In this document: piece by piece, positions 1-32,000 of the stretch | How positions within the stretch are numbered: the stretch's first letter is position 1 | How the letters are laid out: every line of letters begins with the position of its first letter | Origin: Candidatus Thorarchaeota archaeon | Lineage (GTDB): Archaea; Asgardarchaeota; Thorarchaeia; Thorarchaeales; Thorarchaeaceae | DNA: 32,000 nt | NCBI GenBank assembly: GCA_008080745.1 | Contig: SHMX01000005.1 | Location: 60,001 to 92,000, forward strand | Direction of reading: 5' to 3' | The notes under the pieces: model-generated | Database searches by the model: none | What the model saw: only the letters and a program-made list of their open reading frames with translations | What the model was told of the DNA's origin: nothing | Position numbers and translations under genes: made by a program

Positions 1-135
1 GTAATCCACCACTGCAGGCCAGTAGACAATCTCAAGCTGTGGAAGTACTTCCAACAACGTTAGATGGAGATCTACTAATGATTGGTCACAACCCCAGCAT
101 GAGGTGAGCTGTGCAAGGGCAATTCGTTTAGCCAT
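1..135 (-). CDS. mvhG: [NiFe]-hydrogenase small (gamma) subunit MvhG, 5' part only (runs off the left edge)
   Basis: Not in the ORF track. Manual translation from the ATG at 135 gives MAKRIALAQLTSCWGCDQSLVDLHLTLLEVLPQLEIVYWPAVVDY, with the N-terminal CxxC of hydrogenase small subunits. It starts 2 nt after the mvhD stop, the canonical mvhD-G-A order. Confidence 0.85.
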   Translation of the reverse strand, partial: MAKRIALAQLTSCWGCDQSLVDLHLTLLEVLPQLEIVYWPAVVDY

Positions 136-137
136 AA

Positions 138-608
138 TCAATCACTCTCTCCTGCAGGATTGGGTCCAAGTCGCTTCACGGTTTCAACCATCGTCTTCAC
201 TCCTTCTGTAAAGACATCTCCTTCCGCAGCACTTGCCCATTGTAACCTTATTCGTTCTGGTTCAAGTCCAGCAGATTCTACCATCTTCTGAAGCAAGGCA
301 AAACGAGCTTGCATTTTCAGATTTCCTGTAGAATAATGGCAGTCTCCTGGATGACAGCCAGAAATTAACACTCCATCTGCCCCTTGATTGAGAGCGTCAA
401 GAATAAACGATGGGTCGATTCTACCTGTGCAGTTTACTCGGATAATTCTGACATTTGGTGGCATTTGCATCCTACTTGTGCCAGCTAGATCTGCGCCAGC
501 GTAACTGCACCAGTTGCAACAGAACGCAACAATTCTAGGTTCAAATCCCTTTGCTTTCTTGCGTTTGGATTTCGTTGCCGTCTTTGGTTCTTGTGAAGTT
601 GCTGTCAA
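138..608 (-). CDS. mvhD: Methyl-viologen-reducing hydrogenase delta subunit MvhD ([2Fe-2S], heterodisulfide reductase adaptor)
   Basis: Motifs AFCCNWCSYAGADLAG, RVNCTGRIDP, GADGVLISGCHPGDCHY. The likely start is TTG at 608, with SD GGAGGT at 618-623; the ORF track extends to the ATG at 680. Confidence 0.95.
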   Translation of the reverse strand: MTATSQEPKTATKSKRKKAKGFEPRIVAFCCNWCSYAGADLAGTSRMQMPPNVRIIRVNCTGRIDPSFILDALNQGADGVLISGCHPGDCHYSTGNLKMQARFALLQKMVESAGLEPERIRLQWASAAEGDVFTEGVKTMVETVKRLGPNPAGESD

Positions 609-766
609 GTTCGTGGGACCTCCCGCGGACAGTTTAGCTCCGGTTTGATGTCGCCCTATTAAGATTGCTGGATTAGTCATGTATATGTTTTATTTTTGGT
701 GAAAGGTATTGTTTTTATTGGTATAGCAGATTAGTATATCATAGACAGTTTGAGGAGCTAAAAATT

Positions 767-1000
767 GTGATAATGGCGTTCATAATGGCAAAAGTAGACT
801 CTCCAAAAGCGAGAGAAGTATTGGAAGAAGTACGAAATCTGGAAGAAGTCCAAGAGGCTTATCTTATCTATGGTGCATATGACTTGATAGTAAAGGGGAA
901 TTTCAAGAACCCTGAGGACCTGAGCGCATTTGTGGTTGATAGATTACGAGCAATAGAGGGAATCCATGATACAACCACTAATGTCTGTGCTACCTGCTAG
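767..1000 (+). CDS. Stand-alone Lrp/AsnC ligand-binding (RAM) domain protein (demi-FFRP)
   Basis: 77 aa; AFIMAKV...EVQEAYLIYGAYDLIVK...IEGIHDTTT matches the AsnC C-terminal pattern (GxYD); no HTH; SD GAGGAG at 752-757. Confidence 0.88.
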   Translation: MIMAFIMAKVDSPKAREVLEEVRNLEEVQEAYLIYGAYDLIVKGNFKNPEDLSAFVVDRLRAIEGIHDTTTNVCATC

Positions 1001-1022
1001 AACTGTGGGAGATTGTGTATAA

Positions 1023-1343
1023 TTGGTTACTGAAGTTCATAGTAAACGTATCTACACTTTCAAACCACGGTTTGGAGCTCAAGTGCATTTGACTGCTGCA
1101 GAGATTAGGTCCGCCATTCTGAATCTGGGGACCAAGATTAAAGGCGCAAAATACACAGTTGAAGTCTTGTCAGAAGATACAGATCAGATTGAGATTTACT
1201 GTATCGCACCCACAGGTGAACTGGTCTATGAGATGGACACGAAGATTATGTACAAGATTTTGAACTTTTGTGAAGCGAATAATCTCGACTTCAGTGTAGG
1301 TCCGCTTAAAGCAAAGACTCCTACAATGGACGAGTGGGAGTAG
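1023..1343 (+). CDS. Hypothetical protein, possibly a ferredoxin-like alpha/beta domain resembling the MscS cytoplasmic C-terminal domain
   Basis: 106-aa ORF with TTG start and GGGAG SD, 22 nt after the Lrp gene. The C-terminal half IEIYC...KILNFCEANNLDF resembles MscS/YnaI C-termini by eye. Confidence 0.6.
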   Translation: MVTEVHSKRIYTFKPRFGAQVHLTAAEIRSAILNLGTKIKGAKYTVEVLSEDTDQIEIYCIAPTGELVYEMDTKIMYKILNFCEANNLDFSVGPLKAKTPTMDEWE

Positions 1344-1370
1344 TTTTAGACTACTCCTTTCTATTTTTAG
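1344..1370 (+). terminator. Putative archaeal oligo-T terminator between convergent genes
   Basis: T-rich tract ttttagactactcctttctatttttag lies between the + strand stop at 1343 and the - strand stop at 1371. Confidence 0.3.
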
Positions 1371-2324
1371 TTATGTGAATCGTTTTCTTGTTTCCGATGC
1401 TTCTTGCATTTTTCCTTGTCCTTCTAGTGATTCAACTAGTCCAGCCCAAAGACGTTTATCCTCTGGGTCATGTCTTATAGCACTTCTATAACAATTCTCA
1501 GCGTCTTTGAATTGTTTTCCGACAAGATAGATTGCTCCAAGGCGAGCCCATGCCTCGGTAAAAGTAGAATCTAGCTCTGTAGCTCTCTTATAGGCCATGA
1601 AGCATTCTGGTATTCGATCAAGATTTAGTAAAACGGTACCACGGTTGAACCAGCCAATGGCATCTGTTGGACGTATTGCTTTGTGGCGGTCCAATGCATC
1701 CAATGCTTGTGGATAATCTCCTCTACCTGCCAAAATAGCACCGATCTCACGCCATGCTTGTGGATCTGAGGGATTCAGTTCAACTGTCTTCCGAAATGCC
1801 CTTTCCGCTTCTTTCATTTTGCCATCCATTTCATAAGTAAGGCCCAGATTGAACCAACAATCAGAATGAGAACTATTCAATTTCAGAGCCTTCCAATACA
1901 TTTTGATTGCATCACCTAGTTTTCCACTCTCACGATACAAATTCCCAAGATTATACCAGATTGTGTGCATATCCGGTTCTAATTTGCTTGCCCGTTTTAG
2001 AATCTCCTCAGCCTTCTTAACATCTCCCATAGTTTTTAGCAAAGATCCATAGTTCACCAGTATTGGTGCTTGATCCGGGTCGAGCTTCAACGAATGTTCA
2101 AATGCCTCAACAGCTTCATCGTTTCGGCCTAGTTGATACAATGCAACTCCAAGCATCCCCCACGCAAATGGATGTTTGCTTTCAATTTCAGTAGCCTGTC
2201 TGTAATATTTCTCAGCCTCAGGTATATTTCCTTGTTGTATAAGATCTGTGCCTTTGTTTATCAAACGAGAAAATTCCTCAGATATCTCAGGTGCTTTTTT
2301 TTCTTTCTTTCCAAATCGTACCAT
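1371..2324 (-). CDS. Tetratricopeptide repeat protein (about 8 TPRs plus a capping helix, no catalytic domain)
   Basis: Regular 34-aa repeats (AWGMLGVAL, IWYNLGNLY, CWFNLGLTY, AWARLGAIY). ATG at 2324 or GTG at 2339. Confidence 0.92.
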   Translation of the reverse strand: MVRFGKKEKKAPEISEEFSRLINKGTDLIQQGNIPEAEKYYRQATEIESKHPFAWGMLGVALYQLGRNDEAVEAFEHSLKLDPDQAPILVNYGSLLKTMGDVKKAEEILKRASKLEPDMHTIWYNLGNLYRESGKLGDAIKMYWKALKLNSSHSDCWFNLGLTYEMDGKMKEAERAFRKTVELNPSDPQAWREIGAILAGRGDYPQALDALDRHKAIRPTDAIGWFNRGTVLLNLDRIPECFMAYKRATELDSTFTEAWARLGAIYLVGKQFKDAENCYRSAIRHDPEDKRLWAGLVESLEGQGKMQEASETRKRFT

Positions 2325-2435
2325 ATTGATTTCCCTCACATTGGAGCGAACATCCTACCTCCAAGTCTAAATGACTCCTCTCCATCTAAAGGGAGTATAC
2401 CGATATAAGATTGCCGAGAATCATCAAAATGGATT

Positions 2436-4310
2436 CTATCTTCTTGGTTTGTCATCCAACAATCCGAGTCTTCTCAGTGTGGTATCGAATGGAATGCCAG
2501 TTTCTATATCCCACCCACGATATTCATAGTATTCGTCAAGCATCTGATTGAGTTCTACCACTTCTCCCTTATTCGGCCCTAATGGTGCTGGCTCGTCCGT
2601 AAGTCGTTTTGGTAACTGATCATCTTTTCGTGATATTCCCAATCTGATATTGAACAGCCGATTGAGATTTACGATTCTCTCTCCTATGGTCTGTAGTTCT
2701 TCCCGGGTAAAAACAAGTCCATTATGTATTCGGAGGGCAAGTGCAACATCTTCGTAATAGAATTCTGGAGGGATCTGTGTTCCATATTTACAAAGCCCCA
2801 CACTCTCAATCATGACCATATAGTCTTCACATTCCTTTACCATGATTCCTTTGTAGGTTGGATTCAGACGTTCTGCCATCTCTGGCAAGTATTCCTCACC
2901 AAATCGTTCTCTTATCTCATCGTCAAATCCCGCCTCATCAAGCACAGGAAACGAATAGAGATGATCAGCTCCTCTTGCAGCTGTTACTGCAGCTAATCCC
3001 ATAGATTTCTGAGCTCGTGGTTCTTGTCCGGCTATCTCTTGCTTCTTCACGGTCATAACGAATTTCTCTGTTCCCTTTCCAATCTTTTGAGCTGCGCGAT
3101 AGCTTCCCTCGGCCAAGACATCACCAAAACCTTCACGCATTGCTATCATCTTGGTCAGTTTCACCACTGTTTCATGATTCCCCCACGTTAGATCTATCCC
3201 TCCTGTATCTTCAGCAGTTAATAGACCCTCATCCCATGCTTCCATTGCCCAGGATATAGTAGCACCAAGTGATATCGTATCCATTCCATATTGGTTTGCC
3301 AAATGATGCGAGTAGAGTACAGATTCGACATTATCGTTCCCACAACGGGAACCTAATGATGATTGCGACTCAAACTCAGGAGATCCTCCCTCATAGCAGT
3401 ATGGTCCTGTGGGTACAGCAGTAAACCTTCCACAGCGTTGTAGACAACTCCAATCTGCTCTTGGTTTCACAAGATAATCTTTCGTGATGGTTTCACCGCT
3501 GATTGCTTCATAGCCGTCAAATACTCCTTGACGCATATTGTAGCTTGGAAGTCTTCCAATATGATGCATAAGTTCTACAAGATTTGTTGTTCCATATCGC
3601 GCACGTTCGGGGGTGAAGGGATTAGCAAGCATACGTCTGTAGAACTCATCCATATGCCTAAGGTAATCTATTGGTTCAGCTACCTCGATTTTACCCGTTC
3701 CCCGTACTGAGATTGCTTTTATTTTCTTTGAACCCATAACAGCTCCAAGACCCGAACGAGCTGATGCTCTATCTCTGTCATTCATCACTGCTGCAAACCG
3801 AACTAGGTTCTCACCGGCCTGTCCTATTGCTAAGACGCGGCTCTTTCTACCATATTTCTCTCTAAGATAATCATCCGTTTCAAAGACATCACTACCCCAT
3901 ATATCCTCGGCACTTTCCAGGGTAACATCAGAATCTCGGATATTCAGATAGACTGGATCTTTTGATGCGCCTGTAAATAATACCGCATCATATCCTGCAA
4001 GCTTAATTTCAGTACCCCAAAAACCAGCAGAATGACTCTCACCCCAGACATTGGTCAATGGGGATAAGGCTGCGACCACTATTCTTGATGCTTGAGGAAA
4101 CATGGATCCTGTCAATAGACCGGTTGCTATACCCAATACATTCTTGGGCGATAGAGGATCGATATCCGGTGGAATCTCATCGTATAACACTTTAGAGAGA
4201 TATCCTGCACCTAGAAGATACTTTTTTACAATATCTTCAGGTATCGGTCGTTTCTCTACTTCTCCTTTGGTTAGGTTGACCCAAAGAATCTCGCCACCTA
4301 CTCCTTTCAT
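2436..4310 (-). CDS. aor: Tungsten-dependent aldehyde:ferredoxin oxidoreductase family protein (WOR/AOR), copy 1
   Basis: VNLTKG...YLLG, SPLT..WGES, IGQAGENLVRFA, R.G.GAVMGSKKIKAI, GMDTIS, RGADHL, YYEYRGWD..TG.P. ATG at 4310 with SD GGAGG; the ORF track uses TTG at 4316. Confidence 0.95.
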   Translation of the reverse strand: MKGVGGEILWVNLTKGEVEKRPIPEDIVKKYLLGAGYLSKVLYDEIPPDIDPLSPKNVLGIATGLLTGSMFPQASRIVVAALSPLTNVWGESHSAGFWGTEIKLAGYDAVLFTGASKDPVYLNIRDSDVTLESAEDIWGSDVFETDDYLREKYGRKSRVLAIGQAGENLVRFAAVMNDRDRASARSGLGAVMGSKKIKAISVRGTGKIEVAEPIDYLRHMDEFYRRMLANPFTPERARYGTTNLVELMHHIGRLPSYNMRQGVFDGYEAISGETITKDYLVKPRADWSCLQRCGRFTAVPTGPYCYEGGSPEFESQSSLGSRCGNDNVESVLYSHHLANQYGMDTISLGATISWAMEAWDEGLLTAEDTGGIDLTWGNHETVVKLTKMIAMREGFGDVLAEGSYRAAQKIGKGTEKFVMTVKKQEIAGQEPRAQKSMGLAAVTAARGADHLYSFPVLDEAGFDDEIRERFGEEYLPEMAERLNPTYKGIMVKECEDYMVMIESVGLCKYGTQIPPEFYYEDVALALRIHNGLVFTREELQTIGERIVNLNRLFNIRLGISRKDDQLPKRLTDEPAPLGPNKGEVVELNQMLDEYYEYRGWDIETGIPFDTTLRRLGLLDDKPRR

Positions 4311-4312
4311 TA

Positions 4313-4801
4313 TCAAGCATCCTCCTTATCATAGAGTATATCTTTATGTTTTTCATGCAGTTCAGAAATCCGCCCCTCCGGATCTTTTTCCTTCAGATCT
4401 TCTTCTGAGGTCAACCAAATTGCATTTACTGGGCATCTTTCGACACACGCACCGCATTGAATACATTTGAATGCCTTTCCTGTGTCTGGGTGAATCCTAA
4501 TCGCAAAGTATGGACAAGCTTCAACGCATGCTCCAGTTCCATCACACCTCTTGTTGTTAACAATTACAACCCCCTTAGAGGTTCGCATAATTGCCTCATT
4601 TGGGCATGCCGTAATACAGGGTGCATCTTCGCAGTTTCTACAAAAGAGTGGGAAGTCTAGTCCTGGTTCTATTCTAACAGCTCGTACCCGCGCTCTTTCT
4701 GGACTTATCACTTTGTAGAATTTCATGCTACATACATTCACACAGATCATACATCCAGTACATATATGGGGGTCACCAATAACAAATCTCAATTCGCTCA
4801 C
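4313..4801 (-). CDS. Four-cluster iron-sulfur electron-transfer subunit (DmsB/HybA/NarH-like) partnering WOR copy 1
   Basis: CTGCMICVNVC, CRNCEDAPCITACP, CDGTGACVEACP, KCIQCGACVERCP; its stop lies 2 nt before the WOR ATG. Confidence 0.92.
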   Translation of the reverse strand: MSELRFVIGDPHICTGCMICVNVCSMKFYKVISPERARVRAVRIEPGLDFPLFCRNCEDAPCITACPNEAIMRTSKGVVIVNNKRCDGTGACVEACPYFAIRIHPDTGKAFKCIQCGACVERCPVNAIWLTSEEDLKEKDPEGRISELHEKHKDILYDKEDA

Positions 4802-6172
4802 CTATCTCTTCTCCTCTATTGTTCGCCCTCCCATGGGCTGAAATATTCCATGTCCGGGTTTAACAAGAATTCTGCCCTCTTCATATACTGGTACACCCCT
4901 GACCAATGTCATAAGTGGCACTCCTTTCATCTTCAAACCCTCATAAAGTGTCCAATCGCATTTGGATAGCATCATCTCAGCCGTTATCTTTTCCTCCTTG
5001 GTCTGGTCTACAATAACGATATCCGCATCCGAACCAACCTGTAATATACCCTTTTTTGGGTAGAGCCCAAATATTTTGGCTGGGTTCTTTGACGCAACTT
5101 GGAGAAGTCTTGGGTATGAGATACGATTTTTATTCAGACCCTCTGAGAGCAAAACACGAAGAATCATCTGAATTCCATCTACCCCTGCCCACGCTTGACG
5201 AATGTCATCTCTCCCCTCTTCCTTTTTTTCTATTGGACAGGGTGCATGGTCGCTTACGGTGATATCAATCATCCCTCGAAGCAATGCGGACCATAATTCC
5301 GCCTTATCTTGTTTGGACCTTAGAGGCGGATTCATTTTGCTTTTGGGTCCGATTCGATTCATCTCATCACGGTGAAACATAAGATGATGGGGACATACTT
5401 CCGTTGTGACCATGACTCCATTCAACTTTCCTCTCTCCACCTCACGAATGCCTTCTCTTGTAGAGATATGAGCAATATGCAGATGTCCGCCAGTCTTCTC
5501 AGCAATTCCAATGACATGTCTAACTGCAAGCTGTTCTGCCAAGTTTGGTCTTGATAAGGAATGACTGATGGGGGCATCCCATTCATTGAGCATGTCTTTG
5601 CTAAACTCATCTAGAACTCCTTGATCTTCACAATGGATGGTCACATGTCCTCCATTTACGGATACTTCGCTGAGAAGACGCGATATCACACCGGAGTTAG
5701 TATAGAATGGTTCACAGGTAAATGCTTTGAATGACGCCGCTCCGCGAGCAATCATCTCGGGAACAATTGGGTAGTTCTCAGCATTCATCATTCCTACATT
5801 GAAAGCAAAATCGACAATGGATAGGTTGGACCCATCTGCAATCTTTTCCTGTAACATATCTGGGGTATCCATCTGACTTACGAGTGGCATATCTACTATT
5901 GTGGTTACTCCTCCAGCCGCAGCAGCAAAGGAACCGGGGGTAAACTCTTCATGATCAAGCATTCCTCTGTCATGGATATGTGCATGTCCATCAATCAATC
6001 CTGGCATCACAATTTTCTGTTTGGCATCAATTACTCTATCAGCATCAGGTAGATGATTGTCGGTAGCAATTATAGATATGATACCATCACGGATACCTAT
6101 CCCTGCCTGAACAAGGCCCGATTCGAATAGCAATCTTCCATTTCTAATAACGATATCCACGGTTCTGCTCAT
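4802..6172 (-). CDS. Cyclic amidohydrolase, allantoinase/dihydropyrimidinase-like
   Basis: Binuclear metal motifs DGHAHI, carbamylated Lys in FKAF, HCED, HIAHIS, EVCPHHL, KMNPPLR, SDHAP. It lacks the HxHxR(EPG) arginine of dihydroorotases, and AWAGVDG resembles allantoinase WGGI.G. Confidence 0.85.
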   Translation of the reverse strand: MSRTVDIVIRNGRLLFESGLVQAGIGIRDGIISIIATDNHLPDADRVIDAKQKIVMPGLIDGHAHIHDRGMLDHEEFTPGSFAAAAGGVTTIVDMPLVSQMDTPDMLQEKIADGSNLSIVDFAFNVGMMNAENYPIVPEMIARGAASFKAFTCEPFYTNSGVISRLLSEVSVNGGHVTIHCEDQGVLDEFSKDMLNEWDAPISHSLSRPNLAEQLAVRHVIGIAEKTGGHLHIAHISTREGIREVERGKLNGVMVTTEVCPHHLMFHRDEMNRIGPKSKMNPPLRSKQDKAELWSALLRGMIDITVSDHAPCPIEKKEEGRDDIRQAWAGVDGIQMILRVLLSEGLNKNRISYPRLLQVASKNPAKIFGLYPKKGILQVGSDADIVIVDQTKEEKITAEMMLSKCDWTLYEGLKMKGVPLMTLVRGVPVYEEGRILVKPGHGIFQPMGGRTIEEKR

Positions 6173-6187
6173 TCTAAGGTTTTCCTC

Positions 6188-6478
6188 CTATTGTGGATTT
6201 CCGCCGCCAATGGGGGGGAAAATTGCAACAGCATCCCCATCTGAAAGTTTTGTGTCATATCCATCTAGGGTTTCAATCCGTTTTCCGTTTATCATACAAG
6301 AGAAGAATCGTTTCAGTCTTGTAGTACCCTCTTGGAACACTGTTTCTTGAAATTCCTTGTCATATTGTTTCTTCAGCTTTATGAGAAGTTCTCCTACTGT
6401 GTCTGCTTCCATGTCAACCTTTCCTGTTCCTGCTACACTTCGAACAGTTGCAAAGAACTTCACCGTGACTTTAGCCAA
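6188..6478 (-). CDS. moaD: MoaD/ThiS/SAMP-type ubiquitin-like sulfur carrier with a 4-aa extension after the GG motif
   Basis: VTVKFFATVR...INGKRI...LSDGDAVAIFPPIGG-GNPQ*. Start is TTG at 6478 or at 6487. Confidence 0.9.
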   Translation of the reverse strand: MAKVTVKFFATVRSVAGTGKVDMEADTVGELLIKLKKQYDKEFQETVFQEGTTRLKRFFSCMINGKRIETLDGYDTKLSDGDAVAIFPPIGGGNPQ

Positions 6479-6504
6479 ATCCAACACCTACTAGACAAAG
6501 GCTT

Positions 6505-6518
6505 GAAGATGTTTTAAC
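6505..6518 (+). promoter_or_regulatory. Putative BRE/TATA element in the divergent moaD / pfkB intergenic region
   Basis: gaagatgttttaac: a purine-rich run followed by TTTTAA. Similar elements at 12829-12841 (gaaaatgtttatc) and 26225-26236 (caagattataat). Confidence 0.3.
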
Positions 6519-6602
6519 AGTTCGGAAATGTTATTGAAGTCGTTCCATAGACATATAGGGAATAATCTCTATTTGCTCTACTGTAATTCTGGAGTTGATA
6601 GC

Positions 6603-7496
6603 GTGGAGATAGTTGTCGTTGGTCATCTGAGCAGGGACCTTATCATTACCCCGGATTTGACAAGAGAGAGTCTCGGTGGTGCTCCAGCATATGCGATGAT
6701 TGCCCCTGCCATTGGTGCTCTCGGAGCGGGTATTGTGTCTCGAATAGGTTCAGACTTTGAACAGTCATATTTGAACGCACTTTACAGGTCTGGCCTTGAT
6801 CTCACGGGACTGAGAACTAGTCAAGACAAGTCCACCCGGTTTATCAATATCTACAACGCTGAGGGCGAGCGTACTCAACGAATAGAGTCAATCGCACCTC
6901 CTATTCATGGTTATGATTATTTACCAAAACATCTCTTGGCATCTATCTTTCATTTTTCTCCTCTTACCCCTGATGAGATTCATATCTCCTGTATTGAAAC
7001 TGCAAAGAGTTCGGGAGCATTGGTTTCTCTGGATGTTCAAGGATATTTACGGAATATTTCGGGGGAGAATGTCACATTATCTCGTTGGGAGTATCCCGAT
7101 GAAGTACTGAAATTTGTCGATATTGTCAAGGCCGAGGAATCCGAGGTGAAGTTCATATTTGAAGCGAAGACGGAGGTTTCAGCCGTATCTCGCATTTTGA
7201 GCCTGGGTCCTAGAGTTGTAATTATTACACGTAGCCAGAAAGGTTCAACTATCTACACCAGAAATAATCACGTTGATATACCACTAGTGTTGGCTGACAA
7301 GTTCATTGACAGTACAGGGTGTGGGGATGTCTATTCTATCGGATTTCTACTCTCTTACATGCGAACCGGAGATGTAAGTAAGGCTGGACTCTTTGGAGCA
7401 ACGTGTGCGTCTTTCAACTTGGAATCAATTGGCCCATATAATCCTCCCTCTATTGAACAGGTGGAGGAACGAATGCGAACCTATCTCCATGGCTGA
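6603..7496 (+). CDS. PfkB/ribokinase family carbohydrate or nucleoside kinase
   Basis: VVVGHLSRD, GGAPAYA, G.VSRIGSDF, VIITRSQKGS, DSTGCGDVY (PfkB signature variant). GTG at 6603 follows a GGAG SD; the ORF track starts at 6528. Confidence 0.88.
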   Translation: MEIVVVGHLSRDLIITPDLTRESLGGAPAYAMIAPAIGALGAGIVSRIGSDFEQSYLNALYRSGLDLTGLRTSQDKSTRFINIYNAEGERTQRIESIAPPIHGYDYLPKHLLASIFHFSPLTPDEIHISCIETAKSSGALVSLDVQGYLRNISGENVTLSRWEYPDEVLKFVDIVKAEESEVKFIFEAKTEVSAVSRILSLGPRVVIITRSQKGSTIYTRNNHVDIPLVLADKFIDSTGCGDVYSIGFLLSYMRTGDVSKAGLFGATCASFNLESIGPYNPPSIEQVEERMRTYLHG

Positions 7497-7638
7497 CAGG
7501 TGCTAACCAATTTTTTGATAGTAACAATTATGTTATTATGCTGTCGTCTTTGTTACGCTACATGAATGCCCTCAGTGTAACTATAATCTTAATTTACACA
7601 AATGATTTTTATATCATGGTTTATAATCTGTTACTAGG

Positions 7639-10407
7639 GTGTTGTTGGTGCTACGGAGTAAAGGTGTAGTTATACTCATTATTCTTGTTTCAGCTCTTTT
7701 CTTGTTTCTATCAATAGTTGGGAATAACTGTGATAATTCAATATATTCTTCAGAAGACATTTCTGAAACTGATTCGTTTCCCATGAAACTGAACCATCCA
7801 AGTTGGTACACTGATGAAGATTTTGATAATATGACCGCTCCAATATGTGATATGTCCGGTAATACTTTGGATGCCAGTGACGATGATTGGCCAACTTATG
7901 ATGCTATATTTACCTACTTCTACAATAATCAAAAGCATTTTGCCTTTATTTCTATGGCATGGGATGGACAAGACCTCTATTTCTATATAAGTATAAATGA
8001 TCCGAATAATTTGGAAACTGATACGGGATTTATGTTTGCTATCTTTATTCAATTTCCCGATCTATCTACAGACGATTTCTATATTGAGGTTACCGATTTC
8101 GAGAATGGTATATACAATACTGGAGGTATAAGTTCGGATGAAATTACATACGATAAGGATACAGGGAATCCAAGGATTGAATGTGAATATGATTTGAGCC
8201 CCTCTATCGTTGCTGGAACTGATTTGGGAATTTGTTTCTATTATCACGACTATGAATCAGATATTATAGACACATTTCCTATGTACTATGATGGAGGAAC
8301 AGAACCGGATCAATCGTATGGTACAGAATGGGCGCAATTACATTTGTTAGATGACACAGAGAGCCCACAAGTGGCACTGCAAGAACCTACCACCGAGGGG
8401 AACTACAATTATACATACGACACTCGCGAAATTGAATGGACTGCTTCAGATAATTATGCTATCGACCACTTTGATATCTTGAACAATAACAGTCTCCTTC
8501 AAGCGGGACTATCATCTGGTATACGGAGTTATAACATACCCGATTTGGGAGAGGGCGTACATAACATCACAGTAATTGTTTATGATACAAGAGATAATTG
8601 GGATACTAGTTATTTTTGGTTGGTTGTTGACAAAACCTCTCCAATTATGGATATAATCAGTCCTGTGAATTTATTCAATTGCACCTCACAATACGAATGG
8701 TTGAATTGGTCGGTAAGTGATAGTCTAACTTGGGTAGATTCGATATTTGTTTTTGATAATGAAACCAATGTTTCGGGTCAATTATCTGGAGATGTAACTT
8801 CATTTGAGTTGAGTCTTAGTCAAGGTCTTCATAATATCACAATAGTCGCTTATGATGTAGTTGGTAATATGGATACAGATACCATTTGGATTCGACGAGA
8901 TGGAATCACTCCCAATATTGAATTTCTTACTCCGGTGGAATTCGCATATCTTGATAGTTCTGAGGTTACTGTTTCTTGGATCGTGAACGATTCTAATCCC
9001 AGTTCTGATATTTATAGGACTCTTGTCTATCTTGATGAGCTTTTAAATAAAAGCAAACTTGGTATTATCTCGGAGGTTGATTGGCTATTATTTGAGGGTG
9101 AACATAATGTGACTATAGTTGTTGAGGATTATGCTGGAAATATTGAATCTTCAACCATTATGTTCTATGTAGATTTAAGCAATCCAGATATACAAATTAT
9201 AAAACCCTCTGCTGATATATATCTTTCAAATTCGTCTTATTCATTCATAATTGAATGGACTGCTTCGGATAATGTAGCTATTGACTACTTTGAACTATGG
9301 ATCGGAAGTACTTCCTATATTTTCGAATCAGATGTTCGCATGTATGAACCAGCGACTATAACATCAACGACCGCCTACACATTGAAGATCTTTGATAAAG
9401 CTGGTCATGTTGATTCAGATGGATTTGTTGTGTATTTTGATTCTTCTGGAGATACTTCTCCTCCCTTGCTATCAATTGAAAACCCTGTAAACGAAACCTA
9501 TTGTAATAGTGATGTTCTACTTAGTTGGGTTGCGAGTGATGCAGAATGCGAGATACGATATGTGAACATTAGCTTAGATGGTACTCTAATTCATTCAACA
9601 ACTGAATCTAGTGGTTCATATACTCTTGAATTTGAAGAAGAAGGAGTTCACAATCTATTTGTTATCACATGTAATGATATTGGACTAACAAAGAATAGAA
9701 GTATAGTCATTTTCTATGATATAACCCCTCCAACGATTACTATCCAATCTCCGAACAACAACCAGATTTTGATAAATTCCAATTTTCTAGTCACATGGAT
9801 AGGTGATGATGAAGGAATTATTGGCTCAATAGATTACTATGAAATTTTTCTTGGTTCTTTATCTCTTCGTCAGACAGAAAGTAACACTTACGCTTTTTCC
9901 GACATTTCCGATGGAGAATACTCTATTCGTGTAATTATTCATGATAAAGCAGGAAATATCGCTGAAGACTCTGTTACTATATGGGTGGATGTGGGTACAC
10001 CGACTCTCAGTCTTGTTAACCCAGCTAATTCTTTCACCCACAAAAAATCTGATGGAAACCTTATCCGGATTTCTTGTTTGGCTCAAGATAGTGCATCGGT
10101 ATCTTCTGTTGTCTTATATTTGACTGGGATTGATAATGAATATTCAAAAACATTGAATTTTTCATTTAATCCATCCACTGGTCATTGGGAAGTAACTTGG
10201 GACATCACAGAGGTTGAATATGGTTTATATTATCTGAATGTAACTGTACATGATTTGGCAGGCCATTCGAATTCGATAATTATAACTTCTGAATTAGTAC
10301 CTCCTACTCCTCTTGAGATACTGAAGGCAAATGCATTTTTCTTTACAGTAATCGGAGGCAGTGTCACGGTAATCGGTTTCATATTTAAGAGAACCCGAAA
10401 AGAGTAA
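7639..10407 (+). CDS. Membrane-anchored surface glycoprotein: signal/TM, DOMON/CBM9-like domain, 7 Ig-like repeats, C-terminal TM plus basic tail
   Basis: Hydrophobic N-terminus; AWDGQDLYFYISIND (DOMON/CBM9-like); seven roughly 90-aa repeats D.t.P.i.i..P...W..sD...G.h.i.i...D.aGn; about 18 NxS/T sequons by manual count; C-terminal FFFTVIGGSVTVIGFIF-KRTRKE. Confidence 0.85.
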   Translation: MLLVLRSKGVVILIILVSALFLFLSIVGNNCDNSIYSSEDISETDSFPMKLNHPSWYTDEDFDNMTAPICDMSGNTLDASDDDWPTYDAIFTYFYNNQKHFAFISMAWDGQDLYFYISINDPNNLETDTGFMFAIFIQFPDLSTDDFYIEVTDFENGIYNTGGISSDEITYDKDTGNPRIECEYDLSPSIVAGTDLGICFYYHDYESDIIDTFPMYYDGGTEPDQSYGTEWAQLHLLDDTESPQVALQEPTTEGNYNYTYDTREIEWTASDNYAIDHFDILNNNSLLQAGLSSGIRSYNIPDLGEGVHNITVIVYDTRDNWDTSYFWLVVDKTSPIMDIISPVNLFNCTSQYEWLNWSVSDSLTWVDSIFVFDNETNVSGQLSGDVTSFELSLSQGLHNITIVAYDVVGNMDTDTIWIRRDGITPNIEFLTPVEFAYLDSSEVTVSWIVNDSNPSSDIYRTLVYLDELLNKSKLGIISEVDWLLFEGEHNVTIVVEDYAGNIESSTIMFYVDLSNPDIQIIKPSADIYLSNSSYSFIIEWTASDNVAIDYFELWIGSTSYIFESDVRMYEPATITSTTAYTLKIFDKAGHVDSDGFVVYFDSSGDTSPPLLSIENPVNETYCNSDVLLSWVASDAECEIRYVNISLDGTLIHSTTESSGSYTLEFEEEGVHNLFVITCNDIGLTKNRSIVIFYDITPPTITIQSPNNNQILINSNFLVTWIGDDEGIIGSIDYYEIFLGSLSLRQTESNTYAFSDISDGEYSIRVIIHDKAGNIAEDSVTIWVDVGTPTLSLVNPANSFTHKKSDGNLIRISCLAQDSASVSSVVLYLTGIDNEYSKTLNFSFNPSTGHWEVTWDITEVEYGLYYLNVTVHDLAGHSNSIIITSELVPPTPLEILKANAFFFTVIGGSVTVIGFIFKRTRKE

Positions 10408-10486
10408 ACTCTATCTGATTCAATGAGTTAACAAAAGGACTTTCAAAGCATTTTTCATTAGTATATCTCTCTGAGATTGTTAGTAG

Positions 10487-11680
10487 GTGACTGTAATGTT
10501 CGAAGATCTCGACCCACTTATGGAAGACGTTGGAATTGACGCATTGGTTTGTGAAGGAAATGCCTTTGAGGTTCCTGATATTGTCTGGCTGACTGGATTT
10601 CGCTCGACAGACTCAGTGATATATTTCAAAAACCAAGGTGAAAAGGGGCTGATTGCAACAGGGTATAATACCCTCGACCGTGCAAAAAAGGAGAGTTCGG
10701 TTACAGAATACCATGATCTGACTCCAATTTACAAAGATCTAAGACGAGAGAAAAAACGAGCCTATGAACATCCAGATGTCATCTATGGAGAGATTCTCAC
10801 TAGCCATTTCTCAGGTACGGTGATAGGTGTGCCAGACCACCTACCCGCAAGAGTACTTGTGGCTATTCAGCAACTTGGATATGACGTAAAAGTCGTTCCA
10901 AAACTTGTGAATAAGGCTCGTGCCACTAAAACAAAAGAAGAGATTGAAATCATCAGAAAGGCTGGTCATGCTACAACCTCAGCTATCAAGCGTGTTGTTG
11001 AGATGATTAAAGATGCAGACGTGGGTGAGAAGGACTCGCTCGTTCTTGATGGCACTCCTCTGACAGTTGGTCGAATCAAACTGGCCTTGGAACACTTCTT
11101 ACTCGATCAAGGTGCCGAGTCTGCAGAAGATGCAATTGTTGCCGTTGGTGACAAGGGGTTTGACTGGCACTATCTTGGAAAGTCCGATGATCATCTCAAA
11201 GCAAATGTACCCATAATTATGGATGTCTTTCCTCGTCTGAAACATGAGCGGTATGTTGCGGACGTTACTCGTACCATTGTGAAGGGTCGGGTTGACAAAA
11301 CTCTTCAGAATATGTTTGACGCCGTACACAGTGCTCTTGCCGCTTCAATAGAGGCTCTAACAGATGGTGCGAAAATCGATGATGTGAATATGGCATGTTT
11401 CCAGACCCTAAAACGTCATGGATACGATTCTAGTAGGCTGAATCTTGATGCCGAAGAGGGTATGACTCATGGTCTCGGACACGGAATTGGTCTTGAGGTG
11501 CATGAAGAACCAAGTATGTATCGATATGAGGAACATTTTGAAGCTGGACATGTTGTGGCAATTGAACCTGGAGTATATCTGAAGGCAATTGGTGGTGTCC
11601 GTATAGAGAACGATTATGCAGTCACTAAGAATGGTGCAAAGCGCCTAACAACTGATTTGGAAGACCTGATCTTTGTATAA
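10487..11680 (+). CDS. Xaa-Pro aminopeptidase/prolidase (peptidase M24)
   Basis: Metal ligands in IIMDVFP, YVADVTRT, HGLGHGIGLEVHE, IEPGVY, GVRIEND. The start may be ATG at 10496 (GGTGA SD). Confidence 0.93.
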   Translation: MTVMFEDLDPLMEDVGIDALVCEGNAFEVPDIVWLTGFRSTDSVIYFKNQGEKGLIATGYNTLDRAKKESSVTEYHDLTPIYKDLRREKKRAYEHPDVIYGEILTSHFSGTVIGVPDHLPARVLVAIQQLGYDVKVVPKLVNKARATKTKEEIEIIRKAGHATTSAIKRVVEMIKDADVGEKDSLVLDGTPLTVGRIKLALEHFLLDQGAESAEDAIVAVGDKGFDWHYLGKSDDHLKANVPIIMDVFPRLKHERYVADVTRTIVKGRVDKTLQNMFDAVHSALAASIEALTDGAKIDDVNMACFQTLKRHGYDSSRLNLDAEEGMTHGLGHGIGLEVHEEPSMYRYEEHFEAGHVVAIEPGVYLKAIGGVRIENDYAVTKNGAKRLTTDLEDLIFV

Positions 11681-11681
11681 T

Positions 11682-12776
11682 TCACTCATAACCTAATGCA
11701 GCAAAGGGGCAGACTGATATACACATACCGCAGGCCTGACAATCTTCAGAATTGATCTGCAATATTCCGTCTTCTTTGTTAGCTGTTATTGCGTCATATA
11801 CACACGATTTCACACAGAGACCACAGACAGTACATTTCTCGTGGTCAATACTAGGCGGGGGAGTAAGCTCTGTCAATTGTTTCAGAGCAATCCCTCTGAT
11901 TTCATTAATTGACCCGTAACCATGGGTGTCCAACCATTTCTTGGTTTCATCTACTATCTTTCCATAGATAGTATGGCCCTCAAGAATTGCAGCTGTACAG
12001 ACTTGAACCGCAGATGCTCCTGCCATTACAAACTCTATGACATCCTCTCCTGATGTGACCCCTCCAACTCCCATGATGGGTAAGTCTACTGCTTGTGCAA
12101 TATCTGCTACACATCTAAGAGCGATTGGCTTAAGTGCCGGACCGCTCAACCATCCCTGGCCTCCCTCTCCACCTAGCATAGGTCTTGCTGTTTCTATATC
12201 GATTCTAAGACAGGGGCCGTATGTGTTAATAGCAACAATTCCATCCACATGGGGCTCAAGTGATTTTGCTACTTTTGCAACATCTACTTTTGGACTAAGC
12301 TTGGCAAAAATAGGAATATTTACAGAATCTCGTAATGCTTTGGCAATTTCTACATGTCCTCCTACATAGTGTGTACTGAACTCTATTGCCTCTACACCTG
12401 CCCTTTCCATCTCTGGTGCAAGTGAAGAAACCTCTTCTGGTGTATATCCAACACTTGCTACTAACGTTAATCCCGAACTCTTTGCAATTGCATATTCTTT
12501 CTCAAACCATTGTTCAGGTGGCAATTCACTCCATAATTCGGTGTTTAGAATTCCTCTTCTGGAGGATACTCTTCCTCTTCCAATTGCAGCCATATTTGGT
12601 CTTGGAATCTGTGCCCCTTTGACACTGATAGTCTTTGCAACTAGACCACCAACTCCTCCTGTTGCCGCAGTGAGAAGTGTCATTCCATCGCGTGATGTGG
12701 GACCAGCTGCTGTGAGAATTGGATTTCGAAATTTCAATCCTGCAAATTCAACCTGAAGATCTGCCATACATACCAT
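11682..12776 (-). CDS. DHODH/dihydropyrimidine dehydrogenase PreA-like FMN protein with a C-terminal 2x[4Fe-4S] domain and a non-canonical active site
   Basis: NPILTAAGP, KTIS, LNTELWS, KLSP, INT, GWLSGPALKPIALR, GVGGV, GASAVQVCTA; C-terminal CTVCGLCVKSC and CQACGMCISVCP. The ELNxxCP loop is replaced by EFSTHY. Confidence 0.85.
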   Translation of the reverse strand: MVCMADLQVEFAGLKFRNPILTAAGPTSRDGMTLLTAATGGVGGLVAKTISVKGAQIPRPNMAAIGRGRVSSRRGILNTELWSELPPEQWFEKEYAIAKSSGLTLVASVGYTPEEVSSLAPEMERAGVEAIEFSTHYVGGHVEIAKALRDSVNIPIFAKLSPKVDVAKVAKSLEPHVDGIVAINTYGPCLRIDIETARPMLGGEGGQGWLSGPALKPIALRCVADIAQAVDLPIMGVGGVTSGEDVIEFVMAGASAVQVCTAAILEGHTIYGKIVDETKKWLDTHGYGSINEIRGIALKQLTELTPPPSIDHEKCTVCGLCVKSCVYDAITANKEDGILQINSEDCQACGMCISVCPFAALGYE

Positions 12777-12877
12777 ATTGAATTCGACAAAATAAGAATT
12801 GTCTATCGTTGCTTTTAGGTTACAAAATGAAAATGTTTATCTGATTTTAGATTGAGAAGTGTTTCTAGGGGAGAATT

Positions 12878-13231
12878 ATGTCAATTTCTCAAAAAGCACA
12901 TATGACCATCGGTGATGTTGTCACCCGACTAAAGGATGATAGATTAACTCCATCCATGGTGAAGAAGTATATGCGTGTGATTGAGCGCGAAAGGTTCATT
13001 TGCGAAGAACGAAGGGGTGCCTATGACCCTCTCACACTTGACCTGCGAAATCTGCGTCATTTCTTAGAACAAAAGATTCTTCTACTTCTTGAGATGGAAG
13101 ATGTACATCAAGCTAATGAAACACCAGAAAAGATTCTGGAGAACTTCATTATAAACCGTATTTCTACTAAGACTTTAGCAAGAATACTGATACATGCCAG
13201 TCCTCGTGTGATTCAGAAGATGCTGGAATAA
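12878..13231 (+). CDS. Hypothetical all-alpha protein
   Basis: 117-aa ORF filling the gap between divergent and convergent neighbours, with a GGGGAG SD and a TATA-like element upstream. No motif recognised. Confidence 0.65.
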   Translation: MSISQKAHMTIGDVVTRLKDDRLTPSMVKKYMRVIERERFICEERRGAYDPLTLDLRNLRHFLEQKILLLLEMEDVHQANETPEKILENFIINRISTKTLARILIHASPRVIQKMLE

Positions 13232-13233
13232 AT

Positions 13234-15168
13234 CTATGCCAGCATTCCTCTCTGCTCAAGGTCCTTTACAACGAAGTCGAGATCCAGGTCCTCAAGAACT
13301 GATTTCTTAGGATAGCCTGTTTCTTTGTCACAACCTCGTAGTTCGTAATATTCGTCTAGCATATAGTCTAGATCTGGTAATCCGCCCTTAGATGGACCTG
13401 TCGGCATGGGTTCCTTCAGTAGCCTTCGTGGTAGAGTTTCATCTTTTCTCGTGATTCCAAGCCTGTGATTATACGCACGCCTGAGATGACTGATTCTGTC
13501 CGCAGATTGTCGTACGTATTTGACATCTCCCCATTCTACCATGCCTGTCAATGCAGGAAGCACATTTGCAAAGGTATCAAAGTAAAATATCGGGGGCCAC
13601 ATAGTTCCATACTTGCATATGACTGCTGAATCAGTTATTGCATAAAGGTTCTCCATGTCATAGACCACCAAGCCCTTGTGGACTGGCGACATGATCTCCT
13701 GAATCTCCTCTGCCTTGTCCTCTCCAAATCTGCGAATAGATATCTCGGGAAATCCTAATTCTTCGAGACTGGAGAGACTTCGTAAGTGATCAGCACCTCT
13801 TACGTTGGTTGCATAGGTAAGCCCTATTGATTGATGTGCACGAGGGTCTTGACCTGATGCCTCGAGTCCCTTTGAGTGAACTGCATATTTCCATGCTTCT
13901 CCGCCTATAATTTCTGCAGCTTTTCGAGTTCCGTGAGATAATAACTCGCCAATACCCTTCTCTCGTTTAGCAATTTTTTCAATTAGAGCGTTTATGGCAT
14001 CAACATTACCCCAGGACAAATCTAATCCATCAGTGTCCTTCTCGGTAAGTATTCCCTTCTCCCAGAGTTCCATTGCAAAGCTGATGGTCTTTCCACAAGA
14101 AATTGTATCCATCCCAAGTAGATCACAACGATGTCCTTGATGGAATACAGCTTCAATATCACTATTCATACAATTAGATCCGAAAGCCATGAGTGTTTCA
14201 TACTCGGGTCCACCAGCAGGGCCACCTGCGAATTTTCCCTCTTTAACACGATAGACGTACTTACAACCTATCCCACAGCCATGACAAGCTTCTTGGGCAA
14301 TTCGGTATTTTTCTGCAATAATCTCCGGGCCTATTTTTTCAGCCTCTTCAAAGAAGCCAGTCCAGTGATTCTTTGTCGGTAACCTTCCTATCTCGTTAAT
14401 CATGGCCACCAAGTCGGTGGTTCCATAATCTCTAAGGCTCCTGAGGAAATCTTTCCATAACGGGTCGTTTAGTCGCTCCATCTCTCTCTGGTTAGCCTCA
14501 AGATATGCATCCATATCATGTGCCTCCAGTCCAAGCGAGCCCCGTGCAGCAATCGCCTTTACATTCTTTGAACCCAATACTGTGCCGAGACCCGTTCTAC
14601 CTGCCGCACGATAGTAATCTACAATGATAGCTCCATAGAGTACCCCATTCTCACCTGCAGGACCTATAGTTGCAGTTTCTATAGCTGGGTCTCTATGCTC
14701 CTCTCTAATCATATCTGTTGTTTCATCAGTTTCTCGTCCCCATAATCTAGAAGCGTCACGAAGTTCCGCTTTTCCATCATTTAACCAGAGATAGACTGGT
14801 TTGGGCGATTTACCATTAAAAATGACAAAGTCGAATCCCGCATATTTAATCTCGGGACCCAGGAAGCCGCCAACATGACTCTCCGCCCAAATTCCAGTTA
14901 GAGGGCTTTTTCCTGAAAACATCATTCTTCCTGAGGGTGAAAACATTACACCTGTAAGAGGGCCTGTACCGACGATGACTATATTTTCTGGTGAAAGTGG
15001 GTCTGTATCGGGACCAGTTCTATCCCACAGAATCTTTGATGATATACCAGTTCCTCCAAGATAGAGTCTAGCCCATTCTTTCTCCATCTCCTTTTTGTGA
15101 ACCTTTCCTAGGGTAAGATCCACATCTAGATAGTATCCTGCATAACCTTTGTATGGAAAATCAGTCAT
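13234..15168 (-). CDS. aor: Tungsten-dependent aldehyde:ferredoxin oxidoreductase family protein (WOR/AOR), copy 2
   Basis: GYAGYYLDVDLT, GKSPLTG, IGPAGENGV, GSKNVKAI, CHGCGIGC, GPEYET, DLLGMDTIS, RGADHL, DSAVIC, YYELRG.D..TG.P. Confidence 0.95.
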   Translation of the reverse strand: MTDFPYKGYAGYYLDVDLTLGKVHKKEMEKEWARLYLGGTGISSKILWDRTGPDTDPLSPENIVIVGTGPLTGVMFSPSGRMMFSGKSPLTGIWAESHVGGFLGPEIKYAGFDFVIFNGKSPKPVYLWLNDGKAELRDASRLWGRETDETTDMIREEHRDPAIETATIGPAGENGVLYGAIIVDYYRAAGRTGLGTVLGSKNVKAIAARGSLGLEAHDMDAYLEANQREMERLNDPLWKDFLRSLRDYGTTDLVAMINEIGRLPTKNHWTGFFEEAEKIGPEIIAEKYRIAQEACHGCGIGCKYVYRVKEGKFAGGPAGGPEYETLMAFGSNCMNSDIEAVFHQGHRCDLLGMDTISCGKTISFAMELWEKGILTEKDTDGLDLSWGNVDAINALIEKIAKREKGIGELLSHGTRKAAEIIGGEAWKYAVHSKGLEASGQDPRAHQSIGLTYATNVRGADHLRSLSSLEELGFPEISIRRFGEDKAEEIQEIMSPVHKGLVVYDMENLYAITDSAVICKYGTMWPPIFYFDTFANVLPALTGMVEWGDVKYVRQSADRISHLRRAYNHRLGITRKDETLPRRLLKEPMPTGPSKGGLPDLDYMLDEYYELRGCDKETGYPKKSVLEDLDLDFVVKDLEQRGMLA

Positions 15169-15650
15169 TATTCGCTTCCCTCCTGAATACCAACTTTAGT
15201 TGATACCTGCTTCATCCCAATCTGCCTTTCTAAATTTCCCTCTCCTTCAGTTTCCAGTCGGATAACACCATACTCACATGCTTTTATGCAGGCCGGATCA
15301 CCATCGCACAGGTCGCACTTTATTGCTTTTCTGGACACAGGGTCTATTACAATTCCACCATAAATACAGGCAGAAACACAATTTCCACAACCTATGCAAA
15401 CATCATTATTCACTGTGAGCGATCCAATAGAATTGGGGATTATTGCATTAGTCGGACATGCGTCAGCACAAAGAGGCTCTTGGCACTGAAGGCAGACCAT
15501 TGGTATAATCAATCCCTTATGCTCATCTTTGAGAATCTGTATTCTTGCCCTAATAGGATTGAATGTGGATGTCTTTCTTGCTGAGCATGCTAGCTCACAA
15601 TTTCTACAACCCGTACAACTTTTTGCATCGATGACTAGGAGTTTTTTCAA
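15168..15650 (-). CDS. Four-cluster [4Fe-4S] electron-transfer subunit partnering WOR copy 2
   Basis: CTGCRNCELAC, CLQCQEPLCADACP, CIGCGNCVSAC, KCDLCDGDPACIKAC; TAATG overlap with the WOR start. Confidence 0.92.
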   Translation of the reverse strand: MKKLLVIDAKSCTGCRNCELACSARKTSTFNPIRARIQILKDEHKGLIIPMVCLQCQEPLCADACPTNAIIPNSIGSLTVNNDVCIGCGNCVSACIYGGIVIDPVSRKAIKCDLCDGDPACIKACEYGVIRLETEGEGNLERQIGMKQVSTKVGIQEGSE

Positions 15651-15829
15651 GGGTGTCGGCTCCTTATTCAGCAGGTTTTCAATAATCCTCTTCTCTCCAC
15701 TTTAATGTGTTGTTATGCTTATTTTGACTAGGTACTAAATTCCTCACGGAAAACTATTAGAGTACCCTTTACCTCATCCCTCTCAAGTCAATCAAAGCTG
15801 TTCTTTGACAATATTACTTTCGAGTGTAA

Positions 15830-17626
15830 ATGATGAATAAAATTCACTCCATCGACTCTCCCAGAGATTCCTTACAAAGGTCTCAATTCCACAAAGTAGC
15901 AGATAGTATGCGGATTGCAATACTCGAGTTTAATCTGGATTTGGAATTGATATATGCTAATCCTGTCGCCAAGAGCATCTTTGGTTTAGATGATGTGGAT
16001 ATAACGAATCCCATTCCCTATTCTGATTTGGTTGTTTCAGAACAGGTGAAGATAATCAAGTCAGCATTTCAGAGATTTCTATCTGGAGAAAAACCTCGAT
16101 CAATGACAGTACGAGTCATTGCGAAACATGGTGTACATATACCCTTCCAAGTTATTCCCGAACTGGTTTTTCATAATGGAGCGCCTGTTGGTCTGGTTGT
16201 CTATGCCATGGACCTCTCTCGAAGGATTGTAATCAACCAACGGATTATGAACCGAGCAGAATACTTCAAGCTTATCGTAGAATATTCTAGCTTCACTGGT
16301 ATCCTAATTGTTGACGATCAATATCGTTTTGACTGGGTGAATGACAAGCTCTGTGACATAATTGGTTACACCCGAGAGGAATTGCTATCTATGGATTTCA
16401 GGGAGGTCTTACATCCTGATAGTCTGGATCTGACTGCTGATAGGTATAAGCGTCGCCAACAAGGTGAGACCCTACCAGCAACATATGAAATACAAGCAAT
16501 TTCTAAGGATGGGACTATCAAAGACCTGATGCTTACCAGTAGAGTCTACAAGAGTGGAGATGAACTCAAAAGTGTTGCACAGGTATTAGACGTTACTGAG
16601 CAAAATCGGCAGCGTCAAGCACTTGAAAACAGTGAACGGAGATACCGAACTCTTATCGAAACCATAATCGCTGGACTGGGTATTGATGATACTGATGGTA
16701 AGATAATCTATGCTAATGAAACTCTCAGTAAGATGACTGGATACTCTATTGACGAACTGGTTGGGATGAAGGGATCCTCCCTGGTCTATGAACTTACTCC
16801 TGATCGAATTCAAGCTAGACGAGATGGTAAATTCGAACAATATGAGGCACATCTTGTACACAAGTCGGGAGATCTAGTACCAGTAATTGTTTCAGCTTCA
16901 CCTCTCATGGATGCTAATGATGATTTTGAGGGTTCTTTTGCAATATTTACCGATATTTCAGAGCTCAAGTCTGTAGAAGATGAAGTACGCTTTCTACTTG
17001 ATTTGATTCTTCATGACATTGGAAATCAATTACAGTTGATAATTGCTGGTAGTGGTCTGATTGCGGAGGATGCTCCAGAGGATATTCTTCTCCGTGCGAA
17101 AGAGTACATTTTGGACGGGGCACAACGCAGTCTTGATTTAATACGAAAAGTACGTGGTGCTGAGAAGGCAAAAAGCGAAGTTCTGAAACCAGTTGATATA
17201 TCCGAGGTGATTGATGCAGAATCAATGCTGCTTTGGAAACAACACGGAGTTATGCCCGACATCGAGGGCATTCCTGAATCCCTTATGGTCTTAGCGGACA
17301 GTGCTGTTAATCATCTCATTTGGAACATTCTGGAAAATTCAGTCAAGCACAATCCTGACCCAGAACCGCAGGTGTGGATTCAGGGGGCAATTGAGGACGA
17401 CCATTTAATTTTAGAAATAGCCGATAATGGACCGGGATTGGATGAACGCAAGCGGGATCAGCTCTTTGATGTTCAAAGAAGGTATGGCGGGGTGGGCCTG
17501 CATTTGGTACGAAGACTTGCTAAGAAATACTGTACACTTCCTGAAGTCTGTGACCGGGTAGAAGAGAATCCTGAGGAAGGGCTTTGTATTAGAATACGGT
17601 TCCATATAGCGCAGGCTGAACCATAA
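15830..17626 (+). CDS. Cytoplasmic sensor histidine kinase with three PAS domains
   Basis: PAS starts YANPVAKSIFG, WVNDKLCDIIGYTREEL, YANETLSKMTGYSIDEL; H-box ILHDIGNQLQ; N-box NILENSVKH; DNGPGL; GGVGLHLV. No TM segment. Confidence 0.92.
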   Translation: MMNKIHSIDSPRDSLQRSQFHKVADSMRIAILEFNLDLELIYANPVAKSIFGLDDVDITNPIPYSDLVVSEQVKIIKSAFQRFLSGEKPRSMTVRVIAKHGVHIPFQVIPELVFHNGAPVGLVVYAMDLSRRIVINQRIMNRAEYFKLIVEYSSFTGILIVDDQYRFDWVNDKLCDIIGYTREELLSMDFREVLHPDSLDLTADRYKRRQQGETLPATYEIQAISKDGTIKDLMLTSRVYKSGDELKSVAQVLDVTEQNRQRQALENSERRYRTLIETIIAGLGIDDTDGKIIYANETLSKMTGYSIDELVGMKGSSLVYELTPDRIQARRDGKFEQYEAHLVHKSGDLVPVIVSASPLMDANDDFEGSFAIFTDISELKSVEDEVRFLLDLILHDIGNQLQLIIAGSGLIAEDAPEDILLRAKEYILDGAQRSLDLIRKVRGAEKAKSEVLKPVDISEVIDAESMLLWKQHGVMPDIEGIPESLMVLADSAVNHLIWNILENSVKHNPDPEPQVWIQGAIEDDHLILEIADNGPGLDERKRDQLFDVQRRYGGVGLHLVRRLAKKYCTLPEVCDRVEENPEEGLCIRIRFHIAQAEP

Positions 17627-17677
17627 TTGTTATGATGTACTTGTTCGTATAGAATACTCCTATTGGAGGTACATCCT

Positions 17678-19075
17678 TTGGAATCCTTTGAATCAATTCT
17701 TATCAAAAATGGCTACATTCTAACCCTTGACCCAAAACGCAGAATTCTCCCAAAGGGCAGCATTCGTATCGAAGGGAACAAGATTGTGGAGGTCTCAAAG
17801 ACACCCTCCAAACTGCCCCAGGCTGAATTAGAGATAGATGCCACTGGAAAGATTGTCATGCCGGGTCTAATTGACACCCATGTACATCTGGCACAGGCAT
17901 TGATTCGAGGATGTGCAGATGATGTATCACTTGTTGATTGGTTGAAAAACTATGTCTGGGTACTACAAGGAAATTTCACTCATGAGGATGGAAAGGTTTC
18001 CGCTGAACTATGTATGGCTGAGATGATTCGGACGGGAACTACAGGATTTATTGAATGCATGATCCACTCTCGTTATGGATTTGATGGAATTGCAGAGTCT
18101 GTTGAGAATATTGGTATGCGAGCTGCTCTTTCGAAAATAATCATGGATTCCACTGGTTATGCAGATAGCCCTGATATTATGTACCCTGGAATGATTGAAT
18201 CTGCAGATGCTTGTCTAGCAGAAACTGAATCCATGCTAAAGAAATGGCAATGGGCGGCGCATGGACGTATCCAAGTCTGGTATGGTCTGCGGTCTCTTGG
18301 TGCTGTCACTCCTGATTTGTTCAAGACCGTCGTGGGGCTAGCTGATGAACACGATACCCGAATGACCATGCATCTTGGAGAAGTACAGGATGATGTCAGA
18401 TATGTACGGGAGAATCACAATACAAATCTTGTTGGTTTTGCTCGAAAGATGGGTTTACTGGGTGAGAATATGGTGTTTGCTCATGGTATTCACTTTGAGG
18501 ATGAAGAGATTCAGGAACTTGCTGCTACCCAGTCCAATATCTCTCATTGTCCCGCAAGTAACATGAAATTGGCCTCTGGATTTGCAAAGATTCCTACGAT
18601 GTTAGAATATGGTGTTCCGGTTTCGCTGGGTTGTGATGGTGGACCTAGTAACAATGCCTATGATATGATTCGAGAGATGCGCTTGGCTGCTCTTATTCAC
18701 AAACCCCATGCAAATGATCCAACAGTAGTCAGTGCAGAAGAAGTAATCGAGATGGCAACTTTAGGTGGAGCAAAAGCATTGGGTCTTGGTGACAAACTTG
18801 GTTCTCTGGAAACGGGAAAATTTGCTGATCTGATTCTGGTTGATATGCACAGACTGAATCTCACACCAAAAACCAATCCTGTATCTAACCTTGTCTATGC
18901 TGGTTCTGGCTATGATGTCGATACGGTCATTGTTAATGGACGGATACTCTTGCAAGAGAAAAAACATCTGACAGTAGATATAGAGGAAGTTATGGTTAGA
19001 GCAGAGAAACATGCTGCAGAGTTAGTAGAGCGAGCTGGAGTGGAGATAGTACCAAAATGGCCCATCTCCAACTAA
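17678..19075 (+). CDS. Metal-dependent amidohydrolase/deaminase of the TRZ/ATZ-MTA/SAH deaminase-SsnA family
   Basis: MPGLIDTHVHLAQ, MHLGE, HCPASNMKLASG, LGCDGGPSNN, GSLETGKFADL. TTG at 17678 follows GGAGGT; the ORF track starts at 17663. Confidence 0.9.
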   Translation: MESFESILIKNGYILTLDPKRRILPKGSIRIEGNKIVEVSKTPSKLPQAELEIDATGKIVMPGLIDTHVHLAQALIRGCADDVSLVDWLKNYVWVLQGNFTHEDGKVSAELCMAEMIRTGTTGFIECMIHSRYGFDGIAESVENIGMRAALSKIIMDSTGYADSPDIMYPGMIESADACLAETESMLKKWQWAAHGRIQVWYGLRSLGAVTPDLFKTVVGLADEHDTRMTMHLGEVQDDVRYVRENHNTNLVGFARKMGLLGENMVFAHGIHFEDEEIQELAATQSNISHCPASNMKLASGFAKIPTMLEYGVPVSLGCDGGPSNNAYDMIREMRLAALIHKPHANDPTVVSAEEVIEMATLGGAKALGLGDKLGSLETGKFADLILVDMHRLNLTPKTNPVSNLVYAGSGYDVDTVIVNGRILLQEKKHLTVDIEEVMVRAEKHAAELVERAGVEIVPKWPISN

Positions 19076-19083
19076 TCGATTAT

Positions 19084-20286
19084 CTATGCTATTATTGCCT
19101 CTCTTTCGAATGCCTTTGCTCCAATGATAAGAAACGCAATAGTGAATGCTAACAGATATGCTACGTTTCCTATCAGCATTGTAGGGGTTGCTACTCCTGA
19201 TAGAACTCCATTCAGAAACATAATCGCATGAGAGAAGGGAATTAGCAGAATAGCAAATCCGAATAATCCTCCGTATTGCAGAATACTACCAGTGAATCCT
19301 AGAATACCAATTACCATAGTTGGCACCAACAAGACTAGATTATTGATGGATTCAGCTGTTGCTTGGTCTTTTGCAAGGCAAGATATCACTACACCAATTC
19401 CAATAGCACAGAGAAGCACCAAGAACTGGCAGAAGAATATCAATGGCAGAGTTGCCACATCAATGGTATAGAGATTAATGTAATAGTCCTCTGCAGCAGC
19501 TGGGAGTGCAGCAGCTCTCAGGATGATGGATAGATTATAGCTCAGAATTCCGACAATTGTGAAAATAGAGTATATCATGGTCAATAGAAGACCCGCAACC
19601 AACTTGGATCCGAGTATCTTTAGCCTACTCATGGGTACCACTAGAAGTGCCTCCAGAGTATGCCTCTCTCGTTCTCCTGCGAAAGATTTACTCACATAGG
19701 GTGCAGGAGCCAAAACTGAAGTGAGCATGACCAAAAATATTGCCAGTTGATGACCGTAGGTTGCCTCAGGACTGATGGTATACCAATTAACCTGCACATC
19801 TTTAACGATTATCTGAAGGTTTTGCTTGACAAACATATCTACCCGTTGAGCAGCTGCAGTTGCACGGAAATTGCCTGTGTTGACCCACATAACCATGGTA
19901 CTTTCATTATTGACCATATACTCATACGTAAAATTCTCCGGTATCAATACCCACACTGAGACCGTCTTATTATCCACCAGATTTTGACCATAATCTTTGT
20001 CGACTGGGATGAGTGGATCTATCAACAGTTGTTCTTTGCTTGCATTGAGGGCATCAAACAATGCTGGACCTATGGCTCCGTCATCCTCTACAGTGATATA
20101 GACTGCTTCAGGCTCTTCTGTTGTCTGAGCTACAATAAAGGAGAGAAATGCTCCTTGAAATAGCCAAGCAAACATTGGGCTTATGATAAATCCTAAGAGA
20201 AGCCAACGTGATCTAAGAACTGACTTGATCTCTTTCTTAAGCATCCAGTACGTCTTACTGTCAAGTTTAATTTTTGGTGTATCCAT
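19084..20286 (-). CDS. ABC-2 type transporter permease (NatB-like)
   Basis: KKEIKSVLRSR followed by a TM segment, an extracellular loop, SFAGERERHTLEALLVVP and LGSKLVA, then several TM helices; follows the ABC ATPase gene. Confidence 0.88.
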   Translation of the reverse strand: MDTPKIKLDSKTYWMLKKEIKSVLRSRWLLLGFIISPMFAWLFQGAFLSFIVAQTTEEPEAVYITVEDDGAIGPALFDALNASKEQLLIDPLIPVDKDYGQNLVDNKTVSVWVLIPENFTYEYMVNNESTMVMWVNTGNFRATAAAQRVDMFVKQNLQIIVKDVQVNWYTISPEATYGHQLAIFLVMLTSVLAPAPYVSKSFAGERERHTLEALLVVPMSRLKILGSKLVAGLLLTMIYSIFTIVGILSYNLSIILRAAALPAAAEDYYINLYTIDVATLPLIFFCQFLVLLCAIGIGVVISCLAKDQATAESINNLVLLVPTMVIGILGFTGSILQYGGLFGFAILLIPFSHAIMFLNGVLSGVATPTMLIGNVAYLLAFTIAFLIIGAKAFEREAIIA

Positions 20287-20298
20287 TTGTAACCCTCC

Positions 20299-21066
20299 TT
20301 AGCTTTCGTAGACTCCTTCTCCTGTGATTAATCCTGTGAAGACCTCTTCAAGATTGGCAGCCTTGTATTTCTCCTCAAGTTCATTAGGTTTGCCTATTGC
20401 TACCAGTTCTCCATTGTTCAGAATTCCTACCCTATCACAGAGTTCCGAGACCTCGTTTAGATCATGAGTGGTTAATATGATGGTACGATTCTCCTCCTCA
20501 CTGAGTTTCTTGAGAAGGTTCCGAACCACTCTAGCTCCTATGGTATCAACACCTGTAGTGGGTTCATCCATGAACACAATCTCAGGTTGTATGATGAGCG
20601 CTCTGGCAACGAGTACTTTTCGTTTCATTCCCCCACTGAACCCTTTCACTTGGTAGTGCTCTTTTTCTTTAAGCTTTACAATCTCAAGAAGTTCATCTGC
20701 ACGCCGATTTAGCTCTTTCTCTGGGATTCCGTAGAGACCCCCATAATACACCAAATTTTCTCTTGCTGTTAGCCTCTCGTAAATTCCCGCCTCTTGTGGT
20801 AATAGAGTCACACGTTCACGAATGTGTGCGATGTCCTCCTCTACGTTCTTTCCTAGTACCCATGCCTTACCTTTAGTGGGAGTTAGAAGTCCAACTAGAA
20901 TACGAATGAGTGTGGTCTTTCCAGCCCCATTGGGTCCTATAAGCCCAAATACTTCGCCACGTTTAATCTCCAAATCGACCTCTCTAAGTGCAACAACTTC
21001 CCGTTTCTTTCCCTCTTCGAAGATTTTTGTCAAATTTTCGGTCTTAATTACTACCTCATTCAGCAT
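20299..21066 (-). CDS. ABC transporter ATP-binding protein (NatA/CcmA-like exporter)
   Basis: Walker A GPNGAGKT, signature FSGGMKRK, Walker B VFMDEPT, H-loop TTHD. Confidence 0.95.
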   Translation of the reverse strand: MLNEVVIKTENLTKIFEEGKKREVVALREVDLEIKRGEVFGLIGPNGAGKTTLIRILVGLLTPTKGKAWVLGKNVEEDIAHIRERVTLLPQEAGIYERLTARENLVYYGGLYGIPEKELNRRADELLEIVKLKEKEHYQVKGFSGGMKRKVLVARALIIQPEIVFMDEPTTGVDTIGARVVRNLLKKLSEEENRTIILTTHDLNEVSELCDRVGILNNGELVAIGKPNELEEKYKAANLEEVFTGLITGEGVYES

Positions 21067-21093
21067 ATCTATACACCTACTATACTCGTTCTT

Positions 21094-21870
21094 CTATTCT
21101 CTCTCTTTCAGATGTTCGACAAGTGGGAAGATTGGTTCTCCTTTCAGGTCTTTTAGGAACTTGTACGCTTCATCTATCTGTTCGTCATCGCCTTCAACAT
21201 AGAATGTGACCGATCCTTCCGCCCCGTTAATGCCTCCGGCAGAAATTGGGATTGCATATACATCAAATAATGCCTCAAGAGCCTCCATCTCTGTAAATGG
21301 AATTCCCTCTGGTACCGCAATGACCCCAACGGGCTCACCAATTGCATAATCCCATTGGTCTCTCCCAAACTCGCCAACAAAATCTCCATATTCTGATGGA
21401 ATACATTTTTCCAATCCCGCAGGCATAATTATAGGAATGTTTCGGGCAGCTGCTGTTCCTAAAAATGAACCAACTGTCCCACCAGTACCACTAGCCAATA
21501 GAACTAACGGTATAAGGTTTGCATCCAAAGCATTTGCACTCTTAATGATTACATCATCGGGTCCCATTTCATCGATGACATCTTTCACTTTGGTCTTCTC
21601 CATATATTCTCCCTTGTGAAAGATTGCATCATATGCTCTCATCTTGCTATCTGTGACCCAGAGACCGTGTGGTATTGTGAGACCTGCTATGTGTCTACTC
21701 TTATCATATTCTCCAAGAATCTCTTCTACTAGATATGCACTGGTGGTCCCCAAAGTCACACAGAGGTATCCGTGATGCAAGGCGGCTTGGACAATATCTG
21801 TTGCAAGGAGTCCTTTTGCGATTAGTCGTTTACTCTCTGCAACGGTCAATGTAACGAGAAGTTTCTTCAT
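21094..21870 (-). CDS. Conserved hypothetical protein (possible NagB/RpiA/eIF2B-like ISOCOT fold)
   Basis: 258-aa ORF with patterned motifs LTVAESKRLIAKG, LGTT, IKSANALD, GGTVG, PAGLEK.IP, GGINGAEGS; co-oriented between purB and the ABC genes. Confidence 0.7.
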   Translation of the reverse strand: MKKLLVTLTVAESKRLIAKGLLATDIVQAALHHGYLCVTLGTTSAYLVEEILGEYDKSRHIAGLTIPHGLWVTDSKMRAYDAIFHKGEYMEKTKVKDVIDEMGPDDVIIKSANALDANLIPLVLLASGTGGTVGSFLGTAAARNIPIIMPAGLEKCIPSEYGDFVGEFGRDQWDYAIGEPVGVIAVPEGIPFTEMEALEALFDVYAIPISAGGINGAEGSVTFYVEGDDEQIDEAYKFLKDLKGEPIFPLVEHLKERE

Positions 21871-21907
21871 CCTTTTTGCTCCTTATTTTCAGTGTCCGTT
21901 ATTCATT

Positions 21908-23284
21908 TTACTTTGTCGAACTAGTCAAGTCATCGTGATAAGCAGCGATTGTCTTTCGTACCAGTCCCCATGAGACCGTTCGTATCGTTGAGAAGTATTT
22001 TTCCAAGTCCAAATCGCTATCTTTGAGAAGCTTTGACAATTCTTTGTCCTTTTTCACCATCTCAAGTAATCCCTTGCCCTTCTTTCCTCCTTCTGATAAC
22101 ATATCTCTGAGTTTCTCATGAGCCTTAGGCCTCTCCATCCCTGCCTTGGTCAGCTCTGTAATGACATACTCGCTTAGTATCTGATTGTTGGACAATTCGA
22201 GATTACGTTTAATCGCTTCTTCGTCTATCTCAAGACCCTCTATCACTCGTTTCATTTCTCGAACAAGGTAATCCACTAGAATGAATGCCTGTGGAAACAC
22301 AAAACGTTCTGTTGACGAGTGTGATATATCTCGTTCTTCCCAGCTCACCACATTCTCTAATGCTGGTTGCACTAGACTGCGAACAAAACGAGCAATACCA
22401 CTGATCTTCTCGCAGGTGACAGGATTCCGTTTATGCGGCATAGCTGATGAGCCAACCTGTTTACCTTTTGCAAAAGGTTCGTAGGTTTCAGCAATCTCGG
22501 TTCTTTGAAGATTTCTCAGGTCGGTAGCAATCTTATCAAGAGATGATGCGAGATTTGCAAGAGTACATACGACCTCAGCATGCCGATCTCGCTGAGTTAT
22601 CTGGGTTGTAACAATAGGAAAGTGAAGTCCCAGTTTTTTCAGAACTTTTTCCTGCATTAACAATCCCTTAGGTCCCAATGCCGCATGGCTTCCGGTGGCA
22701 CCAGCTAGTTTTCCGACAATGACTCTTTCCCGGGCAGCTAAGAGTCGTCTTCGATGCCGTCTGATTTCATCAAGCCAGACTGCAAATCTCAGCCCATACG
22801 TTATTGGAACCGCATGTTGTCCATGTGACCTTCCAACCGCAACCAGATCCTTTGTTTCAACTGCTCGATTCACCACCGCCATGCACAGCTCCTCCACCTT
22901 TGGCATAAGCACATCGAAGGCATCCTTGAATTGAAGTGCAAGAGCTGTGTCTTTTACATCATTACTGGTTAACCCAAAATGCACCCATCTGGCTCCAGGT
23001 CCTTGACACTGCTCTGCGATGGCTTCAAACAAGGCTGCAATATCATGCCGCGTTCTAGCCTCTATCTCCATTGTTCGTTCCAGTGTCACGGTTTCTGGGA
23101 TGGCTGCTATGACAATATCTCCAGCTGCATCAGCAGGAATTAGGCCAATCTCCGATTGAACCTCTGCTACTGTTGCCTCTATCTTCAACCAGAGTTTGTG
23201 TCTGTGTTCCTCTTCAAAAATCTTGATCATATCAGGATGACCATATCTTCCATAATCAATGGGACATACTGGCATTTGGTCCAA
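21908..23284 (-). CDS. purB: Adenylosuccinate lyase
   Basis: RYG..M..IF, HFGLTSND, GRSHGQHA.P.T.G, GAT(G)S, fumarate-lyase signature GSSAMPHKRNP, ERDISHSSTER. The start is probably the ATG of MPVCP. Confidence 0.95.
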   Translation of the reverse strand: MDQMPVCPIDYGRYGHPDMIKIFEEEHRHKLWLKIEATVAEVQSEIGLIPADAAGDIVIAAIPETVTLERTMEIEARTRHDIAALFEAIAEQCQGPGARWVHFGLTSNDVKDTALALQFKDAFDVLMPKVEELCMAVVNRAVETKDLVAVGRSHGQHAVPITYGLRFAVWLDEIRRHRRRLLAARERVIVGKLAGATGSHAALGPKGLLMQEKVLKKLGLHFPIVTTQITQRDRHAEVVCTLANLASSLDKIATDLRNLQRTEIAETYEPFAKGKQVGSSAMPHKRNPVTCEKISGIARFVRSLVQPALENVVSWEERDISHSSTERFVFPQAFILVDYLVREMKRVIEGLEIDEEAIKRNLELSNNQILSEYVITELTKAGMERPKAHEKLRDMLSEGGKKGKGLLEMVKKDKELSKLLKDSDLDLEKYFSTIRTVSWGLVRKTIAAYHDDLTSSTK

Positions 23285-23385
23285 TCTCCATGTTGAATCC
23301 TGAACTACTCCCTGATATGGTTTGCTCCCAAGCTATCAGAATAACTCTTCATGATTCTAACATCTAAGAAATCTATTATATTGGA

Positions 23386-24384
23386 ATGATGTTGAATAGA
23401 TTAGGCTCAATTAAAATGATTAATTCCTATTCCGATCCCGACATCCTCAAGAGAATACTAGGCGTTGCAAAATCAATCAGGAACCGATCTCTTCCTGAGA
23501 TTCTAAGAAACCGTCAAAATATAAAGAATGTTCACAGTCTTCTCTATAATCCTGCACCTTATGAATTACAATTAGCCCAATCTGTATGTAGTTTACTCTC
23601 CATTGGGTTGGGCGAGTTTGGATTACCCACTTTGTTTACTCCCTCTGCAGATGAAATAATCATGGAATTTAATCTAGTCGCTAGAGCCTGTGATTTGCTT
23701 CTCAGTTCCTTTTACGACCAGTCAAAATTAGGTAATGGACGCTCAATCACTTTGAAATTTGCAGAAAGAACATCTACCCCTCTCATTTCTCTGGGTGACG
23801 AGATACACTCTTTTCAATCAGCACTTGGTTATCTCTTTCCAATTTTTCAACGTCTTGGAGAACTTCAAAATAGAGATATCGTAATCTCTTGGGCTTTTGA
23901 TAATCGATTCTCACTACCTTCTGTTCCTCAGAGTCTGCTTTTGTTGGGATCTATCTTAGGCTCTAATGTTCAAGTAAGGGCTCCACATGATTTTCCCTTA
24001 CTTCGTCGTGTGGTCCGGGACTCGAAGGAGGTTGCAAAGGAATCGGGTGGCTCTGTTGAAATTATTCACACTCCACCAGATGATATACAGCAAGCTGATG
24101 TGGTATTTGCTTTCAACTGGTGTAGCTTGAATGAGTTTATTCGTCCTGAGAGAAATGCTGAACTGGCCAAGAGCTATCGTGATTGGCATATCTCTCAAGA
24201 GGCTCTTGGGCGCGCATTATTCATGACCGAACCCCCCGTAAGAACTGGTATTATCGCAGATAGAAGTATCATTGATAGTCCATCTAATCTCACTCCAAAT
24301 TGGCTGGAGTCTAGGATTCACATTCTGTTGGCATCCATTGCTACATTATTTGACTCTGATTTTTCTATTAACGCTCTGGTATGA
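23386..24384 (+). CDS. Aspartate/ornithine carbamoyltransferase-fold protein (YgeW/N-acetylornithine transcarbamylase-like), predicted catalytically inactive
   Basis: The C-terminal half matches the YgeW/AOTCase pattern (ISWAF...SVPQSLL, AKESGGSVEI, ADVVFAFNW, DWHI, DSPSN...ESRIH). The STRT, HPxQ and HCLP motifs read APYE, HSFQ and TEPP. Confidence 0.75.
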   Translation: MMLNRLGSIKMINSYSDPDILKRILGVAKSIRNRSLPEILRNRQNIKNVHSLLYNPAPYELQLAQSVCSLLSIGLGEFGLPTLFTPSADEIIMEFNLVARACDLLLSSFYDQSKLGNGRSITLKFAERTSTPLISLGDEIHSFQSALGYLFPIFQRLGELQNRDIVISWAFDNRFSLPSVPQSLLLLGSILGSNVQVRAPHDFPLLRRVVRDSKEVAKESGGSVEIIHTPPDDIQQADVVFAFNWCSLNEFIRPERNAELAKSYRDWHISQEALGRALFMTEPPVRTGIIADRSIIDSPSNLTPNWLESRIHILLASIATLFDSDFSINALV

Positions 24385-24438
24385 ATCATATTGTTAGTTC
24401 ATATGCTTTATCAGGAAGGATGTTCACTTCTTTGTCGT

Positions 24439-25542
24439 ATGTGGCGTTTCATGCGACCTGATGCAAAACGAGTTTGGAAGGACCCCGAGGTGGTCAAACG
24501 GTTATCTCGATACCGAAAAATTATAGATGATAAGAGATGGGCGAAATATCTTTTGGCCAAAGACATCCCTATATCTGGCGATTTAAGTCGCACAACAGAG
24601 GAACTTTGGACATCTCATAGACCGCATTCTAAAGAATTTAGCAAGTATATTGAGAAGGTAGATTCAGGTGATGATCGACAACCACAACACAATCAATCAA
24701 CACTAACCTTCCTAGACCTTAAGATAGAATTAGCGAATAGAATTCTTTCCAATTGCCATTTTTGTGAACGTAGATGTGGAGCTGACAGAACTAAAGACAA
24801 GACTGGCTGGTGCAAATTAGATAGCGTTTCGCGTGTTTCATCGGCATTTCTGCACTCCGGAGAGGAGGCTCCCTTGGTTCCCAGTGGTACAATTTTCTTT
24901 TCCTCCTGCTGTTTTGGATGTGTGTTCTGCCAAAATGACGATATCTCTACCAATCCTCGATCAGGAAGAGCAGTAACTCCTCCTGAATTGGCATCAGTTG
25001 CTGAACAGCTCTTCTCCGATGGTGCTATCAATATCAATTATGTTGGCGGCGACCCCATTCCCAACACTCATACCATCCTTGCCTCACTGCGTTTTCAAGC
25101 TTCCAATGTCACACAACTCTGGAATTCTAACTTGTATTGTTCAATTGAAACGATGCGTCTCTTATGCGATGTTTTTGATGTCTGGCTTCCAGATTTCAAG
25201 TATGGCAATAATGAATGTGGAGAACGCCTCTCTGGAGTAAAAGACTATTTTTCCATTGTTTCCAGAAATCATCTCATGGCTTATAACTCGGGTGAGGTAA
25301 TAATACGGCATCTCGTTATGCCAAATCACATTGATTGTTGCACAATCCCCATCTTGGAATGGGTGGCTGAGAATATGCCTAATTGCATGGTCAACATCAT
25401 GGCACAATACCGACCAGAACATCTGGTACTTCAGCGACCAGATGAGTTTCCCGAAATTGGGCGGCGTGTATTGAGCGGCGAGATGCATCGTGCCCAAGAG
25501 AAGGCTGATGAATTAGGTATCTGTTGGCGTCCTGTAAGCTAG
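24439..25542 (+). CDS. Radical SAM protein, PflX (pyruvate formate-lyase activating enzyme-like) family
   Basis: Archaeal-type N-terminus MWRFMRPDA; CHFCERRCGADR; HSGEEAPLVPSGTIFF; CxxxCxxC as CCFGCVFC; VGGDP; PDFKYGNN; RHLVMPNH. The ORF track starts at 24391. Confidence 0.9.
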   Translation: MWRFMRPDAKRVWKDPEVVKRLSRYRKIIDDKRWAKYLLAKDIPISGDLSRTTEELWTSHRPHSKEFSKYIEKVDSGDDRQPQHNQSTLTFLDLKIELANRILSNCHFCERRCGADRTKDKTGWCKLDSVSRVSSAFLHSGEEAPLVPSGTIFFSSCCFGCVFCQNDDISTNPRSGRAVTPPELASVAEQLFSDGAININYVGGDPIPNTHTILASLRFQASNVTQLWNSNLYCSIETMRLLCDVFDVWLPDFKYGNNECGERLSGVKDYFSIVSRNHLMAYNSGEVIIRHLVMPNHIDCCTIPILEWVAENMPNCMVNIMAQYRPEHLVLQRPDEFPEIGRRVLSGEMHRAQEKADELGICWRPVS

Positions 25543-25549
25543 GCCTCTT

Positions 25550-26113
25550 CTAGAACGCACTCGCCTCAATCAGGCTATCATCTATCACGATACACTCATC
25601 GCAGACCTCAAGGAGTTCATCCAGCGTCCTTGTCATTGCTCGGCCTTGACTGTCATAACAATCTCGATAATATATCTTAGTCAAGACGCCAGCGTCTTTT
25701 GCGGACTCGATAGCTGGAACAAAGTCGCTATCGCCAGTTACCATGATTGCAGTACCAATCTGTTTGCCCCAGGCCATTCTCATGAGATCCACAGTAAGTA
25801 GAACATCAACTCGCTTCTGGTAGAATTCACCCGTTGATGCATTATGTGCGGTCTTCCCTAATCTGACCACAAACCGATTGAGCTTGGTGAGACTGCTGGC
25901 AAATCGTTCGTGATTCTCATGTCTTCTCTCTTCTTCGTCAGTTGGTTCCTGGCTGATATAGGGGGGACAATCATACACGTAAGTCCTAAGACGTTCTTTG
26001 TCTTCACAAAGATAGTTCGAAAATTTTTCAAAATCTATTCTCGGTTCATCAAAACAATATTTCAGAACCTTTCCAAAATATCCAATGTCTATAAATACAG
26101 CTGCCCTGTTCAC
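25550..26113 (-). CDS. NYN domain (LabA/DUF88, PIN-like) putative nuclease
   Basis: AVFIDIGY, QKRVDVLL..D, TGDSDFVPAI..AK..GV; GTG start 8 nt after GGAGGT. Confidence 0.9.
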   Translation of the reverse strand: MNRAAVFIDIGYFGKVLKYCFDEPRIDFEKFSNYLCEDKERLRTYVYDCPPYISQEPTDEEERRHENHERFASSLTKLNRFVVRLGKTAHNASTGEFYQKRVDVLLTVDLMRMAWGKQIGTAIMVTGDSDFVPAIESAKDAGVLTKIYYRDCYDSQGRAMTRTLDELLEVCDECIVIDDSLIEASAF

Positions 26114-26268
26114 ATCATTTTACCTCCGGCACATTATTACCACAATTTTTACTAGTGATTATCTTTTCCTGAGATATTAATCCTTGTTAACTGTTCTGAT
26201 TAATTCATTCTCATATCCACTTCACAAGATTATAATGTATTTTCGTATATTTTCAATGGTGAACAATA

Positions 26269-26505
26269 ATGTGTCTTGCAGTACCTGCCTTGGTCTTGAG
26301 TATTGAAGGGGACTATGCCGAAGTTGACTTTGGCGGTGTTAAGAAGAAGGTCTGTGTATCCTTGCTTCCAGAGTTAGAACCTGGCGAGTATGTGATTATT
26401 CATACTGGATACGCCATCGAGAGTATGAAGCCTGAGGAGGCCAAAAAGACACTTGCACTTTTCGAAGAGATGGCACAAATATCACTTGATGATGAGAAGT
26501 CGTAA
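26269..26505 (+). CDS. hypC: Hydrogenase maturation chaperone HypC/HupF
   Basis: MCLAVP...A.VDFGGV...GEYVIIHTGYAI. Confidence 0.96.
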   Translation: MCLAVPALVLSIEGDYAEVDFGGVKKKVCVSLLPELEPGEYVIIHTGYAIESMKPEEAKKTLALFEEMAQISLDDEKS

Positions 26506-26552
26506 ATAAGCAATCTTTTTGTAGAATGTATTGGCCGTCGTACTGGAGTGCA

Positions 26553-27401
26553 ATGACCGATACACTAGAGTCCATCATGGCAGAAATTCGTTCTAGAATT
26601 AATACAGAAGATACGGAAACATCAGTATCTTCGGATGAGATTCAATCTCTTATAGAAAACACACAGATTGTAATGCCAGCAGGCGGAAAGGGAACTCGCA
26701 TCCGTGCTGAAACCCAGAGTGAAGGCATAAACAAGGTCATGATTGAGATAAATAATGAGAGTATGATTGAGAAGGCGGTTAGCGATTACAGTGATATTGG
26801 AATTAAAAAATTTGCAATCCTAACTGGTTTCTTAGCAGAAGAGGTTGAAGACCATCTTGGTGATGGATCAAAGTGGGGAGTAGAAATCAAGTATTCAAGA
26901 GACCCTGGCGGTAAGAAGGTCGGTAATGCAGGTGCAATTCTGCACGCTCTAAATAATGGTACAATCGATGATTCTATGGTATCTATCGTTCACAATCCCG
27001 ATGATGTAATAGTTGGGCTGGATCGCCCGTATGGTGAGATATTCCTTGAAGGTCATGCAAAGGGACGTAAGAATGGTTGTATCGCAACCTTTGTCGTGGT
27101 TCCCACATCTCCTTTCCAATATTCGGGAATGGTTATTGAGAAAGGTATCGTTAAAGATGTGACAAAGTATCCACCTATCGCTATTCCTGCTCACACTGGA
27201 ATTACCGTATTCGACCCTGAAGTCTACACGTATTTCCGAGATTTAGTTTCACTTGAGGTTGAATCTTCTTTTGAGAATGTCGTCTGCCCAGTTATTACTT
27301 CAAAGAACAAAATGTTTGCAATCAATATCTCCTCAGGAAGTTGGATTCCTGTTAATGATTTGAAAGGACTTGAAACAGTGCGCAAAAAACTAAAGGAGTA
27401 G
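26553..27401 (+). CDS. Sugar-phosphate nucleotidyltransferase (NDP-sugar pyrophosphorylase family)
   Basis: PAGGKGTR, GDGSKWGVEIKY, GNAGAI, HTGITVFDP, WIPVND. ATG at 26553 follows GGAG; the ORF track starts at 26526. Confidence 0.85.
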   Translation: MTDTLESIMAEIRSRINTEDTETSVSSDEIQSLIENTQIVMPAGGKGTRIRAETQSEGINKVMIEINNESMIEKAVSDYSDIGIKKFAILTGFLAEEVEDHLGDGSKWGVEIKYSRDPGGKKVGNAGAILHALNNGTIDDSMVSIVHNPDDVIVGLDRPYGEIFLEGHAKGRKNGCIATFVVVPTSPFQYSGMVIEKGIVKDVTKYPPIAIPAHTGITVFDPEVYTYFRDLVSLEVESSFENVVCPVITSKNKMFAINISSGSWIPVNDLKGLETVRKKLKE

Positions 27402-27516
27402 CATCTCTGAAGATGTGATTTATGATCAGATTAGTCAATGATGGTCCATCCATCAAATTCTAATATCAGTTTAGGATTGAAAAATACTGCTCCTCAAACA
27501 GGAGAACCGATTAGCT

Positions 27517-28209
27517 TTGAAATATATCATTATTCCTACCTTAAATGAAGAAGAAAATATTGGCGAGCTGATTCATCAGATATACCAATACATGCCCCCA
27601 TCAGAAACAATGGTGATTGTGGTAGATGACGATAGTACTGATTCAACTCATCAAGTAGTGAGGAATGTTTCAAAGGAATACCCCCAGGTCAAACTTATAA
27701 TACGAAAAGATGAGCGTGGCTTGGGAACTGCTGTTCGAAGGGGTGCAGAAGAGGTTGGAGATGGACCTGTTGTTGTGATGGATGCTGATTTATCCCATCA
27801 CCCTCGACATTTACCATCCATGTTCAAAGCCCTTGCTCAAGGTGCAGATATTGTAGTTGGCTCCCGGTATGTAGATGGTGGTGGAATTAGGGGTTGGCCA
27901 GGAAGTAGGATTGCAGTAAGTAAGGTTGCAACCTTGATTGCTAAGATTATATTTCGTGTCCCAGCAAACGATCCCATGAGTGGGTTTGTGGGTTGTCAGT
28001 CTGCGGAAACCCTTACAAAGGGAATTGATTATGCAGATTTTAAATTCCTGCTTGAATTAATGGTTAAAAACAGAACCCTGCATATCAGCGAGGTTCCTAT
28101 CGTTTTTCAGGATCGTTTGAAAGGAAGTAGTAAACTGAAAGCAAAGACTATTGGACTATATCTATCTTTAGTGATACGACTTATGCTTGAATCCGGTTCT
28201 CAAAATTAA
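27517..28209 (+). CDS. GT2 polyprenol/dolichol-phosphate mannosyltransferase (DPM1-like, no C-terminal TM domain)
   Basis: IIPTLNEEENI, VVDDDSTD, VMDADLSH.P, VGSRY, DPMSGF, EVPIVFQDR..GSSK. Confidence 0.92.
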   Translation: MKYIIIPTLNEEENIGELIHQIYQYMPPSETMVIVVDDDSTDSTHQVVRNVSKEYPQVKLIIRKDERGLGTAVRRGAEEVGDGPVVVMDADLSHHPRHLPSMFKALAQGADIVVGSRYVDGGGIRGWPGSRIAVSKVATLIAKIIFRVPANDPMSGFVGCQSAETLTKGIDYADFKFLLELMVKNRTLHISEVPIVFQDRLKGSSKLKAKTIGLYLSLVIRLMLESGSQN

Positions 28210-28231
28210 TAGTATAAAGGAGACTTGTTGA

Positions 28232-30316
28232 TTGGTCAAGAATTCTCGTACTTATAGAGAAATATCTCTCCTCTATATAATTAGCCTCCTACTCTCTATT
28301 GTTACGAATTTCATAATCATAATAGTAATGCGCTTTTTTGGAAGTGAAATGTACCCGTTTTTTATTACTCTCTACATATGGATAGCCGCATATATGCTTC
28401 TCTTATCGGTTCTACTCAGAGGAATCCGGTTTGACTATCTCTCATTTCTTTCCAATAGAAATATGTTAATTATAATATCTATATTGACGATTGGATCTCG
28501 TGCTATGTTTTTAGGCATGAATGAATTCATCTCACTTGATAGTCTTTGGTATCTGGATTTTGGAAACTTTATGGCCAATGGAAATATACCGTATTACGAC
28601 TTCTATTTTCCTTATCCACCTGTTTTTGGATATTTCATCTACCTTATCTATATCCTTGTACCTTCGGTAGATAGTTTTCGGATTCTAGCAATTTCTTTTG
28701 ATGTACTTGTTGTGATACTACTTTGGAGAGTCGTTGTGCGGAAGTCAAGCTCGTCCTGGGGCAATTTCGTTGGATTGGCATATGCAATGCTTCCGATGTC
28801 TGTCATTGAATCTGGATGGAACGGCCACTTTGAGTCAATGGTTGCATTTTTTGTTCTTCTTTCAGTATATTTTCTCTTATGTAATCGTCATGTGCTATCA
28901 GGAGTTCTTCTTGGGCTTGCTACTGCTACAAAATTATTTCCCGGACTCTTGTTACCCGTATTCGTTTTCTACTTTAGGACTTGGAGAAGTCGTATTGAAT
29001 TCGTCATTTCCACTGTTATTAGTGCCCTTCTTTCATTACTCCCCTTTTTGGTTCCGATCTGGCTACGTTCAGATGATACTACTGCAACAGCTAGTTTCAA
29101 CGATACATCAGGTATAATAGAAATAATGCTGAAATCAGTATTTGACCCTACTGCACACCCTCTCATAATTACAGTTCTACTATTCACTGGAATTGGTTTT
29201 CTTATTCTTGCTATAATAATTCAGTTTCTTCGAGATAATGATAATGATAACGTTCTCCCATATAACATAGTTTCAGGGGTGTTTGGAGTTGTACTGATTG
29301 CAATGGGTATGATTGCAGGATGGTACCCTCTCTCACTAGAATCTCGACTTGTCTATTGGAGATACCCCGCAGATGTTGGTATTGTACGGGCAATTACCGC
29401 TGGTGCAGCGGGTCTGGTAATTATTTCTATGGCTTATAGAAGATGGAAAAGGGGGGAGCTTGAATGGGTTTCAAAAGAAACACTGCTGATTCTTGTGTCT
29501 ACAGTTTTGCTGCTGATGCTTTCTATGACAAGAGAGGTCTTCTATGGATGGTACCTATTATGGTCAATACCCCTTCTTTTTCTTCTGAATGACCGTCGAC
29601 TTTTCCTCATGGCAATATTAGCACTACTACTCATATATCCGAGCTATACTCATGACAATTTTAATTCCCTGGGTTATGAGGAGGAACGTATTTGGAGTGA
29701 AGAGTTCAATTCTGCCCAAGGATGGAGCAAATACATTAATAGATCAAACTCTGGAATTCCTTCTGGTGTGATAACTGCTGAAACTTATATCGATGAGTCA
29801 AGGGGACATTTTTCTATCGACACTTCTTCTGTTTCAGACGCACAAAAGTTGGATAATGTTAGCATAGTTTTCAAGAAAAATTATGCTTTTCGTGTAGAAA
29901 AAGAAACAGAATTCGTTATTCGTCTGACTTGTAGTTGGGACCCTACATTCGGACAGTATGCTGATATGTCCTTAGACTTCTTTGGAGAAGATACGCAAGG
30001 TCATGCAATCAAGGGAACTATTATTCCAATGACCAGTGCTATTACAAATCTCACAAATTTGCTTTGGCGATTTTCTTTCTCTTCTATTTTGAACTGTAAC
30101 ACAAGCTGCATCATTGACGAGTTGGTACTTACTGTTTATCCTGTCAGAATGGGAGAATATCGATACTCGATTGATTATATGTATACTACCCGTGCTGGCC
30201 CTCTGAATCCGAGATATATTTTGATTTCAATTACATTAGTTACAATTTCTTTTGCAGCATATGTGCTTTTGAATATTGAACTTCACTGGGCAGTTAGTGG
30301 GAAACGGCATTGCTAA
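28232..30316 (+). CDS. GT-C polytopic glycosyltransferase (GT87/DUF2029/PIG-like) with a C-terminal extracellular beta-sandwich domain
   Basis: About 11-12 TM segments; PYYDFYFPYPP, NGHFESMVAFF, GVLLGLATATKLFP, GWYLLW; a roughly 180-aa soluble domain ending IDYMY, followed by a final TM segment. Confidence 0.8.
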   Translation: MVKNSRTYREISLLYIISLLLSIVTNFIIIIVMRFFGSEMYPFFITLYIWIAAYMLLLSVLLRGIRFDYLSFLSNRNMLIIISILTIGSRAMFLGMNEFISLDSLWYLDFGNFMANGNIPYYDFYFPYPPVFGYFIYLIYILVPSVDSFRILAISFDVLVVILLWRVVVRKSSSSWGNFVGLAYAMLPMSVIESGWNGHFESMVAFFVLLSVYFLLCNRHVLSGVLLGLATATKLFPGLLLPVFVFYFRTWRSRIEFVISTVISALLSLLPFLVPIWLRSDDTTATASFNDTSGIIEIMLKSVFDPTAHPLIITVLLFTGIGFLILAIIIQFLRDNDNDNVLPYNIVSGVFGVVLIAMGMIAGWYPLSLESRLVYWRYPADVGIVRAITAGAAGLVIISMAYRRWKRGELEWVSKETLLILVSTVLLLMLSMTREVFYGWYLLWSIPLLFLLNDRRLFLMAILALLLIYPSYTHDNFNSLGYEEERIWSEEFNSAQGWSKYINRSNSGIPSGVITAETYIDESRGHFSIDTSSVSDAQKLDNVSIVFKKNYAFRVEKETEFVIRLTCSWDPTFGQYADMSLDFFGEDTQGHAIKGTIIPMTSAITNLTNLLWRFSFSSILNCNTSCIIDELVLTVYPVRMGEYRYSIDYMYTTRAGPLNPRYILISITLVTISFAAYVLLNIELHWAVSGKRHC

Positions 30317-30395
30317 TGACAAAACTGCAATCATTATTTTCTCACTAACAAATATGTTATATGTGGTAGGCGTTCTACTTAGTCTGGTTACTAAA

Positions 30396-31667
30396 TTGAG
30401 CGATTCGAGAAAAACCAACCGGATAGTTGCTTTTGTTGAGCATTATCCACCGTTTTTAGGGTCTGATCGCTCAATATTTGAATTAGCAAAGCGAGTCGCC
30501 AAAAAGGGGAGAAGAATTCACTTTGTTGCAACACAACCACTGAGATATCTAGTAGGTCAGAGACCTCCTGACTGGGAATACACAAAAAACTGGGAGGGCC
30601 CGGTTCCCAAGACCCATAAGAATATCTCTGCAAAGTACCTCTTATCAAGAAAATCTCTTCTGTCTGCCTGGAGAATATTTCCTCCTCTCGCATTACTTCT
30701 GACATTGCTTACTTTCACCATATCTTCGATACGGGAGATTAATCGTTTCAAACCCGATGTAATTGTTGTTGCTCATGCATCTCCTATTGTTGGCATTGTT
30801 GGAACACTTGCTGGAAAGCTCACAGGCCGTCCGATAGTTATGGGATGTCCTGACTGGATGACTGCATACGGTGCAGAACTAATCAAAGGTGAATTGAATG
30901 CACTCGGACGGGTCTTTCTCCATCTTATAGAGATGACTTTATACAAGTGGTCTGATCGCATATTTGCTGCTACTACTTTTCTAAAACGTCTGTTGATTCA
31001 ACATGAAATTGAACCATCCAAAATAACAGTGATACCCAATGGTGTTGACGCAAGACAATTCAATCCTGATGTAGATTCTAGTGAAATCAAGTCGCAATAC
31101 GGTCTAATGGATAAGTCTGTTGTAATCTTTTCAGGACATCTTGAGGAGTGGGCTGGTGTTTCCGTTGTTTACCATCTGGCCGAACGACTTCATCGTGAAG
31201 TTCCCAATGCACGAATTTTACTGGTGGGTGCAGGAGTGAAGCTCAATCTCCTTTTTGATAGACTCTCAGAAAATGGATTGTCTGAAGTGGTAATTTATGC
31301 TGGACTTCATCCTCATGAGGCGATTCCAAAATTCACGGCTGCGTCAGATGTAGCTCTCTGTATCTTTCCTGACACTGCAGTATCCCATGCTGCCTCTCCT
31401 CTAAAATTGTTTGAATATATGGGCTCTGGCAATGCAATCGTTGCGACACGAGTTGCTGGAACTGCAGAAATATTGCGTGATGATGTAGGAATGCTTGTAC
31501 CCCCTGGTGATACTGATGCAATATGCGACGCCACCATACATCTCTTCCTTGACTCAACCCTTCGGAAGAAATTAGGGGATCACGCAAGAGAACTTGTTGA
31601 ACAAAAGTATTCTTGGACTCTTTTAGCAGACCAATTTTTGGCTTTATGTGATACCACTATTTCCTAA
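30396..31667 (+). CDS. GT4 family glycosyltransferase (GT-B)
   Basis: EHYPPFLGS, PDVIVV, VIPNGVD, FSGHLEEWAG, PLKLFEYMGSGNAIVAT. The probable start is TTG at 30396; the ORF track starts at 30276, overlapping the upstream gene. Confidence 0.92.
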   Translation: MSDSRKTNRIVAFVEHYPPFLGSDRSIFELAKRVAKKGRRIHFVATQPLRYLVGQRPPDWEYTKNWEGPVPKTHKNISAKYLLSRKSLLSAWRIFPPLALLLTLLTFTISSIREINRFKPDVIVVAHASPIVGIVGTLAGKLTGRPIVMGCPDWMTAYGAELIKGELNALGRVFLHLIEMTLYKWSDRIFAATTFLKRLLIQHEIEPSKITVIPNGVDARQFNPDVDSSEIKSQYGLMDKSVVIFSGHLEEWAGVSVVYHLAERLHREVPNARILLVGAGVKLNLLFDRLSENGLSEVVIYAGLHPHEAIPKFTAASDVALCIFPDTAVSHAASPLKLFEYMGSGNAIVATRVAGTAEILRDDVGMLVPPGDTDAICDATIHLFLDSTLRKKLGDHARELVEQKYSWTLLADQFLALCDTTIS

Positions 31668-31998
31668 GTGTTATACGATAATTAATCAAAGTCTGTTTTG
31701 CACCTTGAATCCACGATTGACTCTTCGCACATTGTTTATGAGTATCCCCCATTTTCTTGGCAGTTTCTGGATTTCCAATAATATAATCTATCTTCTCAGC
31801 AAGGTCCTTAGCATCTCTAGACCTAAAGGTAACAACACTACTATCTAGTGATTCTTGATTATGATATCCTACATCAGATGCTAATATTGGTGTTCCATAT
31901 CCTGCGAAATTATGAATTGGACCACTCGCGCCGACACTCTCAGTGTATGGTACAAGAATTATCGAAGCGGCTGAGAAATATTTTGGAATATCTTTGTC
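31657..31998 (-). CDS. GT4 family glycosyltransferase, 3' part only (runs off the right edge)
   Basis: Not in the ORF track. Manual translation: DKDIPKYFSAASIILVPYTESVGASGPIHNFAGYGTPILASDVG...RDAKDLAEKIDYII...SWIQGAKQTLINYRITLRK*, a Glycos_transf_1 C-terminal pattern. Stop TAG at 31657-31659. Confidence 0.85.
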   Translation of the reverse strand, partial: DKDIPKYFSAASIILVPYTESVGASGPIHNFAGYGTPILASDVGYHNQESLDSSVVTFRSRDAKDLAEKIDYIIGNPETAKKMGDTHKQCAKSQSWIQGAKQTLINYRITLRK

Positions 31999-32000
31999 TT

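Follow-up and report, generated by a model that had tools for sequence, protein, structure and literature searches.

Four co-oriented genes on the minus strand of the window, the 32,000-nt stretch of a Candidatus Thorarchaeota contig (SHMX01000005.1) analysed here, encode in this order a ubiquitin-fold protein (Ubl), a cyclic amidohydrolase, a FeS protein (WorS) and a tungsten oxidoreductase of the WOR family (WorL), and this arrangement is not a chance adjacency. It is an evenly balanced possibility that the operon belongs to a reductive purine (2,8-dioxopurine) pathway in a tungsten-using variant. Our data suggest that the WOR does a xanthine-dehydrogenase-type job in the anaerobic breakdown of purine-like rings. 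If true, this step would be a new role for the tungsten AOR/WOR family; we found no published description of such a pathway variant in the literature.

The operon and its conservation

The operon and the gene divergent from it comprise the following features:

6188..6478, minus strand: MoaD/SAMP1-like ubiquitin-fold protein (Ubl), 96 aa from TTG 6478, assigned by profile matches and orthologues
6184..6190, minus strand: TAGGAGG, in which the Ubl stop merges with a Shine-Dalgarno-like GGAGG ahead of the amidohydrolase start codon, read from the sequence
4802..6172, minus strand: cyclic amidohydrolase, 456 aa, with a complete binuclear-metal site, in an archaeal clade apart from PyrC, AllB and HyuA
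4313..4801, minus strand: WorS-type polyferredoxin, 162 aa, with four cluster motifs (4-cluster-type ferredoxin)
2436..4310, minus strand: WorL, AOR-family tungstopterin subunit, 624 aa from ATG 4310, AFOR_N and AFOR_C
6528..7496, plus strand: PfkB-family sugar or nucleoside kinase, divergent from the operon, its position kept in all related loci

Profile matches to ThiS/MoaD_arch/SAMP1 (Ubl), Amidohydro_1, Fer4 families (WorS) and AFOR_N with AFOR_C (WorL) identify the four products. The intergenic gaps of 15, 0 and 2 nt and the ribosome-binding sequence embedded at the Ubl stop were exactly as given in the preliminary description. The Ubl TAG (6190-6188) continues into GAGG, with 15 nt between the stop and ATG 6172, while the amidohydrolase TAG (4804-4802) directly abuts the WorS start GTG 4801. 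The WorS TGA (4315-4313) is followed after 2 nt by the WorL ATG 4310, which is preceded by AAGGAGG.

The survey of gene neighbourhoods for co-occurrence of WOR and amidohydrolase was positive. In the Thorarchaeota family, PfkB stands divergent from Ubl-amidohydrolase-FeS-WOR in all 33 loci examined, that is, the related loci with enough flanking sequence. Linkage of the amidohydrolase with WOR extends over about 16 genera and recurs in a second, distant archaeal lineage, so that the earlier reservation that the two might be neighbours only in this genome no longer holds. In the great majority of the family's genomes the amidohydrolase and the WOR lie on the same contig, about 500-530 bp apart; the exceptions are four genomes with inserts of 1.3-3.5 kb, mostly regulator genes, between amidohydrolase and FeS. 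In these four relatives oppositely oriented genes separate the amidohydrolase from FeS-WOR, and strict co-translation is therefore not universal. Amidohydrolase orthologues at 57-85% identity were found only in the Thorarchaeota family, with the next best match at 43%.

The cyclic amidohydrolase and the Ubl

The metal ligands of the amidohydrolase are H63, H65, K149, H180, H235 and D308, and its motifs are HAHIHD and MPLV, compared with HxHxR and MPN in dihydroorotases. In the phylogenetic tree it falls inside an archaeal clade (SH-aLRT 96), with E. coli HyuA, AllB and the PyrC paralogue outside. Its identity to E. coli HyuA is just 28%, so that the substrate is not transferable by homology. 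With 298 bits it exceeds the cut-off (279) of TIGR00857 pyrC_multi, a broad model; it does not reach the equivalog threshold of any specific family. Public records name several of its orthologues 'allantoinase' and some 'dihydroorotase'.

The assignment as an allantoinase- or hydantoinase-like enzyme, made in the preliminary description, is not supported, as the protein fails the cut-offs and signature residues of both families. Its best NCBIfam matches are indeed allantoinase models, which, together with the public naming, would fit a route in which an allantoinase is followed by oxidation of glyoxylate or another ureidoglycolate-derived aldehyde by the WOR. We regard this route as very improbable: the scores of 338.7 and 333.4 bits both miss their cut-offs (631 and 357.85), the AllB residues N94, S288 and S317 are not conserved, the protein lies outside the AllB branch, and allantoate amidohydrolase, ureidoglycine hydrolase and ureidoglycolate lyase were not seen in the island. 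Moreover, an anaerobe such as this one would not be expected to have the oxidative, uricase-type route by which urate is converted to allantoin.

A biosynthetic dihydroorotase, standing next to the WOR by an adjacency of no functional meaning, would account for the pyrC_multi match and for some of the record names. This reading is close to refuted. Residue comparison showed that the operon enzyme lacks both the Arg and the Asn that bind dihydroorotate, and its linkage to WOR is conserved in two lineages. Another amidohydrolase of the genome has dihydroorotases as its top matches; it carries HVHLRD and MPN with the dihydroorotate-binding Arg and Asn, outscores the operon enzyme on dihydroorotase models and, rather than the operon enzyme, is spread across the phylum. 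As this is the better PyrC, and PyrD(1B) and PyrK score above cut-off elsewhere (contig C2), the operon amidohydrolase was rejected as PyrC.

The longest reading frame of the Ubl begins at GTG 6487, and orthologues start at the residue of TTG 6478. It matches ThiS (57.8 bits), TIGR01687 (77.4, cut-off 49.5) and SAMP1 (68.1, cut-off 60). FPP[VI]GGG is the exact end of most orthologues; the window protein ends in FPPIGGGNPQ, three residues beyond the glycines, and extensions of 3-4 residues occur in the source genus and one other locus. Because neither MoaE nor MoaC was found in this 98%-complete genome, the earlier view that the Ubl serves tungstopterin synthesis as a MoaD is open to doubt. Rather than being a component of a MoaD-MoaE molybdopterin synthase, it may assist the tungsten enzyme as an accessory factor, either in handling the cofactor or in transferring sulfur, the roles proposed for AorD/AorE.

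The tungsten enzyme and its gene neighbourhoods

WorS has 15 cysteines, not 16, its third motif being CDGTGAC. WorL reaches 420.9 bits for AFOR_C and 248.4 bits for AFOR_N, and among solved structures it matches 9mqx_D (434 bits), 1AOR (397 bits) and BamB 4z3w (219 bits). Its closest solved relatives (about 40% identity) are aldehyde oxidoreductases, and it retains T243, E313 and H448 of aldehyde-oxidising AORs, with Gln in place of Y427. The clade motif R[AS]D[WYF]xCLQRCGR has Asp for the first [4Fe-4S] cysteine. Among the 120 nearest homologues this position is Asp in 89, Cys in 4 and unscored in 27; the paralogues in the same genome retain Cys. Since Asp and Cys switch between 90%-identical WOR proteins, comparison of the sequences makes it unlikely that the clade-specific Asp defines a new chemistry. 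For the WOR family, activity on a purine or on the carbon of any lactam is not known; the characterised enzymes either oxidise aldehydes or sulfonates or catalyse the dearomatisation of benzoyl-CoA (PMC13328260). The 2026 WOR classification paper mentions neither amidohydrolases nor purines nor Asgard archaea.

With BamB, the family has a ring-reducing member. In a similar role WorL, fed with low-potential ferredoxin via WorS, would dearomatise a heterocycle, the amidohydrolase would open the reduced ring at once and the Asp-ligated cluster would tune the potential. Bacteria have to couple the thermodynamically unfavourable reduction of the ring to hydrolysis, a requirement that fits the 0-nt and 2-nt junctions of the operon, and the clade-specific Asp ligand is documented. 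Nevertheless, such a role is improbable, given that WorL is much closer to AORs than to BamB, that Asp and Cys alternate between 90%-identical proteins and that the island already has its own dedicated PreA/UacX-like ring reductase. Beyond PfkB, the following features were annotated in the window:

7639-10407: gene for a 922-aa Big_7 surface protein, separating PfkB from the M24 hydrolase in the window
10487..11680, plus strand: M24 metallopeptidase-fold hydrolase, directly after PfkB in relatives (L008, L009, L013 and others)
11682..12776, minus strand: PreA/UacX-like DHO_dh flavoprotein with a C-terminal 2x[4Fe-4S] domain
13234..15650, minus strand: second WorS-WorL pair (FeS2 15650-15168, WOR2 15168-13234)
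15830-17626: PAS histidine kinase, between FeS2 and the TRZ/ATZ gene
17663..19075, plus strand: TRZ/ATZ-family aminohydrolase, divergent from FeS2, at the site of the SsnA-like gene in other Asgard families

The flavoprotein is not the biosynthetic PyrD, because the bona fide PyrD and PyrK are those on contig C2. WOR2 retains all four cluster cysteines, and the TRZ/ATZ protein is closer in sequence to deaminases than to SsnA. An SsnA-like marker gene is absent from this genome and present, unlinked to the operon, in 69 of 85 relatives. Neither a xanthine-dehydrogenase-family gene (PF02738 Mo-hydroxylase) in the 98%-complete genome nor a bona fide diaminopropionate ammonia-lyase was found. For the purine reading, the missing Mo-hydroxylase and the signature of the WorL clade are supporting observations, while the lack of SsnA and of the ammonia-lyase and the deaminase-like TRZ/ATZ protein speak against it. 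The genome's third FeS-WOR pair lies next to the gene for a branched-chain aminotransferase, a setting that suits an ordinary AOR for amino-acid aldehydes.

Gene-neighbourhood evidence is correlative. At the 80 nearest outgroup amidohydrolase loci, a MocA-like gene lies directly downstream in 67, XdhC occurs in 31 and an SsnA-like gene in 52, with a MoCoBD xanthine-dehydrogenase-family large subunit nearby. In the nearest amidohydrolase relatives the SsnA-like gene adjoins, and MocA-XdhC and the xanthine-dehydrogenase-family gene come after. Four loci (L103, L108, L111 and L113) show the order carbamoyltransferase, PLP enzyme, SsnA-like (429 bits, cut-off 444), amidohydrolase, FeS, WOR, alongside a Bmp-type nucleoside ABC transporter; their WOR is 64% identical to that of the window. 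From this order, FeS-WOR stands in the place of MocA-XdhC. In other Asgard families the same WOR clade occurs in clusters that also contain a second FeS-WOR pair and genes of the SsnA-like, UacX/PreA-like and Ubl types. Orthologues of the PreA-like protein (53-55%) adjoin WOR genes there, one family having the cluster as a co-oriented run of eight genes and another a WOR2 stop that overlaps the PreA-like start.

The first of the two earlier proposals, that the WOR acts, as a tungsten analogue of xanthine dehydrogenase, on an N-heterocycle opened by the amidohydrolase, is favoured by its context (SsnA-like, MocA, XdhC and Mo-hydroxylase genes, and the replacement in four loci), but not by the aldehyde-oxidising residues that WorL keeps. 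These residues, the AORs as best solved relatives and the aldehyde substrates of nearly all characterised WORs point to conventional aldehyde oxidation in hydrolytic and reductive pyrimidine/purine breakdown. The PreA-like protein would then be PydA and the amidohydrolase the dihydropyrimidinase PydB, as a DHO_dh+Fer4 reductase with a hydantoinase/dihydropyrimidinase-like enzyme represents the first two reductive pyrimidine steps. The WOR pairs would oxidise an aldehyde-level product to the acid, with electrons passing to ferredoxin; this product could be the semialdehyde of malonate or methylmalonate, derived from beta-alanine or beta-aminoisobutyrate, or else a formyl group that becomes accessible when the ring opens. 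The aminotransferase beside the third pair is an ordinary AOR context. We consider aldehyde oxidation rather unlikely, though clearly the most credible of these alternatives, because the conserved island contains no aminotransferase or other aldehyde-forming enzyme in any lineage examined, the SsnA-like linkage and the replacement of MocA-XdhC point to a hydroxylase step, and the bacterial reductive purine pathway has no aldehyde intermediate (PMC12507026; bioRxiv 10.1101/2025.04.24.650524).

Proposed pathway and known systems

For the purine reading, we infer substrates, redox direction and physical coupling from the observed gene content, conservation, active-site residues and gene replacement. 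The operon would be one part of a gene island, conserved in Asgard archaea, that degrades purine-type N-heterocycles anaerobically, much as bacteria do by their reductive uric-acid (2,8-dioxopurine) pathway, but in a tungsten-dependent, archaeal form. WorL-WorS, as a Class II WOR exchanging electrons with ferredoxin, may replace the bacterial xanthine-dehydrogenase-family Mo enzyme (XdhD/DOPDH type), adding an oxo group to a ring carbon of a purine-like base or removing it. The ring would be reduced by the PreA/UacX-like flavoprotein encoded nearby, and the operon amidohydrolase would hydrolyse the resulting cyclic ureide or hydantoin-type ring in a HyuA-like step. Tight co-translation of the amidohydrolase and the redox enzyme could pull an unfavourable redox equilibrium.

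The bacterial pathway uses XdhD, YgfK/UacX, SsnA and HyuA, encoded in E. coli by ygeW-ygeX-ygeY-hyuA-yqeA ... mocA-ygfK-ssnA-ygfM-xdhD, and in C. difficile and C. sporogenes with UacX (PMC12507026; bioRxiv 10.1101/2025.04.24.650524). Like the island, these clusters bring together three enzyme types in an anaerobic, ferredoxin-type setting, namely a redox enzyme with a pterin cofactor, a PydA/PreA-like ring reductase with FMN and FeS, and a cyclic amidohydrolase. Their SsnA-like amidohydrolase, carbamoyltransferase and PLP enzyme also occur in relatives of the window operon. In contrast, the pterin enzyme of the window is an AOR-family tungstoenzyme with a polyferredoxin instead of a xanthine-dehydrogenase-family Mo enzyme, its amidohydrolase belongs to a separate clade and is not a HyuA orthologue, the genome is without SsnA, and the conserved Thorarchaeota set adds the MoaD-like Ubl, the PfkB kinase and the M24 hydrolase.

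Reductive pyrimidine degradation (PydA/PreA, the dihydropyrimidinase PydB, PydC) shares its first two enzyme types with the island. However, no PreT/FAD partner was seen in the window island, beta-ureidopropionase and beta-alanine aminotransferase were not recognised there, and the linkage in relatives is to SsnA-like and xanthine-dehydrogenase maturation genes. The operon amidohydrolase matches L-hydantoinase (1GKR), allantoinase (3HM7, 3E74), D-hydantoinase/dihydropyrimidinase (1NFG) and dihydroorotase over the full length and has their complete HxH / carbamylated-Lys / His / His / Asp metal site, but differs from them in its own archaeal clade and in the dihydroorotate- and AllB-type residues described above.

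WorL shares AFOR_N+AFOR_C and T243/E313/H448 with P. furiosus AOR and the Class II tungsten oxidoreductases (WorL+WorS; P. furiosus ASOR/WOR5, C. bescii GOR), where the small 4-cluster-type subunit is also encoded directly upstream. A MoaD-like gene in the operon is likewise known from Aromatoleum aromaticum aorABCDE (AorABC with the MoaD-like AorD and AorE). Compared with these systems, the window has Asp for the first [4Fe-4S] cysteine and Gln for Y427 in WorL, one cysteine fewer in WorS, and a cyclic amidohydrolase inserted between Ubl and WorS.

The operon and its conservation

The operon was described in the preliminary description as four co-oriented genes with gaps of about 15, 0 and 2 nt. 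Both the ORF list and the junction sequences agree with this and place the genes head to tail on the minus strand:

6478-6188, minus strand: Ubl, a ubiquitin-fold protein of 96 aa matching ThiS, MoaD_arch and SAMP1 (Pfam, NCBIfam)
6172-4802, minus strand: amidohydrolase of 456 aa, Amidohydro_1 (Pfam)
4801-4313, minus strand: polyferredoxin WorS (FeS) of 162 aa, several Fer4 families
4310-2436, minus strand: WorL (WOR), an AOR-family protein of 624 aa, AFOR_N (248.4 bits) and AFOR_C (420.9 bits)

The genome holding the window (contig C5:60001-92000) comprises 3.16 Mb and is 98% complete, and public relatives of the encoded proteins carry the labels Thorarchaeota or Promethearchaeota. The longest ORF of Ubl begins at GTG 6487, while the orthologues start at the residue of TTG 6478. 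At the sequence TAGGAGG the Ubl stop codon TAG merges into GAGG, and the next ATG follows after 15 nt. The amidohydrolase stop codon directly abuts the GTG of the ferredoxin (gap 0), and the WorS stop codon TGA is separated by 2 nt from the ATG of WorL, which is preceded on its 5' side by AAGGAGG. Between the divergent starts of Ubl and the neighbouring PfkB gene lie 49 bp (window 6479-6527), with TTAAAA about 35 nt upstream of the Ubl start; from this spacing and element, the intergenic region may be a shared bidirectional promoter.

A linkage of amidohydrolase and WOR confined to this genome had been named as an argument against a functional link between a ring-opening amidohydrolase and the WOR. 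The proposed neighbourhood survey demonstrated that the linkage recurs, both in the window's own Thorarchaeota family (Thor family) and in four outgroup loci. The gene order PfkB (divergent), Ubl, amidohydrolase, FeS, WOR was found in 33 of 33 related loci with enough flank, where the M24 hydrolase also adjoins PfkB. Orthologues of the amidohydrolase with 57-85% identity are confined to this family among the 400 genomes of the phylum searched, the next best hits reaching at most 40%, and in a representative search of 1.84 billion proteins the identity falls from 62% to 43%. Judged by coordinates, a distance of about 500-530 bp separates amidohydrolase and WOR in the vast majority of genomes of the family.

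In four genomes, inserts of 1.3-3.5 kb separate the amidohydrolase from FeS. They were considered as a source of extra pathway enzymes and rejected as such, their content being opposite-strand PAS histidine kinases, a TFB, or a pair of a B12-binding/MutE-like and an octopine-dehydrogenase-like protein. PAS-HATPase sensor kinases recur in or beside the island in several genera (window 15830-17626; L155:4542-7485; L158:3706-5091), in two genomes as opposite-strand inserts between amidohydrolase and FeS, and may be dedicated regulators of the island.

Ubl passes the archaeal MoaD and SAMP1 models (NCBIfam). A MoaD is expected to have a free C-terminal Gly-Gly. Most Ubl orthologues end exactly in FPP[VI]GGG (about 30 stop at GGG); the window's copy ends in GGGNPQ (window 6188-6199), that of the sister genome in GGGNKFE and that of one other locus in GGGSHE. 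With three or four residues beyond GGG in this genus, such copies would need C-terminal trimming before activation. The earlier view that a MoaD beside AOR serves tungstopterin synthesis is doubtful for this Ubl: MoaD-like genes are known in AOR operons, and a part in maturing the W-cofactor has been proposed for aorD and aorE of Aromatoleum, but neither MoaE, the expected MoaD partner, nor MoaC was found in this 98%-complete genome. One E1-like ThiF and four ThiS-fold genes are present, and Ubl accompanies WOR genes in four Asgard families. We infer that Ubl is a tungsten-enzyme accessory and not part of a molybdopterin synthase.

The cyclic amidohydrolase and its relatives

By alignment, the amidohydrolase has the complete metal site of a binuclear cyclic amidohydrolase, which is defined by an HxH motif, a carbamylated Lys, two His and a catalytic Asp (H63, H65, K149, H180, H235 and D308). 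The NCBIfam models for allantoinase, dihydroorotase and hydantoinase all score near 300-340 bits, and the enzyme stays under every equivalog cut-off, passing only the broad pyrC_multi model. Its nearest solved structures are an L-hydantoinase (267 bits), allantoinases (about 211-231 bits) and D-hydantoinases, while dihydroorotase structures rank lower with about 192 bits.

It had also been held that the operon reading would fail if this enzyme were the biosynthetic dihydroorotase, PyrC. At the dihydroorotase motif sites HxHxR and MPN the protein reads HAHIHD and MPLV, and therefore has neither the dihydroorotate-binding Arg nor the Asn. A second cyclic amidohydrolase of the genome, 33% identical to the operon enzyme, is located on contig C2 together with a true PyrD(1B)-PyrK pair. 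Its best family matches are dihydroorotases, it shows the motifs HVHLRD and MPN, and a copy is present throughout the phylum. Because this paralogue fits PyrC better and the motifs are missing from the operon enzyme, we rejected the assignment; PyrC is the less likely reading, the C2 protein being the biosynthetic copy, and the objection falls.

The assignment as allantoinase AllB was rejected as well. The scores of 333.4 bits (cut-off 357.85) and 338.7 bits (cut-off 631) are too low, and the positions of N94, S288 and S317, which from the literature on 3E74 we take to be AllB signature residues, are occupied by V98, N281 and A310. Since cut-offs, residues and tree placement all fail, a route through allantoin is less likely. 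Membership in the HyuA, D-hydantoinase and dihydropyrimidinase families was likewise rejected: TIGR02033 gives 312.7 bits (cut-off 393.25), the identity to E. coli HyuA is 28%, and the enzyme lies outside the HyuA branch. In a quick IQ-TREE maximum-likelihood run, with SH-aLRT as the only support measure, the Thor enzymes form one clade (SH-aLRT 96) with the WOR-linked group, the xanthine-dehydrogenase-linked groups and a few other archaeal representatives, leaving E. coli HyuA, E. coli AllB and the genome's PyrC paralogue outside. In the sister group (L113:7001-8350, the outgroup cluster P0123 and relatives L055-L134) Glu replaces the otherwise invariant catalytic, metal-binding Asp (SEHAP); the Thor enzymes keep the Asp (SDHAP).

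P0123, the nearest outgroup cluster, derives from uncultured archaea and lies at 40-46% identity. Its 80 metagenome loci were analysed by neighbour clustering and family scans. A MobA/MocA-like nucleotidyltransferase stands immediately 3' of the amidohydrolase in 67 of the 80, XdhC comes next in order in 31, and an SsnA/TRZ-type amidohydrolase adjoins in 52 (TRZ, TRZ/ATZ-family aminohydrolase). Long loci contain nearby a large subunit of the MoCoBD xanthine-dehydrogenase family, which shares 28% identity with E. coli XdhD across 726 residues. The FeS-WOR pair replaces the Mo-hydroxylase maturation genes of these relatives: in four loci (L103, L108, L111 and L113) it takes the slot held elsewhere by MocA-XdhC, in the order carbamoyltransferase, CysK/SbnA-like PLP enzyme, SsnA-like protein, amidohydrolase, FeS, WOR. 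The WOR of these loci is 64% identical to WorL, SsnA is the top family of the SsnA-like protein (429 bits, cut-off 444), and a Bmp/PnrA-type nucleoside ABC transporter is convergent to the run. The amidohydrolase also has more remote homologues in Asgard archaea (33-40% identity); none of them adjoins a WOR, and several adjoin a TRZ-type gene. In many outgroup loci (L128:3548-4840 and other group-B loci; cluster 7, 13 loci), the SsnA-like gene has as its neighbour a gene for a fusion of a NUDIX domain with an IF-2B-family domain resembling ribose-1,5-bisphosphate isomerase, which hints that the sugar moiety of a nucleoside is processed alongside the base.

The tungsten enzyme and the surrounding island

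WorL belongs to the AOR/WOR family, with AFOR_N and AFOR_C at full length and full-length matches to 9mqx_D, 1AOR and 8C0Z. Class II WORs are recognized by a small subunit that is encoded next to the large one and carries four [4Fe-4S] motifs (16 Cys). The WorS gene lies directly upstream of WorL, and its product has four cluster motifs with 15 Cys, the third motif being CDGTGAC; by the 2026 classification, WorL-WorS is probably a Class II WOR. In most Thor orthologues (L008-L041) Thr, Ser, His or Asn replaces the second Cys of this motif (C-x-G-[T/S/H/N]-G-x-C), while it is retained in a small number of Thor genera and in every other lineage (C-x-G-C; CxGCGxC). Given the missing Cys, one WorS cluster may be a [3Fe-4S] cluster or have a non-Cys ligand.

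The first [4Fe-4S] ligand of WorL is Asp (RADWSCLQRCGR) and the remaining three are Cys, in place of the four Cys of Pyrococcus furiosus (Pf) AOR (C288, C291, C295, C494). Every Thor orthologue examined shares this Asp, as do the WOR-linked metagenome group and two of the three other Asgard families, while the four paralogous WORs of this genome retain Cys. Among the 120 nearest WorL homologues, the site is Asp in 89 and Cys in 4, and 27 were unscored. As two of the four proteins with Cys share 90% identity with one that has Asp, the two ligands seem interchangeable. An in-frame TGA in the orthologous WOR of the relative genome G313 was considered as selenocysteine and rejected, the TGA being the natural stop codon.

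Four residues, T243, E313, Y427 and H448 in Pf numbering, are conserved in aldehyde-oxidising AOR members (PMC13328260). In the alignment with AORs, Y427 is replaced by Gln in WorL, as it is in WOR2, the second WOR of the island, and in the paralogue on contig C1. WorL retains T243, E313 and H448, in favour of an enzyme that oxidises an aldehyde-level product in the ordinary way, for example in a pyrimidine route. We regard this main rival reading as rather unlikely, considering that the reductive uric-acid pathway proceeds without an aldehyde intermediate (PMC12507026; bioRxiv 10.1101/2025.04.24.650524). Less likely, too, is a ring reduction by the WOR in the manner of BamB. A third FeS-WOR pair of the genome (G000:C1:86000-97000, L043) lies beside a branched-chain amino-acid aminotransferase scoring over its cut-off, a context as expected for an ordinary amino-acid-derived aldehyde oxidoreductase.

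Beyond the operon, the window contains the following genes of the island and its surroundings:

6528-7496, plus strand, divergent from the operon: PfkB, island member
7639-10407, between PfkB and M24: Big_7/Ig-like surface protein of 922 aa
10487-11680, plus strand: M24 hydrolase, island member
12776-11682, minus strand: PreA-like (PreA/UacX-like) flavoprotein, DHO_dh with 2x[4Fe-4S]
15650-13234, minus strand: FeS2-WOR2, second WorS-WorL pair
15830-17626, between FeS2 and the TRZ-type gene: PAS histidine kinase
17663-19075, plus strand: TRZ-type gene, at the position of SsnA in other Asgard families

PfkB and M24 are adjacent in the closest relatives (L008, L009, L013), so that the Big_7 gene looks like a recent insertion. 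The identification of the TRZ protein as SsnA was rejected: it scores 218 bits (cut-off 444), its best models are of the 5'-deoxyadenosine deaminase type, it is closer to E. coli GuaD, and its gene position is its sole SsnA-like trait. Of 85 genomes from the family, 69 contain the SsnA-like marker, which a search of this 98%-complete genome did not turn up. Nor does this genome have a nucleotide match to the SsnA region of the sister genome G336, which could reflect either loss or an assembly gap.

Three other Asgard families have WorL orthologues at 62-64% identity, in loci that share the island gene set minus the cyclic amidohydrolase and in which SsnA adjoins the WOR clade. In one family, an SsnA-like gene is divergent from a run of FeS2, WOR2, PreA-like and Ubl, where the WOR2 stop overlaps the PreA-like start, and a FeS-WOR pair lies a few kb off. 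Another family has eight co-oriented genes (SsnA-like, second TRZ-type, PreA-like, FeS, Ubl, WOR, FeS, WOR). The motif R-A/S-D-x-x-C-LQRCGR is the hallmark of this WOR clade, whose named members belong to Thor-, Hod-, Odin- and Promethearchaeota and Geothermarchaeales.

Proposed function and comparison with the bacterial uric-acid pathway

Overall, a conserved operon couples a cyclic amidohydrolase other than PyrC to a WOR, probably of Class II, from a separate clade, and both enzymes occur within a gene set of reductive purine-type ring degradation in several archaeal lineages. The operon probably belongs to nucleobase or N-heterocycle catabolism. With about even confidence, we propose a division of labour in which the WOR would insert or remove an oxo group at a ring carbon of the heterocycle, the amidohydrolase would open the cyclic ureide formed downstream, and the close coupling of the two would pull an unfavourable redox step. 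Oxo insertion or removal at a ring carbon is formally the same chemistry as aldehyde oxidation, and Mo hydroxylases do both. Somewhat more tentatively, the whole R-A/S-D-x-x-C-LQRCGR clade might consist of tungsten purine (N-heterocycle) hydroxylases/dehydroxylases and not of aldehyde oxidoreductases, as the counterpart of XDH and 2,8-dioxopurine dehydrogenase, coupled in Thorarchaeota translationally, and perhaps physically, to the ring-opening amidohydrolase.

No paper linking WOR-family enzymes with purine or hydantoin metabolism was found, and a search for published links of tungsten or WOR with hydantoinase, amidohydrolase, SsnA or purine degradation returned nothing relevant. If true, a clade acting on the purine ring would be a new reaction class in tungsten biochemistry, with a tungsten enzyme substituting for a Mo hydroxylase of unrelated fold. 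The anaerobic purine pathway would then reach archaea without xanthine dehydrogenase, giving Asgard archaea in anoxic sediments a concrete route of nucleobase fermentation. In necromass, nucleobases form a major reservoir of nitrogen and carbon. Genes of this kind go under the labels 'allantoinase', 'dihydroorotase' and 'aldehyde ferredoxin oxidoreductase', and with such names metabolic reconstructions of Asgard genomes probably misread them. A physiological role has been defined for only 5 of the 92 WOR clades, and the 2026 classification mentions neither amidohydrolases nor purines nor Asgard archaea (PMC13328260).

The anaerobic reductive uric-acid (2,8-dioxopurine) pathway of gut bacteria was solved in 2025 by two groups (PMC12507026; bioRxiv 10.1101/2025.04.24.650524). 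There, the Mo hydroxylase XdhD/DOPDH takes an oxo group off urate, the ring is reduced by YgfK or by the PydA-like UacX (FMN and FeS), the hydantoin ring is opened by the cyclic amidohydrolase HyuA, and YgeW/YqeA, YgeY and YgeX complete the conversion to pyruvate (PMC12507026; bioRxiv 10.1101/2025.04.24.650524). Li et al. detected ring reduction only if it was coupled to hydrolysis (PMC12507026). The Asgard island likewise has a ring-reductase type and two amidohydrolase types, and in some lineages also a carbamoyltransferase and a PLP enzyme. The PreA-like protein, DHO_dh with 2x[4Fe-4S], has the architecture described for UacX, and the combination of a YgfK/UacX-type reductase with a cyclic amidohydrolase is matched at the level of enzyme type. 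Elsewhere in the genome, a carbamate kinase is 46% identical to YqeA. A true diaminopropionate ammonia-lyase was not found. The island differs from the bacterial system in its pterin enzymes: no PF02738 match, and hence no Mo hydroxylase of the XdhD/DOPDH type, was found in this genome, and the sole pterin enzymes of the island are instead the AOR-family WORs of its two FeS-WOR pairs.

Follow-up and report, generated by a model that had tools for sequence, protein, structure and literature searches.

The route by which gut bacteria break down the purine ring without oxygen was solved in 2025 (Li et al. 10.1101/2025.05.19.654654, PMC12507026; Liu et al. 10.1101/2025.04.24.650524), and its Clostridioides difficile variant involves XdhD, UacX, SsnA, HyuA, and UacY (Li et al. 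10.1101/2025.05.19.654654; Liu et al. 10.1101/2025.04.24.650524). SsnA is the marker of this pathway, and its partner UacX is a ferredoxin-dependent reductase of the PF01180 type (Li et al., 10.1101/2025.05.19.654654). Neither of these studies mentions archaea or tungsten, and no description of a tungsten-dependent island for purine breakdown was found in the literature searched. We analyzed a stretch of 32,000 nucleotides (hereafter, the window) from the Asgard archaeon Candidatus Thorarchaeota (assembly GCA_008080745.1, contig SHMX01000005.1, positions 60,001 to 92,000), assigning families with Pfam and NCBIfam profile searches; the genome is 98% complete. A first-pass annotation had proposed a candidate locus for anaerobic nucleobase catabolism in which tungsten oxidoreductases (WORs) stand in for molybdenum hydroxylases, and every family that it named was recovered where it had been placed.

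The island shares several components with the bacterial urate/2,8-dioxopurine clusters: an Fe-S flavin reductase of the PF01180 type without an NAD(P)H/FAD module (as UacX), a hydantoinase-type amidohydrolase (as HyuA), a TRZ/ATZ enzyme of the SsnA/GuaD superfamily, and polyferredoxins 33 to 35% identical to YgfS. Moreover, a true SsnA is found in sister Asgard clusters, and genes of the OTC family and for carbamate kinase occur both in related loci and at other sites of this genome. However, the genome has no Mo-hydroxylase of the Xdh family, and the cluster contains two WorL/WorS modules and a MoaD instead. The host is an archaeon, the TRZ/ATZ enzyme is MtaD/DadD-like, a PfkB kinase, an M24 hydrolase, and a PAS kinase are added, and this assembly yielded neither SsnA nor YgeX nor a convincing YgeY.

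The tungsten modules resemble AorABC(DE) of Aromatoleum aromaticum (PMC6365974; 8c0z), whose aorABCDE operon ends in MoaD-like genes (PMC6365974), and WorABCSL of Acetomicrobium mobile (PMC12318220; 9mqx). In all of them a large subunit of the AOR clade with a W-pterin is preceded directly by the gene for a small subunit of the 4x[4Fe-4S] type, MoaD-like maturation genes belong to the operon, and a third redox module is encoded after the WOR gene. The third module of the island, by contrast, is a DPD/UacX-like FMN protein and neither the FAD-containing AorC nor BfuABC, and the operons are set among ring-opening amidohydrolases. A precedent for an AOR-family tungsten enzyme with an Fe-S partner that acts on an aromatic ring and not on an aldehyde is the class II benzoyl-CoA reductase BamB-BamC (4z3w), although the Bam partners are absent here.

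Layout and conservation of the island

The core of the island (window positions 2436 to 19075) consists of two polyferredoxin-WOR pairs, a MoaD, a hydantoinase-like amidohydrolase, a PreA/UacX-like flavoprotein, and a TRZ/ATZ amidohydrolase. The WOR1 operon lies on the minus strand and starts with a MoaD/SAMP-like small sulfur carrier (6188 to 6487), followed by the cyclic amidohydrolase (4802 to 6172), a WorS/AorA-like polyferredoxin of the 4x[4Fe-4S] type matching several Fer4 families (4313 to 4801), and the WorL-type large subunit WOR1 (2436 to 4316; AFOR_N, E = 7e-74; AFOR_C, E = 7e-126), with spacings of 15 nt and 0 nt and an overlap of 4 nt, in this order. On the same strand, a second WorS/AorA-like polyferredoxin, also with Fer4 matches (15168 to 15650), overlaps by 1 nt with WOR2 (13234 to 15168; AFOR_N and AFOR_C), which is directly upstream of the flavoprotein gene (11682 to 12776). 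The plus strand encodes the PfkB-family kinase (6528 to 7496; E = 3e-22), a hydrolase of the M24 prolidase/creatinase fold (10487 to 11680; E = 6e-42), a sensor histidine kinase with PAS and HATPase_c domains (15830 to 17626) and, 36 nt downstream, the TRZ/ATZ amidohydrolase (17663 to 19075; Amidohydro_1, E = 1e-71). Such tight spacing supports an organization in operons. The genes occupy both strands, and in this genome PfkB and M24 are kept apart by an inserted Ig-repeat gene.

Synteny of the block running from WOR1 through the TRZ/ATZ gene extends, despite local insertions, to 20 loci in 16 Thorarchaeota genera (55 to 90% amino acid identity). Synteny within one family proves little by itself, since MvhD (138 to 680, minus strand, at the left edge of the window), an ABC transporter, and purB are also syntenic there with no plausible link to the island. 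However, four other Asgard families also have the island, in rearranged form. In f12 an SsnA-like gene is followed by the string Fer4-WOR2-PreA-like-MoaD, with WOR1-Fer4 and an MtaD-like gene nearby, and in f15 there is a codirectional string SsnA-MtaD-like-PreA-like-Fer4-MoaD-WOR-Fer4-WOR1, with gaps of at most 57 nt, plus a divergent Fer4-WOR2; f18 and f6 have similar arrangements. WOR2 and the PreA-like gene are 14 nt apart in two relatives (G004 and G019) and abut in f12. The linkage is also kept in metagenome contigs, and since it persists with a different gene order around a flavoprotein only about 50% identical, it reflects more than chance. This largely removes the caveat of fortuitous colocation raised in the first-pass annotation and supports its view of the core genes as a conserved functional island. 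The profiling across relatives that it had suggested gave the same picture, both in this co-occurrence and in the MtaD-like orthologs, confined among 300 genomes to the families with the WOR cluster (63/76 in f1, 14/19 in f12, 1/4 in f15, 1/1 in f18, 1/1 in f6, and 0 elsewhere).

Tungsten modules and the flavoprotein

The nearest solved structures to WOR1 and WOR2 are of the AOR type (9mqx_D, 1aor, and 8c0z for WOR1) and not BamB, with 397 to 434 bits to 1aor/9mqx_D versus 220 to 243 bits to BamB. Both retain the catalytic Glu and His of AOR, and WOR2 keeps all four cluster Cys; in WOR1 the first [4Fe-4S] Cys position is an Asp in Thorarchaeota and f12, a departure from AOR and Wor enzymes, and a Cys in f15. 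Orthologs of WOR1 (62 to 64% identity) are found within the f12 and f15 clusters, where the ortholog of its polyferredoxin still adjoins it, and clusters keep two to three distinct WOR paralogs. The partner of WOR1 is 33% and that of WOR2 35% identical to E. coli YgfS, and the latter also has NCBIfam matches to PadI, AegA, and YgfT, in their N-terminal parts. The MoaD-like protein scores 77 bits against TIGR01687 moaD_arch (cutoff, 49.5) and ends in PPIGGGNPQ; MoaD-like genes go with WORs in f12, f15, and f18.

The flavoprotein combines an FMN-binding DHO_dh barrel with a C-terminal 2x[4Fe-4S] domain but scores under the PreA and PyrD cutoffs of Pfam and NCBIfam. The fusion of a DHO_dh TIM barrel to a [4Fe-4S] ferredoxin domain is shared with PydAc of Clostridium chromiireducens (PMC7332683) and E. 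coli PreA/PreT, and, in the absence of an NAD(P)H/FAD domain, a low-potential carrier must supply the electrons. Unlike these proteins, it has no catalytic Cys loop: every member of the clade carries EFSTHY in place of NxSCP and has lost about 12 residues there. Its 80 metagenome relatives all have E[LF]S[T]HY, and none has NxSCP. PydAc has two ferredoxin domains and this protein only one (8 Cys); there is no PreT partner, and its genomic partners are SsnA, Xdh, or WORs instead of PydB/PydC. The canonical pyrD and pyrK are located elsewhere in the genome, as is pyrC (at C2); hence, the island genes are additional copies.

In 80 metagenome loci this subfamily adjoins SsnA, YgeY, YgeW-like/OTC genes, and carbamate kinase, neighbors that constitute the signature of the reductive urate/2,8-dioxopurine pathway and support the proposed relation to the bacterial yge/ygf/ssnA/hyuA cluster; members in metagenome and Asgard loci also adjoin Xdh or WORs. 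SsnA is present in 29 of the 44 metagenome loci that have 6 kb of flank or more, and loci of the Xdh type also contain YgeY (up to 60% identity to E. coli), OTC-family genes, and carbamate kinase. Seventeen metagenome loci have Xdh only, seven WOR only, and none both, a complementarity that amounts to few independent events, since WOR linkage is essentially restricted to one clade of the flavoprotein tree. The Mo-hydroxylase family PF02738 follows the same division (0/76 genomes in f1, 0/19 in f12, and 0/1 in f18 versus 26/28 in f5 and 19/21 in f22). In f5, 3 to 4 kb separate its gene from SsnA and the PreA-like gene, and genomes carry two Xdh paralogs that flank the trio in G049 and G092, as they do in metagenome locus L153. 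The WOR/polyferredoxin modules occupy the place held by Xdh in related clusters, and the island is devoid of Xdh and NAD(P)H-linked subunits, both as originally claimed; PF02738 was not found anywhere in the 98%-complete genome.

Amidohydrolases and accessory genes

The cyclic amidohydrolase matches the allantoinase (339 bits), DHOase (327 bits), and dihydropyrimidinase (313 bits) models of NCBIfam; its best solved structure is the L-hydantoinase 1gkr, with all metal ligands retained, and it shares 28% identity with HyuA of E. coli. Relatives (43 to 45% identity) adjoin SsnA and the PreA-like gene in five metagenome loci (L101 to L103, L111, and L123). The TRZ/ATZ protein, of which the genome has no other close copy, is a candidate purine deaminase or ring hydrolase. 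Its family had been recognized correctly, but it is closer to MtaD/DadD than to SsnA, scoring 421 bits to 5'-deoxyadenosine deaminase (cutoff, 522) versus 218 bits to SsnA (cutoff, 444). The amidohydrolase of f15 does exceed the SsnA equivalog cutoff (455.6 versus 444 bits), and the MtaD-like gene adjoins SsnA there; in f12 one small MoaD-like gene lies between them. SsnA is unlinked to the island in other Thorarchaeota and absent from all seven WOR-linked metagenome loci.

PfkB has no NCBIfam match near cutoff and had been listed among the genes of the locus; its synteny holds in every one of the 19 Thorarchaeota loci of sufficient length, but it is absent from the f12, f15, and f18 loci. The M24 gene directly follows it in most relatives, and both are Thorarchaeota-specific additions outside the cross-family core. 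The sensor kinase, a candidate regulator, is paired with the TRZ/ATZ gene in most Thorarchaeota loci but likewise falls outside the cross-family core. The OTCase-like gene (23386 to 24384, plus strand), initially called YgeW-like, matches the OTCase family weakly and by the C-terminal domain only; it is degenerate, with no match to the carbamoyl-phosphate domain. Of the genes to be sought elsewhere in the genome, carbamate kinase was found, together with OTC-family genes, but a PF02738 protein and an NCS2 nucleobase permease were not. On contig C8 a CN-hydrolase, of the family that includes ureidopropionase, adjoins an OTC of the cluster type. Three further assignments fell away: purB (21908 to 23284, minus strand; 463 bits versus a cutoff of 326) is the only adenylosuccinate lyase of the genome and hence a housekeeping gene, no evidence links Mvh to the island, MvhD having been seen beside it only in Thorarchaeota loci, and inclusion of HypC (26269 to 26505, plus strand; N terminus MCLAVP) is not supported.

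Possible functions of the island

Our preferred, though tentative, reading of these gene families is that the island encodes an archaeal, tungsten-dependent variant of the reductive urate/2,8-dioxopurine pathway, for breakdown of purine-type N-heterocycles without oxygen. The TRZ/ATZ amidohydrolase would deaminate or hydrolyze the incoming purine. The two WorL-WorS modules, matured with the MoaD-like carrier, would replace the Mo hydroxylases XdhD/DOPDH and XDH, adding or removing ring oxygens while exchanging electrons through the polyferredoxins. The UacX-like FMN/[4Fe-4S] flavoprotein would then reduce (dearomatize) the ring and the hydantoinase-like amidohydrolase would open it, probably with participation of SsnA, linked or unlinked, in most relatives. 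The WORs could carry out ring hydroxylation or dehydroxylation, or could equally provide only electron input to the reductase. We know of no AOR-family enzyme shown to hydroxylate a heterocycle, and no report of this activity was found in the literature searched. Also counting against the purine reading are the closeness of both WORs to ordinary aldehyde oxidoreductases, the failure to find SsnA, YgeX, an NCS2 permease, or a convincing YgeY in this genome, the lack of SsnA in the WOR-linked metagenome loci, and the small number of independent events behind the split between Xdh and WOR.

A second, rather unlikely, explanation keeps the same or a similar pathway but makes the WorL-WorS modules plain aldehyde oxidoreductases that give low-potential electrons to the UacX-like reductase. 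The aldehyde might be a downstream intermediate, with electrons passing through the polyferredoxin to the [4Fe-4S] clusters of the reductase, in a new three-part WOR complex with the flavoprotein in place of AorC or the BfuABC "plug." The AOR-like sequences and catalytic residues of the WORs agree with this, as does the f12 string Fer4-WOR2-PreA-like-MoaD, which mirrors aorA-aorB-aorC-aorD/E, the flavoprotein standing where AorC would. More than one kind of partner module is known for WorSL (PMC12318220), and the ring reduction by YgfK/UacX is thermodynamically unfavorable (Li et al., 10.1101/2025.05.19.654654), so a low-potential donor is sensible. In f6 a PreA-like protein without the Fe-S tail directly adjoins a WOR, and the separate clade of WOR-linked flavoproteins is what coadaptation with a physical partner would produce. 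However, no aldehyde-forming enzyme recurs in WOR-type loci, where threonine synthase is the only recurrent unmarked gene. Plain electron input also leaves unexplained the source of dioxopurines in lineages without any Mo-hydroxylase, the mutual exclusion of WOR and Xdh, and the upkeep of several different WOR paralogs per cluster.

It is improbable that the substrate is another cyclic amide or N-heterocycle, such as pyrimidines (by a Pyd-like route), hydantoins, or pterins. For pyrimidines, the reductase would act with the dihydropyrimidinase-like amidohydrolase and further hydrolases, and a WOR would oxidize malonate semialdehyde. The island of this genome does combine a dihydropyrimidinase/hydantoinase-like enzyme with a DPD-like reductase and no SsnA, extended Pyd clusters are known to include a ferredoxin-dependent PydAc and steps that handle aldehydes (PMC7332683), and the CN-hydrolase beside the OTC would fit. 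Against this, the reductase has neither the catalytic Cys loop found in DPD, PreA, and class 1 DHODH nor the second Fe-S domain of PydAc, its subfamily is overwhelmingly linked to the purine signature (SsnA, Xdh, YgeY, OTC, and carbamate kinase), sister Asgard clusters have a true SsnA, and the island has no beta-alanine aminotransferase. Finally, an assemblage of unrelated housekeeping genes (pyrC-like, pyrD-like, MtaD, and AORs of amino acid fermentation) held together by inherited Thorarchaeota synteny, as the syntenic but unconnected flanks, the use of both strands, and the Ig-repeat interruption might suggest, is very improbable and largely refuted by the linkage across families and metagenome contigs, the canonical pyrC, pyrD, and pyrK elsewhere, and an MtaD-like distribution that is that of the cluster and not of a universal gene.

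If the tungsten-dependent purine pathway is the true one, it would predict a new job for the tungsten "aldehyde" oxidoreductase family, at the place of the bacterial Mo enzyme of the xanthine dehydrogenase type.

Gene content and conserved linkage of the island

All of the gene families named in the first-pass annotation were found in the window (60001-92000 of contig C5, genome G000), where genes were called from an ORF listing combined with Pfam and NCBIfam searches (the assembly comprises 3.16 Mb in 19 contigs and is 98% complete). The first run of island genes lies on the minus strand and is headed by a MoaD/SAMP-like gene (6188-6487), placed 15 nt before a cyclic amidohydrolase (4802-6172) that is followed with no intervening nucleotide by polyferredoxin 1 (Fer4_1, 4313-4801), directly upstream of WOR1 (2436-4316), a predicted AOR-family tungsten oxidoreductase whose gene it overlaps by 4 nt. 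The C-terminus of the MoaD-like protein (6188-6220) reads ...PPIGGGNPQ, with residues continuing past the diglycine, so processing would be needed to give a free GG end. The second minus-strand run consists of polyferredoxin 2 (Fer4_2, 15168-15650), directly upstream of the AOR-family gene WOR2 (13234-15168) and overlapping it by 1 nt, and, downstream of WOR2, a PreA-like flavoprotein made of a DHO_dh domain and two [4Fe-4S] clusters (11682-12776). The 457-nt gap between these last two genes holds a plus-strand ORF of 117 codons without family match (12878-13231), which might be an artefact or a recently arisen gene; its conservation is 64% in the sister genome and just 25-33% in a few others, and the WOR2 and PreA-like genes are only 14 nt apart in genomes G004 and G019. 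On the plus strand, a PAS histidine kinase (15830-17626) ends 36 nt before a TRZ/ATZ amidohydrolase (17663-19075), and PfkB (6528-7496) and M24 (10487-11680) diverge from the core minus-strand genes. PfkB, M24 and the PAS kinase are conserved within Thorarchaeota only and may be lineage-specific accessories. Between PfkB and M24, which are adjacent in most related genomes, stands a plus-strand gene for a 922-aa protein of tandem bacterial-Ig-like repeats (Big_7, Big_13; 7639-10407). This gene looks like an insertion specific to the genome under study, and its stretch has the lowest G+C of the window (0.36).

To the right of the TRZ/ATZ gene are an ABC-2 exporter, purB, an OTCase-like gene and a radical-SAM gene, the last two 6 nt apart on the plus strand (23386-25542); the right part of the window also contains HypC (26269-26505) and a cell-envelope glycosylation run (26526-31998) of a sugar-1-phosphate nucleotidyltransferase, a GT2, a 694-aa GT87-like membrane protein and GT4/GT1 genes, and MvhD lies at the left window edge. 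Synteny of the whole WOR1-to-TRZ/ATZ block extends over 20 Thorarchaeota loci representing 16 genera. In 16 of these 20 the amidohydrolase abuts the Fer4-WOR1 pair (the remaining four have insertions of 1.3-3.5 kb), and 18 of the 20 have the PreA-like gene. Within Thorarchaeota the flanking MvhD, ABC and purB genes are often syntenic too, and these flanks are unrelated to the island; hence, family-level synteny by itself is weak evidence. Among the loci compared, MvhD adjoins the island in Thorarchaeota only.

Linkage of the core genes is kept across Asgard families despite changed gene order. In four genomes of family f12, the cluster consists, in this order, of two OTCases, an MtaD-like gene (54% identity), MoaD, an SsnA-like gene and a Fer4-WOR2 (55%)-PreA-like (55%)-MoaD run, with WOR1 (63%) and its Fer4 gene nearby. 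Family f15 has a co-directional SsnA-MtaD-like-PreA-like-Fer4-MoaD-WOR-Fer4-WOR1 array with gaps of at most 57 nt, together with a divergent Fer4-WOR2 pair, and reduced versions of the cluster occur in f18 and f6. This linkage outside the family is the decisive evidence against chance co-location of the core genes, a caveat raised in the first-pass annotation; the core genes co-occur in the Thorarchaeota family (f1), f12, f15, f18 and f6. Membership of purB and the OTCase-like gene, both of which had been counted as parts of the locus, is not supported. purB is the sole adenylosuccinate lyase of the genome, passes the equivalog cut-off and is a housekeeping gene, and the supposed YgeW-like gene (region 23386-24384) matched just the C-terminal Asp/Orn-binding OTCase domain, weakly (E 1e-11).

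Oxidoreductases, flavoprotein and amidohydrolases

Both WORs, predicted tungsten enzymes of the AOR family, carry AFOR_N and AFOR_C domains, keep the equivalents of the AOR catalytic residues Glu313 and His448 (motifs PE[FY]E and RGADH) and are nearest to AOR proper (9mqx_D WorL, 1aor, 9g7j, 8c0z), FOR, WOR5 and BamB being more remote. WOR2 has all four Cys of the CxxCxxxC...C [4Fe-4S] ligand set. In the WOR1 of Thorarchaeota and of f12, Asp takes the place of the first of these (RADWSCLQRC), and the f15 orthologue has Cys, as seen by comparison with the WOR1 orthologue loci L059 and L064; Asp ligation occurs in other Fe-S clusters, so the WOR1 cluster may still form. The first Asp of the pterin motif DxxGxD is Asn in WOR1, likewise in several other aligned WORs. 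The small subunits are polyferredoxins of the HycB/WorS/AorA type, with 33-35% identity to YgfS of the E. coli urate cluster, and, as in AOR/WOR systems of the WorLS type, each is encoded directly upstream of its WOR. The Fer4-WOR-X-MoaD layout matches that of aorA-aorB-aorC-aorD/E in Aromatoleum (PMC6365974), with the flavoprotein at the position of AorC, and it is established that WorSL modules can combine with differing partner modules (PMC12318220).

A third Fer4+WOR pair is found elsewhere in the genome (G000:C1:91420-93799, equivalent to 8406-10800 of locus L003), with a branched-chain aminotransferase gene some 600 nt away and an NADP-glutamate dehydrogenase gene at about 2.4 kb, surroundings that are classical for amino-acid fermentation. 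The orthologues of this pair (53-61%) are MoaD-Fer4-WOR units within the purine-type clusters of f15 and f18.

The flavoprotein had been described as non-canonical, and alignment to pig DPD, class 1B DHODH, E. coli PreA and the PyrD of the same genome bears this out: the NxSCP loop with its catalytic Cys is replaced by EFSTHY and about 12 residues are deleted, unlike DPD, PreA, PydAc and class 1 DHODH. The loop is kept in the genome's own PyrD, in one Thorarchaeota paralogue and in E. coli PreA. Metagenome relatives (n=80), recovered with a profile built from Asgard flavoprotein sequences, have E[LF]S[T]HY in 80/80 cases and NxSCP in 0/80, and the E[LF]STHY feature defines a large flavoprotein subfamily. 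The protein differs further from PydAc, which has two ferredoxin domains (PMC7332683), in its single C-terminal 8-Cys domain, and no PreT/GltD-type or PyrK partner adjoins its gene in the window. It resembles YgfK/UacX of the reductive urate pathway in being a DHO_dh plus 2x[4Fe-4S] protein encoded together with amidohydrolases, a likeness to UacX judged by family and neighbourhood. Loci L070 (G004:C46) and L077 (G131:C93) encode a second, "canonical" flavoprotein with NxSCP near a HyuA-like amidohydrolase, and in family f22 a canonical NxSCP flavoprotein also adjoins SsnA, so that the phylum has reductases of both kinds.

The amidohydrolase at 4802-6172 is closest to the L-hydantoinase 1gkr (its best solved relative), allantoinases and D-hydantoinases and keeps all metal ligands (HxH, carboxylated Lys, His, His, Asp). 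Its likeness to HyuA of the reductive urate pathway is at the family level only, with 28% identity to E. coli HyuA over the full length and scores below the NCBIfam equivalog cut-offs. A scan of genome contigs with this protein matched Thorarchaeota exclusively, and the top 120 homologues of both it and the PreA-like protein are nearly all from Thorarchaeota; in a representative search its clade was Thorarchaeota-specific, the next relatives having at most 43% identity. Contig C2 has the canonical pyrC (332 bits to pyrC_multi) as well as a pyrD+pyrK pair, so the island amidohydrolase and flavoprotein are extra paralogues.

No second gene closely similar to that of the TRZ/ATZ protein is present in the genome. 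In a set of 300 Asgard genomes, orthologues of it were detected in 63/76 genomes of the Thorarchaeota family, 14/19 of f12, 1/4 of f15, 1/1 of f18 and 1/1 of f6, and none was found outside the families with the WOR cluster. Its proposed identity as an SsnA-like deaminase survives for the TRZ/ATZ family and fails for SsnA itself (218 bits against a cut-off of 444). SsnA, the marker amidohydrolase of the purine pathway, was not found in this 98% complete assembly at E<=1e-80, and the SsnA-bearing contig of genome G001 had no nucleotide match in it by blastn. An SsnA-like gene, with about 53% identity to the f15 SsnA, is nevertheless present in 64/76 Thorarchaeota-family genomes, and in the four loci examined (G001:C96, G004:C29, G020:C5, G243:C1) it is solitary and far from the island. 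The second amidohydrolase of the f15 cluster passes the SsnA equivalog cut-off (455.6 vs 444 bits), and SsnA is the best match of the SsnA-like protein of the f12 cluster (372 bits).

Distribution of Xdh-type hydroxylases and WORs

The lack of an Xdh-type Mo-hydroxylase, noted before for the window, holds genome-wide, since a search with PF02738 found none in the 98% complete assembly and its positive controls matched. Across the 300 Asgard genomes, PF02738 was detected in 0/76 genomes of the Thorarchaeota family, 0/19 of f12, 0/1 of f18 and 1/4 of f15, against 26/28 of f5, 19/21 of f22 and 9/11 of f14, counts that come from related genomes and are not independent. Family f5 has the same flavoprotein subfamily in an AmidoA-like/SsnA/PreA-like arrangement with an Xdh gene 3-4 kb away, and in one f5 genome (G049) a second Xdh is located on the opposite side of these genes.

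A similar division was found in the distant metagenome relatives of the flavoprotein. The informative loci (n=44, each flanked by 6 kb or more and carrying no taxonomy) had an Xdh-type Mo-hydroxylase only in 17 cases, WOR only in seven and both in none. SsnA-like genes are present in 29/44, including 16 of the 17 loci with Xdh, and many of the SsnA/Xdh loci add YgeY (58-60% identity to E. coli), OTC-family genes and carbamate kinase. Together these neighbours make up the genes of the reductive uric acid / 2,8-dioxopurine pathway. When 92 flavoproteins were placed in a maximum-likelihood tree, the WOR-linked ones fell in one clade (41 rows, SH-aLRT 99; 26 WOR-linked and one Xdh-linked), with a sister group of 17 Xdh-linked and no WOR-linked sequences. 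Since the WOR-linked flavoproteins form a single clade, the exchange between Xdh and WOR took place once or a few times and its outcome was then long kept, a pattern of long retention through rearrangement and not of repeated convergence.

A candidate purine-type pathway and its meaning

How gut bacteria degrade purines anaerobically was solved only in 2025, and the route is described as dependent on (seleno-)molybdenum hydroxylases (10.1101/2025.05.19.654654, 10.1101/2025.04.24.650524). XdhD makes 2,8-dioxopurine, which is reduced by YgfK or by UacX, a PF01180 protein of ferredoxin type; ring opening falls to SsnA and HyuA, and the last steps to YgeW/YqeA or UacY, followed by YgeY and YgeX (Li 10.1101/2025.05.19.654654; Liu 10.1101/2025.04.24.650524). 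By analogy, the island would break down a purine-type ring reductively. The first-pass proposal of a nucleobase catabolism locus gains from the core linkage and the absence of Xdh and loses purB and the YgeW-like gene as members. As for the later steps, a search for carbamate kinase and nucleobase transporters gave a carbamate kinase above the cut-off on contig C4 (370 bits, unlinked to the island) and no NCS2 permease in the genome; YgeX had no match above the cut-off, and the best YgeY-like match has 27% identity. A cluster-type OTC (49% identity to the f12 copy) is also unlinked to the island, on contig C8, where it is divergently paired with a CN-hydrolase of the nitrilase/ureidopropionase superfamily (G000:C8:8032-10066; 6033-8066 of locus L004).

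Considering that these lineages offer no other candidate to make the substrate of the reductase, and that they retain two to three distinct WORs, much as several Xdh paralogues are retained in clusters of the Xdh type, the WOR modules may stand in for the Mo-hydroxylases and hydroxylate or dehydroxylate the ring, the reading that we tentatively prefer. It is more doubtful that WOR1 and WOR2 with their polyferredoxins are the purine hydroxylases/dehydroxylases that do the jobs of XDH and 2,8-dioxopurine dehydrogenase in these Mo-hydroxylase-free archaea. The main rival, to which we give a real but minor chance, takes the WORs for ordinary aldehyde oxidoreductases sending low-potential electrons via polyferredoxin to the reductase, and is supported by their AOR-like sequences, the aor-like gene order and the tail-less flavoprotein adjoining a WOR in f6; an argument against it, albeit a weak one, is that WOR-type loci contain no recurrent aldehyde-forming gene (a search for such enzymes gave threonine synthase as the sole recurrent candidate). 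It is improbable that the substrate is a different heterocycle, e.g., a pyrimidine or hydantoin, an option that takes its force from the failure to find SsnA in this assembly and its frequent absence from WOR-type metagenome loci. A BamB-like ring reductase is not favoured, both WORs being nearer to AOR proper, and three simpler explanations are rejected: a dead flavoprotein without its Cys loop (the E[LF]STHY subfamily is large and conserved, with FMN and cluster motifs intact), housekeeping pyrC/pyrD genes (the canonical pyrC, pyrD and pyrK are on C2) and a universal MtaD/DadD for the TRZ/ATZ gene (its orthologues are confined to families with the WOR-linked cluster).

Tungsten, AOR and archaea are unmentioned in both 2025 pathway papers (10.1101/2025.05.19.654654, 10.1101/2025.04.24.650524), and neither a WOR-linked purine cluster nor an SsnA cluster in Asgard archaea is described in the literature searched. 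If WORs do stand in for the Mo-hydroxylases, they would be the first tungsten enzymes with a demonstrated action on a C-H or C-OH bond of an N-heterocycle, and the case would be a replacement of molybdenum by tungsten through an unrelated protein fold. The hypothesis predicts a new reaction class of the AOR family or a new WorSL-plus-flavoprotein complex, and is directly testable with few recombinant proteins. The abundant "AOR" genes of sediment archaea, at present read as signs that amino acids or aldehydes are metabolised, would then need a different interpretation, and nucleobase fermentation would be added to the physiology of Thorarchaeota. More broadly, our results suggest that Asgard archaea, and relatives in sediment and peat metagenomes, run a related purine route whose operons incorporate tungsten AOR-family modules and which does without a Mo-hydroxylase.

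What the first reader, a model, noticed from the sequence alone, without database searches (positions are those of the whole stretch)
6188..6220. Ubiquitin-like MoaD/SAMP encoded as a pro-protein (FPPIGG-GNPQ)
Seen: TTC CCC CCC ATT GGC GGC GGA AAT CCA CAA TAG, so four residues follow the diglycine. Established: MoaD and SAMP need a free C-terminal GG for adenylation. Extended Ubls (some bacterial ThiS-like carriers, archaeal ubiquitin precursors, eukaryotic SUMO/NEDD8) are matured by JAB/JAMM or other deconjugases. No such protease is in the window. Inference: tungstopterin sulfur delivery or sampylation may be gated by eukaryote-like proteolytic maturation. Caveat: GGA at 6200-6202 is one base from TGA, so a recent stop-loss or a base-call error would give the same picture.
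Basis: partly seen in the sequence, partly recalled or inferred. Interest (0 to 1): 0.6.

Follow-up and report, generated by a model that had tools for sequence, protein, structure and literature searches.

The report
Capped ubiquitin-like protein in tungsten-enzyme operon
A small ubiquitin-like protein of an Asgard archaeon really is encoded with three extra residues (Asn-Pro-Gln) after its reactive glycine end; this is a recurring and already documented kind of archaeal precursor, probably trimmed by the genome's single JAMM protease, so it is real but fairly ordinary.

Summary
The minus-strand ORF 6188-6478 is an archaeal MoaD/SAMP1-type ubiquitin-like protein that does not end at its glycines.

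The cut point is one residue off. All 120 close homologues have FPP[VI]GGG and 116 stop right after the third Gly. The tail is therefore NPQ (3 aa), not GNPQ, and the "GGA is a mutated TGA" caveat fails.

The tail is not an assembly artefact:
- The only other species of the genus has GGG-NKFE.
- A second genus (3 of 3 genomes) has 9-13 aa tails, and one further species has SHE.
- That makes at least three independent stop shifts at the junction with the next gene.
- The body stays under purifying selection (dN/dS 0.11).

The genome holds one JAMM1-type desampylase with an intact motif, one UbaA/MoeB-type E1, and three other Ubls that end in free GG.

JAMM maturation of archaeal SAMP precursors has been shown experimentally (Caldiarchaeum CsJAMM; HvJAMM1). 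This is a new member of a known kind. The scan has noted capped-GG Ubls in at least 13 other genomes.

"Tungstopterin sulfur delivery" is doubtful, because MoaE, MoaA, MoaC and MoeA were not found in this 98%-complete genome.

The parts
6188..6478 (-). Ubl gene (archaeal MoaD / SAMP1 type), 96 aa from TTG 6478 (alternative GTG 6487 gives 99 aa); first gene of the operon
   Evidence: Pfam ThiS 57.8 bits. TIGR01687 77.6 bits and SAMP1 NF041918 68.3 bits, both above their cut-offs. Closest solved structures are SAMP-type proteins 2M19, 2L52, 2G1E and 1VJK.
6200..6208 (-). GGC GGC GGA = the family's invariant GGG; the last two Gly are the reactive diglycine
   Evidence: 120/120 homologues have FPP[VI]GGG. 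All profiles and solved chains end on the third Gly.
6191..6199 (-). AAT CCA CAA = three-residue cap Asn-Pro-Gln beyond the diglycine
   Evidence: The sister species has AAC AAG TTT GAA (NKFE) at the same place.
6188..6190 (-). TAG stop of the Ubl gene; its G begins a GGAGG Shine-Dalgarno-like site (6184-6188) for the next gene
   Evidence: TAG ends 422 of 1334 long frames in this genome and no CUA-anticodon tRNA was found.
4802..6172 (-). cyclic amidohydrolase (allantoinase / dihydroorotase / hydantoinase-like), second gene
   Evidence: Pfam Amidohydro_1. The NCBIfam allantoinase, DHOase and hydantoinase equivalog models all score below their cut-offs; the generic pyrC_multi domain model is just above its own. 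The gene is conserved after the Ubl gene in G066, G005, G015 and G074.
4313..4801 (-). poly-[4Fe-4S] ferredoxin, third gene
   Evidence: Pfam Fer4 families.
2436..4316 (-). aldehyde:ferredoxin oxidoreductase (AOR) family tungsten-type enzyme, fourth gene
   Evidence: AFOR_N and AFOR_C, E 7e-74 and 7e-126.
6528..7496 (+). PfkB-family kinase, divergently transcribed conserved neighbour
   Evidence: Pfam PfkB. Same position in four relatives.

Best explanation
The gene encodes an AOR-operon-linked archaeal MoaD/SAMP1-type ubiquitin-like protein. Its stop codon has moved three codons downstream of the family's normal end (…FPPIGGG|NPQ).

Origin of the tail (shown or strongly inferred): the shift arose in the very short junction with the next gene and was inherited within the genus. 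The same kind of shift happened independently in at least two other lineages of the same taxonomic family.

Fate of the tail (inferred): the body and the GGG stay under purifying selection, so the protein is still used. The most likely route is as follows.
1. The pro-form is trimmed after the last Gly by the genome's single JAMM1-type desampylase (G000 contig C2:486563-486976).
2. The exposed Gly-Gly carboxylate is adenylated by the single UbaA/MoeB-type E1 (C1:199235-200014).
3. The protein is then used as a thiocarboxylate carrier and/or protein modifier.

In this genome that use is probably not classical MoaD-MoaE molybdopterin synthesis, because MoaE and the rest of the pathway were not found.
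For: Identity:
- Searches give profile and structure-sequence matches that end on the third Gly.

The tail is real and heritable:
- 116/120 homologues stop at GGG.
- The same-genus genome G066 has GGG-NKFE, and both tails start with an Asn codon.
- Genus g4 has tails in 3 of 3 genomes.
- G074 has SHE through TGA>TCG relative to G015 and reads into the next gene's ATGAGTAG.
- AAT cannot become a stop by one substitution, and a 1-base indel does not restore a stop after GGG (sequence).

The protein is still functional:
- dN/dS between the G000 and G066 bodies is 0.11.
- All 36 distinct orthologues compared (43 loci) have exactly 87 aa from KFFA to GGG.
- Tail bearers lie at the low end of the identity range but inside it (0.61-0.64, against 0.62-0.69 for the others).

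The machinery is present:
- One Prok-JAB gene with an intact HSHPAPPQPSTSD motif. Its closest solved relative is PfJAMM1 (5LDA), E 7e-17.
- One E1.
- The three other Ubls end in free GG.
- JAMM is found in 81 of 86 genomes of the family, including all six tail bearers.

Precedent:
- CsJAMM cleaves the Caldiarchaeum SAMP precursors. The MoaD-type Csub_C1603 carries 12 residues after PPIAGG (PMC6043591 main text and supplement).
- HvJAMM1 cuts a SAMP1-MoaE linear fusion exactly after GG (PMC4443979).
Against: - No cleavage data exist for this protein.
- The JAMM gene is on another contig, next to an Lrp-type regulator and RNase P subunit genes, not next to any Ubl.
- JAMM is near-universal in the family, so its presence does not discriminate.
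- The tails share no sequence between lineages, as expected for neutral stop drift rather than a selected pro-peptide.
- Tail bearers have slightly lower mean identity to the family, which could reflect mild relaxation.
- The pathway the Ubl would feed is unknown, because MoaE, MoaA, MoaC and MoeA were not found.
Confidence: 0.55

Rival explanations
1. The tail is never removed. The Ubl works non-covalently, for example as an accessory or assembly factor for the amidohydrolase-ferredoxin-AOR unit. The GGG would be conserved for docking into a partner, so a few extra residues are simply tolerated.
For: - The operon link to AOR is kept in 75 of 86 genomes while MoaE is present in only 31 of 86. 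The protein's role is therefore not tied to MoaE.
- Tails of unrelated sequence and length (3-13 aa) persist in three lineages.
- Tails are frequent among diverse representatives.
Against: - 116 of 120 close homologues end exactly at GGG. This argues that the free carboxylate matters.
- The protein scores above the curated SAMP1 cut-off.
- An E1 and a desampylase are both present.
Confidence: 0.25
2. One reading: a MoaD for tungstopterin synthesis, whose sulfur delivery is gated by proteolytic maturation.
For: - AOR-linked MoaD genes have been proposed to make pterin for the tungsten cofactor (PMC1779556).
- In Thermococcus kodakarensis all three Ubls, including TK1065 encoded next to an AOR gene, contribute in varying degrees to tungsten cofactor synthesis (PMC11323500).
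Against: - MoaE was not found, either by Pfam search or by tblastn with same-family MoaE proteins.
- MoaC, MoeA_N and the MoaA C-terminal domain were not found either, in a genome rated 98% complete.
- The MoaD equivalog models score far below their cut-offs (33 against 66 bits).
Confidence: 0.1
3. The gene has been disabled by stop loss and is decaying, or the tail is a sequencing or assembly error.
For: The window protein has the lowest mean identity to its orthologues (0.61).
Against: - dN/dS is 0.11 against the sister species, which also has a tail.
- There are no indels or internal stops.
- Two independent assemblies lack a stop after GGG.
- At least two base changes would be needed to make AAT a stop.
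Confidence: 0.05
4. TAG read-through fuses the Ubl to the amidohydrolase. The two ORFs are in the same frame, separated by one TAG and five codons. The result would be a Ubl-enzyme fusion that JAMM would split, like SAMP1-MoaE.
For: Frame continuity is seen (stop-to-stop frames 4802-6187 and 6188-6487 abut).
Against: - TAG is an ordinary stop here, ending 32% of long frames, and no CUA-anticodon tRNA was found.
- In the sister species the two genes overlap in different frames.
Confidence: 0.02

Closest known systems
Caldiarchaeum subterraneum SAMP precursors (Csub_C1603, Csub_C0702) cleaved by CsJAMM (Fuchs et al. 2018, PMC6043591)
   Same: An archaeal MoaD-type beta-grasp Ubl encoded with residues after …PPIxGG. 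A stand-alone JAMM/MPN+ protease is present in the same genome.
   Different: Their tails are 12 aa or a whole extra domain, and one precursor gene sits next to the JAMM gene. Here the tail is 3 aa, the JAMM is on another contig, and cleavage is untested.
Haloferax volcanii SAMP1 / UbaA / HvJAMM1 (PMC4443979) and Pyrococcus furiosus JAMM1 (PDB 5LDA)
   Same: The protein passes the NCBIfam SAMP1 cut-off. The genome has one UbaA-like E1 and one JAMM1-like protease. HvJAMM1 cuts linear fusions exactly after GG.
   Different: Native SAMP1 ends in free GG and pairs with MoaE. Here MoaE was not found and the gene sits in an AOR operon.
AOR-linked MoaD gene clusters (Iyer, Burroughs & Aravind 2006, PMC1779556; Makarova & Koonin 2010, PMC2948915; T. 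kodakarensis TK1065/UblC, PMC11323500)
   Same: A MoaD-family gene is encoded directly beside AOR and 4Fe-4S ferredoxin genes.
   Different: This operon adds a cyclic amidohydrolase between the Ubl and the ferredoxin, and it lacks MoeB/MoaE nearby. The Ubl is capped.
Bacterial JAMM-dependent carriers CysO/Mec+ and QbsE/QbsD (recalled from memory, not checked here)
   Same: ThiS/MoaD-type carriers whose C-terminus is freed by a JAMM peptidase.
   Different: In those systems the JAMM is encoded in the same operon and the pathway is known.

Membership tests
ThiS/MoaD beta-grasp family (Pfam PF02597) | Profile match above the gathering score, covering the whole domain | tested here: met
   57.8 bits against 22.5. 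Profile positions 1-76 of 76 align to residues 9-96 of the 99-aa form.
ThiS/MoaD beta-grasp family (Pfam PF02597) | Gly-Gly is the very C-terminus of the encoded product | tested here: not met
   NPQ follows the aligned GG.
Archaeal MoaD subfamily TIGR01687 / SAMP1 NF041918 | Score above the curated cut-offs | tested here: met
   77.6 against 49.5 bits, and 68.3 against 60 bits.
Archaeal MoaD subfamily TIGR01687 / SAMP1 NF041918 | UbaA/MoeB-type E1 present in the genome | tested here: met
   One ThiF-family gene, E 1.6e-65, with MoeB and UbaA models as the best matches (both below their curated cut-offs).
Archaeal MoaD subfamily TIGR01687 / SAMP1 NF041918 | Forms a thiocarboxylate and/or isopeptide conjugates | not testable with these tools
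   Needs biochemistry or proteomics.
Molybdopterin synthase small subunit (MoaD sensu stricto) | Partner MoaE and the rest of the pterin pathway are present | tested here: not met
   MoaE, MoaC, MoeA_N and the MoaA C-terminal domain were not found. tblastn with same-family MoaE proteins gave E > 0.1. Genome is 98% complete.
Molybdopterin synthase small subunit (MoaD sensu stricto) | Passes the MoaD equivalog models | tested here: not met
   TIGR01682 scores 33 against 66 bits; NF008347 scores 33.9 against 94 bits.
JAMM-matured archaeal Ubl precursors | Residues beyond GG, plus a JAMM/MPN+ protease with an intact metal motif in the genome | tested here: met
   Tail NPQ. A 137-aa Prok-JAB protein with the H-x-H-x7-S-x2-D motif, most similar to PfJAMM1.
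JAMM-matured archaeal Ubl precursors | Cleavage exactly after the last Gly | not testable with these tools
   Needs an in vitro assay or mass spectrometry.
AOR-linked MoaD gene cluster | MoaD-family gene adjacent to AOR and 4Fe-4S ferredoxin genes, conserved in relatives | tested here: met
   An orthologue is present in 75 of 86 genomes of the family.

The most novel reading that the evidence does not exclude
In these Asgard archaea the AOR-operon Ubl serves a MoaE-independent function. This could be modification or sulfur supply for the amidohydrolase-ferredoxin-AOR unit, or handling of a salvaged pterin cofactor. In some lineages its activity is gated by JAMM trimming of a cap. All six capped copies occur in genomes where MoaE was not found, and this genome has five AOR genes but no detectable pterin-cofactor pathway.
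Probability: 0.12. Interest if true: 0.6.

Novelty: new member of a known kind. Interest (0 to 1): 0.25.

Why it matters
It adds a natural example, heritable within a lineage, of a capped archaeal MoaD/SAMP1-type Ubl. It also shows that such caps arise repeatedly by stop-codon drift at tight gene junctions and are tolerated. That tolerance fits with the near-universal archaeal JAMM desampylase acting as a general "un-capper". On its own this does not open a new question.

The more useful lead is the context. The AOR-linked Ubl operon is kept in genomes that appear to lack MoaE and the rest of pterin cofactor synthesis. That raises two questions: what this Ubl actually does, and how five AOR-family enzymes get their cofactor.

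Tried and rejected
- **GGA at 6200-6202 as a mutated TGA.** Rejected. That Gly is invariant in 120/120 homologues.
- **Base-call or indel error.** Rejected. The sister species also lacks the stop, and no single change restores one.
- **TAG recoding or read-through into the in-frame amidohydrolase.** Rejected. TAG is a common stop, no CUA-anticodon tRNA was found, and the shared frame is not conserved.
- **Link between caps and loss of MoaE.** All six capped genomes lack MoaE, but so do 55 of 86 in the family. With about three independent events the chance expectation is about 0.26, so this is not evidence.
- **JAMM co-occurrence.** Uninformative, because JAMM is in 81 of 86 genomes.
- **JAMM or E1 next to a Ubl in this genome.** Not seen.
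The sister locus was reached through the genome search and the fetch from genomes instead.
- No structure prediction was run, because profile and PDB sequence matches settled the fold.

Full report
**Observation**

The reverse complement of window 6188-6220 reads TTC CCC CCC ATT GGC GGC GGA AAT CCA CAA TAG, exactly as reported. It closes a minus-strand ORF at 6188..6487, 99 aa from GTG. The database gene call and the homologues begin at TTG 6478, giving 96 aa that start MAKVTVKFF.

The protein matches these models:
- Pfam ThiS: 57.8 bits, cut-off 22.5.
- NCBIfam TIGR01687, archaeal MoaD family: 77.6 against 49.5 bits.
- NCBIfam NF041918, SAMP1: 68.3 against 60 bits.

Its closest solved relatives by sequence are SAMP-type proteins 2M19, 2L52, 2G1E and 1VJK.

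**Where the true end lies**

All of these profiles and solved chains end on the third Gly of GGG. Among 120 close homologue clusters, every one has FPP[VI]GGG and 116 stop immediately after it.

The cap is therefore NPQ (three residues, 6191-6199), not GNPQ.

**Is the cap real, and is it unique?**

The window lies in a 3.16-Mb, 19-contig genome rated 98% complete. Source names on the homologues point to Thor- or Lokiarchaeota-type Asgard archaea.

Whole-genome searches of the taxonomic family found an orthologue in 75 of 86 genomes. Reading the junctions gives this picture:

| Lineage | Genomes | Tail after GGG |
|---|---|---|
| Genus g1 | G000 (this window) | NPQ |
| Genus g1 | G066 (73% aa identity) | NKFE |
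| Genus g4 | G004, G005, G014 (3 of 3) | TGVHISKNGVKTS, TSLVQRSME, TPLAGRSME |
| Genus g9 | G074 | SHE |
| Other loci read | – | none (stop directly after GGG) |

- In genus g1 both caps begin with an Asn codon (AAT and AAC).
- In G074 the TGA seen in its congener G015 is TCG, and the frame runs into the next gene's ATGAGTAG.
- The other orthologue loci whose junctions were read stop right after GGG, usually within 1-4 nt of the next gene's start.

The cap has therefore arisen at least three times by stop-codon shift at a very tight gene junction, and it is inherited within genera. In the window no single substitution turns AAT into a stop, and no 1-base indel restores a stop after GGG. Together with the independent sister assembly, this makes a sequencing error unlikely.

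Across 150 diverse cluster representatives, 115 end in GG, 28 carry tails of 1-20 aa and 6 carry longer extensions. This may overstate the frequency if representatives are the longest members of their clusters.

**Is the capped gene still in use?**

- Between G000 and G066 the 87-codon body gives dN/dS 0.11, with dS about 1.9, near saturation.
- All 36 distinct orthologues compared (from 43 loci) have exactly 87 residues from KFFA to GGG.
- Capped copies keep GGG. They sit at the low end of the family's identity range but inside it (0.61-0.64, against 0.62-0.69 for the others).

This is purifying selection, not decay.

**The machinery elsewhere in the genome**

- No JAMM lies in the window.
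- The genome has one Prok-JAB gene at C2:486563-486976, 137 aa, with the motif HSHPAPPQPSTSD. Its best solved relative is Pyrococcus furiosus JAMM1 (5LDA), E 7e-17. It also gives a sub-threshold match to the haloarchaeal desampylase model.
- That gene sits beside an Lrp-type regulator and what look like RNase P subunit genes (my reading of the ORFs, not scanned), not beside a Ubl.
- There is one UbaA/MoeB-type E1 at C1:199235-200014.
- Three further ThiS/MoaD-family genes all end in free GG: …VQGG, …IAGG and …IHGG.
- JAMM is found in 81 of 86 genomes of the family and in all six capped ones. This is consistent with trimming but does not discriminate.

**Precedent**

- Fuchs et al. [quoted passage not shown] The synthetic gene in their supplement shows that the MoaD-type Csub_C1603 carries 12 residues after …PPIAGG.
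- HvJAMM1 cuts a SAMP1-MoaE linear fusion exactly after GG, in vitro and in vivo (PMC4443979).
- AOR-linked MoaD clusters were described in 2006 and 2010 (PMC1779556, PMC2948915). T. kodakarensis TK1065 is an example (PMC11323500).
- The scan itself holds 13 notes on capped-GG Ubls in at least 13 other genomes, including the sister species' PPIGGG-NKFE.

**What the Ubl is for**

The operon is Ubl, cyclic amidohydrolase (allantoinase/dihydroorotase/hydantoinase-like; the specific allantoinase, dihydroorotase and hydantoinase equivalog models all score below cut-off), poly-ferredoxin, then AOR. A divergent PfkB kinase sits upstream. This arrangement is conserved in G066, G005, G015 and G074.

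The genome has five full-length AOR paralogues. The following were not found:
- MoaE, either by Pfam search or by tblastn with same-family MoaE proteins.
- MoaC.
- MoeA_N.
- The MoaA C-terminal domain.

Only one MoCF_biosynth-domain protein is present. In the family, MoaE occurs in 31 of 86 genomes while the AOR-linked Ubl occurs in 75 of 86. The Ubl also fails the MoaD equivalog models.

A classical MoaD-MoaE role is therefore unlikely here. A SAMP-like modifier or alternative sulfur-carrier role is more plausible, but that is inference.

**Verdict**

The best explanation (confidence about 0.55) is a stop-shifted pro-form that the JAMM1-type desampylase trims before E1 activation. The main rival (about 0.25) is an untrimmed Ubl that acts non-covalently. 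Error, decay and read-through are each unlikely.

This is a new member of a known kind, of modest interest.

Noticed in passing
whole genome G000 (AORs at window 2436-4316 and 13234-15168, plus contigs C1, C7, C10): The genome has five full-length AOR-family genes. MoaA (C-terminal domain), MoaC, MoaE and MoeA were not found in an assembly rated 98% complete. In the taxonomic family MoaE is patchy (31 of 86 genomes). How these tungsten/pterin enzymes get their cofactor is unexplained.
   Followed up: partly
window 4802-6487 (-): The Ubl ORF and the amidohydrolase ORF are in the same reading frame, separated only by one TAG and five codons. TAG is an ordinary stop in this genome, and the shared frame is not conserved in the sister species.
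   Followed up: yes
window 4802-6172 (-): A cyclic amidohydrolase lies between the Ubl and the ferredoxin-AOR pair. It scores below every specific equivalog cut-off for allantoinase, dihydroorotase and hydantoinase (only the generic pyrC_multi domain model passes), and it is conserved in that position across several genera. This suggests a ring-opening step coupled to the AOR.
   Followed up: partly
window 7639-10407 (+): A 922-aa repeat-rich surface protein sits between the PfkB kinase and the M24 peptidase gene (10487-11680). In four relatives the M24 gene follows PfkB directly, so this looks like a lineage-specific insertion.
   Followed up: no
G058:C1:2074045-2074266: The orthologous Ubl match in this relative stops aligning at residue 74 of 97. 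It may be truncated or broken.
   Followed up: no
genome G000, position 28105-28195 of a contig I did not record: ARAGORN finds a tRNA-SeC (anticodon tca). This is consistent with selenoprotein use noted elsewhere in this genome.
   Followed up: no

Follow-up and report, generated by a model that had tools for sequence, protein, structure and literature searches.

Class 1 dihydroorotate dehydrogenases (DHODHs) and dihydropyrimidine dehydrogenase (DPD) carry a catalytic loop whose cysteine (Cys671-type in DPD) acts as the acid/base. The 32,000-nucleotide stretch of a Candidatus Thorarchaeota genome analysed here (the window) encodes a flavoprotein of the same fold in which this loop gives way to a short motif without cysteine, and the locus raises the question of which ring such an enzyme might reduce, how it would be supplied with electrons and which residue could deliver the proton. 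A whole reductase family without the cysteine that defines DHODH and DPD implies a different mechanism of proton transfer. Anaerobic breakdown of the purine ring was worked out in gut bacteria only in 2025, and the results below take a family of ring-reducing flavoenzymes deep into the archaea, including the Asgard relatives of eukaryotes. A reductase linked to an AOR-family enzyme is also relevant to the question of how nucleic-acid bases are fermented in Asgard archaea.

The reductase gene and the fold of its product

The gene, the loop motif and the C-terminal domain are located as follows.

11682..12776, minus strand: gene for a UacX-type (dehydrogenase X1) FMN / 2x[4Fe-4S] reductase, 364 aa as an open reading frame
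12366..12383, minus strand: motif E132-F-S-T-H-Y137, after barrel strand beta4, in place of the E-L-N-x-S-C-P-H catalytic loop (from alignments)
11694..11852, minus strand: C-terminal ferredoxin domain, residues 309-361, with two CxxCxxCxxxC motifs, 2x[4Fe-4S] (from Pfam and alignment)

The start codon is probably the second in-frame ATG, at 12767, because an identical database protein has 361 aa and the homologues all begin MADL. The product matched Pfam DHO_dh (PF01180; 1.7e-34) and, after it, two 4Fe-4S motifs (residues 309-361), and the eight cluster cysteines of the tail are invariant in the homologue alignments. The FMN-site residues K48, K159, N78, N184 and G238-G239 are kept, with K48, K159 and G238-G239 invariant. 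The intact FMN-binding motifs and the fused 2x[4Fe-4S] tail described in an earlier, sequence-only reading of this DNA were thus borne out. An AlphaFold2 model made with 107 sequences (pLDDT 97.2, pTM 0.94) was most similar to pig DPD in its FMN and C-terminal Fdx domains (TMq 0.80) and then to class 1 DHODHs; against 1EP3 the TMq was 0.72. The best NCBIfam models were PreA (195 bits, cut-off 335) and class 1B PyrD (179 bits, cut-off 270); every match in this search fell below its cut-off, and no curated model claims the protein. A PF01180 barrel with an Fe-S domain and without an FAD/NAD(P)H domain is the published definition of UacX / dehydrogenase X1.

The genome searched (3.16 Mb, 98% complete) has a canonical PyrD (FELNLSCPH) on another contig, directly followed by PyrK, and the idea that the reductase is the PyrD of this genome was rejected on account of this pair. 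No PreT/GltD or PyrK gene was found in the window, and the only Fer4_20 (GltD/PreT-like) gene of the genome lies on a third contig, apart from both the reductase and PyrD-PyrK. The sequence-only reading was therefore right that the usual partners are lacking from the window, but it had overlooked a conserved polyferredoxin-AOR pair upstream.

A short loop without cysteine

The motif E[FY]STHY was present in all of the 120 best database homologues, and E132, S134, H136 and Y137 showed no variation across 33 archaeal and bacterial family members. A local artefact as the cause of the loop loss was rejected, as more than 200 homologues show this loss without exception. When 17 STHY-type sequences were compared with 19 Cys-type PreA-like sequences by profile-profile alignment, S134 fell on the Asn of E-L-N and H136 on the His of C-P-H, with S-C-P deleted and nine more residues absent, so that the loop is 12 residues shorter, in line with the earlier description of a much shorter EFSTHY at this place. 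A HMMER alignment of the reductase with pig DPD agreed with this picture. Six residues connect strand beta4 (130-134) to helix alpha4 (from 141), as against about eighteen in Cys-type enzymes. The earlier reading had allowed that another cysteine might occupy the catalytic position; no other invariant cysteine of the barrel was found to replace the lost one in the reductase alignments, that of the 33 family members included.

The remainder of the site has changed as well. Two of the three substrate-binding asparagines are kept (N78 and N184), while the Asn of ELN (Asn668 of DPD) is Ser134 in the reductase. The family has specific, invariant aromatic residues at W82, Y111 and W209, where canonical enzymes have Leu, a small residue and Gly, and with Y137 these make up the aromatic residues gained. 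The substrate site is remodelled, more open and more aromatic, and has no Cys acid. The suggestion that the substrate differs from those of the classical enzymes was upheld, dihydroorotate and uracil being unlikely in view of the lost pyrimidine Asn, the gained aromatics and the true PyrD-PyrK pair elsewhere.

As to the proton donor, Ser, His and Tyr of the motif are all possible. A Tyr closes the short loop in both subclades of Cys-less proteins described below (STHY and VSY), and it is the most widely kept loop residue across the whole Cys-less clade, whereas His136 is confined to the STHY type. Because the loop-closing Tyr is common to both subclades, conservation points to Tyr137, with His136 assisting, as the best candidate. 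No description of a Cys-less site or mechanism, or of the AOR-linked archaeal subclade, was found in the literature searched, and no statement on the catalytic residues of Clostridioides difficile UacX was found in PMC12507026 or its supplement.

Distribution and phylogeny

The closest homologues, 61-83% identical to the reductase, come from Promethearchaeota (Loki), Thor- and Hodarchaeota, and those with 50-55% identity from Baldr-, Heimdall-, Hermod- and Hadarchaeota, Korarchaeia, Bathyarchaeia, Nitrososphaeria and one Bacillota MAG. Matches to the STHY profile above 478 bits were obtained in 18 of 401 sampled Bacillota species genomes; ELSTHY was present in all 17 of these 18 proteins that were inspected, and the proteins from Bacillota uricolytic clusters are 46-50% identical to the reductase. 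A search of a representative library revealed a wide Cys-less radiation, with STHY-type and 'E-[LV]-V-S-Y'-type loops beside the classical N-x-S-C-P type. The neighbourhoods of two homologues, P0126 (F420 genes, PIN) and P0130 (a 1.5-kb contig), were uninformative.

In a maximum-likelihood tree of 47 sequences the Cys-less clade stood apart from Cys-type PreA-like proteins and PyrD (support 99/94) and divided into two groups, VSY and STHY. The STHY group (100/98) includes the reductase and the Bacillota proteins. Three sets could be distinguished in the STHY group: proteins of bacterial uricolytic clusters; archaeal proteins encoded next to SsnA, with or without XDH (locus L011, Hadarchaea); and AOR-linked proteins. 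The AOR-linked set, comprising every protein with an AOR gene alongside and hence the reductase, was monophyletic (99/99). Because relatedness and a common neighbourhood are not independent, the tree speaks for vertical coherence of this set and is not a demonstration of co-evolution. The candidate active-site residues were all identical in 15 AOR-linked and 18 XDH/uricolytic-linked members, which argues for the same or a very similar substrate in both; only four positions were group-specific (F133L, L148A, R149K and V177A).

An island of conserved genes with an AOR pair

The neighbours of the reductase in the window are listed below, in descending order of position.

17663..19075, plus strand: TRZ/ATZ-family amidohydrolase (deaminase/SsnA-like; SsnA model 218 bits, below cut-off), conserved island member
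15830..17626, plus strand: soluble PAS histidine kinase, conserved island member
15168..15650, minus strand: Fer4_a, 160-aa polyferredoxin with 16 invariant Cys (4x[4Fe-4S]), overlapping the start of AOR_a
13234..15168, minus strand: AOR_a, AOR-family (tungsten-type) oxidoreductase, 644 aa, conserved same-strand upstream neighbour of the reductase
12878..13231, plus strand: orf117, without a family hit, on the opposite strand between AOR_a and the reductase, kept in a few relatives
10487..11680, plus strand: M24-family metallohydrolase, convergent with the reductase with 1 bp between the stop codons, conserved island member
6528..7496, plus strand: PfkB-family kinase, conserved island member
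2436..6487, minus strand: second four-gene unit, from MoaD/ThiS-like to AOR_b, made up of the next four genes
6188-6487, minus strand: MoaD/ThiS-like gene
4802-6172, minus strand: cyclic amidohydrolase of the HyuA/allantoinase/DHOase type, 28% identical to Ec HyuA
4313-4801, minus strand: Fer4_b
2436-4316, minus strand: AOR_b

The order in the Loki/Thor island is TRZ/ATZ amidohydrolase; PAS kinase; Fer4_a-AOR_a-reductase; M24-PfkB; and MoaD/ThiS-cyclic amidohydrolase-Fer4_b-AOR_b. The content of the window matches it exactly, apart from additions specific to this genome, namely a 922-aa Ig-domain gene between PfkB and M24 and the 117-aa ORF of the opposite strand that separates AOR_a from the reductase.

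Using a six-sequence alignment, 80 related loci were collected from species-representative genomes, among which the TRZ/ATZ and cyclic amidohydrolases are conserved island members. An AOR-family gene lay upstream on the same strand, itself preceded by a 160-aa polyferredoxin, in 65 of the 80; the gap between the AOR and reductase genes was 6-116 bp in 31 of these 65 and often 6-70 bp. The 15 loci without the pair were mostly cut contigs. AOR_a is closest to genuine aldehyde:ferredoxin oxidoreductases (9mqx, 1aor and 8c0z, the last being AorB). Three loci (L017, L093 and L101) have the AOR gene and no amidohydrolases within 10 kb. Genes of the SsnA-like type adjoin the reductase gene in loci of Baldr-, Heimdall-, Hermod- and Hadarchaea. 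In the Baldrarchaeota relative the amidohydrolase exceeds the SsnA cut-off (455.6 against 444 bits, NCBIfam) and shares an operon with the reductase, two genes upstream of it, and in L011 an SsnA-like amidohydrolase (411 bits, below the cut-off of 444) lies directly upstream; the pterin enzyme of L011 is XDH, with XdhC and Moco genes.

The Thorarchaeota genome has five AOR-family genes. It contains no XDH-family gene and no SsnA above cut-off (best score 218 bits against 444). Homologues of YgeW, YgeX and YgeY were found neither in the window nor in the 80 related loci, except for a weak OTCase-like match, and YgfK gave no tblastn match in the window. A literature search for a link between AOR and purines or amidohydrolases in Asgard archaea turned up nothing relevant.

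Uricolytic clusters of Bacillota and the relation to UacX

The 20 kb around each of 20 Bacillota hits were searched with two sets of queries, the uricolytic proteins of E. coli (annotated K-12 record) and the proteins of the window. In each of these stretches the STHY gene was the only DHO_dh (PF01180) homologue, and its neighbours were homologues of XDH (often immediately upstream), SsnA, a TRZ/ATZ paralogue, HyuA, YgeW, YgeY, YgeX, YqeA and XanQ, in one cluster (L147) in the order YgeY-YgeW-YqeA-YgeX-SsnA-STHY-XanQ-XdhA-HyuA. Two clusters with YgeW/YgeY/HyuA/SsnA (L158 and L160) also carry Fer4 and AOR genes. Collecting homologues with the motif and inspecting their neighbourhoods, a check proposed in the sequence-only reading, thus led to two kinds of context, the AOR pair and the uricolytic clusters of Bacillota.

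A PF01180 enzyme of this kind of cluster has been assayed. UacX of C. difficile (Q181U4) was described as 'a homolog of PydA' and as the replacement of YgfK (Li et al. 2025, Life Metab, PMC12507026), and in a coupled assay UacX, SsnA and reduced methyl viologen converted 2,8-dioxopurine to ring-opened ureido products (PMC12507026). For YgfK, Li et al. could detect reduction of the ring only with SsnA coupled to it (PMC12507026), which fits the tight linkage of the reductase family to amidohydrolases. Earlier, Barba et al. (2013) had delineated a clade 'dehydrogenase X1', found with hyuA, ygeW, ygeY, ssnA and xdhABC (PMC4016543). Judged by the tree, the shared invariant residues and the gene context, the reductase belongs to this X1/UacX clade; the putative identity of the STHY clade with UacX is based on gene position and family, not on direct alignment with Q181U4. 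The proposal of an 'uncharacterised enzyme subfamily' consequently holds only in part, since the clade has been named (X1, PMC4016543) and one member assayed (UacX, PMC12507026). The part undescribed in the searched literature is the AOR-linked archaeal subclade, together with the Cys-less mechanism.

Proposed reaction and alternative explanations

Our favoured explanation, which we regard as probable, is that the protein is a Cys-less reductase of the X1/UacX clade, fed by ferredoxin or the AOR-family enzyme, that dearomatises an oxopurine ring by means of a Tyr137/His136 relay, after which amidohydrolases open the ring. Low-potential electrons would enter through the two [4Fe-4S] clusters of the reductase itself, supplied by ferredoxin or by the polyferredoxin of the neighbouring AOR-family enzyme, and would reduce the FMN. 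Direct supply by ferredoxin- or WOR-derived electrons had been anticipated in the sequence-only reading, and the protein's own 2x[4Fe-4S] tail without an NAD(P)H module supports entry by such a route. FMNH2 would then transfer a hydride onto a ring of the oxopurine type, with 2,8-dioxopurine or a close analogue as the likeliest substrate, and the proton would come from the short S-T-H-Y loop (Tyr137, with His136 assisting) instead of the canonical Cys. The dearomatised ring would be opened by the island amidohydrolases, TRZ/ATZ-SsnA-like and HyuA-like. With no SsnA above cut-off and no YgeW, YgeX or YgeY, the downstream pathway must differ from that of the bacteria, and the substrate may differ too. 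The lack of an XDH-family gene that would make 2,8-dioxopurine speaks against that compound in this genome.

The AOR-family enzyme may have either of two roles, that of an electron supplier or that of a functional stand-in for XdhD. Xanthine-oxidase-family enzymes hydroxylate aldehydes and N-heterocycles alike, and a putative N-heterocycle role for an AOR-family enzyme would therefore be chemically reasonable. As a bolder and distinctly more tentative proposal, polyferredoxin and AOR might replace the XDH-type molybdoenzyme beside the UacX-type reductase in Asgard archaea, several other archaeal lineages and some Bacillota, with the AOR enzyme (de)hydroxylating the purine ring and/or wiring electrons into the reductase, and with a Tyr/His relay in place of the Cys acid. 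If true, this would give the AOR family its first role on an N-heterocycle. The AOR regularly present beside the reductase in the place of xanthine dehydrogenase is one of the many members of its family whose substrate is unknown, and its position yields a concrete prediction that can be tested.

Three other explanations were weighed. The same ferredoxin-fed FMN hydride chemistry on a C=C or C=N bond could serve a ring other than an oxopurine, such as another nucleobase-derived, a pterin-, a hydantoin- or a pyrimidine-type ring specific to the AOR-linked archaeal island. The Asgard island, with M24, PfkB, a PAS kinase and two AOR modules and without true SsnA, YgeW/X/Y or XDH, would suit this, as would the retention of N78 and N184 from the three pyrimidine-binding Asn. 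However, the putative pocket residues are identical to those of bacterial uricolytic-cluster members, the few group-specific positions are peripheral, and SsnA-like genes adjoin the reductase in the Baldr-, Heimdall-, Hermod- and Hadarchaea loci, so that we consider a non-oxopurine substrate rather unlikely. Less probable still is that the protein is an AorC-like flavin subunit, through which electrons enter or leave a three-subunit AOR complex and pass from aldehydes to a small acceptor, with no heterocycle pathway at all. That idea draws on the Fer4_a-AOR_a-reductase order on one strand with its short gaps, the monophyly of the AOR-linked proteins, the closeness of AOR_a to genuine AORs including AorB, and the three loci with AOR and no nearby amidohydrolases; yet the active-site residues are the same in AOR-less members inside XDH/uricolytic clusters, the substrate-type pocket is conserved (N78, N184 and K48), and a DHO_dh FMN barrel with a ferredoxin domain is not the FAD/NAD-binding fold of AorC.

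The third explanation, an assignment to the catalytic subunit of a normal dihydroorotate or dihydropyrimidine dehydrogenase in which a different residue serves as base, is very improbable. Its best named matches are indeed PreA and class 1B PyrD and its fold is that of DPD and DHODB, but the scores lie far under the curated cut-offs, the protein has neither the Cys loop nor the ELN Asn and is without a PreT/PyrK partner, the genome has a canonical PyrD-PyrK operon at another place, and the clade is separate from Cys-type enzymes.

Comparison with known systems

In the old yellow enzyme, an FMN TIM barrel of another family, the carbon adjacent to the hydride acceptor receives its proton from a Tyr. 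The enzyme is offered as a possible functional analogy, Tyr also being the most widely kept residue of the Cys-less loop. The AorABC system likewise has its flavoprotein gene after those for the polyferredoxin and AOR, the order seen in the 65 loci with the pair; the reductase does not have its AorC-type FAD/NAD-binding fold.

PreA, pig DPD (1H7W, 1GTE) and class 1B PyrD share with the reductase the fold, the FMN Lys and Gly motifs, two substrate Asn and the C-terminal 2x[4Fe-4S]. In contrast to them, it lacks the Cys671-type acid and a PreT/PyrK partner, has a loop 12 residues shorter with S134 for Asn668 and W82, Y111, H136, Y137 and W209 of its own, and scores below all curated cut-offs. 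The ferredoxin-dependent dihydropyrimidine dehydrogenase PydAc of Clostridium chromiireducens (PMC7332683) is similarly a DPD-type FMN enzyme without FAD/NADPH domains, whose own [4Fe-4S] clusters let in electrons from reduced ferredoxin or methyl viologen (PMC7332683). PydAc, however, reduces uracil and is encoded in a Pyd cluster, whereas the reductase, without the Cys loop and one substrate Asn, is found beside AOR and purine-type amidohydrolases.

YgfK (DOPOR), the NADPH:2,8-dioxopurine oxidoreductase of E. coli, carries out a reductive dearomatisation coupled to SsnA (PMC12507026; bioRxiv 10.1101/2025.04.24.650524), proposed here to be the same pathway step as that of the reductase. The two have no detectable similarity, YgfK being about 1030 aa long (3.1-kb gene) and NAD(P)H-dependent; the bioRxiv study treats YgfK only and does not mention the PF01180 enzyme.

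The nearest system is thus UacX/X1. It differs in the upstream pterin enzyme, where the reductase and most of its archaeal relatives have an AOR-family protein with a 4-cluster polyferredoxin instead of XDH, and in the XDH-family gene, true SsnA and YgeW/X/Y that the present genome is without. The likenesses lie in the PF01180 FMN barrel, which is joined to Fe-S domain(s) and lacks an FAD/NAD(P)H domain, in the neighbouring amidohydrolases of the SsnA type (here SsnA-like, below cut-off) and HyuA type, and in the proteins at the UacX position of Bacillota, which, at 46-50% identity, have the ELSTHY loop and the same invariant residues as the reductase and fall into the same clade.

Flanks and insertions of the conserved island

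The gene set conserved around the Cys-less reductase in Lokiarchaeota and Thorarchaeota is flanked in the window by two features, and two further genes lie within it:
138–680, minus strand, MvhD/FlpD-like gene
1023–1343, plus strand, conserved 106-aa ORF without a family match
7639–10407, plus strand, 922-aa Ig-like domain protein (bacterial Ig-like domains Big_7 and Big_13)
12878–13231, plus strand, orf117

The first two are likewise found at the island edge in the Loki and Thor relatives, where they are followed by genes for an AsnC regulator and a hydrogenase small subunit. The slot between the PfkB and M24 genes holds the Ig-domain gene only in the window's own genome, and the GC content across 7639–10407 falls to 0.36, compared with about 0.43 in the surroundings, which suggests that the conserved island has received a local insertion here.

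orf117 lies between the reductase and AOR_a, the AOR-family gene upstream of it, on the strand opposite to both, and a family search with its product gave no match. The closest relative (64% identity) keeps orf117 in the same slot and orientation, and it is weakly retained there in two Thorarchaeota loci; in other Thorarchaeota the slot is either empty or occupied by a CLC channel gene. At a locus on a bacterial contig (L017, P0127), a radical SAM gene separates the AOR and reductase genes; its sole family match, to the SbtM thio(seleno)oxazole maturase model TIGR04082, was weak, at 82 bits where the cut-off is 350.

A genuine PurB (adenylosuccinate lyase; 463 bits) is encoded within 21908–25542, beside these two genes:
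23386–24384, very divergent OTCase-fold gene, under every cut-off (27% identity with YgeW across 156 aa)
24391–25542, radical SAM gene

AOR, XDH and F420-related genes

The whole genome, which is 98% complete, contained no XDH-family (PF02738) gene. Its AOR-family genes number five, and the island holds two of these.

Among other members of the Cys-less clade, a VSY-type protein (named for its active-site loop) on an Asgard-like contig (L015, P0138) adjoins nitroreductase, CofD and CofC genes, and an STHY-type protein (L013, P0126) lies beside F420 ligase, F420 oxidoreductase and luciferase-like genes. These neighbours hint that some members of the clade are linked to F420.

The AOR association extends beyond archaea, since uricolytic-type clusters with YgeW, YgeY, HyuA, SsnA and YqeA in two Bacillota genomes (L158 in G212 and L160 in G054) include a polyferredoxin and an AOR-family gene, together with a DHO_dh protein of the Cys-less 'ELVSY' type.
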